From positions 1-28,181 of the forward strand of contig CAYIMB010000016.1 of assembly GCA_964364425.1 (NCBI GenBank): 28,181 bases of DNA. Direction: 5' to 3'. Position numbers and translations under genes: made by a program. This document shows, one piece after another, positions 1-28,181 of this stretch. The notes below the pieces were generated by a model. The model was not told the DNA's origin and searched no databases. It worked only from the letters and a program-made list of their open reading frames with translations. The stretch comes from an uncultured Gammaproteobacteria bacterium (GTDB lineage: Bacteria > Patescibacteriota > Patescibacteriia > UBA9570 > JBBTWU01). Each line of letters starts with the position of its first letter. The stretch's first letter is position 1.

Positions 1-205
1 ATCTCAAATGCTAGCTCTCCCTGGGAACGGTGTCTAAAAAATGGGGTCCTTGCCACAAGTCAGGCTCAAGAAAGGATTTTTTGCAAAAAAAAATTGATGT
101 ATTATTCACCAAATTTGAACCCTGATCAATGTTCACCAGTAATGATACACATTGGACAGGGTGGGACGTGGGGCCAGAGGCTTCACATCCCAACCCAAAG
201 GTACG

Positions 206-685
206 CTACCAGTGGCGCCGGAAGAACCAGGCCCAGCCCAGCATGGTCAGCAGGGCCCAGGCCGTGGCCACCAGAGAACCCGGCACAGGATCCAGCAACC
301 GGCCCGCCACCACGACCAGCGGAAGCAGGAACAGCTGACCCATGGTCACCACGCTCTCCATTTCCCAGACCTGGCAGTCCATGATCCGGTCCATCCAGAA
401 GACGAACCGACGGGACGTACGCAGAGGGTATGTGGCAAGAAACAATCCAAAGCTGCTGGTCACCACCAAGCCGACCAGGCTCAACACCGCCCACACCGTC
501 AGGCTGGCCAAGAAGATCGACAAGGACCACTCCTTGGATTCGCGCAGGATGAACACCAGTAGGAGTCCCGTCAGTCCTCCCCAGGCCCAGATGAAGAGGT
601 TGAACAAGACCCATCCCAGGAGGCTGACCCTTACGTCAGCTACCCGGATGATCTGGTGAATCGGCCCAAACACATGGTCAAACAT
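206..685 (-). CDS. hypothetical multi-pass membrane protein (GC-rich ORF, ~4 predicted TM segments)
   Basis: 159-aa ORF whose hydrophobic segments look like real helices (LLGWVLFNLFIWAWGGLTGLLLVF, LVVVAGRLL...). The opposite-strand ORFs are low-complexity R/H/G/P nonsense. The ORF lies in a ~65% GC patch at 150-690 against a ~49% GC background. No family recognised. Confidence 0.35.
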   Translation of the reverse strand: MFDHVFGPIHQIIRVADVRVSLLGWVLFNLFIWAWGGLTGLLLVFILRESKEWSLSIFLASLTVWAVLSLVGLVVTSSFGLFLATYPLRTSRRFVFWMDRIMDCQVWEMESVVTMGQLFLLPLVVVAGRLLDPVPGSLVATAWALLTMLGWAWFFRRHW

Positions 686-778
686 GACTCTCTCCTTAGG
701 GGTTGCCCCCCGGTTTCAAGGTGCTTCCATCCTGGACCAACTGGTTGCTTTGTCAAGGTGAGATGCTAGACTCAACCT

Positions 779-1219
779 ATGTCTACATTGGCCGAAAACA
801 AACAAGCCCGCCGCAGCTTCAAATTCTTAGACGAGTTTGAAGCTGGGATTGTATTAACTGGACCAGAAGTCAAATCGGCTAAACGGGGTTCAGTCAACTT
901 CCAGGGAGCTTACGTTTCCGCAGAAAACGGTGAATTATGGCTGAAAAACTTTCATATTTCTCCCTACGCCCCAGCAGCTTTCCGCAACCTGCCTCCCACC
1001 CGCCCACGGAAGTTACTGCTCAAAAAATCAGAAATCACCAGTTTACTGGGAAAAATGAAGACTCAGGGCTTGACATTGATCCCAAAAAATCTGTATACTC
1101 GCGGCGGACTTGTAAAAGTCCGGATTGCGTTAGCTCAAGGCCTAAAAACCAAGGACAAGCGTGCATTGATTAAAAAACGTGACGTGGACAAGCGCATTCG
1201 GAGTGCTTTACGCCGTTGA
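779..1219 (+). CDS. smpB: SsrA-binding protein SmpB
   Basis: 146-aa product with SmpB-like sequence throughout (GIVLTGPEVKS, NFHISPYAP, KLLLKKSEI..., basic C-tail). It is followed by a tmRNA gene. Confidence 0.9.
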   Translation: MSTLAENKQARRSFKFLDEFEAGIVLTGPEVKSAKRGSVNFQGAYVSAENGELWLKNFHISPYAPAAFRNLPPTRPRKLLLKKSEITSLLGKMKTQGLTLIPKNLYTRGGLVKVRIALAQGLKTKDKRALIKKRDVDKRIRSALRR

Positions 1220-1226
1220 AAATCGA
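1218..1226 (-). repeat. copy of over-represented 9-mer TCGATTTTC (revcomp on + strand: GAAAATCGA)
   Basis: Exact match. It overlaps the smpB stop codon. Confidence 0.6.
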
Positions 1227-1257
1227 ATTGCAACGCGTGATGCTAGCGCATCATTAA

Positions 1258-1650
1258 GGGGATGCTCAAAATTGATAGAACATTGATAGTTCTCGGTGCA
1301 AGCCGGTGGTCAACCTCACGTTACGAGGTTGAAAGAATACTTGCCAACGTATTCGAACAACTGAAAGCAAAAGTGGCCGGTTCATTCCGTGCCAACTTGG
1401 CTTTCAGCCCTGTAGCTTAAACCCTACAGCATCCTAACCGTTGACGCCTTCTAGGCGGATCTAGGGTGATATATAAGAAGGCTCGTTGTTTGCGCGCCGT
1501 GCGTAAAACAACTAGATTGGACACGGCTGACATGTGTTGTAGAGTGCCAGTTCATTTCTGCAGCGCATGGACACTTGAAAACTGGCTACGCTTGTAGTGC
1601 CGGAATGTGATATGCTCTAGACAGGGGTGTGATACCCCTCATCTCCACCA
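1258..1650 (+). ncRNA. ssrA: tmRNA (ssrA), one-piece, CCA encoded
   Basis: The 5' GGGGATG pairs with CATCTCC just before the 3' ACCA. The 3' end AGACAGGGGTGTGATACCCCTCATCTCCACCA matches E. coli GGACGCGGGTTCAACTCCCGCCAGCTCCACCA arm for arm. A PK1-like stretch GGTGCAAGCCGGTGGTCAACCTCACGTTACGAGG resembles E. coli GGUGCAUGCCGAGGGGCGGUUGGCCUCG. The tag frame GCC AAC TTG GCT TTC AGC CCT GTA GCT TAA (ANLAFSPVA*) has its stop in the loop of a CTGTAG/CTACAG helix, like helix 5. The gene sits directly after smpB. Confidence 0.65.
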
Positions 1651-1657
1651 TTATTTC

Positions 1658-2191
1658 ATCCTTAACTCCACCACTATCTCAGTTGATTACAGAAAGAATC
1701 AATCCATCCGCGTACCCAGTGTGCGCGTGATTGATGAAGCCGGTGTCATGTTGGGCGTTATGCCTACCAGCGAGGCGACTAGCCTCGCCCAAGAACGAGG
1801 TTTTGACCTGGTTGAGGTCAACCCACAAGCTGATCCACCAGTCTGCAAATTTGTAGACTATGGAAAACTCTTGTACGAACAAGAGAAGCAAATGCGCAAA
1901 GCCAAGTCTAAACAGAAAAAGACTGAACTCAAAGGCTTGAGGCTGACCGCACGGATTGGTGAAGGCGATTTGAACATCAGGGTTGCTCAAGCTCAGAAGT
2001 GGCTGGATGAGGGACATAAGGTGCAACTTCAACTGCAACTCCGCGGACGGGAAAAGGCCCATCCGGAGCAAGCCCAAAAAGTGATTGACGCCGTATTAAA
2101 TAAGTTAGACCGGCCTTGGGTATTTGAAGCCAAGACCAATCAGCAAGGCGGCAGGTTCAACGCTATAATCAGTATGAAAAAAACTACCTAA
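1658..2191 (+). CDS. infC: translation initiation factor IF-3; start codon non-canonical and uncertain (AUC at 1658 or 1676)
   Basis: Homology to IF3 is clear from ...YRKNQSIRVPSVRVIDEAGVMLGV...DLVEVNPQADPPVCKFVDYGKLLYEQEK.... There is no in-frame ATG/GTG/TTG between the tmRNA 3' end at 1650 and the conserved N-terminus. The GTG at 1607 used by the ORF track lies inside the tmRNA. The operon infC-rpmI-rplT follows. Confidence 0.85.
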   Translation: MLNSTTISVDYRKNQSIRVPSVRVIDEAGVMLGVMPTSEATSLAQERGFDLVEVNPQADPPVCKFVDYGKLLYEQEKQMRKAKSKQKKTELKGLRLTARIGEGDLNIRVAQAQKWLDEGHKVQLQLQLRGREKAHPEQAQKVIDAVLNKLDRPWVFEAKTNQQGGRFNAIISMKKTT

Positions 2192-2192
2192 T

Positions 2193-2387
2193 ATGCCAAA
2201 GCAACGAACAGTCAAAGTCATCAGCAAGCGCGTGCGACTGACCAAGACCGGAAAAATTAAACACAAACGCGCCGGTCAAGGTCACTTTAATGCTCGTGAG
2301 TCCGGCAACACCACCCGTATGAAGCGTCGCTTGGGCACCATGTCCAAAGCCAATGAACGCAACATCCGCCGGGCAATTGGAATGTAA
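2193..2387 (+). CDS. rpmI: 50S ribosomal protein L35
   Basis: 64-aa basic protein MPKQRTVKVISKRVRLTKTGKIKHKRAGQGHF..., starting 1 nt after the infC stop. Confidence 0.9.
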   Translation: MPKQRTVKVISKRVRLTKTGKIKHKRAGQGHFNARESGNTTRMKRRLGTMSKANERNIRRAIGM

Positions 2388-2407
2388 ATATTAAATCGAT
2401 TTGTAGT

Positions 2408-2743
2408 ATGCCACGAGTCAAACGAGGAAAAACACATTTGAAACGTCGCCAGCGCTTGTTGAAAACCACCCGCGGTTTCCGCGCCGGTCAAAAGAACTTA
2501 CTGAAGTTGGCTAAAGCCGCTTCTAAAAAAGCTGGCCAAAAAGCCTACGACCACCGTCGCTTGAAGAAGCGCGACATGCGAGCCACTCACCAGATGAAAA
2601 TTAATGCTGCTGCTCGCTTGAACGGAACAACCTACTCCAAGTTCATGCACCACCTGAAAAAGAAAGGCATCATCTTAGACCGCAAAGTCCTGGCTGACTT
2701 AGCTCAAAACTATCCAGAAGTGTTTGCGGCTTTGACCAAATAA
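2408..2743 (+). CDS. rplT: 50S ribosomal protein L20
   Basis: 111-aa product MPRVKRGKTHLKRRQRLLKTTRGFRAGQKNLLKLAK... with the canonical L20 N-terminus. It is the third gene of the infC-rpmI-rplT operon. Confidence 0.92.
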   Translation: MPRVKRGKTHLKRRQRLLKTTRGFRAGQKNLLKLAKAASKKAGQKAYDHRRLKKRDMRATHQMKINAAARLNGTTYSKFMHHLKKKGIILDRKVLADLAQNYPEVFAALTK

Positions 2744-2749
2744 ATCTGA

Positions 2750-5700
2750 CTAGCTAGAAGGCTTGGCAGGTGGCGCTAGCTCCAGTACCTTATGCGCTTT
2801 GGCGTTTGCTGCTTGCAGATGATCGAGTTCTGTATTCACACTCTCTAGCATTTTTACTCTGTCATCCTCTGTGCCCACTTTCTTTCCACTTAATAGCTGG
2901 TTGAACTGATCAATGGTGTACTTCAGCGCTAAAGCTTCTGCATTGCGGTAAGATTTTTCAGCTTGCTTCAATTCTGTGAACATGGCGTAAACAGACGACG
3001 GAGCAGGCATCACATCTCTAAGCCTCTCTTGCAACGTCTTGTTTACCACCAAAGCATCACCTGAAACCTTGGCTATTCGTTCTATCCTGCGGGTCATGTC
3101 GCCAAACGGGTCTCCCACAAAAACAGACATCAGAGCGTTAAATGGCCCGGCCCGTTTTTTTACTTCGGCCTTAGCTAATTCAATCAGGTCTCTATCCCGA
3201 ATTAAATCGATCAACTCGGTGAAAGAACCCGGGGGTTCTAGATTGCCCACTTTTGGAGGGTAACTGGCTTCAATAACCAATCCGCGCCCAACCGGCGGGG
3301 CGGGCAGAATCACAGGCTCACCAGGTGGCCGAGGCGTAGGTGGTGTGGTTGGCTCACCACTGAGCAAGGTTTTTTTCAGGTTATTCCACTGATCTAACCT
3401 CAAACCATAAGGGCGGACTTGTTGTTTCTTGGCTTTTGCTTCCGCCTCTTCACGTAGTATGATAAAGCTGACTATTTTCTTTTCAGTATTGAGGCCGGTA
3501 ATTCTGAACTGATCATTTATTTTGAATGGGGGTCGGTCAGAACCGGTGTAGGCATAGATTTGTCCCGCCTTAATTTCGCTGAGCAACCTAACTTCCGCTG
3601 TCTCAACCGGAACACCACCTACCTTGGCCTCCGGCCTAGGGCCACTCACCAGTGTTTTGGGTAAGCCTCGCCAAACCTCCCTGGACGCCATAAATGGTTG
3701 AGCTGAGCTTTTTGCTCTGCCAGCTGCAGCTTCGTCTTTAGCTGTGACCACAGTAACTAATCCTTTTTCATGGTCAACCCTGACTACTCTAAAATTTCCT
3801 CCCGGGTTGAGCTGATTTTTACGGGAAGGAACACCATCATACCTCCAAATTTGTCCAACCATCACCTCTGGGGATAACGGATATTCTACTAAACGATCTG
3901 TTGGTCTGATTCGTTCCAAGCTTGGTTGTCCGCTTGGTTCAGCCTCAAGTGGACCTGCCCCTTGCAGAACCTTTACTTTTTTCCCGGTCACCAAGCCGGC
4001 AAAGGCTTCTAAAGGGACTCTAACCACCCCAACATCTACACCCTCCACATCCAGAAGAACTTCCCCACTGACCAAGACAACCCCCTCTACCCGAACCTTA
4101 GTTGGGATGGGCTGTTTAGGGTGTTTGATAATCCATTCTTCCAGGTGTGAACGCAACAAACTGCTGACCGCTTCCTCACCCAACTCAACCAGGTGGTTGG
4201 TTTGAATTCCGGCCCGTTCAACGGTGTTAGCCAAACCCTCCATCTCCTGCGCCATCCGGTACAACTGTTCTATAGACATCACTCCGATTGTTCCGTCTGG
4301 AAGGTTCAATTCAACCTCCTCCTGCGCAACTGAAATGCTTTGAATTCGCAAGGGTTCAGATACCACGGTGAGTCCAAACATTTTTTCCAACGTACGCTTA
4401 GAACTTGCACTCAGGCCTAAAAATTCACCCACAGCAAAGAAGTTTTTATTGAGCCATGAATTCATTTCGCCGGCAGTTAATTTTTGGGCTTCTCCCTCTG
4501 GTGGGCGGACTGCATCTGGAGCAGAGGTTGGTGCCCTGACCTTCAGCGGCGCAGGCAAACCAAAATCTGGCATGGGGGGTGGCGGTGGCGCACTAGCCGG
4601 AGCGCCGCTGGCGAGGCGTTCTAATTCAGTAATTCTTCCGTCCAAAATAGGCACTAACCCGTCCGCCAGGAGTAAATCACTCACAAAATCTTGGTCCAAA
4701 TAACGTGTACCGTCTTCTTTTTTCCGTTTACCCCCAACACGTACCCAAGCGTCACCCACGGCATACACCTTTTCTAATTCTGCTTTACGCTGCCGTAAGG
4801 CCTCAACATCCTCAGCATAAAAAATATCAAGACCTTCTTGTGTCACTCTAAACTCAACGTTTGGTTGAACCAAGGGTCTAAATTCGTCAATGTCTTCACC
4901 TAAATCGGCTTTGCGTTGTGCCCGTTCTTGCGTCCGAGCCGCCTCTTCAGCGGTACGGCGGGCAAGTTCTTCAGCCCCTTCCTTAGCTAACACTTTTTTG
5001 GCACTTTCAATCTCCGCGCTAACTCGCTGAATTTCTTTAGACACTTTTTCTTTCTCTAGACCCAAAACTTTATATCTGCCTTCCTCTGCCAGATCACTTT
5101 CAAACTTCTCCGGATTGGCTAATATCTTTCTCCTTTCTTCAGCCATCAGACGCTCTAACTTACGCAACACATCCAAACGTTCAGACAAGCCCTTGGCCGC
5201 CAACTCAGGACTATCAAGCTGGATGAATAACTGCTCCATCAAAGCCACCCCTTCAGGTGAGACTAAACCTTTTAGACTGTCCCACAGTTCTTTACCCTTG
5301 CCCGCAGGCTCCGCCTTGGCAGTGGCCGGAGTGACTCCTTTTTTTGGTTCAAACCCTTCAAAATAACACAACAGCTGGAACTTGTGTCTGGCCTGAGCAT
5401 GTTCTGTATACACCAATTTCACCTCGCCCTTGTCATTTGCCTTGAGCTGATCAGGCGTCCAACCTTTGGGAACTTGAACATACGCATCAAACTTAAATTC
5501 AGGGTCGACCAGATTAGGCAACACCACATACTCACCATCCTTTTTTACCTCCTTCACCGCATCAACTGACAACATAAAATGGTTTTTTCCCTTGCTTATC
5601 CGTTCATCTACCCTCTTCCCCCAGGCCTTAATTTGGTCTTCACTCTCAGCATACTCAGGGGACAGCACCTCCACAATCAAATTTTTGGTTCTAGGATTTT

Positions 5701-6247
5701 CTTTTATTTCCTGAACAGCAAACTCATACTTCTCTACACCTTCTTCAGGCTCCCAGTCCCGAGGAAAATTCTTCACTTCAATGCGTACAGGAAGAAAATG
5801 ATGCTGAGAGTCTATATCCTCAAACGCTAAAAATCTGCGGCCACCTTCCTCTATCACCGGCAAAGTCACTTTTTTTCCTGGTGGATACTTCTCACTCCAA
5901 TGTTTTGCCGATTCAACTACCGCCCGTTGCCACTCTTGCTCAGCCTGCTGTTTCACCGGCTCTGACCCCACAATCTTCCCCTTGACTCTCTTTCCGTCTC
6001 TTGAAACAAAGGTGATCTCTAGATCAACAATATTTTGCAATGGATTAAATTTTGGTGGCACACCCTCAACCTCAACCATTGGTGGAGTAGTCCGCCCGCC
6101 TCCCACCATAAAAGCAACCGTCTCCCAAGGGCTTCTGCTCCCTGGTTTGAGTTGCATGGGATAGACTTGCTTAAACTCAAAGTCGATTTTCACTGGACCC
6201 TTGTCCGGTGGTGGTGGTTGCTGTCCTTGTTGTTGTCTTTTTGGCAT
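2750..6247 (-). CDS. giant hypothetical protein (1165 aa). Has Pro-rich linkers, a central coiled coil, and an internal SH3-like repeat pair. No signal peptide and no recognisable catalytic motif.
   Basis: A single uninterrupted 3.5-kb ORF. The poly-Pro spacers are PPPPDKGP, APPPPPMPDFGLPAPL and TTPPTPRPPGEPVILPAPPVG. The coiled coil is AEELARRTAEEAARTQERAQRKADL. The repeated module is GQIWRYDG...NFRVVRVDHEKGLVTVV versus GQIYAYTG...QFRITGLNTEKKIVSFII. I found no P-loop, HExxH or other catalytic signature. It is translationally coupled to the PP2C-fusion gene upstream (3-bp gap). Confidence 0.6.
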   Translation of the reverse strand: MPKRQQQGQQPPPPDKGPVKIDFEFKQVYPMQLKPGSRSPWETVAFMVGGGRTTPPMVEVEGVPPKFNPLQNIVDLEITFVSRDGKRVKGKIVGSEPVKQQAEQEWQRAVVESAKHWSEKYPPGKKVTLPVIEEGGRRFLAFEDIDSQHHFLPVRIEVKNFPRDWEPEEGVEKYEFAVQEIKENPRTKNLIVEVLSPEYAESEDQIKAWGKRVDERISKGKNHFMLSVDAVKEVKKDGEYVVLPNLVDPEFKFDAYVQVPKGWTPDQLKANDKGEVKLVYTEHAQARHKFQLLCYFEGFEPKKGVTPATAKAEPAGKGKELWDSLKGLVSPEGVALMEQLFIQLDSPELAAKGLSERLDVLRKLERLMAEERRKILANPEKFESDLAEEGRYKVLGLEKEKVSKEIQRVSAEIESAKKVLAKEGAEELARRTAEEAARTQERAQRKADLGEDIDEFRPLVQPNVEFRVTQEGLDIFYAEDVEALRQRKAELEKVYAVGDAWVRVGGKRKKEDGTRYLDQDFVSDLLLADGLVPILDGRITELERLASGAPASAPPPPPMPDFGLPAPLKVRAPTSAPDAVRPPEGEAQKLTAGEMNSWLNKNFFAVGEFLGLSASSKRTLEKMFGLTVVSEPLRIQSISVAQEEVELNLPDGTIGVMSIEQLYRMAQEMEGLANTVERAGIQTNHLVELGEEAVSSLLRSHLEEWIIKHPKQPIPTKVRVEGVVLVSGEVLLDVEGVDVGVVRVPLEAFAGLVTGKKVKVLQGAGPLEAEPSGQPSLERIRPTDRLVEYPLSPEVMVGQIWRYDGVPSRKNQLNPGGNFRVVRVDHEKGLVTVVTAKDEAAAGRAKSSAQPFMASREVWRGLPKTLVSGPRPEAKVGGVPVETAEVRLLSEIKAGQIYAYTGSDRPPFKINDQFRITGLNTEKKIVSFIILREEAEAKAKKQQVRPYGLRLDQWNNLKKTLLSGEPTTPPTPRPPGEPVILPAPPVGRGLVIEASYPPKVGNLEPPGSFTELIDLIRDRDLIELAKAEVKKRAGPFNALMSVFVGDPFGDMTRRIERIAKVSGDALVVNKTLQERLRDVMPAPSSVYAMFTELKQAEKSYRNAEALALKYTIDQFNQLLSGKKVGTEDDRVKMLESVNTELDHLQAANAKAHKVLELAPPAKPSS
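6183..6191 (+). repeat. copy of over-represented 9-mer TCGATTTTC
   Basis: Exact match, context aagTCGATTTTCact, inside the 1165-aa gene. Confidence 0.6.
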
Positions 6248-6250
6248 AGG

Positions 6251-8644
6251 TTATTTCTTTGGTTGGGTCAAATCTTGAATCCGCTCCTGCAAATTTTCTA
6301 TACTATCCACCCAGAGCATAAAGTCTCCCACTTCTTCCATTGATTCTGGTTCAAACCTCTCCGGATATTTGGCCAGAGCTGCTTGCAGTTCCCTATAGAC
6401 TGGCTCAAATACTGTACCCCTAAACCGGCCCTGATCCAATTTTAACGCGTAGTTACCTGCTTTAAACCATATCCGTACAGACCAGATAGACTGTTCTGCT
6501 GCGTCTAACAGTGCATCAACCTCCTCAAGTTTATGGGATACGTGTAAATCGACCTGTTCTGTTTCTAACTTGCGCAGCCATTGCTGTGCGGGCAAAGCCA
6601 TTCGTTTCAGCGGCTTCCCGTCCCTACCTAAAGCAAGCATAACTACTATATTTGGAGTGTCAGGGTCGTTTGGTGGAAAGACTTCAGTCACCTGCATCTT
6701 CTGCGTACCCCGGTCGTCAACCAATTCAAATACTCTCCCCTTCAAGGATTCAAAATCAGCCTCCAACCAAGCTAATATGTAACTTTGCTCAACCTGCTGA
6801 GACTGGCCCTCCTGTTGAGCTTCCAAGTTTTCAAAAGCATTCTGCCAATCTTTATTTTGCACCATAGTAGCGTAGCTCGCTTTTAGCTCTGGCCAGGCTT
6901 GGTCAAACTGATCCATAGCCTCAAGCAAGTAGTTCTTACGCACCGGTATTTTTTCCGCCCAGGGCCTGTCTAGCTTCACCCGTCCTTCTAACGCGGCTAA
7001 ATTATCCTCTAAGCTCCAAATCTCCCACAACAGGGCATCAGCAGCTTGTTCATTCTTTTGCATGTAACGCAAATCATGCTCCTGCAATCTTTTGCTTCTC
7101 AGTTCTGCACTTACAGAAGTGTGTTCAACTGAAGGCAACGGTGACAGCTCCGCCCTGGGAGGTGCCGGTTGCCAAGTTGGTAGTGGCGGCAACGGCGGTG
7201 GGACAACTCTTACTGGTTCAGAGGCCCAAGTAGGGTCTGGCGGCAACGGCGCCGGCCCAGGTTCTTCCTCTTCAACTTCAACCAGGACGGGAAGCTTAGC
7301 CCTCCCCCGGCGCGCTTCATCCACCGGGGTCTTTTCTTCTGCGTACCCTGGCCCGATTGGTTCTAAATGTGGGGCGGAGCGACTGGTCGGAGTAAAAGAT
7401 GTCACTTCAGTCCGGTCTGCATCTAGATGTCTAGGCAAAACGGGAACAGCCTGCCGCCTGACCAGTATGGTCTTGTGGTCTGCCCCACCGGCCCCCCTGC
7501 CGCCCGGTTGAAACAATTTCAATATATTATTTCTAGTTTCCTCTGCATTCCGGCCCACCAAATGGCCAAGCTCAGACAACGGATCAAGCAGTTTAGAAAA
7601 CGCACGCATGCTGTCATACGCTGGATCAAACACCCACCGATCTGTTTTTTTATCTTTCTTGGTTGGAATCACCCGCAAGCCCAAAGGCGCTAGTATGCCG
7701 TCTGTGACAGAGATGACGGTGTCATCCGGTTGCAATTCGAACTCCTCTACGGATACATCTGCATCATCATAGCCTAACACCTTGACTGGATCAACCCAGA
7801 TAATTCGTTTTATTCTTTCTAAATCAGTACGCGCCAGATAGTTTAATTCAGACCGAATTTTTTCTATTGGCGTGGTGGCTAAATACTCACTCAGCTTGGC
7901 CTTCAGGTCTTTTGGTGGGACGTTATAGATATCAACAAAGCGTTGTAGCCGGCTGGTTGGCTTAGAACAAAACACTACCTTCTCATTTCTGATCACCAAG
8001 TTCATGGCATCACCCAACACAAATGAATATAACTTGTTTCCCTCAATCAATGTTCCGGCTACAACTGATCCGCCTTCTGCATCTGGACCAAGAGCTTCCC
8101 TCACCGCGGCATGGGCTTTATGTCCAATCAACTTAAGTCGATTTTCAGGGGTATTTTTTACGCTGCGAGTGCGTAATTCCCCCTGCAACATCCCCGCCTG
8201 TTCAGGTGTAGTCCACTGGCGTATAGCCCTCAAGAGAGCTTGTGTGGCAATTCTTCCCTTCCCTCCATGACTCACTCCATCAGCCACAACCCCTATATCT
8301 AACAAAGGATCCACAAACACACCATCTTCATTATTTTCCTTCTTTCCGTGATCTGTTGAGTAGGCCACTTCTACGGCAGGAAGAACTATCTGGTCAGCAT
8401 AGTCGGTAATAGCAGGATCATCCTGGTACACCGGCATTCTGCCTACAAAATCTTCATAGGCTCTCCGTTGTTCAGGATTCAGGGCTGCTAGTCGTTCTTT
8501 AAACACGCGTTGAGCTGCCGGCTCAGCTGGTTCTCCAACCAACCCCGTGCCTGGGCCCGCCTTTGGCGGCGCACCAAATAATTTGCCTAATCCAAGGCTA
8601 TCTAGTAGTCCTCTCCCTGGGGTTTTGCCGGTAACGTCTGCCAT
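6251..8644 (-). CDS. large PP2C-type Ser/Thr phosphatase-domain protein (797 aa) with Pro-rich linker and a C-terminal domain of unknown function
   Basis: PP2C motifs appear in order. They are HGKKENNEDG (G..R..NED-like), IGVVADGVSHGGKGRIATQAL (VADGMGGH-like), GGSVVAGTLI...FVLGDA (GTT...GDS-like), VISVTDGILAPLG (LCSDGL-like) and GGADHKT (GGEDN-like). The metal-ligand Asp residues are retained. These are followed by a PLPPDPT...PPPLPPLPTWQPAPP linker and about 330 aa of unassigned sequence. Confidence 0.55.
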   Translation of the reverse strand: MADVTGKTPGRGLLDSLGLGKLFGAPPKAGPGTGLVGEPAEPAAQRVFKERLAALNPEQRRAYEDFVGRMPVYQDDPAITDYADQIVLPAVEVAYSTDHGKKENNEDGVFVDPLLDIGVVADGVSHGGKGRIATQALLRAIRQWTTPEQAGMLQGELRTRSVKNTPENRLKLIGHKAHAAVREALGPDAEGGSVVAGTLIEGNKLYSFVLGDAMNLVIRNEKVVFCSKPTSRLQRFVDIYNVPPKDLKAKLSEYLATTPIEKIRSELNYLARTDLERIKRIIWVDPVKVLGYDDADVSVEEFELQPDDTVISVTDGILAPLGLRVIPTKKDKKTDRWVFDPAYDSMRAFSKLLDPLSELGHLVGRNAEETRNNILKLFQPGGRGAGGADHKTILVRRQAVPVLPRHLDADRTEVTSFTPTSRSAPHLEPIGPGYAEEKTPVDEARRGRAKLPVLVEVEEEEPGPAPLPPDPTWASEPVRVVPPPLPPLPTWQPAPPRAELSPLPSVEHTSVSAELRSKRLQEHDLRYMQKNEQAADALLWEIWSLEDNLAALEGRVKLDRPWAEKIPVRKNYLLEAMDQFDQAWPELKASYATMVQNKDWQNAFENLEAQQEGQSQQVEQSYILAWLEADFESLKGRVFELVDDRGTQKMQVTEVFPPNDPDTPNIVVMLALGRDGKPLKRMALPAQQWLRKLETEQVDLHVSHKLEEVDALLDAAEQSIWSVRIWFKAGNYALKLDQGRFRGTVFEPVYRELQAALAKYPERFEPESMEEVGDFMLWVDSIENLQERIQDLTQPKK
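8138..8146 (+). repeat. copy of over-represented 9-mer TCGATTTTC
   Basis: Exact match, context aagTCGATTTTCagg, inside the PP2C-fusion gene. Confidence 0.6.
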
Positions 8645-8823
8645 AGTGTAAATTTGGCTTTTATTTTACCATTTTCTCTGCGGAACCACAACGGATGGGA
8701 TGAATGTAAAAGCCGGAAAATATATCAGAAATACGGAACAAGTCAATGACTTGGGAAAATCCGATCTGCACGACTAGACAAACCCTTGAAAATCAGTAAA
8801 CTGTGCTGTATTCGCAAGGCCTT

Positions 8824-8901
8824 GGAGCGGTGGTGTAGCTGGCCCAACACGCCTCCCTGTCACGGAGGAGACCGCGGGTTCGAATCCCGTCCGCTCCGCC
8901 A
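8824..8901 (+). tRNA. tRNA-Asp (anticodon GTC), CCA encoded
   Basis: Cloverleaf is GGAGCGG/CCGCTCC acceptor, GTGT/ACAC D-stem, CCTCC-CTGTCAC-GGAGG anticodon arm (anticodon GTC), GCGGGTTCGAATCCCGT T-arm, discriminator G, then CCA. The sequence is near-identical in architecture to E. coli tRNA-Asp. Confidence 0.88.
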
Positions 8902-9369
8902 GTCCGAACGACTTGATCTCTCAACAATTCTATCAAAGGGTTTCTTATATATAACATTGAGGTTTTTGTCTGTGAGGGAAGAGTTCGAAAGTAAAAAATT
9001 CAATAAATCTTGCTTTTCATCAGGATTGGCCTTTTTATAGAGAATACTGGCCATATTTGAAAGTTCTAAAATATCTATGCCAGTTTTGTAGTAATCGATA
9101 TTTGCCTTAGTGTAGCGAGCTATTTTTTCTGTCAGATCTTTAATAGCTGTTTCGTATTCAGTAGCTTTAGAATTATAAAAATCTTTAGTGATTGTCCCAT
9201 CTAATCTATCCTCATAAAGTGTACTAAGAGTTTTCTCCAACCGCTTCTTTTCAGCTTCTAGACGTTCTTGGGCTTGATCCTCTGTGTCCCTCTTAGAATA
9301 CAAAGACTGTTTCAGACCTGCGGCAACGTACGCAATCGCTTCCTGGGGTATTTTAAGGCCGTCTAGGTG
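8860..9369 (-). pseudogene. truncated large serine recombinase (C-terminal coiled-coil/DUF4368-like region only). The reading frame runs into the 3' end of tRNA-Asp.
   Basis: The frame is open from the stop at 9370-9372 down to 8860. It reads ...AEKKRLEKTLSTLYEDRLDGTITKDFYNSKATEYETAIKDLTEKIARY...LLNFLLSNSSLTDKNLNVIYKKPF. This matches the LYED.L.G.IS.E.F / coiled-coil / ...IEIYY C-terminal module of large serine recombinases. The roughly 350 aa that should precede it (catalytic, recombinase and zinc-ribbon domains) have no room, since only about 210 bp lie before the next gene. The ORF-track M at 9303 is a TTG. Confidence 0.45.
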
Positions 9370-9379
9370 TCAATCTACT

Positions 9380-9388
9380 GAAAATCGA
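9380..9388 (-). repeat. copy of over-represented 9-mer TCGATTTTC
   Basis: Exact match on the minus strand, context ataTCGATTTTCagt, in the recombinase-remnant region. Confidence 0.6.
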
Positions 9389-9400
9389 TATGAACTGAGG

Positions 9401-9583
9401 CTAAAAACCGGCTGGGTACCCCATGAGTTGTTTAACTTGTTGTATGGCTTGCCTACCTTGATCTGAAGTCTGGATGAGCAACATAAACATCATTGCTCCT
9501 ATAGCTATCAACAGGAGTTCCACTAAACTCCTAAACCACACATTTGCCCACATGTACTTCAATTCTTTTTTTAAGCGTGACAT
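9401..9583 (-). CDS. small hypothetical single-TM protein (60 aa), directly downstream of the NHL gene
   Basis: ATG at 9581-9583, 1 nt after the NHL-protein stop (TGAtATG). One hydrophobic helix, LVELLLIAIGAMMFMLLI. It could be a remnant. Confidence 0.2.
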   Translation of the reverse strand: MSRLKKELKYMWANVWFRSLVELLLIAIGAMMFMLLIQTSDQGRQAIQQVKQLMGYPAGF

Positions 9584-9584
9584 A

Positions 9585-11924
9585 TCAGGGGGCGAAATAA
9601 TCTACCACCGGAACAGTTCCATCCTTTTCGCTCACCGCAAAGGCACGCACTATTGCATCTGACTGTCCATCAGAGTTAATCACTTTCACTTCATAGTATC
9701 CCGGATCCATCTTGCCGATTGGGATGGTGGCAGTAATGGAAGTATCTGAGTTCACATACGTGGTCACCTGATATGACCCAAAGTACGTGACCGCCCCGTA
9801 ACGGAACTCCTGACCGCCAATTTTTATATCAACCGTTTGGCCCTCAGTATCTCCTATAGCCTTCCGGTTTGGCAAGGTATATCCAACCACCGGAGCAGGT
9901 TCAGAATAAGGAATTTGTCCACCTACCAGTTCAATATCAATCCGACGAATCACATCATTAAAGTTATCTGCTACATACAGCCGGTTGGCGGTCATGGCCA
10001 TACCTTTTGGATTATTAAATTCTGCGCTAGTGGCATCTCCGTTCTGGAACCCGCGGTCACCACCGCCAGCCACCAGCTTGGTCACACCACTTGATTTGTC
10101 ATACACGCGAACACGTTGACCGCCCACCTCACTCCAATACACATTTTTGTCCGCACCAAACTCTACAAATTCCGGATAGGACAGCTGAGCAGAACCCGGT
10201 TCTGCTTCTAAATATCCCAAATCCCCGCTCCCCACGTACGTAGTAACCTTGTTATCACGCAAGCGAATTTTCCTGATCACGTGGTTTCCCTTGTCAGCCA
10301 CAAAGAGGACAGTGCCTTTGGCGTTGATGGCCACGCCTACCGGCCCGTTGAACTGTGCATTACCCTTGGTTCCGTTGGTAAATCCGGCATCCAGTTGTCC
10401 GGCAATCAGCTTGGTTTTCCCTTTATTGGGACCCCTGGCCACCACTCGGCGGATCATGTTGTTGCTAGAGTCGGCCACATACAAATACTTGCCTGACGGG
10501 GAAATGGCCATGCCTGTTGGCCGGTTAAAATACGCACATCCAGTCACAAACACATCCTTTTCATCCGGACAAGCAACTCCTTCCGCATACCCGTTGTCCG
10601 TGTCGTTATTCGCATTAATGTTTCCCGCACCGGTCAGATACCCTACGGCTTTATCCTTAATTCTAACGTACCGGATACGGCTATTATTCCTATCCACCAC
10701 GTACAGCTTTTTACCGTTGGGTGAAACAACTACACCCGTTGGGTCACTAAACCGCGCCGCTCCGCCAACATACTCTTTGGTATCTTTCTTGGCGTAATTA
10801 TCCACCACATTGCCCACTAAGGCCTGTACCTCACCCGTGGCGCGCCTAATCCTGCGAATTTTATTATTCTCCGTAAAGTAAATCCATTTCTTCTTGGGCG
10901 ACAGGACCAACTCTTTTGGTCTCCCCACTAATCCCTCATCCCCCGTTCCGTTCTCACTTTGGAACCGGCGTTTTCCAGCATACTTCAACGGATTTGACCC
11001 ATCCATATCAAATCTGTACACACTAGATCCGCCTTTATTAGCCACGTAAATGTGGTCTCCAGACTTTACAATGCCGGAAGACCCGTTGAGTGTTTCCATG
11101 TGTGGATCTTCTACAATCACATCCTTGTCTCCGGTGTCCAAATCAACCTGACGTATATAGTCAAACAATCCATCACCATCCACTACATACAAGATGTCAT
11201 CTATAATGGCCAAACCTCCAATGTTGAGAAAGCCGGTGGCTACTGTACTGATATCTAAAGAATTCAGATCGATTTTCAACACGCGTTGCTGGCCGGTATT
11301 GGCAAAATAAATAGTGTCGTTTGATTTCACCATTTTAGTTGGTGAATTCAAACTATCAGCAATAGTCGTGACTAAATTATTTAAAAGGTTGATCTTCTTA
11401 ATGGCATCATGGCCAGTATCTGAGACGTACAACGTGGAACCACTGACTAAAAGACCTTTGGGATAAAACCAGCCTTCATCAGATATAGTAGTGACCTGCC
11501 CATCTTTTATTTTACGAATAGCGTGGTTATCTGTATCCGCTATGTAGATAGATCCATCAGAGGCCAGTGCCAGCGCTTCAGGGAAACCAAATTCCGAGGC
11601 ATCTACATCTCCGTCCACATATCCATAAGAGCCGGTTCCGGAGACGGTTGAAATAATTTGATTGGTGTCGATTTTCCTGATGACGTTATTCAGCGTATCC
11701 GCTAAATAAAAATTTCCATTGTCATCTACCACCATGTCAGACGGATTATCCAGGTAGGCTTGAGTGGCCACCAGTCCGTCACCGTTATAAATTTTAGACA
11801 CGAAGGTAGACACATCTCCATAGGTTGCGCCCGCGGTCTGCGGAAAAATGGTGGCGGTAAAAATCACACCAAGCGAAAAAAATAGTGGTGAAAATTGATG
11901 TTTCATATAGCGAAATAATACCAT
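9585..11924 (-). CDS. secreted NHL-repeat beta-propeller protein with C-terminal IPT/TIG-like domain (779 aa)
   Basis: N-terminal signal/anchor (MKHQFSPLFFSLGVIFTATIFPQTAGA). Repeated NHL-type blades include YLADTLNNVIRKI, YIADTDNHAIRKI, YVSDTGHDAIKKI, YFANTGQQRVLKI, YVVDRNNSRIRYV, YVADSSNNMIRRV, FVADKGNHVIRKI and YVADNFNDVIRRI. The C-terminal all-beta segment is YEVKVINSDGQSD.... The true start may be the second Met at 11906. Confidence 0.75.
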   Translation of the reverse strand: MVLFRYMKHQFSPLFFSLGVIFTATIFPQTAGATYGDVSTFVSKIYNGDGLVATQAYLDNPSDMVVDDNGNFYLADTLNNVIRKIDTNQIISTVSGTGSYGYVDGDVDASEFGFPEALALASDGSIYIADTDNHAIRKIKDGQVTTISDEGWFYPKGLLVSGSTLYVSDTGHDAIKKINLLNNLVTTIADSLNSPTKMVKSNDTIYFANTGQQRVLKIDLNSLDISTVATGFLNIGGLAIIDDILYVVDGDGLFDYIRQVDLDTGDKDVIVEDPHMETLNGSSGIVKSGDHIYVANKGGSSVYRFDMDGSNPLKYAGKRRFQSENGTGDEGLVGRPKELVLSPKKKWIYFTENNKIRRIRRATGEVQALVGNVVDNYAKKDTKEYVGGAARFSDPTGVVVSPNGKKLYVVDRNNSRIRYVRIKDKAVGYLTGAGNINANNDTDNGYAEGVACPDEKDVFVTGCAYFNRPTGMAISPSGKYLYVADSSNNMIRRVVARGPNKGKTKLIAGQLDAGFTNGTKGNAQFNGPVGVAINAKGTVLFVADKGNHVIRKIRLRDNKVTTYVGSGDLGYLEAEPGSAQLSYPEFVEFGADKNVYWSEVGGQRVRVYDKSSGVTKLVAGGGDRGFQNGDATSAEFNNPKGMAMTANRLYVADNFNDVIRRIDIELVGGQIPYSEPAPVVGYTLPNRKAIGDTEGQTVDIKIGGQEFRYGAVTYFGSYQVTTYVNSDTSITATIPIGKMDPGYYEVKVINSDGQSDAIVRAFAVSEKDGTVPVVDYFAP
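11269..11277 (+). repeat. copy of over-represented 9-mer TCGATTTTC
   Basis: Exact match, context cagaTCGATTTTCaac, inside the NHL gene. Confidence 0.6.
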
Positions 11925-11978
11925 AAAAAAGAAAATACCGCCTCCTCAAGTCTTGTGGACGAGAGGGGCGGTATTTCC
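11925..11978 (-). terminator. rho-independent terminator for the upstream minus-strand membrane-protein gene
   Basis: On the minus strand the sequence reads GGAAATACCGCCCCTCTC-gtccacaagacttg-GAGGAGGCGGTATTTTC followed by TTTTTTATGG. That is a GC stem of about 10 bp plus a U-tract, directly abutting the NHL gene start. Confidence 0.5.
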
Positions 11979-12040
11979 AAAGTGCAGTGCTCAGAGGTTC
12001 GTAGCAGAACCATAAGAGCTTGCGAGGCCTAGGCCCGTGG

Positions 12041-13411
12041 CTAGCGGGCGGTGACGGACACTCCGTCCGGACAGGTGAAGGTCTCACCCATCACCATCAC
12101 CTTCAGCACGGGCGAAAGGTCCCCCGCCCGATTGTACAGGCGGTAGACGTTCTCGTCCGACACGTTGGCTTGTCCGCCACACCCGTGAGGTGCCATGGCG
12201 TACTGGATGGACGAGTAGCCCCGAATGCTGTGGTAGTTGGACTCCAGCCAGACCTGCCTGTGCGTGCTACCACACTGGCAGATGAACACCGACCCAGCAG
12301 AGGTCGGCGAACCAATCCGGACGGACCCCTGCGGGTCAATCTGGACGGGCTGAAGGAACTTGGGGGTGGCCCCAGAATACCGACGGACTGCTTCCTCGGC
12401 GTGATCCTCGATGTTCAGCCCGAGCATGTCGGAGATGGCCAATCCCCCACACCAACCACACATGGCGAGGAAGGCCAGACAGACAGCCACGAACAGCACC
12501 GAACCCAACGAGAACTTGCCGCGCCACCACCCGATGAACATGGCCCCCACCACCAGCACGCCGGCCGCACCCAGGATGATGAGTCCCGTGTAGGACTCCA
12601 GCGTGGCCACGTTCTGCTGGGCCTGCTGGTTCCACGTGGTCACCCACGCGCGCTGATTGGGATCAGCGTAGTCCAGGGCGTAGGCGTTGCAGTTGCCCAC
12701 GCGGTCCACGTAGAGCGTCTCGCTCCACCAGACGAGACCGAAGTCGAAGACCTTCTGCTGGTGGACAGACAGGTCCCAGGCCGAGAGCGGGAGGGGGACG
12801 AGCTGCGCCTGCTCCGGGCCGCACGAGGGCGTCCGGTAGGCGTAGAACAGCTCTCCTTCCAGGGCCTGATCGGTGTAGGATCCGCGCGTGTTTACCTCCA
12901 GGGCCACGAACGCGTTGAGGACCACCACCACGACCAGGGCCGTGCCCGGCAGGAACTCGAAACCGAGCGACTGACCCAGCGCTTTCGCGCCGAGCCCGAA
13001 GCCGATCAGGAGCCCCATCACCAGCACGGTCGACCCGACCATCCAGAACCCCTGGCTGTGGGCCCCGTTCGCACCGGTGCTCCACATGAACTGCCAGCAC
13101 ACAACCGACAGCGCCATCAGCAGGCTGCCGCCGATCATGATGCGGTTGGCCTTGGGGAGGAAGGTGGGCGGCTCACGGCCCGCGGCCTTAACCCAGGCTT
13201 CAACGCCCAGGCCCACGCCGAGGAGCAGCACGTACGCCGCCCCGGCAATGGCCCAGCCGGTCGCGCTGAGCATGGTGGTGTGGAACTGGCTCGCCAGGAG
13301 GCTCACCGACCCGAAGGCCAGGAGCAGCGCGAGCGTCGCCACCAGCACCCCCCACACCAGGGACTGCTGGATGTTGAACCGAGAAAGGAAGTTACGCATT
13401 GGAAGCCTCAC
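12041..13411 (-). CDS. hypothetical polytopic membrane protein with Cys-rich C-terminal domain (456 aa), GC-rich
   Basis: At least 8 hydrophobic helices. The C-terminus has CQCGSTH...HGCGG...TCPDG cysteines. The opposing 466-aa plus-strand ORF is R/H/G/P-rich nonsense typical of antisense high-GC DNA. GC is about 64%. No family recognised. Confidence 0.5.
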   Translation of the reverse strand: MRLPMRNFLSRFNIQQSLVWGVLVATLALLLAFGSVSLLASQFHTTMLSATGWAIAGAAYVLLLGVGLGVEAWVKAAGREPPTFLPKANRIMIGGSLLMALSVVCWQFMWSTGANGAHSQGFWMVGSTVLVMGLLIGFGLGAKALGQSLGFEFLPGTALVVVVVLNAFVALEVNTRGSYTDQALEGELFYAYRTPSCGPEQAQLVPLPLSAWDLSVHQQKVFDFGLVWWSETLYVDRVGNCNAYALDYADPNQRAWVTTWNQQAQQNVATLESYTGLIILGAAGVLVVGAMFIGWWRGKFSLGSVLFVAVCLAFLAMCGWCGGLAISDMLGLNIEDHAEEAVRRYSGATPKFLQPVQIDPQGSVRIGSPTSAGSVFICQCGSTHRQVWLESNYHSIRGYSSIQYAMAPHGCGGQANVSDENVYRLYNRAGDLSPVLKVMVMGETFTCPDGVSVTAR

Positions 13412-13474
13412 AGTTGTTGACAGAGTTGGAGAGAGGAGAGGATTGAACCGACTCGCTTGGCCTTAGCCTGCAAA

Positions 13475-13483
13475 TCGATTTTC
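13475..13483 (+). repeat. copy of over-represented 9-mer TCGATTTTC
   Basis: Exact match in the intergenic region of the GC-rich island, context aaaTCGATTTTCgaa. Confidence 0.6.
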
Positions 13484-13582
13484 GAAAGATCCTCGACCTC
13501 GGACTCAACGTCAGGTTAGGTTGTGGGCTTCCCGAAGGATGCCCCCATCCGCCTGGCGCTGGGCCGAGGTCGAGACGGGGGT

Positions 13583-14764
13583 TCAGGGCTTCTTCTTGGG
13601 GGCCCCACCCCCGCCGGACTTGCCGCCCGGCGCGCCCTTGGACGACCCACCTCCGGGGCCACCCACAGCGTTGCCGGACATCACGTCGCCGACGGAGACG
13701 ATCGGGGCGTCGCTCGACGGCACCCCCGATTGTGCATCCAGACTCTTCAGCACCCGACTCCCCAGATAGGCCTGGGCCGCACGGTCCATGACCCCGGGGT
13801 TGGCCGGGAGCTTTTCCATGCCCATAGCCTTCAGGACTTTCCCCGCGGCACTGGCTCGGTGGTCGGCAGCCTTGTCAGCCTGTTCAGCCGACTGGACCTG
13901 CTCAACCGCCTTGCGGAGCGCTTCAGGGAGTTCGATCCCCTCGAGACGGACGTCGAAGATCACCAACCCGAACCGGTGAAGAGACTGGTTGGCCATCACG
14001 ACGACCTGCTCCATCAGCTCCTGGCGGTTTTTGTCCCGCTGGACACGGATGGGCAGCAGGTGACCGGGCCTACGCGTCACGCCCTGGTTCAGCCAGGCGT
14101 TGACCGCAAGCGGTTCAACGTCGGCAATCCCCAGCTCCTGCGCCGCCTCGTTGAGCGCGGACGCAATGGCCGTGGAGGCCTCCTGCCAGATGTTCTCTGG
14201 CCGGAGCGCCGCCCGGATGATGGCGGCGTCGGTGGTCACGTACGGCTGAGCCTTGTCGAAGGGCTCATCCGGGTGGGTCACGAAGATGTGGGTCTGGCGC
14301 TTGCGACGCGCTTCCCGCACCTTCTCGGCGTAGGCCGGGAACCGCTCAGCTTCCGCCAGCGGGATCCGGAACAAACGCCACTTCACCTCTCCAACCACCA
14401 CGGAGAAGCGAATGTTGAACGCGACGGCCTGCCCGTTCTTGACGTTCACGGGCATGGGGGCCACGTTTTCCTGCCTCGGGACACGGGAGACGATCGCCAC
14501 GAAGTCGTGGACGATGCCCGGGATGAACAGGCGCCACCCCTCGTTCTTCACTTCATATCCCTCGTAGATCCGATCCTCGGGGGGCATGTCGTAGCGAACG
14601 CTGTCGATCCGAGCCTGGTGCTCCGCCGGGGTTGACACACGAGAGTAGGGGGTTGAGCCCCACGCCGAGCGCAACACCATTGAAGTACCTTCTTCCACCT
14701 GGACGAGTCCAGGTGTCGGAGGGGTCTTGATGATCCCCGCCTTTGTTTCATCGATGTGGGCCAT
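13583..14764 (-). CDS. SPFH/band-7 (stomatin/flotillin-like) domain protein, no N-terminal TM, Gly-rich basic C-tail
   Basis: Band-7 core GWRLFIPGIVHDF...VNVKNGQAVAFNIRFSVVVGEV. The C-terminal SPFH helix region is GLVIFDVRLEGIELPEALRKAVEQVQSAEQADKAADHRASAAG. The tail is GGPGGGSSKGAPGGKSGGGGAPKKKP. The start codon overlaps the stop of the upstream small membrane ORF (TAAATG). Confidence 0.65.
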   Translation of the reverse strand: MAHIDETKAGIIKTPPTPGLVQVEEGTSMVLRSAWGSTPYSRVSTPAEHQARIDSVRYDMPPEDRIYEGYEVKNEGWRLFIPGIVHDFVAIVSRVPRQENVAPMPVNVKNGQAVAFNIRFSVVVGEVKWRLFRIPLAEAERFPAYAEKVREARRKRQTHIFVTHPDEPFDKAQPYVTTDAAIIRAALRPENIWQEASTAIASALNEAAQELGIADVEPLAVNAWLNQGVTRRPGHLLPIRVQRDKNRQELMEQVVVMANQSLHRFGLVIFDVRLEGIELPEALRKAVEQVQSAEQADKAADHRASAAGKVLKAMGMEKLPANPGVMDRAAQAYLGSRVLKSLDAQSGVPSSDAPIVSVGDVMSGNAVGGPGGGSSKGAPGGKSGGGGAPKKKP

Positions 14765-15157
14765 TTATTTCTCCCCCTTCTTGTTGGTGTTGTTGTCCTT
14801 GGTCGCGCTGCCGGACCGCCACCCGATCAAACCCACAAAGGATCCGACCGGGATGACGATCACGATGATCGCGCTCGCCACCATCATGGACAGGCTTCCC
14901 TGCATGATGGCGCGGAACCCCACGAACAGACCGACGAGGATGATCACGGTGATCACCCCGCCGAACCAGTTCTGGTTGTTCCGTTGGCTACCCTCGGTGG
15001 CCCCCTCCTCCACGGCCCTGGTCACCTCTTCGGCGCCCGGGATCATGTCGGGGTCGGGCTGTTCCGCAGGTTCCAAATCCAGCATCACGGGGGGCGGCCC
15101 CCCGGGATCCGTATCGTCGTCTGCGGCCATGGAGTCTCCCTTTTCACGAGCTTCCAC
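14765..15157 (-). CDS. small membrane protein (130 aa; acidic/Pro-rich N-terminus plus 2 TM helices), likely membrane partner of the SPFH protein
   Basis: Tightly coupled upstream of the SPFH gene, which matches the usual NfeD/YqiJ-like partner arrangement of SPFH operons. It shows no NfeD OB-fold, only the two TM segments VITVIILVGLFVGF and MMVASAIIVIVIPVGSFVGLIGW. Confidence 0.45.
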   Translation of the reverse strand: MEAREKGDSMAADDDTDPGGPPPVMLDLEPAEQPDPDMIPGAEEVTRAVEEGATEGSQRNNQNWFGGVITVIILVGLFVGFRAIMQGSLSMMVASAIIVIVIPVGSFVGLIGWRSGSATKDNNTNKKGEK

Positions 15158-15457
15158 CTGTCACCAGCCACGCATCCGCGTAACCAGCCAGGTGAAAATA
15201 CGGTAAGCCGTACTCATTTGAGTAGACGAATTTCTGTGAGAATCATCTGGTTCAACGCTACATACAATTCTTGTTCGTCTTTAACCAACAGATTCTGTTC
15301 ATCTGCTCAAGTGAGCACGGCTTCCGCCCTTTTCATACGTTCTCATACTACCCGAGTTTTCAAAGGACTCAGGAGTATAGTCCAAAAACAGCTTTTTGTC
15401 AATACAAAAACGGCCCTATTGCCCATGAACATTGAGTCAAATCAGGCCGTTTCTGAT

Positions 15458-15466
15458 TCGATTTTC
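15458..15466 (+). repeat. copy of over-represented 9-mer TCGATTTTC
   Basis: Exact match in the intergenic region, 20 nt before the 15487-15537 inverted repeat. Confidence 0.6.
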
Positions 15467-15486
15467 ACCACCAGAGCTGAGGCTCA

Positions 15487-15537
15487 GGGAGGTCTGCTCG
15501 TTCGGGAGCTTCAATCACCCTGCCTCGCAGACCTCCC
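15487..15537. other. perfect 11-bp inverted repeat (GGGAGGTCTGC...GCAGACCTCCC) with a 29-nt loop in a 390-bp intergenic region
   Basis: Lies between the DsbA-like gene stop (15551) and the GC-island gene start (15157). No U-tract follows on either strand. It could be an operator, RNA structure or processing site. Confidence 0.3.
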
Positions 15538-15550
15538 TTCCGCCTCACCT

Positions 15551-16324
15551 CTAGCGTGCTAAGGCATCCGCAACTGCTGTTTCAACTTGCGTCTGAGGCA
15601 CAGCACCGTTTAATTTTTCAGCTACATCACCAGCAATCACATAGGTTGATGGGGTACCACCCACACCTACGCTTTGACCTAGTTTTTGATCCGCAGCAAT
15701 CTTGGCATCAAACTCACCGGAATCAAGACAGGTAGCATAGTCGTCAGCATTTAAACCAAGGTCTGCGGCTACTTGCTTGTATAAGTCTTCGCCTAAATCG
15801 TTTTGATTATCATACAGTGTATCCACGTAGGTCCAGAAAGTATCATTCCCACCTAGCTTGCCAGCGCATTCGGCAGCAACGGCTGCTGGTTTAGCTTCTG
15901 GGTGGAAAGATAATGGGAAATGTTTATACACCCAGCGAACATCGTCTTGATTTGCTTCAAACACATTTTTGATAGAAGGGTGAAACTTTTTGCAGAACGG
16001 ACATTCTAAATCAGTAAATTCGACTAAGGTCACTTTGGCATCTGGGTTACCGCGTATATAATCATTCTCTCCAATGGTAATATCCGCCGCATCAACCAAA
16101 GTTGGAGTTGTAGTGGTGGTCGCGGTGTTGGTATTCGTGGTCGTTGTTGTTCCTGTCTTAGTAGATGTCTTAGCTGAACCTAAATCAATTCCTTTGACCA
16201 TCATGACCAACAAAAATACAAAACCGAGCAAGGTGAGTAACCCTGCTCCTACAAAAAAACCAAACCAAAAAGTGAGCTTCGGTGAGGCTGACTCAAACAA
16301 CGAACGTTTAGGTGTCTGTTCCAT
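15551..16324 (-). CDS. membrane-anchored DsbA-family thiol:disulfide oxidoreductase (CPFC active site), Thr-rich linker
   Basis: N-terminal TM, a (T)n low-complexity linker, then a thioredoxin fold with FTDLECPFCKKFHP and GGTPSTYV (cis-Pro region). Confidence 0.8.
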   Translation of the reverse strand: MEQTPKRSLFESASPKLTFWFGFFVGAGLLTLLGFVFLLVMMVKGIDLGSAKTSTKTGTTTTTNTNTATTTTTPTLVDAADITIGENDYIRGNPDAKVTLVEFTDLECPFCKKFHPSIKNVFEANQDDVRWVYKHFPLSFHPEAKPAAVAAECAGKLGGNDTFWTYVDTLYDNQNDLGEDLYKQVAADLGLNADDYATCLDSGEFDAKIAADQKLGQSVGVGGTPSTYVIAGDVAEKLNGAVPQTQVETAVADALAR

Positions 16325-16378
16325 AATTTGGATAAGTGAATCTTATTACTACAGAGAATAGTACATGAGGCCTAAAAT

Positions 16379-17020
16379 CTACGCAAGCAGTTGGTGAAAT
16401 TGGCGTAAAGCGGCTTCCGGCTGCTCCTGTTTCCAAATTCCACTGCCCACAATAATATCATCCGCTCCTGCCTGAATGACTCGGTCAATATTTTCCAGGT
16501 TGACTCCCCCGTCAATGGCCACGGAGACTTGGGAAAATCGTTTTTTAATTTCTTTGATTTTTTCCAACACGTCCGTTTGCATAGGCTGACCCTGTTTCCC
16601 CGGAGTTACGCTTAACAGCAACACACCATCTATCTTATTCATGTACGGTTCAAAAATTTGAAATGGCGTATCCGGATTACAGGCCAAACTAATTTCTTTG
16701 CCGCTAGCTCTCACCCGGTCAATCACTTCTTGGATGTTCCCCGCCGCCTCTACATGCACAACCAAGCGTTTAATGCTGGGGTGTTTAATCCAGCCCCGTA
16801 AAATCACATCCGGATGCATGACCATCAGGTGCACCTCAGTGTCTATCTTCAGATCGGGGATAGCATTTGGGTCTTCCACCGTCTTTCCCTTAGCAAACGT
16901 CCCGTCCACCACATCTAGTTGAGCCCTATAAAATAAGTCGGGATGTTGTTGCAAGATTTGAGCTTTAGATACAATCGCCTCTACCTCAGCCTCTAAGATT
17001 GCCGGAATTAACTTCGCCAT
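16379..17020 (-). CDS. rpe: ribulose-phosphate 3-epimerase family protein (divergent N-terminus)
   Basis: Contains HLMV, LLLSVTPGKQGQP (compare MSVNPGFGGQ) and AIDGGVN...AGADDIIVGSGIW. The N-terminal LDVVDGTF motif is diverged from canonical H.DVMDG.FVPN. It is adjacent to rpiB. Confidence 0.7.
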   Translation of the reverse strand: MAKLIPAILEAEVEAIVSKAQILQQHPDLFYRAQLDVVDGTFAKGKTVEDPNAIPDLKIDTEVHLMVMHPDVILRGWIKHPSIKRLVVHVEAAGNIQEVIDRVRASGKEISLACNPDTPFQIFEPYMNKIDGVLLLSVTPGKQGQPMQTDVLEKIKEIKKRFSQVSVAIDGGVNLENIDRVIQAGADDIIVGSGIWKQEQPEAALRQFHQLLA

Positions 17021-17026
17021 ACAAGT

Positions 17027-17509
17027 TTAAGCTATTCGTTCAAATTTGGTAATGAGTTTTACTCTGCGGTGGTAGGCCGGGTCACGGTCAGGGTGAGCAG
17101 ACAGAAATGCTTTTACAACTTGCTTGGCTTGACGTGTAGTCAGGTACAACGCCGGTAAGACCAGAATATTAGCTTGGTCATGCTCAACGCCTTGTGTAGC
17201 CATGGCCGTATTCATCACCAAGGCCGCTCTGGCCCCTTTCACTTTATTGGCCGCAATAGCCATCCCAATCCCAGAACCACACAGCAACACTCCCACAGTT
17301 ATTTTTGGACGCTTGGTCACCAACTGAGCCACACTAAAAGCTATGGGCGGAAAGTCAGTCCGCTGGTCAGAGTATGTACCCACATCTTTTACGCTGTACC
17401 CCCAATCCGTCAACACCGCAATCAGCTCTTGCTTCAAAGCAAACCCCTTATGATCTGCTCCAATCACCACTTGCACAACTTGCGGTTTGGCCATACTACG
17501 CAGAAACAC
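17027..17509 (-). CDS. rpiB: ribose-5-phosphate isomerase B
   Basis: IGADHKG, GVLLCGSGIGMAIAANKVKGARAA and HDQANILVLPA are RpiB/LacAB signatures. The probable real start is the second Met (MAKPQ, 17494). Confidence 0.85.
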   Translation of the reverse strand: MFLRSMAKPQVVQVVIGADHKGFALKQELIAVLTDWGYSVKDVGTYSDQRTDFPPIAFSVAQLVTKRPKITVGVLLCGSGIGMAIAANKVKGARAALVMNTAMATQGVEHDQANILVLPALYLTTRQAKQVVKAFLSAHPDRDPAYHRRVKLITKFERIA

Positions 17510-17756
17510 CTAATAACTCTGAGATCTTCCCTTGGTCAAACCCCACAATCACGTCTTCTTGGTTACCTTTTTTCACTACAATCACCGGAACTCCCATTTG
17601 TCCAGATTTCTGAATCATTTCCTCTGCTTTCTTCTCATCTGCGGCGACATCTATGCTTTCAAACTCTACGCCGTGATGCTGAAAGAATTCTTTGGCCATT
17701 TTGCAATACGGACAGGTGGGTGTTGAATATACGGTCACTTGTGCTGTCTGAGCCAT
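17496..17756 (-). CDS. glutaredoxin/NrdH-like redoxin (CPYC)
   Basis: 86-aa product VTVYSTPTCPYCKMAKEFF...GVPVIVV, a classic glutaredoxin-fold active site. Confidence 0.8.
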   Translation of the reverse strand: MAQTAQVTVYSTPTCPYCKMAKEFFQHHGVEFESIDVAADEKKAEEMIQKSGQMGVPVIVVKKGNQEDVIVGFDQGKISELLGVSA

Positions 17757-17759
17757 AGG

Positions 17760-18455
17760 TTACTCAAGAAAATAATTAATTGCCGTGCGGAAGACTTCTA
17801 TGGGTAAGTTGCCCTCCACCCGAATGCCGTTAAAAAAATAGGTTGGCGTTCCAGACACGCCGGCGTTGACTGCGTCCTGGTAGTCAGCCATAACTTCAGC
17901 TGAGTGGAGTCCTGAATCCATACACTCCGTAAATGTAGTCATGTCTAAGTCTAAAGAACGGGCGGCTTCCATAATAATATCTGAACTCAAGTTTTTTTGA
18001 TAGATGAAGAGCAAATCATGCATATCCCAAAACATCCCTTGGTCATTAGCGCACTGTGCGGCTTCAGCTGCTTCAACTGCATTAGCGTGCAAAGAGGAAA
18101 TGGGGAAATCTCTGTAGACAAACTTCACCTGGCCTTCAAACTCTTGCATAATCTGTTTTTCCGTACGCCAGACTTGCCCAGAATATGGACACTCAAAATC
18201 TTCAAAGGCAATAATGGTGACAAGCGCGTCTTCAGGTCCAAGCGCAGGATCATCATCCACGGTTGGTTTTTCCTTAGCTTCATTCTCTGTGGTCCGAGAT
18301 TGCCCATACCGCGTTCTGACTAACTGCTCAAACTCATTGGCATCCGGCAGTTGCCTTTGGACTTCCTTCCAAAAGGCATACCCTCCGCTGCCAAATAAAA
18401 CCAAAACAACAACTACACCAACAACTGTTCCAAGCTGTATTCTGCCTCTACGCAT
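17760..18455 (-). CDS. membrane-anchored DsbA-like thioredoxin-fold protein with monothiol CPYS motif
   Basis: N-terminal TM, then a DsbA-like fold (AFEDFECPYSGQVW, GTPTYFFNG). I verified codon by codon that the second active-site residue is Ser (TGT CCA TAT TCT). Confidence 0.7.
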   Translation of the reverse strand: MRRGRIQLGTVVGVVVVLVLFGSGGYAFWKEVQRQLPDANEFEQLVRTRYGQSRTTENEAKEKPTVDDDPALGPEDALVTIIAFEDFECPYSGQVWRTEKQIMQEFEGQVKFVYRDFPISSLHANAVEAAEAAQCANDQGMFWDMHDLLFIYQKNLSSDIIMEAARSLDLDMTTFTECMDSGLHSAEVMADYQDAVNAGVSGTPTYFFNGIRVEGNLPIEVFRTAINYFLE

Positions 18456-18476
18456 GCAGCGGAGTATACCACATTT

Positions 18477-19481
18477 TTATTCCACCGACATGGGGAGCGC
18501 CGGACAAATCAAAACCAAGGTATGATCCACATACACAATAGATTCCGCCTCCAAACAGGCCGGAGAGTTCACCTCCTGGGCATAGGCCTGATCCACCTGT
18601 TGCAAGGCTAGGCTGGCACTAAAGACTATGGCGCAAAGTCCGGCACTGACCCCTAAGATTGACCTCCATGGAACCTCCGGCCGTTCAACCCAGCCGGCTA
18701 ACACCTGTAAACGCGTCTCTACCACGCCCCGCATCTGCGCCGCGCCAGCTAAGGCTGGCTGTTGTTGCCAAGAAGCCACCCTCAGTAGCGCCCGACCGAG
18801 TGAAACTTGGCCCACCAGTTCTGCGGCTTCAAAGTCAGTCTTGCATTCAATATATTCTTGAAGCTGGATTTGAATCATGGACCGCCATACCAACGGCAGT
18901 ATGCTAGCTAAGGCAGACGTACACCACAACAAGACCGGGTCAAAACTCCTGACATGCATCAATTCATGAGTAAGAATAGCTTTCAGCTCCTCAGTGGGGA
19001 CTTGATTCAAGGCGGCAGATGAAATAAACACGCGTGGTCTGACTAATCCGGTGGACATGGCACGAGGGATGTCCTCTTGAATGACCACCAGTTGAGGCTG
19101 CATCCCCTTGGGCCAATATAGCGGTAGTATTTCCTGACACAACACCTCAAACAATCCGGCTTGTTCAATAGATGGAGACACCTGAATACAGGCCTGTAGC
19201 ACCCGTTGAGTCTTACGCCAGGAATTCAGCAGCACCCAGCTCACCCAAGCGCTAAAAAAAACTAGGGCCGCGGTCAGCGCCAAGCCCAGAGAATACAGAA
19301 CAGGATGTTGCCAAAAAGTAATAGCCACTCCGCAGTCACAGCCTAAAGGAGAAGTGAGCCTGGCACCAGTAAAGATAGCACTCCAAGAACCGACCCAAGA
19401 CCACACGCTCCACACACTCAACACCAGACTGGAAAGCACTAGGCTGAGAAAACTACAGGTGAGTAACAACCTAAATTTCAT
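18477..19481 (-). CDS. BlaR1/MecR1-family M56 peptidase-domain membrane protein (signal transducer/antirepressor)
   Basis: N-terminal TM helices and the HExxH zinc motif in THELMHVRSFDP. It is located 3 bp downstream of a BlaI-family repressor gene. Confidence 0.75.
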   Translation of the reverse strand: MKFRLLLTCSFLSLVLSSLVLSVWSVWSWVGSWSAIFTGARLTSPLGCDCGVAITFWQHPVLYSLGLALTAALVFFSAWVSWVLLNSWRKTQRVLQACIQVSPSIEQAGLFEVLCQEILPLYWPKGMQPQLVVIQEDIPRAMSTGLVRPRVFISSAALNQVPTEELKAILTHELMHVRSFDPVLLWCTSALASILPLVWRSMIQIQLQEYIECKTDFEAAELVGQVSLGRALLRVASWQQQPALAGAAQMRGVVETRLQVLAGWVERPEVPWRSILGVSAGLCAIVFSASLALQQVDQAYAQEVNSPACLEAESIVYVDHTLVLICPALPMSVE

Positions 19482-19484
19482 AGC

Positions 19485-19862
19485 TCACTCCTGTTCAAAG
19501 GCTTTGCGTAACCGCTTGGCCAGCGCCGGGTCTAGTTTAGGCAACACTTCCACAAAATGAACCAAGGCCGCTGCACCAAATTCCCCTTCCAAGCTGTGCA
19601 TAAAATCTTCTGTGGCTTGAAATACGGCATCTTTAGGATTAACTTTGGCTTCATACCTGTAGCCACGGCCCACCAGCCGGCGGCCCAACAATCCCTTTTC
19701 AGCTAAACGACTCATCACGGTCATGACGGTAGTATAGGCCACAAGGCTGCCCTGTTGAGACAAACACACATGCACGTCACGGACTGAAAATCGATCTGAA
19801 GGAGTTGGGGCTGCCCAGAACAGTTGCATGATTTGTCGTTCAAGTGAGCCTAAGAGTCGCAT
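19485..19862 (-). CDS. BlaI/MecI/CopY-family transcriptional repressor
   Basis: Winged-helix N-terminus MRLLGSLERQIMQLFW...FSVRDVHVCL...AYTTVMTVMSRLAEKGLL. The likely start is the Met at 19862. The ORF-track start at 19895 overlaps the upstream gene. Confidence 0.8.
   Translation of the reverse strand: MRLLGSLERQIMQLFWAAPTPSDRFSVRDVHVCLSQQGSLVAYTTVMTVMSRLAEKGLLGRRLVGRGYRYEAKVNPKDAVFQATEDFMHSLEGEFGAAALVHFVEVLPKLDPALAKRLRKAFEQE
19786..19794 (-). repeat. copy of over-represented 9-mer TCGATTTTC (extended AGATCGATTTTCAG)
   Basis: Exact 14-mer shared with the 27853 copy, inside blaI. Confidence 0.6.
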
Positions 19863-19863
19863 A

Positions 19864-20439
19864 TTATTGAAATAGTTCAATTGGTTCAGGAGCATCTGCC
19901 GGTGGATTGCTTGAACTCAGATCCATGTCCACTTTCTCCGGCCCGCGGTTCACATAGGCAAAGAAAAACTCCTGAATGGCCGCTTCATCTACCGTAGCCA
20001 AGTTCTCCAAGTGTGTCCAGGCAGTCAGTGCAATCAACTGATCTATCTCCGGATTGGGCATGAGAGCGACTCGCGGGTTACTCTTGGAGAGCTCACGCGT
20101 CAACTCACGCAGCTGATCAACCACCGCCTGATCATCCGTGTTGTACTGAATCAAAATTCCGCCATGTTCCAGCATATGAATTTGATATCCGTTGAAAATT
20201 GGGGAGTCGTACACACCAAAGGCAGTCACTTGAGATGAGTGCGGGCCGCTAGTGGGTGGGTTGGAGTTATAGCTGAACGCTTCTATCTCCGCTTGACTCA
20301 CATGATCATCTCCTTGGGTTTCAAGACCTTGGCCTGGCTCAGGACGGGCGTTGTTCCAATAAATCAATCCAACCATCCCGCCTATAATCAAGGCAACTAC
20401 CAAAATCCAAATCATCCATGACCAAATACTTTTTTTCAT
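19864..20439 (-). CDS. DUF3105-family membrane-anchored protein
   Basis: N-terminal anchor MKKSIWSWMIWILVVALIIGG, then conserved PPTSGPH and HMLEHGG motifs typical of DUF3105. Start chosen at the Met that abuts the CDF stop. Confidence 0.6.
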   Translation of the reverse strand: MKKSIWSWMIWILVVALIIGGMVGLIYWNNARPEPGQGLETQGDDHVSQAEIEAFSYNSNPPTSGPHSSQVTAFGVYDSPIFNGYQIHMLEHGGILIQYNTDDQAVVDQLRELTRELSKSNPRVALMPNPEIDQLIALTAWTHLENLATVDEAAIQEFFFAYVNRGPEKVDMDLSSSNPPADAPEPIELFQ

Positions 20440-21332
20440 ATGTGTTGAGGAATTGAACATTCTTTTCCATAGCACAGACTGCTTTCAAACTGAATGGTCG
20501 CGTGATCTACATGGTAGGTGTGTCTCAAGAGTACATCGATTTTCTCATACAGGGCATCATTCTGCTGAATGGTCTTTGACCCCGTCATCACATGTCCACT
20601 CATGGCGTAGCGCCCGCTGGTGACCGTCCACACATGTACATCATGCACTTTTTTTACTCCGGGAATCTTCAACAGGTCCCGTTTCAAGGCTTCCACATCA
20701 ACGTCCTTAGGTGTGGCTTCAAGTAAAATACCGACTGACTCATTAATTAAGGAAACTGCCCCGCGAATAATAAACAAGGCAATCAACATGGAAACAAGAG
20801 CGTCTATTTGCGTCCAGCCGGTAAACCAAATAATCAGGGCGCTGGCCACCACGCCAACGGAGGACAACGTATCAGACAAGACGTGCCAAAAAGCCGCTTT
20901 AATGTTGAGGTTCTCTCCTTTAGCCCGCTCCCGCTTCAGTAGGACTGCTGCTAGAATATTAGCTGCTAACCCAATCACACCAAAAATCAGAGCGACTGCA
21001 GGAAGAAGCTCTGTTGGTTGATACAGGCGCTGCAAACCGGTATAGAAAATGGACATGGCAATCAGCATGAGCAGGACGCCGTTCAGAAGAGAGGCTAAGA
21101 CTTCAGCCCTCAGCCAGCCGTAGGTGCGTTTAGCGCTCACCGGTCTTAAGGTCAAGCGTAGGGCGAGTAAGGCTAGCCCAATTGCCAACACATCCACAAA
21201 CACATGGCCGGCGTCTGACAGCAGTGACAAGCTATTTGACCAAACACCACCTATCATTTCAAGCACTAAAATGGCCAGACTGCTGGCCAGAGCAATAATC
21301 AGCGTCCGTTGTCTTGATCTCACTGGAGTCAT
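20436..21332 (-). CDS. cation diffusion facilitator (CzcD/ZitB-type) metal efflux transporter
   Basis: Six TM helices, the HVLSD/HVFVD motifs (GHVFVDVLA, FWHVLSDTLSSVG) and a C-terminal cytoplasmic domain (VHDVHVWTV). Confidence 0.85.
   Translation of the reverse strand: MTPVRSRQRTLIIALASSLAILVLEMIGGVWSNSLSLLSDAGHVFVDVLAIGLALLALRLTLRPVSAKRTYGWLRAEVLASLLNGVLLMLIAMSIFYTGLQRLYQPTELLPAVALIFGVIGLAANILAAVLLKRERAKGENLNIKAAFWHVLSDTLSSVGVVASALIIWFTGWTQIDALVSMLIALFIIRGAVSLINESVGILLEATPKDVDVEALKRDLLKIPGVKKVHDVHVWTVTSGRYAMSGHVMTGSKTIQQNDALYEKIDVLLRHTYHVDHATIQFESSLCYGKECSIPQHI
20536..20544 (+). repeat. copy of over-represented 9-mer TCGATTTTC
   Basis: Exact match inside the CDF gene. Confidence 0.6.
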
Positions 21333-22289
21333 TTACATCAGCTTATAAGAATCTTTACCTAAAAATACCCGGTAGGCTTCGTCTACGGTTTTGTTCCCGT
21401 ACACAATAGAACTAATAGCATCTGTCATACGCACCGCGTCTTCCAGAGGATGTTCATGTACATTTCTGCCCGTGGCACTGCCGGCCGCATGGGCATAGTG
21501 AATGGTGTCATACACCATGCGTAAGAAATCCTTGGGTGTCAGAATATCACCGCCGGAGACAATCACCCCGGTCCGTCCGGCCGCTCCCGTGGCCTCTCTT
21601 AAAGACCGGGGACCTTGGGTGGGTACATTTACTTTCACAAAGTCACTACCTAAAGAACACGCTACACCCGCCCCTCCGGCAATTAAATGAGCATCTTTGG
21701 GATCTTTCATGCTCCGGCTTCTGGGGTAAGCCCAAATGACCGTCAGTAATCCCAATTCATGCGCTTGGGCAATCAGGCGTCCGGCCTCTGCCATCATCTC
21801 AGCTTCAAATTCACTGCCCACATACAAGGTGTATCCAATTCCAACAATATTCAGTTTTCCATTCTTCTGTAAATCAAGCACATCCTCCATGGTACACAAC
21901 GCTTTACTCAAGGGATCTTTATCTTTCGCTGAAACGGCATTGGTACGAGAATTCATTTTGACCAAGTAAGACACATCCGGAAAATCCGGACCGTATTTGG
22001 CAATCAACCCATGTTGCGCGGCAAACACGCCTATAGTTCCCGCGGAAGCAATTTGAAACAAGTGTTCCGGATCATTATTTTCTTCCGGAATATCTTGACC
22101 AAAAAAGTCGTCATTCAAGTGCTCAATTTTTTGATCACCGGCAAACAACATCAGACGTCCGGTGGATTTGGTGACTTGCAAATAATTACTGATATACGTC
22201 TTACGCGCACTCGCCGGGACGTTGGCCGGAACATGCACGTCACTCGCCTTGAGTGTCTGGACTTTCAGATGTTTGGATTTTTTTTGCAT
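21333..22289 (-). CDS. fba: class I fructose-bisphosphate aldolase (archaeal/DhnA type)
   Basis: TIM-barrel aldolase. RLMLFAGDQKIEH resembles the archaeal class I FBA N-terminal motif. It has the VKVNVP Schiff-base region and GVIVSGG. This is the type commonly found in small-genome bacteria. Confidence 0.6.
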   Translation of the reverse strand: MQKKSKHLKVQTLKASDVHVPANVPASARKTYISNYLQVTKSTGRLMLFAGDQKIEHLNDDFFGQDIPEENNDPEHLFQIASAGTIGVFAAQHGLIAKYGPDFPDVSYLVKMNSRTNAVSAKDKDPLSKALCTMEDVLDLQKNGKLNIVGIGYTLYVGSEFEAEMMAEAGRLIAQAHELGLLTVIWAYPRSRSMKDPKDAHLIAGGAGVACSLGSDFVKVNVPTQGPRSLREATGAAGRTGVIVSGGDILTPKDFLRMVYDTIHYAHAAGSATGRNVHEHPLEDAVRMTDAISSIVYGNKTVDEAYRVFLGKDSYKLM

Positions 22290-23205
22290 GCCAAAAGTAT
22301 AGCATATCCGTAAGTTGGGTACGAGGGTGCGTAGTACTCAAGTATTGGAGCCAAGCCAAAATTCCAGGGGGTCGATTTTCTTGCGCCACTCGTCCATCTG
22401 GGTACACCAGAAAGCGTAACGTCCCCTGCTGATCCGTGCGTTGAACAGGAACGCCGGCTTGTTCTAGGGTTTGCAGCGTTTGAGCCGCGGGATGTCCATA
22501 TCTGTTACGTACACCAACGGAAATGACTGCCAGTTGCGGTTGAAGCTGTGTGACGAGTGCGGTGGTGGTGGAGGTTGTGCTACCATGGTGGCCGACTTTT
22601 AGAATTTCCAGCGGGAGGGAGGGCGGTGTTTCACTCAACCAGCGTTCCCAAGCTGACTGCACGCGTGACGCCGGGGCGTCTGATGTTAAAAAAATGTCGG
22701 TTATACCAAGGCTGACTCCCAGAACTACAGCTTGATCGTTAGTGGACGTGTCAGAAGACGGAGGGGCATTTGGATCCGGAGACAGGACGGAAATGTTGAA
22801 GGCATCCAGGGTGAAGTGGTCGCCTGCTTGGGGAAATCGAACTTGGGCGTTTTCTGCTTGCACCAGTTGCCACAGGCGCTCAGCCGTTTCTGTATGCGGT
22901 TCAACGCTGGGGAGCCAAACTTCATGCACGGTGTACGTTTCCAATACATCAATCAAACCACCAGCGTGATCCGCGTCATAGTGAGTGGCTACCAATATGT
23001 CAATCTCGCCTACGCCTACAGCAGAGAGCGGGAGGAGGACGCTCCCTGGCGCACCACCGTCAACCAATAGAGTGTGGCCTTGATCCGTTGTGAGAAGAAT
23101 GGCGTCGCCTTGTCCCACGTCCAAGAGATACAGCCCATTGGCCGGCGGAGGCGGGAGCAAGAGCAGCCCGGCTAGAACAATGATTCCAAGGAGACGCTTG
23201 CCCAT
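22240..23205 (-). CDS. comEC: ComEC/Rec2 C-terminal metallo-beta-lactamase domain ORF (separate frame from the N-terminal part)
   Basis: Has its own Met and hydrophobic segment (MGKRLLGIIVLAGLLLL), then MBL motifs LDVGQGDA, ATHYDADHAGG and KVGHHGS. It overlaps the upstream ComEC N-terminal ORF by 34 bp out of frame. Confidence 0.7.
   Translation of the reverse strand: MGKRLLGIIVLAGLLLLPPPPANGLYLLDVGQGDAILLTTDQGHTLLVDGGAPGSVLLPLSAVGVGEIDILVATHYDADHAGGLIDVLETYTVHEVWLPSVEPHTETAERLWQLVQAENAQVRFPQAGDHFTLDAFNISVLSPDPNAPPSSDTSTNDQAVVLGVSLGITDIFLTSDAPASRVQSAWERWLSETPPSLPLEILKVGHHGSTTSTTTALVTQLQPQLAVISVGVRNRYGHPAAQTLQTLEQAGVPVQRTDQQGTLRFLVYPDGRVAQENRPPGILAWLQYLSTTHPRTQLTDMLYFWHAKKIQTSESPDTQGE
22372..22380 (+). 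repeat. copy of over-represented 9-mer TCGATTTTC
   Basis: Exact match inside the comEC MBL ORF. Confidence 0.6.
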
Positions 23206-24557
23206 GGGAGTTGTGCGCTGAATTGCGCGGATCTAATGATTAGCTGCAGCGGCAGAGCGGCGAGCCAGGTGATGAGCGGATGGTGAATGCCTAGGGCTGA
23301 CAGTCCTACAGCCAAGGCTGAAGTGGCACAAGCGAGCGGCAAGAGCGGGAGGACTATCACGTTTACCGGAATGGCAACTACAGAAATACGTTCAAATTTC
23401 CAAATAATATAGGGCAAGGTCAGGACAGTCACGGCTACACTAGCTCTGACAGTTTGGGAGGTGTCCCACACCGGAGCTTGCCAGCCTTCTAAAAAAGCCC
23501 ACCCGTCTGACACCAGCGCGAGCGTAGCCAACACCGAGAGGTGGAAAGACACATCCCAAAGTAAAACGGCAGGGTTATGGAACACCATGAGTGCTGCGGC
23601 CAAAAGAAGAACGCGTCCGGGTGACTGCGGACGGGCATGCATGCGGGCCGTAGCGCAAACTGCGGCCATAACTGCGGCCCGCACCAAAGACGCAGACGCA
23701 CCGGTCATCAACACAAACGCACCCACCCCAGCAAGTCCAATCCACATGGCTTGGCGGACGCCAAACCCTAAACGCACCAACACCCATAACAGCACTCCGC
23801 ACAACACCGTGACGTTCCACCCTGAAAGAGCCACAATATGAGACAGTCCAACCCGTTGAAACAGTTGGTTGAACTGGGTATTCCACTCCGCGCGTTCGCC
23901 AATCAACAACCCGCTGGCTAACCAAGACACCGGCGGTTGAAATGTTGTTTCGATTTGCTGCTGCAACCTGCCTCGCATTTCTGCGGCCAGCACTTTCAGT
24001 GTAAACCAAGTCAGCGGCGGCAGCTGGCCGCTTGGCCAGAAGTTTTGCTCTGCCACTTCCACTGACTCACACTCCCCCGCCACTCCCTGCGCTAAATCCG
24101 CGTGTCCCCAATCAAACAGACTTTCTGTTTCGGTTGGTGCAAGTTCACATCTGGCCCAAAACGTCTCACCCACATTCACCGCTTGTTTAAAATCAGCTGA
24201 TGTTTTTGACAATGGTCCAGGTCTATCCCACTGGAGCACGGCCTCCCACCCAAATTCCCGGTGTCTCACCGCACTCACCACCACTGCGCCTTCCCACACT
24301 TCCGGTTGCCGCTGATTCACAGCTGAATTCCACACCTCCGCGCGCCAATACCCAAGTATTCCACCTCCTATCAAAAAGAGGAGTAACACCAAAAAGTCGA
24401 TTTCCTTTTGTCTCACCCACCAGATCAGCCAAACGACGCTTATGCCACCAAGCAGCCAAGTTATCCACCACACCCAACCCTCAAGGAGTCCAAGTGCCAC
24501 ACCAAAAAAGAGTCCCCAGCAGGCGGCTGGAACGTACCAGTGTTTCATATATCTCAA
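23172..24557 (-). CDS. comEC: ComEC/Rec2 N-terminal membrane/competence-domain ORF
   Basis: Polytopic membrane protein with the competence-domain signature GLSHIVALSGWNVTVL. It ends 34 bp inside the MBL ORF. Confidence 0.7.
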   Translation of the reverse strand: MRYMKHWYVPAACWGLFFGVALGLLEGWVWWITWLLGGISVVWLIWWVRQKEIDFLVLLLFLIGGGILGYWRAEVWNSAVNQRQPEVWEGAVVVSAVRHREFGWEAVLQWDRPGPLSKTSADFKQAVNVGETFWARCELAPTETESLFDWGHADLAQGVAGECESVEVAEQNFWPSGQLPPLTWFTLKVLAAEMRGRLQQQIETTFQPPVSWLASGLLIGERAEWNTQFNQLFQRVGLSHIVALSGWNVTVLCGVLLWVLVRLGFGVRQAMWIGLAGVGAFVLMTGASASLVRAAVMAAVCATARMHARPQSPGRVLLLAAALMVFHNPAVLLWDVSFHLSVLATLALVSDGWAFLEGWQAPVWDTSQTVRASVAVTVLTLPYIIWKFERISVVAIPVNVIVLPLLPLACATSALAVGLSALGIHHPLITWLAALPLQLIIRSAQFSAQLPWASVSLESLF

Positions 24558-24813
24558 GCCCGCACCTGTACGCTACCCCGCGGCGCTCAGGAGTCAAGGG
24601 TGTCTGTGCAAGGTGAACCGGCACCAAAACTGTGCGCACGCACAGTTTTATATGACAACATATGACGAGTTTTTAGCTAACGTTAGCCAAAAATATAACA
24701 CTCCTCTTAACACTATCCACTTTTTGCGTTATCTTCGCATATTGCCCAAACGGGACTTTCCCCCGTTGGGCTTCCTCAGAACGCAACTTTACAACACAAC
24801 CCAGGTAACACAC

Positions 24814-25059
24814 ATGTCCAAGCATTCCACTCCTGTTCCTGTCCGCCGCGTCCTTGACGCCGCCTACTTCGATGCCCTCATCGCTAGGGGCGAGCGGGCC
24901 TTCGCTGGCATCAACGCTCGTTCGTGGGAATCATACTGGGAAAGCCAGGAGAAGGAGAACCGGTATTGGGAGCACGTCTCCCGTATGCCGCGTCTCCAAC
25001 TCCGTCACATCCGCAACCGCAACCACGGCCGCCAGCTCCACCGGCGGAATAGGGGGTAA
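24814..25059 (+). CDS. small GC-rich hypothetical protein (81 aa, Arg-rich C-terminus)
   Basis: ATG at 24814. About 60% GC with high GC3, against a ~49% GC host. Sequence MSKHSTPVPVRRVLDAAYFDALIARGERAFAGINARSWESYWESQEK...RNRNHGRQLHRRNRG. The 205-aa version in the ORF track extends antisense into comEC and is unlikely. Followed by a strong hairpin. Confidence 0.3.
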   Translation: MSKHSTPVPVRRVLDAAYFDALIARGERAFAGINARSWESYWESQEKENRYWEHVSRMPRLQLRHIRNRNHGRQLHRRNRG

Positions 25060-25072
25060 ACAACAGCACCTT

Positions 25073-25108
25073 CAACGACCACCAACCCGCAAGGGAAGGT
25101 GGTCGTTG
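25073..25108 (+). terminator. stem-loop (11-bp perfect stem CAACGACCACC/GGTGGTCGTTG) in convergent intergenic region, followed by TGCTGTGTG
   Basis: Seen directly in the sequence, 14 nt after the small ORF stop. Two further palindromes follow (CGTGCCATGGCACG + GATATTTT, and CATGCGTACGCATG) before the glmS stop at 25202. Confidence 0.4.
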
Positions 25109-25201
25109 TGCTGTGTGAAAAAACTCAAATTCTTTAAGGTTTCAGGCGTGCCATGGCACGGATATTTTACGACACATGCGTACGCATGCTCGTGCAGACT
25201 T

Positions 25202-27058
25202 TTATTCCACCGTCACCGACTTCGCCAAGTTCCGCGGTTGGTCCACATCCCGGCCCAACACCACTGCACAATAATAGGCAAATAACTGCATAGGCACCAC
25301 GGCCAGCATAGGCGTCAACATTTCTAAAGTCTTTGGAATATACACTACTGCATCCACCATGGACTTCACTGTCTCGTCCCCCTCTGTAGCCAAAGCAATA
25401 ATATTTCCACCGCGGGCTTTTATCTCTTGCAAGTTGGACACATTTTTCTCATAGACTGAATCACGCGGCGTCAAAATAAAACTAGGAAAACTATCATCAA
25501 TCAAAGCTATTGGCCCGTGTTTCATTTCACCACTCGGATACCCTTCCGCATGCAAATATGACACCTCTTTCAACTTCAGCGCACCTTCCATGGCCATGGG
25601 GTACAAATATTTGCGACCCAAGAAATAAAAATGTGTAAATTTGGCGTACTGTTTGGCCAGCTGGTCTAATTCAGATCGATTGGATAACACGGTTCTAAGC
25701 TTGGCTGGTATATCCCGCAACTCTTCTGCAATCCTCTTACCGGTGACTAGAGACATGCCGCGCTGACGTCCCAAAAATAAAGTGATCAGAGCCAACACTG
25801 TAAGTTGTGCCATGGTCGCCTTAGTGGAAGCCACGGCAATCTCCGGTCCAGCATGCGTGTACACACCACAATCCACTTCACGCGCAATAGTTGAACCCAC
25901 CACATTGACCACACCAATAGTTAGAGCGCCTTTGCGCTTAGCCTCTCGCAAGGCCGCCAAGGTATCTGCGGTTTCTCCGCTTTGTGAAATCACAATCACC
26001 GCCGTGTTCTCATCCAACACGGGCTTCCTGTATCTAAATTCAGAGGCGTACTCCACCTGCACGGGCAACCCGGCATATTCTTCCAACATGTACTCACCTA
26101 CCAACCCGGCATAATACGCCGTGCCGCAAGCAATAATGATGACTTGATTCACTTTACTCAACCGTTCGGCTTGTTCATTCAGCCCACCTAAGTGCGCTAT
26201 TCCCTCTTCCACAATCAAACGTCCACGCAAGGCATTTTCCACTGCGTCCGGCTGCTCCATAATTTCCTTCAACATGAAGTGTGGGTAGCCGGATTTCTCT
26301 GCTTGCGTCACATCCCAATCAACGGTTGTGGTCTGCCGGTCCAACGTTTCGTTTTGCAAGGTAGTGATTTTATATCCTGCCGGAGTCAAGGTCAGAATAT
26401 CCCCGTCTTCTACATAAATTACATCTCTGGTGTGTGGCATGATAGCCGTTACGTCTGAAGCCACCACGTATTCTCCCGGCGCCACCACGCCAAGCACCAA
26501 GGGAGAACCTAAACGAGCTGCCACAATTTTCTCTGGTTCAGCAGAAGATAAAATAGCTAATCCATACGCACCTTGGACTAAGGCCAAGGCCTCAGTCACT
26601 GCTTGCTCAAGTGGCTTTTTGTGACCCGCCTTTGGCTCGTCACTTTTCATCATCTCCTCTATTAAATGCGGCAAGACCTCTGTATCAGTTTGCGTGGTAA
26701 ACTCATGGCCACGTTCCTTGAGCATATCGCGCAGCTCATGATAATTTTCAATAATGCCATTATGTACCACAAAAATTTCACCTTGGCAGTCAGCATGCGG
26801 ATGCGCATTCAGGTCAGTTGGTGCGCCGTGGGTAGCCCAGCGAATATGCCCCACGCCTACGGTCCCCGGAAGGTCATGCTCCTGAAGTTCATTGGCCAAG
26901 TTCGTCAGCTTGCCCTGCTTTTTACACACCCCCATGGTCTTTCCATCCACCACAGCCAAGCCAGCCGAGTCATAGCCCCGGTATTCCATCCGACGCAAGC
27001 CTTCCATCAGGATTGGCTGGACGTCTTTCTTACCAATGTATCCAATAATTCCACACAT
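25202..27058 (-). CDS. glmS: glutamine--fructose-6-phosphate aminotransferase (isomerizing)
   Basis: N-terminal MCGIIGY (Ntn Cys), tandem SIS domains and C-terminal ...KSVTVE, over the full 618-aa length. Confidence 0.95.
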   Translation of the reverse strand: MCGIIGYIGKKDVQPILMEGLRRMEYRGYDSAGLAVVDGKTMGVCKKQGKLTNLANELQEHDLPGTVGVGHIRWATHGAPTDLNAHPHADCQGEIFVVHNGIIENYHELRDMLKERGHEFTTQTDTEVLPHLIEEMMKSDEPKAGHKKPLEQAVTEALALVQGAYGLAILSSAEPEKIVAARLGSPLVLGVVAPGEYVVASDVTAIMPHTRDVIYVEDGDILTLTPAGYKITTLQNETLDRQTTTVDWDVTQAEKSGYPHFMLKEIMEQPDAVENALRGRLIVEEGIAHLGGLNEQAERLSKVNQVIIIACGTAYYAGLVGEYMLEEYAGLPVQVEYASEFRYRKPVLDENTAVIVISQSGETADTLAALREAKRKGALTIGVVNVVGSTIAREVDCGVYTHAGPEIAVASTKATMAQLTVLALITLFLGRQRGMSLVTGKRIAEELRDIPAKLRTVLSNRSELDQLAKQYAKFTHFYFLGRKYLYPMAMEGALKLKEVSYLHAEGYPSGEMKHGPIALIDDSFPSFILTPRDSVYEKNVSNLQEIKARGGNIIALATEGDETVKSMVDAVVYIPKTLEMLTPMLAVVPMQLFAYYCAVVLGRDVDQPRNLAKSVTVE

Positions 27059-27074
27059 ATCCAGAGTAGTGTAG

Positions 27075-28181
27075 CTAGCTTCTGCGTGCCCGTAAATAGG
27101 CCTCCATGAACCCCTCTACATTCCCATCTAACACCGCATCCGGGTCGCTCACTTCATAGTTTGTTCGGTGGTCCTTGACCATCTTATACGGGTGCAACAC
27201 ATACGACCGAATCTGATTCCCCCATTCAGCTGACTGAAATTCTCCACGCAATACCGCCTTCTCCCGTTCTAACTCTTCCATTTGTTTTTGGGCTAACTTG
27301 GAACGCAAAACTTTCATGGCTGTAGCTTTGTTTTGGAGTTGTGAGCGTTCATTCTGACACACCACGGTAATTTTGCTGGGCAAGTGGACTATGCGCACTG
27401 CTGAATCCGTGGTATTCACCCCTTGTCCGCCTTTTCCACCGGCTCTAAATACATCTATGCGCAAATCTTTTTCCGGAATTTCAATCTCTTGTTGAGCCGC
27501 TTCACTCAGCTCCGGCAAAATTTCCACCAAGGCAAAGCTGGTTTGACGCAAAGCGTCCGCGTTAAACGGTGACTGCCTGACCAAGCGGTGCACGCCATGC
27601 TCGGATTTTAAATATCCGTACGCATATCTTCCATGCACTTCAAACATGGCGGATTTTATTCCCGCTTCTCCCCCGCGACTGGTATCAATCATTTTAACTT
27701 CCCATCCCTTCTTCTCGCAAAAGCGCAACAACATTCTGAGCAACATCTCTGCCCAGTCTTGCGCATCCACTCCACCTGCTCCAGCGTGCACGGCCACTAT
27801 GGCATTTGAAGTGTCATGCGTTTCACCTAACAACACGGTAAATTCTAAATCTGAAAATCGATCTTCAAGTGTTTGCAGCTTTTTGCGCAACGTCTCCCGA
27901 ATCTCAATTTTTGTCTCTTCTGGTTCTTGCTCAGCCAACTCAGCGTAATCTATAGCTTCTTGAACTTCTTGTTTGATTTGTTTCCAAGTGTCCAGCTCTT
28001 GTTTAATCTCAGATGCTTCACGCCCAAGAGCGCTGGCACGCTGTTGATTAGACCAAAAATCAGGAGCTGCCATGAGTCCTTCTACTTCGGATACGCGAGC
28101 CTCAAGTTGATCCTCATGAATCAACTGCCAAGTTTGATCAATCCGACCTTTCTGCTCGTTTAATTTTTGGAGATTTTCCTT
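27075..28181 (-). CDS. prfB: peptide chain release factor 2; 5' end beyond window; no programmed +1 frameshift
   Basis: SPF tripeptide (RQSPFNADALRQTS) and GGQ motif (AGGKGGQGVNT). The frame stays open upstream of the TTG at 28124 to the window edge (KENLQKLNEQKGRIDQTWQLIHEDQLE...). This aligns with the RF2 N-terminus across the region where E. coli has the CUU UGA frameshift. Confidence 0.88.
   Translation of the reverse strand, partial: KENLQKLNEQKGRIDQTWQLIHEDQLEARVSEVEGLMAAPDFWSNQQRASALGREASEIKQELDTWKQIKQEVQEAIDYAELAEQEPEETKIEIRETLRKKLQTLEDRFSDLEFTVLLGETHDTSNAIVAVHAGAGGVDAQDWAEMLLRMLLRFCEKKGWEVKMIDTSRGGEAGIKSAMFEVHGRYAYGYLKSEHGVHRLVRQSPFNADALRQTSFALVEILPELSEAAQQEIEIPEKDLRIDVFRAGGKGGQGVNTTDSAVRIVHLPSKITVVCQNERSQLQNKATAMKVLRSKLAQKQMEELEREKAVLRGEFQSAEWGNQIRSYVLHPYKMVKDHRTNYEVSDPDAVLDGNVEGFMEAYLRARRS
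27853..27861 (-). repeat. copy of over-represented 9-mer TCGATTTTC (extended AGATCGATTTTCAG)
   Basis: Exact match inside prfB. Confidence 0.6.

Follow-up and report, generated by a model that had tools for sequence, protein, structure and literature searches.

The closest described counterparts of the word reported here are the cyanobacterial HIP1 and the uptake sequences USS and DUS. HIP1 (Highly Iterated Palindrome 1, GCGATCGC) is palindromic and enriched 15-300-fold (PMC5861425). Its function, long obscure, has lately been tied to natural transformation (PMC5861425; bioRxiv 10.1101/2024.09.10.611283; 10.64898/2026.06.24.733823), with methylated HIP1 raising transformation (bioRxiv 10.1101/2024.09.10.611283) and a role as an uptake sequence being proposed (bioRxiv 10.64898/2026.06.24.733823). 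USS and DUS are uptake tags; they are asymmetric, and approximately half of them occupy terminators, frequently paired in inverted orientation (bioRxiv 10.1101/2025.10.24.684340). In the Pasteurellaceae (USS) and Neisseriaceae (DUS), these tags occur at ~0.5-1 per kb, equally in both orientations and mostly within genes at tolerated positions, with clade-specific dialects, partial positional conservation accompanied by turnover and fewer copies in variable genes; the genomes encode a DNA-import channel, and the receptor is ComP or a minor pilin. In Campylobacter jejuni, DNA uptake requires a methylated RAATTY mark.

The window analysed here, a 28,181-nt stretch of patescibacterial DNA, contains 12 exact copies of the 9-mer TCGATTTTC where 0.24 are expected from dinucleotide-preserving shuffles (maximum 2 copies; 0/100 shuffles reached 12). 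TCGATTTTC tops the over-representation ranking among the 8-, 9- and 10-mers of the window, and low-order Markov models predict 0.1-0.4 copies. The sites and the features needed to place them are as follows, exact copies being those of TCGATTTTC:

1218..1226, minus strand: exact copy, flanked by the smpB stop codon and the tmRNA gene; 1218-1231 form the 14-bp element GAAAATCGAATTGC
6183..6191, plus strand: exact copy, antisense in a 1165-aa ORF, 60 nt from the ORF start; K-I-D
6544..6552, minus strand: position-8 variant TCGATTTAC within a 797-aa ORF
8138..8146, plus strand: exact copy, antisense in the 797-aa ORF; E-N-R
9380..9388, minus strand: exact copy, intergenic
11269..11277, plus strand: exact copy in an NHL-repeat gene, K-I-D; included in the exact 16-mer TTCAGATCGATTTTCA, which occurs a second time at 19785-19800
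11668..11676, plus strand: exact copy in the NHL-repeat gene, K-I-D
13470..13483: GCAAATCGATTTTC, the one 14-bp element in the window that is perfectly palindromic, in the spacer separating the two genes of a GC-rich island (62-73% GC); it holds an exact copy at 13475(+) and TCGATTTGC at 13470(-)
15458..15466, plus strand: exact copy just beyond the GC-rich island
16533-16541, minus strand: near-copy ACGATTTTC
19786..19794, minus strand: exact copy, sense in blaI, D-R-F
20536..20544, plus strand: exact copy, antisense in a CDF transporter gene
22240..24557, minus strand: comEC, the DNA-import channel gene, as two overlapping ORFs, with a metallo-beta-lactamase domain (22240-23205, minus) and a Competence domain (23172-24557, minus)
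22372..22380, plus strand: exact copy, antisense in the metallo-beta-lactamase ORF (ComEC C-terminal part)
22832..22840, minus strand: position-8 variant TCGATTTCC in the metallo-beta-lactamase ORF
23950..23958, plus strand: position-8 variant TCGATTTGC in comEC
24397..24405, plus strand: position-8 variant TCGATTTCC in comEC
27853..27861, minus strand: exact copy, sense in prfB, D-R-F; the 14-bp element here (27853-27866) reads GAAAATCGATCTTC

A preliminary description of this DNA had reported the over-represented 9-mer, and its central observation holds. All 11 copies that it listed are present, but the total is 12, as the copy at 11668(+) had been missed. Its near-copies exist, with some coordinates requiring correction (TCGATTTCC at 24397; ACGATTTTC at 16533-16541(-)), and further N-variants lie at 6544(-), 13470(-), 22832(-) and 23950(+). 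The 14-mer said to occur twice does so (AGATCGATTTTCAG, at 19786(-) and 27853(-)), and the copy within the GC-rich island (13475) and the encoded ComEC were likewise correctly recognised.

Across the clade, the conserved word is TCGATTTNC rather than the 9-mer TCGATTTTC, position 8 being free throughout. Our sample consisted of ~190 kb of syntenic regions rather than whole genomes; site counts refer to 187.6 kb of clade DNA. A second, independent contig of the same species (L085, 15.7 kb) carries four copies of TCGATTTTC against 0.03 expected, giving 16 copies in 43.9 kb for species A. TCGATTTNC occurs 23, 21 and 21 times in species A, B and C (expected 0.4-0.5 each) and at 95 sites overall, i.e. 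approximately one per 2 kb (~0.5 per kb). The same enrichment was found in four to five related genomes, while no comparable word turned up in 80 control loci, 1.26 Mb in total, drawn from further Patescibacteria and from other phyla (best P ~1e-11 in controls vs 1e-20 to 1e-28 in the clade). The enrichment is limited to a small clade of groundwater Patescibacteria. The density of the element is ~0.6 per kb and, for almost every clade contig, lies between 0.57 and 0.80 per kb; contig D2 is almost without sites. Dialects are apparent, species A favouring T at position 8 and species B and C requiring A at -1 (ATCGATTTNC).

Both TCGATTTNC and the 9-mer correspond to the core plus a single arm of a 14-bp imperfect palindrome, GNAAA-TCGA-TTTNC. 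The better both arms match, the stronger the enrichment, which runs from 4-fold to ~900-fold: elements with arm matches of (4,0) number 4 against 1.0 expected, (4,2) 21 against 0.69, (3,3) 15 against 0.81, (4,3) 24 against 0.17 and (4,4) 8 against 0.01. Flanking preferences extend to A at -3 (~70% of sites) and G at -5. We found no hairpin formation by the word, so it is presumably read as duplex DNA. The palindrome, the free position 8 and HIP1 as the nearer analogue had been overlooked in the preliminary description. On account of this palindromic architecture, HIP1 is a closer analogue than USS/DUS. Both are hyper-abundant short palindromes, mostly intragenic and in all frames, with ortholog conservation over background, lineage variants and a type II methylase-like core (CGATCG/GATC in HIP1; TCGA/ATCGAT here). 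The enrichment of the word, ~20-900-fold according to arm match, compares with 15-300-fold for HIP1. However, the sequence and the phylum differ; HIP1 is a GC-rich perfect octamer, whereas the word is 14 bp long, its arms are AT-rich and positions +/-6 are free, and most of its copies combine one perfect and one partial arm.

A palindrome whose enrichment scales with both arms is also what the binding energy of a homodimer would lead one to expect, and the word may accordingly mark sites of an abundant dimeric chromosome-organising protein (nucleoid structuring, segregation, occlusion) unconnected with uptake, with selection preventing A-tract/TCGA/T-tract sites from falling below a minimum density along the chromosome. 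We regard this as a serious but rather doubtful alternative. The A4-N4-T4 composition, which suggests DNA that bends readily and has a narrow minor groove, the roughly even density across nearly all clade contigs and the excess conservation of sites all suit it, and the periodicity of HIP1 led to the same proposed role (PMC5861425). Against it, the spacing of sites is no more regular than random, and genes of at least 2 kb, including the giant surface-protein genes, are site-poor (0.20 per kb against 0.59, P = 7e-4), which sits poorly with a requirement for even coverage; no protein emerged as a candidate. The site-specific proteins Noc, SlmA, MatP and ParB rely on tens of sites rather than hundreds per Mb, and we know of no abundant nucleoid protein that creates sharp words of 8-10 positions.

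Orientation bears on another alternative, put forward in the preliminary description, that the word acts as a polar signal for genome maintenance, Chi-like for RecBCD/AddAB or KOPS/SRS-like for FtsK. Chi and KOPS/SRS (FtsK/SpoIIIE) are likewise over-represented 5-8-mers running through genes at one per few kb, the density here is Chi-like (~1 per 2-3 kb) and the exact copies split 8 (+) to 4 (-) in the window alone. With more data, on contigs with uniform GC skew and gene orientation, the skew disappears: 45 vs 50 for TCGATTTNC and 21 vs 22 for the exact 9-mer, with 38 sites sense and 47 antisense to genes. The known signals are polar and leading-strand skewed; the word is unskewed, far more enriched, AT-rich rather than G-rich and quasi-palindromic, so it cannot carry polarity. 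We therefore consider this reading highly improbable.

The placement of sites within genes shows how the word is accommodated. Sites are only weakly enriched in intergenic DNA (0.79 per kb against 0.49, P = 0.15), and reading frames in the window are mixed (KID four times, ENR twice, DRFS twice, SIF once; three copies intergenic). Before GAx, Ile is normally encoded as ATC in 8% of cases, but in 60% where AAATCGA results (odds ratio 18.7, P = 4e-19); likewise, Arg is encoded as CGA in 60% of cases in the T-CGA-TTT context vs 10-12% elsewhere. The word has been forced in at the DNA level, via synonymous codons. Sites arise by in-frame point substitution without insertion, as alignment with motif-free orthologs reveals no indels. 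The flanks of the window copies can be aligned to ~16 nt only, which rules out a longer repeat. A purely artefactual origin, whether in composition, in codon or peptide usage, in a dispersed mobile repeat or in an excision scar, merits almost no credence: the rare trinucleotides TCG and CGA do make the word look extreme under simple models, but their rarity lowers the expectation, and Markov models of order 2-3 give 0.1-0.5 copies. This candidate was refuted by the three frames, both orientations, the codon odds ratio, the unrelated flanks and the indel-free alignment. The preliminary description had similarly dismissed a codon or peptide artefact, a longer dispersed repeat and a promoter element, and this is borne out: the signal is genome-wide, operates at the DNA level irrespective of coding context and is no promoter element.

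Sites are retained in orthologs at 64/207 positions vs 11.3 expected, ~6x the retention of average 9-mers, yet turnover is fast, with 26/31 site positions occurring in one genome only; conservation of position, a check proposed in the preliminary description, is partial. The CDF transporter copy (20536) reads G-AAA-ATC-GAT in the aligned position of all three species, A, B and C, although the amino acid before it varies (E, V, L), and the comEC site at 24397 has GAAAATCGA at the same column in species B. The commonest difference between motif-bearing and motif-free orthologs is C/T at the CpG (TCGA vs TTGA). This would suit a by-product or target of a methyltransferase and repair system centred on TCGA/ATCGAT, in which VSP-like biased or methylation-dependent repair enriches a methylated word without dedicated function; we consider it unlikely. 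TCGA and ATCGAT are classical type II methylase sites. HIP1 abundance follows orphan methylases recognising its inner bases (PMC4390886). However, single-base biased repair cannot yield eight enriched flanking positions or 100-900-fold ratios, there is no clear depletion of the deaminated forms TTGATTTTC and TCAATTTTC (3 copies where 5.3 are expected), site conservation lies far over background and no DNA methylase gene was found among the loci examined. For HIP1, Xu et al. argued from conservation against neutral replenishment (PMC5861425).

We tentatively favour, as the best explanation, a tag of self-DNA that a symmetric protein would read in natural transformation. Self-DNA tags (USS, DUS and HIP1) are its closest resemblance, and the likeness to USS/DUS noted in the preliminary description extends to density (~0.5 per kb), strand equality, dialects and partial positional conservation with turnover; its interpretation overall is partly supported. 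The word also shares with USS/DUS a mostly genic placement where changes are tolerated and a paucity of copies in variable genes. RAATTY would offer a further parallel as a palindromic word recognised in transformation by way of a self-specific mark, but that 6-mer is frequent by composition, whereas the word is hyper-enriched. Species A, B and C all carry a syntenic comEC, which may be linked to the motif; besides comEC, the ~190 kb examined contained no receptor, DNA methyltransferase or competence gene. Several observations count against an uptake tag. USS/DUS are asymmetric and about half terminator-associated, while no site here lies in a terminator-like hairpin or an inverted pair, which the preliminary description had proposed as a check, and the intergenic enrichment is weak, as given above. 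The sole perfect palindrome of the window, GCAAATCGATTTTC, lies inside apparently foreign GC-rich DNA, and an uptake-drive model would not predict it in recent acquisitions. Contig D2 is nearly bare, a symbiont importing DNA for nucleotides has no obvious need of self-preference and selection for any dimeric DNA-binding protein would equally give graded two-arm enrichment.

Under the self-DNA tag explanation, a sequence-specific, probably two-fold symmetric protein would read the word as duplex DNA, possibly after methylation of the TCGA/ATCGAT core, a mechanism lately proposed for HIP1 in cyanobacteria, and the word would serve in the uptake or processing of conspecific DNA by competence machinery including ComEC. 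Word-bearing DNA would be preferentially taken up or recombined, and this uptake bias (molecular drive), together with selection, would write the word wherever it is tolerated, mostly in synonymous codons. Drive and selection may thereby hold the number of sites constant while single sites turn over, leaving specificity free to drift between lineages of a phylum from which self-DNA tags have not been reported.

Twelve copies of the 9-mer TCGATTTTC are present in the window of 28,181 bases, eight on the + strand and four on the −, compared with a mean of 0.24 and a maximum of 2 in dinucleotide-preserving shuffles of the same sequence. The preliminary description had located 11 of these copies, all correctly; the twelfth lies at 11668(+). 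The top over-represented 8-, 9- and 10-mers of the window are this 9-mer and its sub-words. A C follows TCGATTTT in 12/12 cases and a T precedes CGATTTTC in 12/13, and permitting one mismatch raised the count to 23 matches (6.5 expected), with the excess almost wholly at position 8. Three copies are intergenic, and the coding copies specify K-I-D (four), E-N-R (two), D-R-F (two) and S-I-F (one), in three frames and both orientations. No alignment was found between the flanks of the copies, and a repeat search returned nothing longer than a 16-mer common to two of them, in keeping with the earlier claim that the word is not part of a longer dispersed repeat.

The window is a whole contig (28,181 bp) of a Patescibacteria (Candidate Phyla Radiation) MAG from Hainich groundwater, here species A, whose closest named relatives are Candidatus Kerfeldbacteria (GlmS and RNR, ~62–67 % identity; FtsA, 74 %). 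It carries smpB, a tmRNA gene, infC, rpmI and rplT; three large surface-type ORFs; two DsbA-like genes, rpe and rpiB; blaR, blaI, a DUF3105 gene, a CDF transporter gene and deoC; and comEC, glmS and prfB. Features referred to by position are as follows.

779–1219: smpB, with the tmRNA gene directly after it
1258–1650: tmRNA gene (Rfam, 91 bits)
8824–8901, + strand: tRNA-Asp, overlapping the end of the 147-aa ORF
8860–9303, − strand: 147-aa ORF, weak match to the C-terminal part of a CcrC-type serine recombinase (E = 3e-4)
12041–13411, − strand: 456-aa ORF with no family match, in the GC island
13583–14764, − strand: 393-aa SPFH/Band-7, HflC-like protein, in the GC island
22240–24557: split comEC (also at 11938–14153 of locus L083 and 16338–18526 of locus L084)
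27075–28181: prfB, called at 349 aa with a TTG start near the contig end

Several of these features deserve comment in their own right. Taken at its longest, the infC ORF starts at 1607 and overlaps the 3′ end of the tmRNA gene; the real start of IF3 is thus likely to be non-canonical or to lie further downstream. The 147-aa ORF may, from its weak recombinase match, be an integrase remnant beside a tRNA gene. Orthologs of prfB in species B and C are 369–372 aa long; a programmed +1 frameshift is usual in RF2. Two ORFs overlapping by ~25–34 nt make up comEC, one with the Competence domain and one with the metallo-beta-lactamase domain, and the same split in species A, B and C points either to a two-gene arrangement or to a frameshift, conserved in both cases, rather than to an assembly error.

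Close relatives of species A were found in Logan assemblies only, and protein searches of the JGI collection returned no clade member. The relatives were identified as follows.

A2: FtsA 97 % identical
Species B: GlmS 79 % identical
Species C: GlmS 81 % identical
Species D: RNR 84 % identical to that of species C
Species E: FtsA 91 % identical

After overlap merging, clade DNA amounted to 187.6 kb, covering two syntenic neighbourhoods in five or six related genomes. A second species A contig (L085, 15.7 kb, around the RNR gene) carries four exact copies against 0.03 expected, and the density in species A thus holds on two independent contigs. Across the 187.6 kb we counted 43 exact 9-mers and 95 occurrences of the generalised word TCGATTTNC (~3 expected); Markov models of order 0–3 predicted 0.4–1.4 copies per genome, against 21–23 observed. 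Word density was 0.5–0.7 per kb in species A, B, C and E (~190 kb sampled), the expectation being 0.01–0.02 per kb. The excess seen in the window persists in the sampled clade DNA.

Nothing comparable was found in glmS neighbourhoods of other Patescibacteria and of further phyla (80 control loci, 1.26 Mb in total), where the exact 9-mer occurs 0–3 times per locus. When each locus was screened for its own best 8- or 9-mer, clade loci returned P values of 1e-20 to 1e-28 and the best control 1e-11. Outgroups with GlmS identity of ≤66 % showed no enrichment of the word and no dialect of it. A, A2, B, C and E are motif-rich, and their nearest relatives free of the motif are Kerfeldbacteria-like (FtsA ~75 %, GlmS ~66 % identical). 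The word thus belongs to a single clade at genus or family level. Within the clade, contig D2 (L092; SRR22388048_439016) is near-bare, with one element in 15.5 kb against 0.57–0.80 per kb on the other contigs, and its ftsA-ftsZ part is also site-poor though relatives bear sites there; this lineage may be losing the word.

Scanning viral contigs for GAAAATCGATTTAC gave 120 loci but, for phages, only a false lead. Two phage fragments, L096 and L113, appeared motif-rich as a result of multiple testing: 20 kb of the contig of L113 (L214) and 79 related phages were at background. Locus L144, a piece of a 150-kb viral contig (IMGVR_UViG_3300019477_000049), was likewise rejected as a motif-bearing phage, being simply, if extremely, rich in TCGA-containing words; its 14 kb hold TTCGAAT 25 times and TTTCGAA 22 times, a compositional oddity distinct from the clade word. 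Separately, a Saccharibacteria MAG contig (L064; CAYIBQ010000011.1) contains CTGCAGGA 11 times in 17.6 kb (0.57 expected, P ~3e-11), which may represent over-representation of a different word, unrelated to that of the clade and built on a PstI-type site, in a second lineage of Patescibacteria.

Across the clade, the sole free position of the word is position 8, which is T in 16/23 cases in species A and takes all four bases in species B and C. The latter two also need A at −1 (19/21 and 19/26), giving lineage dialects of TCGATTTTC in species A and ATCGATTTNC in species B and C. The left flank of sites with a perfect right arm is biased as well (−3 is A in ~70 %, −2 a purine in ~85 % and −5 G in ~40 %), and this bias is the mirror image of TTTNC. 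We scored both arms of all 302 TCGA sites.

Arm scores at TCGA sites in clade DNA (matches to T, T, T, C; 0–4 per arm)
Scores (4,4): observed 8, expected 0.01 (about 900-fold)
Scores (4,3): observed 24, expected 0.17
Scores (4,2): observed 21, expected 0.69
Scores (4,1): observed 30, expected 1.37
Scores (4,0): observed 4, expected 1.0
Scores (3,3): observed 15, expected 0.81 (19-fold)

All classes below these were at or under expectation. Together with the mirror-image flank, the scores identify the element as an imperfect 14-bp palindrome, GNAAA-TCGA-TTTNC, of which the 9-mer is the core plus one perfect arm. Most copies are imperfect, typically with one arm perfect and the other partial, as opposed to the two-arm form GAAAATCGATTTTC. 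At an arm sum of ≥5 there are 113 elements in the 187.6 kb, at 0.57–0.80 per kb in all contigs but one (controls, 0.10 per kb); at ≥6, there are 68 in clade DNA versus 25 in the 1.26 Mb of controls. A hairpin or cruciform was rejected since the element has no stable single-strand fold, from which we naturally infer that the word is recognised as duplex DNA by a putative symmetric protein. The only perfect 14-bp palindrome of the window lies in the inner spacer of the GC island, a stretch of 62–73 % GC (12000–15200) within a ~47 % GC genome that was probably acquired horizontally.

Codon usage places the force on the element at the level of DNA. TCG and CGA are rare in the clade genomes and CpG is mildly depleted; of all TCGA sites, ~40 % are motif sites. 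ATC encodes only 8 % of isoleucines that precede an Asp or Glu codon, a share that rises to 60 % when the preceding codon ends in AA and AAATCGA is formed (odds ratio 18.7, P = 4e-19), and arginine is CGA in 60 % within the T-CGA-TTT context versus 10–12 % elsewhere. The low ATC usage before Asp and Glu is part of a wider avoidance of C ahead of G-starting codons of every kind: in coding sequences of A, A2, B, C, D and E, third-position C is strongly avoided there, ATC accounts for 3–8 % of Ile codons before G versus 22–45 % before other bases, and avoidance of TC-G (CpG at the codon boundary) is unusually steep. As ATC is shunned before any G-starting codon, restriction avoidance specific to TCGA was rejected as the reason for the rarity of TCGA outside the motif. 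A peptide or codon artefact is rejected on the three frames and both orientations, with the synonymous-codon context test decisive, which upholds the preliminary description on this point. In codon alignments of orthologs, sites arise through in-frame point substitutions, commonly ATT/ATC or TTGA/TCGA, with no indels, which excludes insertion scars and, with the unrelated flanks, a longer repeat or MITE scar. At column 265 of the CDF transporter, species A, B and C all retain G-AAA-ATC-GAT, although the residue before it is E, V or L. The synonymous-codon signature indicates that a 14-bp DNA word is able to override codon preference genome-wide, in a genome assumed to be ~1 Mb, as is typical for the phylum.

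The sites show no polarity. Counts on the two strands were 45 versus 50 for TCGATTTNC and 21 versus 22 for the exact 9-mer, the contigs being uniformly positive in GC skew with most genes in one orientation; relative to transcription, 38 sites are sense and 47 antisense. Chi and KOPS, which had been put forward as candidate functions, are strongly orientation-biased with replication, and this lack of skew, together with the quasi-palindromic form, excludes both. A promoter or terminator element is also rejected: orientation to the nearest start is inconsistent, which agrees with the earlier view as regards promoters, and no terminator-like hairpin contains a site. Nor did the suggested enrichment in terminator-like inverted pairs materialise, as no inverted pairs were found besides the palindrome itself.

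About 90 % of sites are intragenic and ~10 % intergenic, and the higher intergenic density (0.79 versus 0.49 per kb coding) is not significant (P = 0.15). In genes of ≥2 kb, sites are three times sparser than in shorter ones (0.20 versus 0.59 per kb, P = 7e-4); these long, site-poor genes include those for the surface proteins of 2,700–2,800 residues and the RNR gene, which is highly constrained. The apparent clustering at gene boundaries in the window (median 84 versus 251 nt, P ~0.01) resolved in the larger data into a deficit deep inside long genes, the relative position of sites within genes being flat. Regular spacing of ~1.9 kb was similarly discarded: five of 11 window gaps measure 1.8–2.0 kb, and a coefficient-of-variation test was not significant in the window or in species B and C. 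The giant proteins of species C, D and E (2,746–2,835 residues; L091 1–7530, L092 1–7372, L093 1–7347) consist of a T4SS_pilin domain followed by Big_5/TIG repeats; their genes lie upstream of ybeY-dgk-ftsA-ftsZ and are nearly motif-free (0–1 site in 7.4 kb).

In a first ortholog set, 26 of 31 distinct site positions were present in one genome only and five were shared. Over all gene pairs, a site remained a motif in the ortholog in 64/207 comparisons, far above the 11.3 expected from the mean 9-mer identity of the same gene pairs, which are phylogenetically non-independent. The number of sites is thus maintained; single sites enjoy protection well beyond background, and each lineage keeps gaining new ones independently. 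Element density was 0.72 per kb in genes for which an ortholog was sampled and 0.45 in singletons (P = 0.07), with incomplete coverage of orthologous regions.

With polar, peptide, codon and mobile-element readings excluded, what remains is a short word that would be recognised with high specificity, in either orientation and nearly anywhere, with density mattering more than position. By comparison with described systems, the known bacterial words of such a profile are USS and DUS, the proven uptake tags of Pasteurellaceae and Neisseriaceae, and HIP1 of cyanobacteria. REP and MITE elements, in contrast, have a longer conserved unit or stable hairpin and are mostly intergenic, whereas the clade word has unrelated flanks, no hairpin and ~90 % intragenic sites. 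Like USS and DUS (over-represented hundreds of times, at ~1 per kb along the chromosome), the clade word is far over-represented (0.5–0.7 per kb in the sampled regions), lacks replication- or transcription-strand polarity and shows lineage-specific dialects. It differs in being palindromic and in having no copies in terminators, where about half of USS/DUS lie, often as inverted pairs. USS and DUS also have preferential uptake, with ComP or a minor pilin as the cognate receptor, and protein–DNA structure modelling has been done for ComN with USS (PMC12616744); from the clade loci only comEC is seen, which is syntenic in species B and C.

In form, the closest known word is HIP1, a palindrome with a methylase-type core that is 15–300-fold enriched and conserved between orthologs (PMC5861425). 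The clade palindrome is likewise over-represented (19- to ~900-fold by arm score) and kept between orthologs above background; HIP1, however, is GCGATCGC or a close variant in cyanobacteria, and the clade word is GNAAATCGATTTNC in a Patescibacteria MAG. The HIP1 core is methylated by orphan methyltransferases and is spaced periodically at 10–90 kb. No DNA methylase gene was found in the clade loci examined, and an origin of the word as a by-product of a methylase and repair system ranks third among the explanations and seems improbable. Methylated HIP1 is reported to raise natural transformation up to 100-fold (preprint 10.1101/2024.09.10.611283), and HIP1 abundance to co-vary with DNA-uptake genes (preprint 10.64898/2026.06.24.733823).

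The description that suits the element best is that of a new highly iterated imperfect palindrome of HIP1-like type, present in one clade of Patescibacteria. Competence machinery is believed to be the route by which Patescibacteria obtain DNA and nucleotides. Weighing this presumed reliance with the USS/DUS/HIP1 profile, the HIP1-transformation preprints and the syntenic comEC, we tentatively rate a transformation-linked self-tag as the most likely function, one that would be read by a dimeric protein, possibly acting after methylation of TCGA/ATCGAT. Sites for a chromosome-organising protein rank second, as a rather unlikely alternative. Two observations are not neatly accommodated by any model, namely the sole perfect palindrome of the window in a foreign-looking GC island and the near-bare contig D2. 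The uptake-sequence idea of the preliminary description is thus the leading, if unproven, hypothesis.

To our knowledge, Pasteurellaceae and Neisseriaceae are the only groups in which DNA uptake has been established to use sequence-specific self-tags, HIP1 having been drawn into this story only recently. The literature searched contained no uptake sequences in Patescibacteria and no account of the clade word as a genomic signal, and an extreme, clade-restricted word would carry the self-tag phenomenon into the Candidate Phyla Radiation. The word also offers a handle on uncultivated cells, as a methylome target, as a DNA-affinity probe for the putative reader protein, and as a phyletic marker, carried by species A, B, C and E but by none of the outgroups, for tracing co-inherited genes. 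Among such genes the reader might be a DNA methyltransferase for TCGA/ATCGAT, a minor pilin, a ComEA-like protein or a helix-turn-helix dimer. That it is a true self-recognition (uptake/transformation) sequence, the first in the phylum and the first in the form of a 14-bp palindrome, with a dimeric and possibly methylation-dependent receptor, is a doubtful proposition; if true, it would mean that ultra-small symbionts reliant on imported DNA distinguish conspecific from foreign DNA.

Follow-up and report, generated by a model that had tools for sequence, protein, structure and literature searches.

A predicted PP2C-type phosphatase and a fast-diverging modular partner encoded by a tightly linked gene pair of Patescibacteria

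Introduction

Is Ser/Thr phospho-signalling in CPR bacteria (Patescibacteria) an internal affair, or is it aimed at other cells? A pair of giant genes found in the window analysed here, a stretch of 28,181 nucleotides, is useful for asking this question. Partner sensing and manipulation are largely unexplored in this group, and few of its lineage-specific proteins provide a functional handle. The pair combines a testable enzymatic core of the PP2C type (protein A) with an obligatory orphan partner that has confidently modelled domains (protein B), and it bears a clear evolutionary signature. If it is only a clade-specific internal regulator, its interest will be local. The original prediction, made from the letters of the sequence, described the pair as an uncharacterised module with a possible signalling, effector or defence-related role.

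Organization of the gene pair and its transcription signals

Both ORFs were found as predicted, and all their features lie on the minus strand. Gene A (6251..8644) codes for 797 amino acids and gene B (2750..6247) for 1165, stop codons being included in the coordinates; together they span 5895 bp, or 20.9% of the window. A is a PP2C phosphatase fusion with homologues P0002–P0004 and further copies in loci L004, L006 and L007, and B is a multi-domain partner without domains detectable at the sequence level. The stop codon of A and the start codon of B are separated by three nucleotides (6248..6250, TAA CCT ATG within ...AAA TAA CCT ATG CCA...), and in all eight known loci this spacer is 1–4 nt long (in L007 after re-reading of the start codon). 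No Shine-Dalgarno-like sequence is present at the junction. Since syntenic intact homologues occur in seven further contigs and dN is well under dS, A and B are real genes rather than chance ORFs. The two of them are a genuine operon.

B is convergent to rplT, with rpmI (2193..2387) and infC located upstream of the latter, and only 6 nt separate the stop codons of B (2750–2752) and rplT (2741–2743). It was supposed that this arrangement leaves no room for a terminator. This is so in the window, but in L001 and L002 a perfect bidirectional terminator occupies a 60-nt spacer. The expected Pro-rich spacers are present in both proteins (residues 451–510 of A; 11–40, 531–580 and 961–1000 of B). The Kyte-Doolittle hydropathy over 19 residues peaks at 1.32 in A and at 1.53 in B. 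Neither protein therefore has a hydrophobic signal or a transmembrane segment, and the predicted lack of signal peptides is thereby borne out. A search for sorting motifs in both proteins and for secretion genes near the pair was negative as well.

The best site of the promoter scan, P1 (8719..8746), is a promoter-like sequence TTGACT-16-TATATT with a TG extension, which fits at 10 of 12 positions and lies about 75 nt before the start of A. Both its hexamers are invariant in seven of seven loci, while the coding sequence diverges. Another block, TTGTGG-17-(TGG)TAAAAT (8663..8691), situated 18 nt before the ATG codon, is equally invariant in the seven-locus alignment and may be a further promoter, one whose −10 element is extended. 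The conserved leader of A was also considered as a structured RNA. This was rejected on the grounds of no Rfam match, a folding z-score of 0.15 and no covariation, and the conservation is read as that of promoter elements.

Distribution and genomic context

Exhaustive HMMER search with B gave only 10 matches among 1.84e9 representative proteins, and A–B loci in this set of 1.84 billion number about eight in total. A word-indexed search with B as a single sequence or a four-sequence profile returned B alone, missing the syntenic homologues that HMMER recovered, probably owing to low-complexity words that crowded the list of candidates. A stands directly upstream of B in eight of eight loci, and the chromosomal site is constant in all of them: tRNA-Asp, A–B, then rplT-rpmI-infC-tmRNA-smpB. 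Pattern scans with the alignments of A and B over GTDB species genomes and JGI metagenomes gave nothing, and relatives of either protein outside the clade were not found. Eight aligned B sequences proved too divergent for patterns to be derived from them. Homologues of the two genes are always linked, neither protein matches a housekeeping family, and the catalytic aspartates of A align with those of known phosphatases (see below), so that the idea of a tight uncharacterised two-gene module outside the housekeeping families has held throughout.

The neighbourhood gives little indication of a pathway. Genes for Hanks-type kinases, FHA or STAS proteins are absent within ±10 kb of any locus, so that these surroundings point to no substrate pathway. 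A STAS substrate or a HATPase anti-sigma kinase is likewise missing from the Pfam listings of the eight neighbourhoods and from the window. A literature search for PP2C proteins in Patescibacteria returned nothing relevant.

Protein A: a divergent PP2C core with a large C-terminal domain

It was predicted that A begins with a PP2C-like catalytic core, followed by about 330 residues of unassigned sequence. The core is there, but it starts only at about residue 93, after a disordered region (aa 1–92, 8369..8644; pLDDT <50) with the short conserved motifs MAD..., LVGEPAEP and RERLA, in which P31, E38 and R51 are invariant in seven homologues. The PP2C/PPM catalytic domain (aa 93–397, 7454..8368) carries the motifs NED (D107), ADG (D122-G123), GDA (G211), TDG (D315-G316) and DH-T (D389), and includes a helical insert, or “flap”, of about 70 residues (aa 229–300). 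The unassigned part actually consists of two unequal pieces. One is a Pro-rich linker of about 105 residues (aa 398–505, 7130..7453; pLDDT <50), whose length varies from 32 to 205 residues across homologues and which coincides with Pro-rich windows. The other is a folded domain of about 290 residues (aa 506–797, 6254..7129), in which four long helices are followed by a small beta-barrel (aa 638–701) and a helical end and for which no specific known relative was found. Homology of its beta module to the duplicated modules of B was not detectable either (hhalign probability <1%).

The central beta-sandwich with flanking helices, typical of the PP2C fold, is recognizable in A, although this part of the model is of low confidence (pLDDT 40–70). 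Counterparts of the metal-binding aspartates of motifs 1, 2, 8 and 11 (in PstP, D25, D38-G39 and the aspartates of SDG and DN) were found. They are intact, as originally described: they align with the PP2C motifs and are invariant in seven homologues. D107 and D122-G123 match NED and ADG of PstP, and D315-G316 falls inside a Pfam SpoIIE match (aa 288–318). The least certain assignment is that of D389 (DH-T-ILV), which is taken as the probable motif-11 aspartate from the order of motifs and the strand after it. A of the window stays under the curated limits of the families (PF07228 and PF13672 in Pfam, NF033484 in NCBIfam), scoring 16.6 against 25 bits for SpoIIE (PF07228) and 19.7 against 230 for Stp1 (NF033484). 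Its clade member in L006 has a recorded PF13672 match and a match to PstP with E=8e-10, so that the link of A to the PP2C family is transitive. Based on these motifs, A appears to be a divergent, apparently intact PPM/PP2C-type phosphatase, and Mn2+/Mg2+-dependent hydrolysis of phospho-Ser/Thr would be its presumable activity.

Identity to characterized bacterial PPM/PP2C Ser/Thr phosphatases is only 13–19%. The set compared included PstP of M. tuberculosis (1txo, 2cm1), tPphA of T. elongatus (5iti, 2j86), Stp1 of S. agalactiae and S. aureus (2pk0, 5f1m) and PppA of P. aeruginosa (6jkv). Unlike them, A has the insert of about 70 residues between its GD and TDG motifs and ends the motif series with DH instead of DN. 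The 92-residue disordered N-terminus, the Pro-rich linker and the novel C-terminal domain distinguish it further; PstP has a transmembrane anchor instead, and Stp1 and tPphA are stand-alone domains. Pairs such as PknB-PstP, PrkC-PrpC and PpkA-PppA-Fha have a Hanks kinase or FHA neighbour, which the A–B loci lack. Some likeness to SpoIIE, RsbU and RsbP may also be seen. All four A members examined give a weak PF07228 match, and the last motif, D-x-x-T-[IV]-L-V-R-R, as we read it, resembles the DDxT motif of these proteins. A large non-catalytic regulatory region is another common trait, but in A it is C-terminal and unrelated in sequence, and partner-switching systems of the SpoIIE/RsbU kind have the STAS and anti-sigma kinase genes that are absent from all eight neighbourhoods.

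Protein B: a chain of beta modules and helices

NCBI annotates B as a “hypothetical protein” (MEK7539994.1), and sequence searches of Pfam, NCBIfam and PDB gave no matches, those to catalytic families included. Its architecture was read from the AF2 model. Residues 19–300 (5348..6193; pLDDT 70–89), which belong to the hypervariable half of the protein, form three beta-rich modules with helices 96–120 and 203–218 between them. Next comes a helical region of about 230 residues (aa 317–546, 4610..5299), which includes a single helix of 92 residues (386–477). The predicted coiled coil was confirmed. The Pro-rich linker that follows (aa 547–591, 4475..4609) is modelled with pLDDT <50, and beyond it lies an alpha/beta region (aa 592–765, 3953..4474) with small beta-barrels (strands 633–658 and 717–760, the latter in beta-beta-beta-alpha-beta order), to which Foldseek returned S1/OB/SH3-like matches. 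This region and the adjoining first copy of the duplicated module are the best-conserved part of B.

The duplicated module, a beta-barrel plus helix of OB/SH3-like appearance, was also foreseen and proved to be real. Copy 1 (aa 785–872, 3632..3895) and copy 2 (aa 880–966, 3350..3610; missing from the homologues of L004 and L006) align with hhalign E=6e-24 and Smith-Waterman z=21, and the wider segments 770–882 and 869–978 remain similar with E from 3e-15 to 6e-24. A second Pro-rich linker (aa 967–1004, 3236..3349), 21–118 residues long across homologues, separates it from the C-terminal bundle of three long helices (aa 1005–1160, 2768..3235), which is modelled with pLDDT 80–94 and conserved in homologues.

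The only Foldseek match of B below E=1e-3 is the CvfB-type protein SP_0946 (3go5, E=3.6e-5), which binds nucleic acids and has several S1 domains. Many matches to the N-terminus of eIF2alpha follow (E ~0.02–0.1), these best matches having probabilities of 0.9–1.0, and in the overall check for S1/OB folds eIF2alpha, NusA and MJ1198 were found with probabilities of 0.5–1.0. Like SP_0946 and the eIF2alpha N-terminus, the model of B has small beta-barrels of five strands arranged in tandem, with helices after them. TM-scores to both are low (0.16–0.3 of the target), as the superposition covers no more than single modules. Moreover, B is four times longer, has a coiled coil and a helical bundle as well as Pro-rich linkers, and bears no S1 signal in its sequence: neither Pfam S1 nor other RNA-binding models match any of eight B homologues. 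The duplicated pair, in agreement with its original description as SH3-like, resembles in fold the SH3-like tandem of human KIN17 (9coj), the TraI translocation-signal domain (4l0j) and the tandem Tudor of SGF29 (3met) with probabilities of 0.99–1.0; these likenesses have weak E-values (5e-3 to 0.2), no sequence similarity and unrelated functional contexts, and the search did not specify the matching query segment.

Rate of evolution and allelic classes

In the closest genomes ordinary genes are about 87% identical, while identity is 42–57% for A and 32–49% for B; both proteins diverge 4–6 times faster than the remaining proteome. dN remains under dS wherever the latter lends itself to estimation (0.16–0.28), and together with the intact ORFs this indicates that function is maintained. 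Positive selection is not demonstrated by these data, as dS is saturated and dN/dS stays under 1 wherever an estimate was obtained. We also considered a saturation of synonymous sites peculiar to A and B, which would have made their alleles ancient. This had to be abandoned, since an NHL protein and ArgRS also differ at 0.59–0.63 of four-fold sites, and the low dS of rplT, infC and smpB is due to codon bias.

The N-terminal half of B falls into two deep allelic classes, with identity of 48–60% within and 26–28% between them for residues 19–300; the helical region shows the two classes too. These classes conflict with the flanking phylogeny and cross species boundaries. In a sliding window the identity shifts at alignment columns ~570–600, which suggests a recombination breakpoint at the Pro-rich linker of residues 547–591. 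Silent or paralogous B cassettes were not found on the available contigs, and the segment-wise divergence of A does not mirror the two-class pattern of B. Thus, rapid non-synonymous divergence of both genes and phylogenetic discordance of the N-terminal half of B are what stands. It may be added that a purely internal signalling module would not obviously need a rate 4–6 times higher or deep allelic classes.

Possible functions of the pair

The explanation that we prefer, with chances approaching an even balance, is that A and B form a cytoplasmic phosphatase–scaffold complex. They constitute a chromosomal, vertically inherited operon restricted to one small clade of Patescibacteria and presumably transcribed from one conserved promoter, and translation of B, if coupled to the end of A, would ensure that both proteins are produced together. 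A would contribute a metal-dependent PPM/PP2C core, a Pro-rich linker and the novel domain of helices and a small beta-barrel; B may be a non-enzymatic modular scaffold in which Pro-rich linkers connect the beta modules, the long helical region, the OB/S1/SH3-like barrels and the bundle of three helices. We suppose that the non-catalytic C-terminal domain of A docks onto B, and that B directs the phosphatase to its targets or gates it; the hypervariable N-terminal half of B would be the part responsible for specificity or sensing and the conserved PP2C core of A the output. What counts against this explanation is that divergence along A does not follow the two classes of B, that the PP2C part of A is modelled with low confidence and scores under the family thresholds, that kinase, FHA and STAS neighbours are absent, and that the pair diverges so rapidly and keeps deep allelic classes.

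The rapid divergence of both proteins and the allelic classes of B are the new evidence with a bearing on the effector, signalling and defence ideas. The pair may be a module acting on the host cell of an episymbiont, on a competitor or on a phage. A, with its conserved PP2C fold, would then be an effector that works as a phosphatase or, in the manner of SidD and Lem3 of Legionella, removes AMP or phosphocholine, with B as a diversifying partner for recognition or delivery. We regard this as unlikely, though deserving serious attention. The Legionella PP2C-fold effectors SidD (4iip, 6rre) and Lem3 (8anp) score lower against A than true bacterial phosphatases and belong to a Dot/Icm-type secretion context, while the A–B loci, with neither export signals in the proteins nor secretion genes adjacent, show no sign of secretion. 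Neither protein has a match in PADLOC (E<=0.1) and the pair has none among the PHROGs phage families; viral contigs scanned with A gave nothing, and TerY/vWA or kinase neighbours, as in the PP2C-containing TerY-P defence triad, are absent. The dN/dS values under 1 also speak against such conflict, and the proteins cited from published work are, unlike A and B, exoproteins of the FhaB type that are secreted. Unlikely, too, is the idea of a novel diversifying interaction module of episymbiotic Patescibacteria, in which a PP2C-fold enzyme would work with a partner carrying deep, recombining N-terminal alleles against a changing external target (host component, competitor or phage); it would have to do so with neither a known secretion signal nor a known defence architecture.

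If the barrels of B bind nucleic acids, the pair could be a regulator associated with RNA or the ribosome, B being a multi-S1/OB binder and A dephosphorylating nearby factors of translation or RNA metabolism. Such a role would fit the top fold match to SP_0946, followed by the S1-plus-helical N-terminus of eIF2alpha, the S1 domain of NusA, the OB folds of Teb1 and MJ1198, as well as the consistent mild basicity of the duplicated modules (+1 to +6) and the invariable vicinity of infC-rpmI-rplT, tmRNA and smpB. However, most domains of B are acidic or neutral, RNA-binding models do not recognize its homologues, and peptides and sugars are ligands of small beta-barrels as well, with tandem SH3-like/Tudor matches ranking beside S1. 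The neighbourhood is convergent and insulated by the bidirectional terminator in L001 and L002, so that co-regulation is not implied, and evolution this rapid is unusual in core translation factors. Taken together, this makes the role improbable.

Still less credit can be given to the assumption that A and B are weakly constrained lineage-specific ORFans, for instance a loosely constrained spacer or structural protein and a decaying phosphatase, which evolve quickly since little of their sequence matters. Linkers and predicted disorder do make up about 25–30% of each protein, length variation is large, and relatives beyond the clade are lacking for both. Nevertheless, ORFs of 2.1–4.4 kb are intact in eight lineages near synonymous saturation, the folded domains are conserved and have confident models, and no variation is seen in the four catalytic aspartates, the promoter or the coupling junction.

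Finally, the nearby tRNA gene and recombinase remnant might hint that the pair is carried by a mobile or defence island integrated at the tRNA. Indeed, a tRNA-Asp gene is found 180 nt upstream of A, four related contigs break within it, and the 147-residue ORF 8860..9303(-) beyond it weakly resembles the C-terminal part of CcrC, a large serine recombinase (E=3e-4), so that the remnant itself has weak support. The island is largely refuted and hardly credible. Such an element would be variably present and bordered by an integrase next to the 3' end of the tRNA and by a repeat of the tRNA end. A–B instead occupies the opposite, 5' side of tRNA-Asp with no att-like repeat and no match to defence or phage families, its GC content (0.46–0.52) agrees with that of the genome, and in all loci it has tRNA-Asp on one side and rplT on the other, whatever follows the tRNA, while the remnant and the variable DNA are found beyond the tRNA 3' end.

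Organization and conservation of the A–B locus

On the minus strand of the window, a contig of 28,181 bp, gene A (6251..8644, 797 aa), coding for a PP2C fusion, directly precedes gene B (2750..6247, 1165 aa), which is registered in NCBI as a 'hypothetical protein' (MEK7539994.1) of a 'Patescibacteria group bacterium' MAG. The junction reads AAA-TAA-CCT-ATG, with a spacer of 3 nt and no Shine-Dalgarno-like sequence, and the stop codon of B lies 6 nt from that of convergent rplT (2408..2743), the last gene in the order smpB, tmRNA, infC, rpmI, rplT. The divergent tRNA-Asp gene (8824..8901, plus strand) is located 180 nt upstream of A. The original prediction described a coupled pair of giant ORFs with a 3-bp gap, covering about 21% of the window (20.9%) and stopping 6 bp from the rplT stop, and all these coordinates were confirmed. 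Outside A–B the window is an ordinary CPR chromosome with genes for NHL-repeat, SPFH and DsbA-like proteins, Rpe, RpiB, BlaI/BlaR-like proteins, a cation efflux protein, DeoC, ComEC, GlmS and a peptide-chain release factor.

Only three relatives of A were found in a collection of 5.8 billion clusters, and exhaustive HMMER comparison of B with 1.84 billion representative proteins gave ten matches: B itself, six full-length relatives, one partial relative of 1450 aa and two fragments. All seven relative-bearing contigs (among them L001, L002, L003, L004, L006 and L007) are Logan assemblies of runs SRR22387935-SRR22388219. On each of them an A-like gene (689-901 aa) directly precedes a B-like gene (1118-1450 aa), followed by convergent rplT and then by rpmI, infC and smpB, so that homologues of the two genes are adjacent at every locus found. 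The A–B spacer is 1-4 nt in all loci, including L007, where the called gap of 35 nt contains an in-frame ATG only 2 nt past the stop codon of A. tRNA-Asp stands upstream of A in both loci reaching that far, and four others of the seven contigs (L002, L003, L004 and L007) end inside it. Nothing was found when GTDB species genomes, JGI metagenomes and viral contigs were scanned. Fixed synteny together with these empty scans indicates a strictly linked module at a fixed chromosomal site in a narrow clade; it is real and unusual in evolution, yet narrowly distributed.

Two gene starts deserve comment. The MGnify/ENA call of gene B (P0006, 1119 aa) begins 46 codons downstream of the NCBI one. Residues 1-46 are conserved in homologues (P12, P13, D15, P18, L33 and G36 do not vary in the four closest), and the 1165-aa start is therefore better. 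The longest infC ORF (1607-2191) begins with GTG at 1607 and shares 44 nt with the tmRNA gene (1258-1650) at the 3' end of the latter; since infC is called at 141-193 aa in relatives, its actual initiation codon probably lies further downstream and may be a non-standard one.

Domain composition of the two proteins

The A protein is divergent within the PPM/PP2C superfamily, and its combination of domains is new. Taken alone, the window protein points to PP2C weakly: PstP is matched with E=1.4e-4 over aa 94-247, and the matches to Pfam SpoIIE (E=0.008) and NCBIfam Stp1 (E=5e-4) are under curated cut-offs. Across the A family the assignment by sequence is solid, with SpoIIE matching four of four close homologues, PP2C_2 three of four, and the distant homologue from L006 having a recorded PF13672 match, a PstP match with E=8e-10 and the canonical ADGMGGHAAGEVAS motif. 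In an alignment of seven sequences spanning 25-57% identity D107 (NED), D122-G123 (ADG), G211, D315-G316 (TDG) and D389 (DH-T-ILV) are invariant, the last motif being assigned by motif order rather than by aligned residues; the metal-binding aspartates are indeed intact, as had been proposed. The core (aa 93-397), with a helical insert of ~70 aa, is preceded by a predicted disordered segment with conserved short motifs (aa 1-92) and followed by a Pro-rich linker (aa 398-505; 32-205 aa in homologues) and a confidently modelled domain (aa 506-797, pLDDT 85-90) of four long helices, a small beta-barrel (638-701) and more helices.

Gene B gave no match in Pfam, NCBIfam, PHROGs, PADLOC or PDB sequences, either as a single protein, with 4- and 8-sequence profiles or in member-by-member scans. 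Its AlphaFold2 model, built with eight homologues, has a mean pLDDT of 76.5 (80-90 in domains) and a pTM of 0.30, the low value of which is expected for modules on flexible linkers. The model comprises three beta modules with helices in between (aa 19-300), a helical region including a 92-residue helix (317-546), a Pro-rich linker (547-591), an alpha/beta region with small barrels (592-765), duplicated barrel-plus-helix modules (785-872 and 880-966), a second Pro-rich linker (967-1004) and a three-helix bundle (1005-1160). Statistical support for the duplication is very strong (hhalign E=3e-15 to 6e-24; Smith-Waterman z=21), and the second copy is absent from L004 and L006. These modules are mildly basic, the remainder of the protein being acidic or neutral. 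In a Foldseek search of PDB the single match below E=1e-3 was the multi-S1-domain protein SP_0946 (3go5, E=3.6e-5); weaker, high-probability matches were the eIF2alpha N-terminus, the NusA S1 domain, MJ1198, Teb1 OB folds, the TraI translocation-signal domain, the KIN17 tandem SH3-like region and the SGF29 tandem Tudor. They suggest that B is built largely from small beta-barrels of OB/S1/SH3/Tudor kind. No catalytic domain was apparent from sequence searches or from the model with Foldseek, and B is an orphan family made of common small-barrel folds.

A co-expressed phosphatase–scaffold complex is the best-supported reading, to which we would give slightly less than an even chance. Gene A would act as a PPM-type phosphatase on a presumed substrate, its novel C-terminal domain would dock on B, and B, modular and non-enzymatic, would target or gate the phosphatase. 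Partner-switching modules, Hanks-kinase pairs and TerY-P differ in that their defining partners are missing beside A.

Evolutionary rate and allelic classes

In the four closest genomes (the window, L001, L002 and L003) amino acid identity is 90-98% for rplT, infC and smpB and ~87-88% for ordinary genes (ArgRS and the NHL-repeat protein), A and B giving 42-57% and 32-49%, respectively. Between these genomes and L004, L006 and L007 it is 72-93% for the first three genes, 23-33% for A and 21-33% for B; ordinary genes show 49-73% when L001, L002 or the window is compared with L006/L007. Non-synonymous divergence of A/B (dN 0.35-0.73) is roughly tenfold higher than in the neighbours. Intact ORFs, preserved catalytic residues and dN/dS of at most roughly 0.16-0.28 (where estimable) indicate that both proteins are functional and moderately constrained, even if very fast-evolving. 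The notion that saturated synonymous sites of A/B mark older alleles was rejected, because ArgRS and the NHL gene are near saturation too (four-fold sites differing: 0.59-0.63 versus 0.60-0.73 in A/B, with a random expectation of 0.73); low dS of ribosomal-protein genes is due to codon bias.

Within aa 19-546 of gene B two classes are seen, the window grouping with L002 and L001 with L003, with identities of 48-60% within and 23-34% between classes, the latter as low as those to different genera. By flanking genes L001 and L002 are the closest pair (dS 0.2-0.3 in infC and rplT). Past the first Pro-rich linker the four genomes are roughly equidistant, the window being nearest to L001. We infer modular allele exchange in gene B with a putative breakpoint at this linker. 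Gene A has no such two-class pattern, and no silent cassettes of B were detected on the contigs examined.

The main rival, by which A–B would interact or be in conflict with a second organism, is favoured by rate and allele classes only; the absence of any export signal or known defence architecture speaks against it, and it is rather unlikely. An RNA- or ribosome-linked role, to which the S1-like fold matches of B and the neighbourhood point, is clearly less probable still. That A and B are low-constraint ORFans is very unlikely.

Expression signals

Conservation of the region between A and tRNA-Asp (8645-8823) exceeds that of the adjoining coding sequence of A. This region contains a sigma-70-like promoter TTGACT-16-(TG)TATATT (8746..8719), invariant in seven loci, and a second invariant block TTGTGG-17-TGGTAAAAT (8691..8663), 18 nt ahead of the start of A, which from its sequence may be a second promoter with an extended -10 element; the conserved tRNA-Asp promoter occupies the opposite strand. 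The A leader gave no Rfam match, significant fold or covariation that would explain this block.

At the other end, in L001 (16372-16431) and L002 (6326-6385), B and rplT are separated by a 60-nt spacer with a perfect bidirectional intrinsic terminator, which is composed of an A-tract, a GC stem and a U-tract (z=-4.6 and -3.2). The spacer is only 6 nt in the window (2744-2749), leaving, as predicted, no room for a terminator, and 0-10 nt in L004, L006 and L007. Convergent read-through is therefore possible in the window, and the convergent operons of these four loci appear uninsulated.

DNA beyond tRNA-Asp and other features of the window

A 147-aa ORF overlapping the tRNA-Asp 3' end weakly matches the C-terminus of the large serine recombinase CcrC (E=3e-4). 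It belongs to a ~600-bp insert in the tRNA region of the window (8824-9517), and DNA past the tRNA 3' end varies, coding for MgsA, Germane and MTHFR in L001 and for riboflavin synthase in L006, which looks like an integration or rearrangement hotspot. The tRNA with its recombinase remnant might hint at island cargo; this is extremely improbable for A–B, since the remnant is window-specific and separated from A–B by the tRNA, the genes on that side differ between genomes and no att-like repeat was found.

The left contig end (1-764) has a GC content of about 0.54 and ORFs that overlap in several frames, one of which (206..685, minus strand) codes for a hydrophobic product of 159 aa with no family match, and does not align to relatives, which mostly have ArgRS beside smpB. 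Positions 12000-15000 form an island of 62-70% GC in a genome of ~48% GC. Its two genes are on the minus strand: 12041..13411 (456 aa, no family match) and 13583..14764 (393 aa, SPFH/Band_7). Conservation in L001 at 76.6% nucleotide identity indicates that it is not an assembly chimera. The public gene call at L001:1175-2485 (window 12020..13420, plus strand) has probably been assigned to the wrong strand, because only 3% of its 'four-fold' sites differ with amino acids 62% identical; mismatch periodicity there fits the opposite-strand ORF, 12041..13411.

Follow-up and report, generated by a model that had tools for sequence, protein, structure and literature searches.

A serine recombinase stump reading into the 3' end of a tRNA-Asp gene, and its intact relatives at tRNA genes

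Why does an open reading frame that resembles a large serine recombinase run antisense into an intact tRNA gene? We analyzed a stretch of 28,181 nucleotides (contig CAYIMB010000016.1 of assembly GCA_964364425.1; hereafter the window), whose sole tRNA according to ARAGORN is a tRNA-Asp(GTC) on the plus strand at 8824-8901 (Rfam tRNA, 64.9 bits at 8824-8898), with the anticodon at 8859-8861. On the minus strand, a frame of 169 codons stays open from 9369 to 8863 and terminates inside the anticodon loop of the tRNA, at a TGA stop (8862-8860). ARAGORN, Rfam and translation bear out the coordinates and peptides that an earlier note on this DNA had given for this overlap, as well as its length of 42 nt, of which 39 nt are open frame and the rest is the stop. 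We favor, with a probability of roughly 0.85, the explanation that an element once inserted at the very 3' end of tRNA-Asp(GTC), that a later deletion cut it back, and that the locus retains its stump. Such a scar is ordinary in itself; what is newer is the apparent targeting of tRNA genes by serine integrases at the level of a family and, in the relatives, a putative tRNA terminator that lies inside the recombinase gene.

The frame is the C-terminal part of a large serine recombinase, as had been proposed. It is 68.6% identical over 169 aa to residues 342-510 of P0037, an intact relative of 510 aa (blastp, E 7.6e-82), and two reconstructed full-length recombinases match the window only at 9366..8863/8875, with query residues 342-505/509 (tblastn, E 4e-50 and 4e-51). 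Among profiles, NCBIfam CcrC (model positions 382-531 of 558, E 4.6e-5) and PHROG 95 'integrase' (positions 450-566 of 651, E 2.5e-6) recognize the frame, in place of the three Pfam models that had been put forward for the check: at E<=10, Pfam returned nothing but noise for the fragment, with PF07508, PF13408 and PF14287 (DUF4368) all absent. DUF4368 is also found in none of the 120 listed relatives, and the label 'DUF4368-like' does not apply.

The homology begins at residue 341/342, past the conserved cysteines C292, C295, C317 and C324. In window coordinates it ceases at 9366-9369, and an in-frame stop at 9370-9372 lies directly upstream. The element-derived stump at 8902-9369 (minus strand) thus corresponds by homology to codons 341/342 to ~497 of a large serine recombinase of ~510 aa, and comprises the coiled coil and the C-terminal segment past the zinc ribbon, without the catalytic, recombinase and zinc-ribbon domains. 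The earlier note was right that these domains are missing, and they are missing from the entire window: tblastn with full-length relatives detected no other recombinase piece in the 28 kb (next matches E >= 0.79), and the catalytic domain PF00239 with its serine nucleophile is absent from the frame and from the whole window. Therefore, the first 341 codons are gone rather than displaced. Rather than a functional member of the family, the window contains a piece of a large serine recombinase; as judged from the sequence, a copy reduced to the last third of the protein cannot be catalytic.

A frame this clean might still be a live gene of 147-169 codons that encodes only the coiled coil and is kept under selection; its product could, for instance, block incoming related integrases in a dominant-negative manner, or serve as a factor in excision or immunity. 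The 169 codons are open without a frameshift, and all 22 conserved family residues in the stump are kept (5 invariant and 17 near-invariant). Moreover, gene callers predict a 147-aa protein (P0001) from a TTG start at 9303, and the identical stump sequence is present in three further contigs from the same site. The clean frame and the 22 kept residues fit a very recent truncation, and continued selection as well, and the four contigs are uninformative on selection because all four represent one population. Other evidence makes a live gene unlikely. The stop codon stands exactly where the homology starts, the TTG at 9303 has no obvious ribosome-binding site ahead of it when read from the sequence, and the minus strand shows no promoter-like site ahead of the ORF, its only matches in 8600-9700 being at 8746. 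In other lineages, copies at the same kind of locus, tRNA-Asp, show plain decay: L004 has two frameshifts, and L010 and L018 have lost internal segments at short repeats. The N-terminal boundary that P0002 and P0005 appear to have in common with the frame is an ORF-calling artefact, as is the common 'M' start of homologues; a breakpoint shared by P0002, P0005, L018 and the stump was rejected since L191 and L010 continue upstream into zinc-ribbon sequence. We infer that the stump is non-functional, and the ORF called at 8860-9303 is best annotated as a fragment of a recombinase pseudogene that is fused to antisense sequence of the tRNA.

The state of the locus without a recombinase is represented by one relative. 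Homologues of the 797-aa neighbor (6251-8644), 46-54% identical, were found on three Logan contigs, L027 among them; an exact tRNA 5'-half pattern gave 0 matches against genome contigs, and an rpe query of genome contigs returned only relatives at <=34% identity. L027 is a 40-kb contig of a fairly close relative, whose SmpB-IF3-L20 block has 88.6% nucleotide identity to the window and whose left flank has the same gene order up to tRNA-Asp. Nucleotides 1-76 of the window tRNA-Asp are identical to those of the L027 tRNA-Asp, and the available parts of L028 and L029 also match; by the measure of synteny with these three loci, the tRNA-Asp is shown to be a host gene. In L027, mgsA starts 21 nt past tRNA-Asp and a recombinase remnant is absent. 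Because mgsA directly follows the tRNA there, we take L027, the single relative that covers this region, as an empty site.

This comparison also decides how far the element extends on the other side of the stump. The earlier note had counted only about 210 bp upstream of the frame before the next gene; these 215 bp hold a conserved 60-aa membrane ORF at 9401-9583 (minus strand), and only the 31 nt at 9370-9400 are unassigned. Farther upstream lie a secreted NHL-repeat/TIG (NHL/IPT) protein at 9585-11924 (minus strand; Pfam NHL 4e-33 and TIG) and a GC-rich cluster of three genes at 12041-15157 (minus strand), which encode a 456-aa membrane protein, an SPFH/Band_7 protein and a 130-aa membrane protein. 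Profile searches of the 1165-aa, 797-aa and GC-rich proteins (PHROG, NCBIfam and Pfam) returned little.

One decayed element, bounded near 15.2-15.6 kb, had been suggested to comprise the stump together with the NHL/IPT gene and the 3.2-kb GC-rich segment. The base composition is in keeping with this suggestion, as GC rises to 62-68% over 12.0-15.2 kb (63-65% in the cluster) against a window mean of 50.6%, and the NHL and GC-rich genes are all on the element side of the tRNA. However, L027 carries the 60-aa ORF (as an orthologous 50-aa ORF adjoining the NHL gene), the NHL/TIG gene and the GC-rich genes in unchanged order without any recombinase remnant: window 9518-14542 is collinear with L027 11-5072 at 76.6% nucleotide identity over 5.1 kb, and the block is equally GC-rich there (64-70%). 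Orthology of the GC-rich cluster was traced to window position 14542, where the L027 locus ends. Furthermore, the host genes mgsA, Germane and MTHFR sit between the tRNA and this block in L027, and a search that tolerated up to 3 mismatches found the tRNA 3' end repeated neither at 15.2-15.6 kb, which had been proposed as a place to look for a direct repeat, nor elsewhere in the window. Going by L027, the one informative relative for this point, the GC-rich cluster is ancestral to the lineages of the window and of L027 and is not element cargo; the same holds for the NHL/IPT gene and the 60-aa ORF, and the stump is the only part that is unique to the window. A single element spanning all of these genes is thus very improbable. 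The synteny found here is what the earlier note had itself named as speaking against its cargo proposal; its idea of a decayed integrative element survives as a former integration scar next to tRNA-Asp, to which the NHL/IPT gene and the GC-rich segment do not belong. These neighbors should not be annotated as island cargo.

Between the tRNA and the small ORF, L027 has a 4.55-kb block (5190-9747) with mgsA, a 96-aa ORF, a gene for a Germane-domain protein, MTHFR and another 96-aa ORF. In the window, this block is replaced by about 0.5 kb, namely the ~470-nt stump and the 31-nt spacer at 9370-9400, a probable deletion scar between the limits of homology; from the 60-aa ORF's stop codon onward, the window is again homologous to L027. 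This replacement suggests that a later deletion took the rest of the element together with its far junction. Alternatively, L027 may have gained the 4.55-kb block, in which case the deletion in the window would have been smaller. The order tRNA, stump, 60-aa ORF and NHL gene is repeated in three independent assemblies (L001-L003) from the Hainich groundwater, the site from which the window also comes, and the junction is therefore not a misassembly. A recombinase gene split by an insertion, with its N-terminal part elsewhere, or a chimeric contig could likewise produce the abrupt loss of homology at 9369 and the foreign-looking DNA close by, but it is scarcely credible in view of these assemblies and of the lack of any further recombinase piece in the tblastn search of the window.

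Where the element ends and the tRNA gene begins can be read from two comparisons. The window and L027 are identical up to ...CCGCTCCGC and diverge after it, past tRNA nt 76: the window continues with CAGTCCGAAC..., which are recombinase codons, and L027 with ACTTGTCTC... The second comparison is that of L030, located at a tRNA-Asp, with L034, located at a tRNA-Ser(GCT). The two recombinases are close relatives, 83% identical, and the DNA of the two loci is closely similar only from ...CCGCCA/GTCGCAAC on, whereas the tRNA bodies are unrelated. In addition, Asn- and Gln-type relatives that have no tRNA show only 9-14 nt of a tRNA end (TGGCTCCCC..., TGGCTGGGGGAC...) trailing the recombinase gene. 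Taken together, these alignments place the presumed crossover within the last 7-14 nt of the tRNA gene, and at about the last 7 nt (CCGCCA) according to L027 and L030/L034; the corresponding attL remnant, the junction between element and host, is at 8895-8901 in the window.

Given this boundary, the last 13 codons of the frame, WRSGRDSNPRSPP, are host tRNA read antisense, and with the TGA stop they form a host-encoded tail at 8860-8901 (minus strand). The tRNA ends in GCCA in the window and in GCAC in L027; the element thus appears to be the source of the final CA, and the last two letters of the encoded CCA are probably element-supplied.

We also considered a crossover in the anticodon loop, with an element that carries the 3' half of the tRNA, and rejected it on the basis of the L030/L034 boundary at the very end of the tRNA. 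In roughly a dozen loci, the recombinase is followed by no more than half a tRNA. Since L114 and L013 hold a tyrosine-integrase element inserted right at the half-tRNA site, the more plausible reading is that a second element displaced these half-tRNAs.

A second junction bounding the element, whether an att core repeat or a displaced tRNA fragment, was not found in the window, nor was any convincing repeat in 8700-16400. Across 55 loci, no tRNA-end repeat occurs within 10 kb upstream of the recombinase, with the exception of a 16-mer in L030. That 16-mer does not include G73 or CCA. Because the far junction, a direct repeat and cargo are all missing in the window, we infer integration from the family pattern and from the near junction.

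We propose the following history. An element with a large serine recombinase of ~510 aa would have integrated at the 3' end of tRNA-Asp(GTC), with a crossover in about the last 7 nt of the gene. The recombinase gene would have pointed toward the attachment site without a stop of its own before it, so that the frame runs on antisense into the tRNA and meets its stop within the anticodon loop. From the element, the tRNA would have received its encoded (C)CA and a new downstream sequence, which in relatives includes a terminator hairpin. Subsequently, a single deletion may have begun at recombinase codon 341 and taken out the remainder of the element with its far junction, and probably also ~4.5 kb of adjacent host DNA. 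Its endpoint would lie just past the 60-aa ORF, leaving the ~470-nt stump and the 31-nt scar joined to the block of 60-aa ORF, NHL and GC-rich genes. In this sequence of events the arrangement of L027 is presumed to be the ancestral state.

The family pattern emerged from full-length relatives. A first protein search with the C-terminal fragment gave proteins 50-57% identical, and their contigs encode Resolvase, Recombinase and Zn-ribbon domains upstream in the same gene. The view that all relatives are fragments was rejected as an artefact of the C-terminal-only query: with a reconstructed relative as query, a full-length search recovered over 100 intact proteins, 500-530 aa long, that carry Resolvase, Recombinase and Zn_ribbon_recom domains, mostly from Patescibacteria MAGs. 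S11/S12 are conserved in the alignment of the full-length relatives, and most intact members end in the tail ..SDW R.GRDSNPRP... P0037 itself gives weak matches to NCBIfam XisF (2e-30) and CcrB/A/C, and against the PDB only catalytic domains match (TP901-1 integrase and TnpX). The locus of P0037, L030, is the closest intact relative; it has the layout of the window at a tRNA-Asp and an excisionase-family gene directly upstream of the recombinase.

From metagenome and viral collections we gathered 160 loci, of which 83 were non-redundant, had enough downstream sequence and were counted. The recombinase frame overlaps a complete antisense tRNA at 41 of the 83, against a background of 70 tRNAs in 1.79 Mb, and no locus (0/83) has a sense-strand tRNA at the recombinase 3' end. 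The overlap follows relatedness: it is seen at 5/5 loci with at least 50% identity to P0037, at 31/50 with 39-50% identity and at 5/28 with less than 39%. At each of the 41 tRNA loci, the frame extends 12-111 nt into the tRNA; the modes are 15 and 42 nt. The targets are tRNAs for Gln (13 loci), Asp (10), Asn (9), Arg (2), Ser (2) and Pro, His, Glu, Trp and Ala (1 each), and span at least 10 amino-acid specificities and 12 anticodons. Intact members of 500-530 aa read into the tRNA just as the stump does, indicating that read-through is the normal integrated state. The earlier note was thus correct that the recombinase frame crosses into tRNA sequence, here that of the host, and mistaken in attributing the fusion to erosion.

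The relatives also differ from the window in what lies immediately past the tRNA. In L030, L031, L004, L010 and L017, the 55 nt past the tRNA fold into a hairpin of 9-13 bp followed by U6, with energies of -19.5 to -28.5 kcal/mol (z -6 to -11) that none of 200 shuffles equalled (0/200). The hairpin and its U-run are antisense within the conserved YKKPFDxIYQR codons of the recombinase and look like an intrinsic terminator that the element would provide for a tRNA severed from its own downstream region. The corresponding position in the window (8911-8950, plus strand) does not fold (-2.8 kcal/mol, z +0.96) and reads ..KKPFDRIVERS.., and no terminator-like site was detected in window 8600-9700. 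As the variant ..I(L/V)ER(A/S)S.. is present in intact relatives too, the non-folding stretch may be a natural variant rather than a product of decay.

These observations raise the possibility, to which we assign even odds, of an essentially undescribed clade of serine integrases that is abundant in Patescibacteria/CPR and is also present on viral contigs. Its members would integrate specifically into the final few nucleotides of tRNA genes (Asp, Asn, Gln, His, Ser, Arg, Pro, Glu, Trp and Ala), and close relatives would use different tRNAs. With the attachment site inside the 3' end of their own frame, they would acquire a tail encoded by the host tRNA, and the examined Patescibacteria-type relatives would also give the tRNA a new CCA and the terminator hairpin antisense in the YKKPFDxIYQR codons. 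A non-exhaustive literature search found no paper describing this clade.

The full-length relatives share the Resolvase, Recombinase and Zn_ribbon_recom domains with the large serine recombinases, including the A118, TP901-1, Bxb1 and phiC31 integrases, staphylococcal Ccr and Anabaena XisF. As in other serine integrase systems, the L030 recombinase has a small excisionase-like gene upstream of it, and the elements have no long flanking direct repeats, as expected for a short crossover core. Ccr integrates at the 3' end of rlmH. Like Ccr at rlmH, the integrases considered here would act at the extreme end of a conserved gene, leaving its product intact; unlike known serine integrases, their targets are tRNA genes and their frame has no stop before the junction. 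In 2020, serine integrases (S-Ints) were 'not known for targeting tRNA genes', with 14/297 predicted cases and 'experimental proof required' (PMC7192596), and a 2026 provirus survey summarized S-Ints as favoring CDS targets (PMC13626063). Among the Prochlorococcus tycheposons, a minority have a large serine recombinase (bioRxiv 10.1101/2020.12.28.424599).

The layout can also be set beside the islands and prophages that tyrosine integrases build at tRNA genes (P4-like, Islander-type), in which the integrase gene likewise abuts the tRNA 3' end, the tRNA remains intact and the same tRNA ends are hot spots. The two differ in enzyme class and in the far end, where no displaced tRNA fragment of 16-50 nt is seen here. 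They differ as well in the point of crossover, which is the anticodon or T loop for tyrosine integrases and the last 7-14 nt of the tRNA in our reading. The myxophage Mx8, too, uses tRNA-Asp genes. The integrase frame of Mx8 IntP crosses attP, and integration gives the gene a new 3' end (PMC6070905); Mx8 and fusellovirus SSV integrase frames both extend across attP (PMC4383910). This arrangement of a frame across the junction is shared by the window, where codons W..P are tRNA DNA, and by all 41 tRNA loci. The Mx8 and SSV enzymes are tyrosine recombinases, whereas the family described here consists of serine recombinases; moreover, the SSV integrase gene is split in two, whereas here only the last ~4-37 codons are swapped.

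Serine integrases are valued as genome-engineering tools. They have been thought to avoid tRNA targets (PMC7192596; PMC13626063). If the clade reliably uses tRNA 3' ends, it would offer naturally occurring enzymes whose landing sites are predictable and near-universal in bacteria that are hard to manipulate, CPR among them. It would also account for tRNA-adjacent islands that are missed by island finders based on tyrosine integrases, and would represent a second case, besides Mx8 and SSV, in which integration rewrites the integrase's own C-terminus.

Two loci are candidates for a free attP form, a type in which just 9-14 nt of tRNA-like core follow the recombinase gene, and both are ambiguous: beyond the core, L088 has two tyrosine integrases and L092 has phage genes. 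Tyrosine-integrase elements adjoin the serine recombinases in L013, L114, L088 and L030.

The tRNA 3' ends at which this family is found act as landing sites that tyrosine-integrase elements and these large serine recombinases share and use in tandem. Tyrosine-integrase elements repeatedly adjoin serine recombinases of this family at the same tRNA end, as at four loci with related recombinases, L013 (5059-6126), L114 (1705-2982), L088 (11686-13907) and L030 (4750-5709), and in some cases a mere half tRNA adjoins the serine recombinase in such pairs. The recombinase of L034 (5139-6719) lies at tRNA-Ser(GCT) and that of L030 (7164-8731) at tRNA-Asp(GTC); each shares 83% identity with the closest relative of the other, and their 3' coding DNA is closely similar. 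Because such similar recombinases occupy different tRNA species, sequence comparison implies either that targets are easily switched or that generic features of tRNA 3' ends would be recognised.

Directly after the tRNA, a strong hairpin followed by U6 was found at five recombinase loci, L030 (8600-8654), L004 (10273-10327), L010 (8425-8479), L017 (3175-3229) and L031 (11434-11488), with folding energies of -19.5 to -28.5 kcal/mol and z scores of -6 to -11. In these relatives the hairpin and U6 are written antisense inside the recombinase's conserved YKKPFDxIYQR codons, and both are missing at the corresponding stretch of the window, 8911-8950. The hairpin and U6 of the relatives are likely a tRNA terminator provided by the element.

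Copies of tRNA 3'-end sequence were also observed. In L030, positions 2146-2161 exactly repeat 16 nt of the tRNA-Asp 3' strand (AAGTCCCGTCCGGTCC, 8659-8674) 6.5 kb from tRNA-Asp, a match too long to be due to chance; it is followed by TCTTG in place of the discriminator G and CCA, and does not resemble an original tRNA end that was displaced. In the related recombinases P0022 and P0039 (50.7-kb Patescibacteria contig), the C-terminal tail reads ..MRRGWDLPLRGINFSSLLFMRRGWDSNPRSF and contains the tRNA 3'-end piece twice, separated by about 20 codons, which may represent a duplicated att core.

Recombinase pseudogenes at L010 (7900-8100) and L018 (6099-6950) carry internal deletions that take out the recombinase and zinc-ribbon region. 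The deletion junctions fall where short strings of codons (LVKEN.. / ..VNEK..) are repeated, suggesting microhomology-mediated deletion. L028 and L029, contigs of different relatives from different samples, both terminate, with their position 1, at the same base within tRNA-Asp (...GGAGACCGC|); this common end suggests an assembly-graph branch, and hence sequence variation at tRNA-Asp in those populations.

The three-gene cluster at 12041-15157 of the window (a 456-aa membrane protein, an SPFH/Band_7 protein and a 130-aa membrane protein) has a GC content of 63-65%, against 50.6% for the window. Since its orthologous counterpart in L027 (1-2485), a relative's contig with an empty site, is likewise GC-rich (64-70%), the cluster looks like an old acquisition whose composition would not yet have shifted to host GC. 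The 4.55-kb block between tRNA-Asp and the NHL-protein region of L027 includes MTHFR and a 96-aa ORF. That pair (5190-7000) has 61% GC in a genome of 44-50%, and the block may therefore not be wholly ancestral either.

On the minus strand of the window, 2750-8644 encodes two very large proteins of 1165 and 797 aa, in which no Pfam domain was detected except a weak PP2C-like match. They share only 46-54% identity with their counterparts in L027-L029, against 88.6% for the housekeeping DNA on their flanks, and by this comparison are a fast-evolving pair.

A full tmRNA (1258-1650, plus strand; Rfam, 91 bits), not reported by ARAGORN, adjoins smpB (779-1219). The mechanically called IF3 ORF (1607-2191, GTG start, 194 aa) overlaps the tmRNA 3' end, and for this reason the true infC start probably lies downstream of the called GTG; IF3 of L027 has 156 aa.
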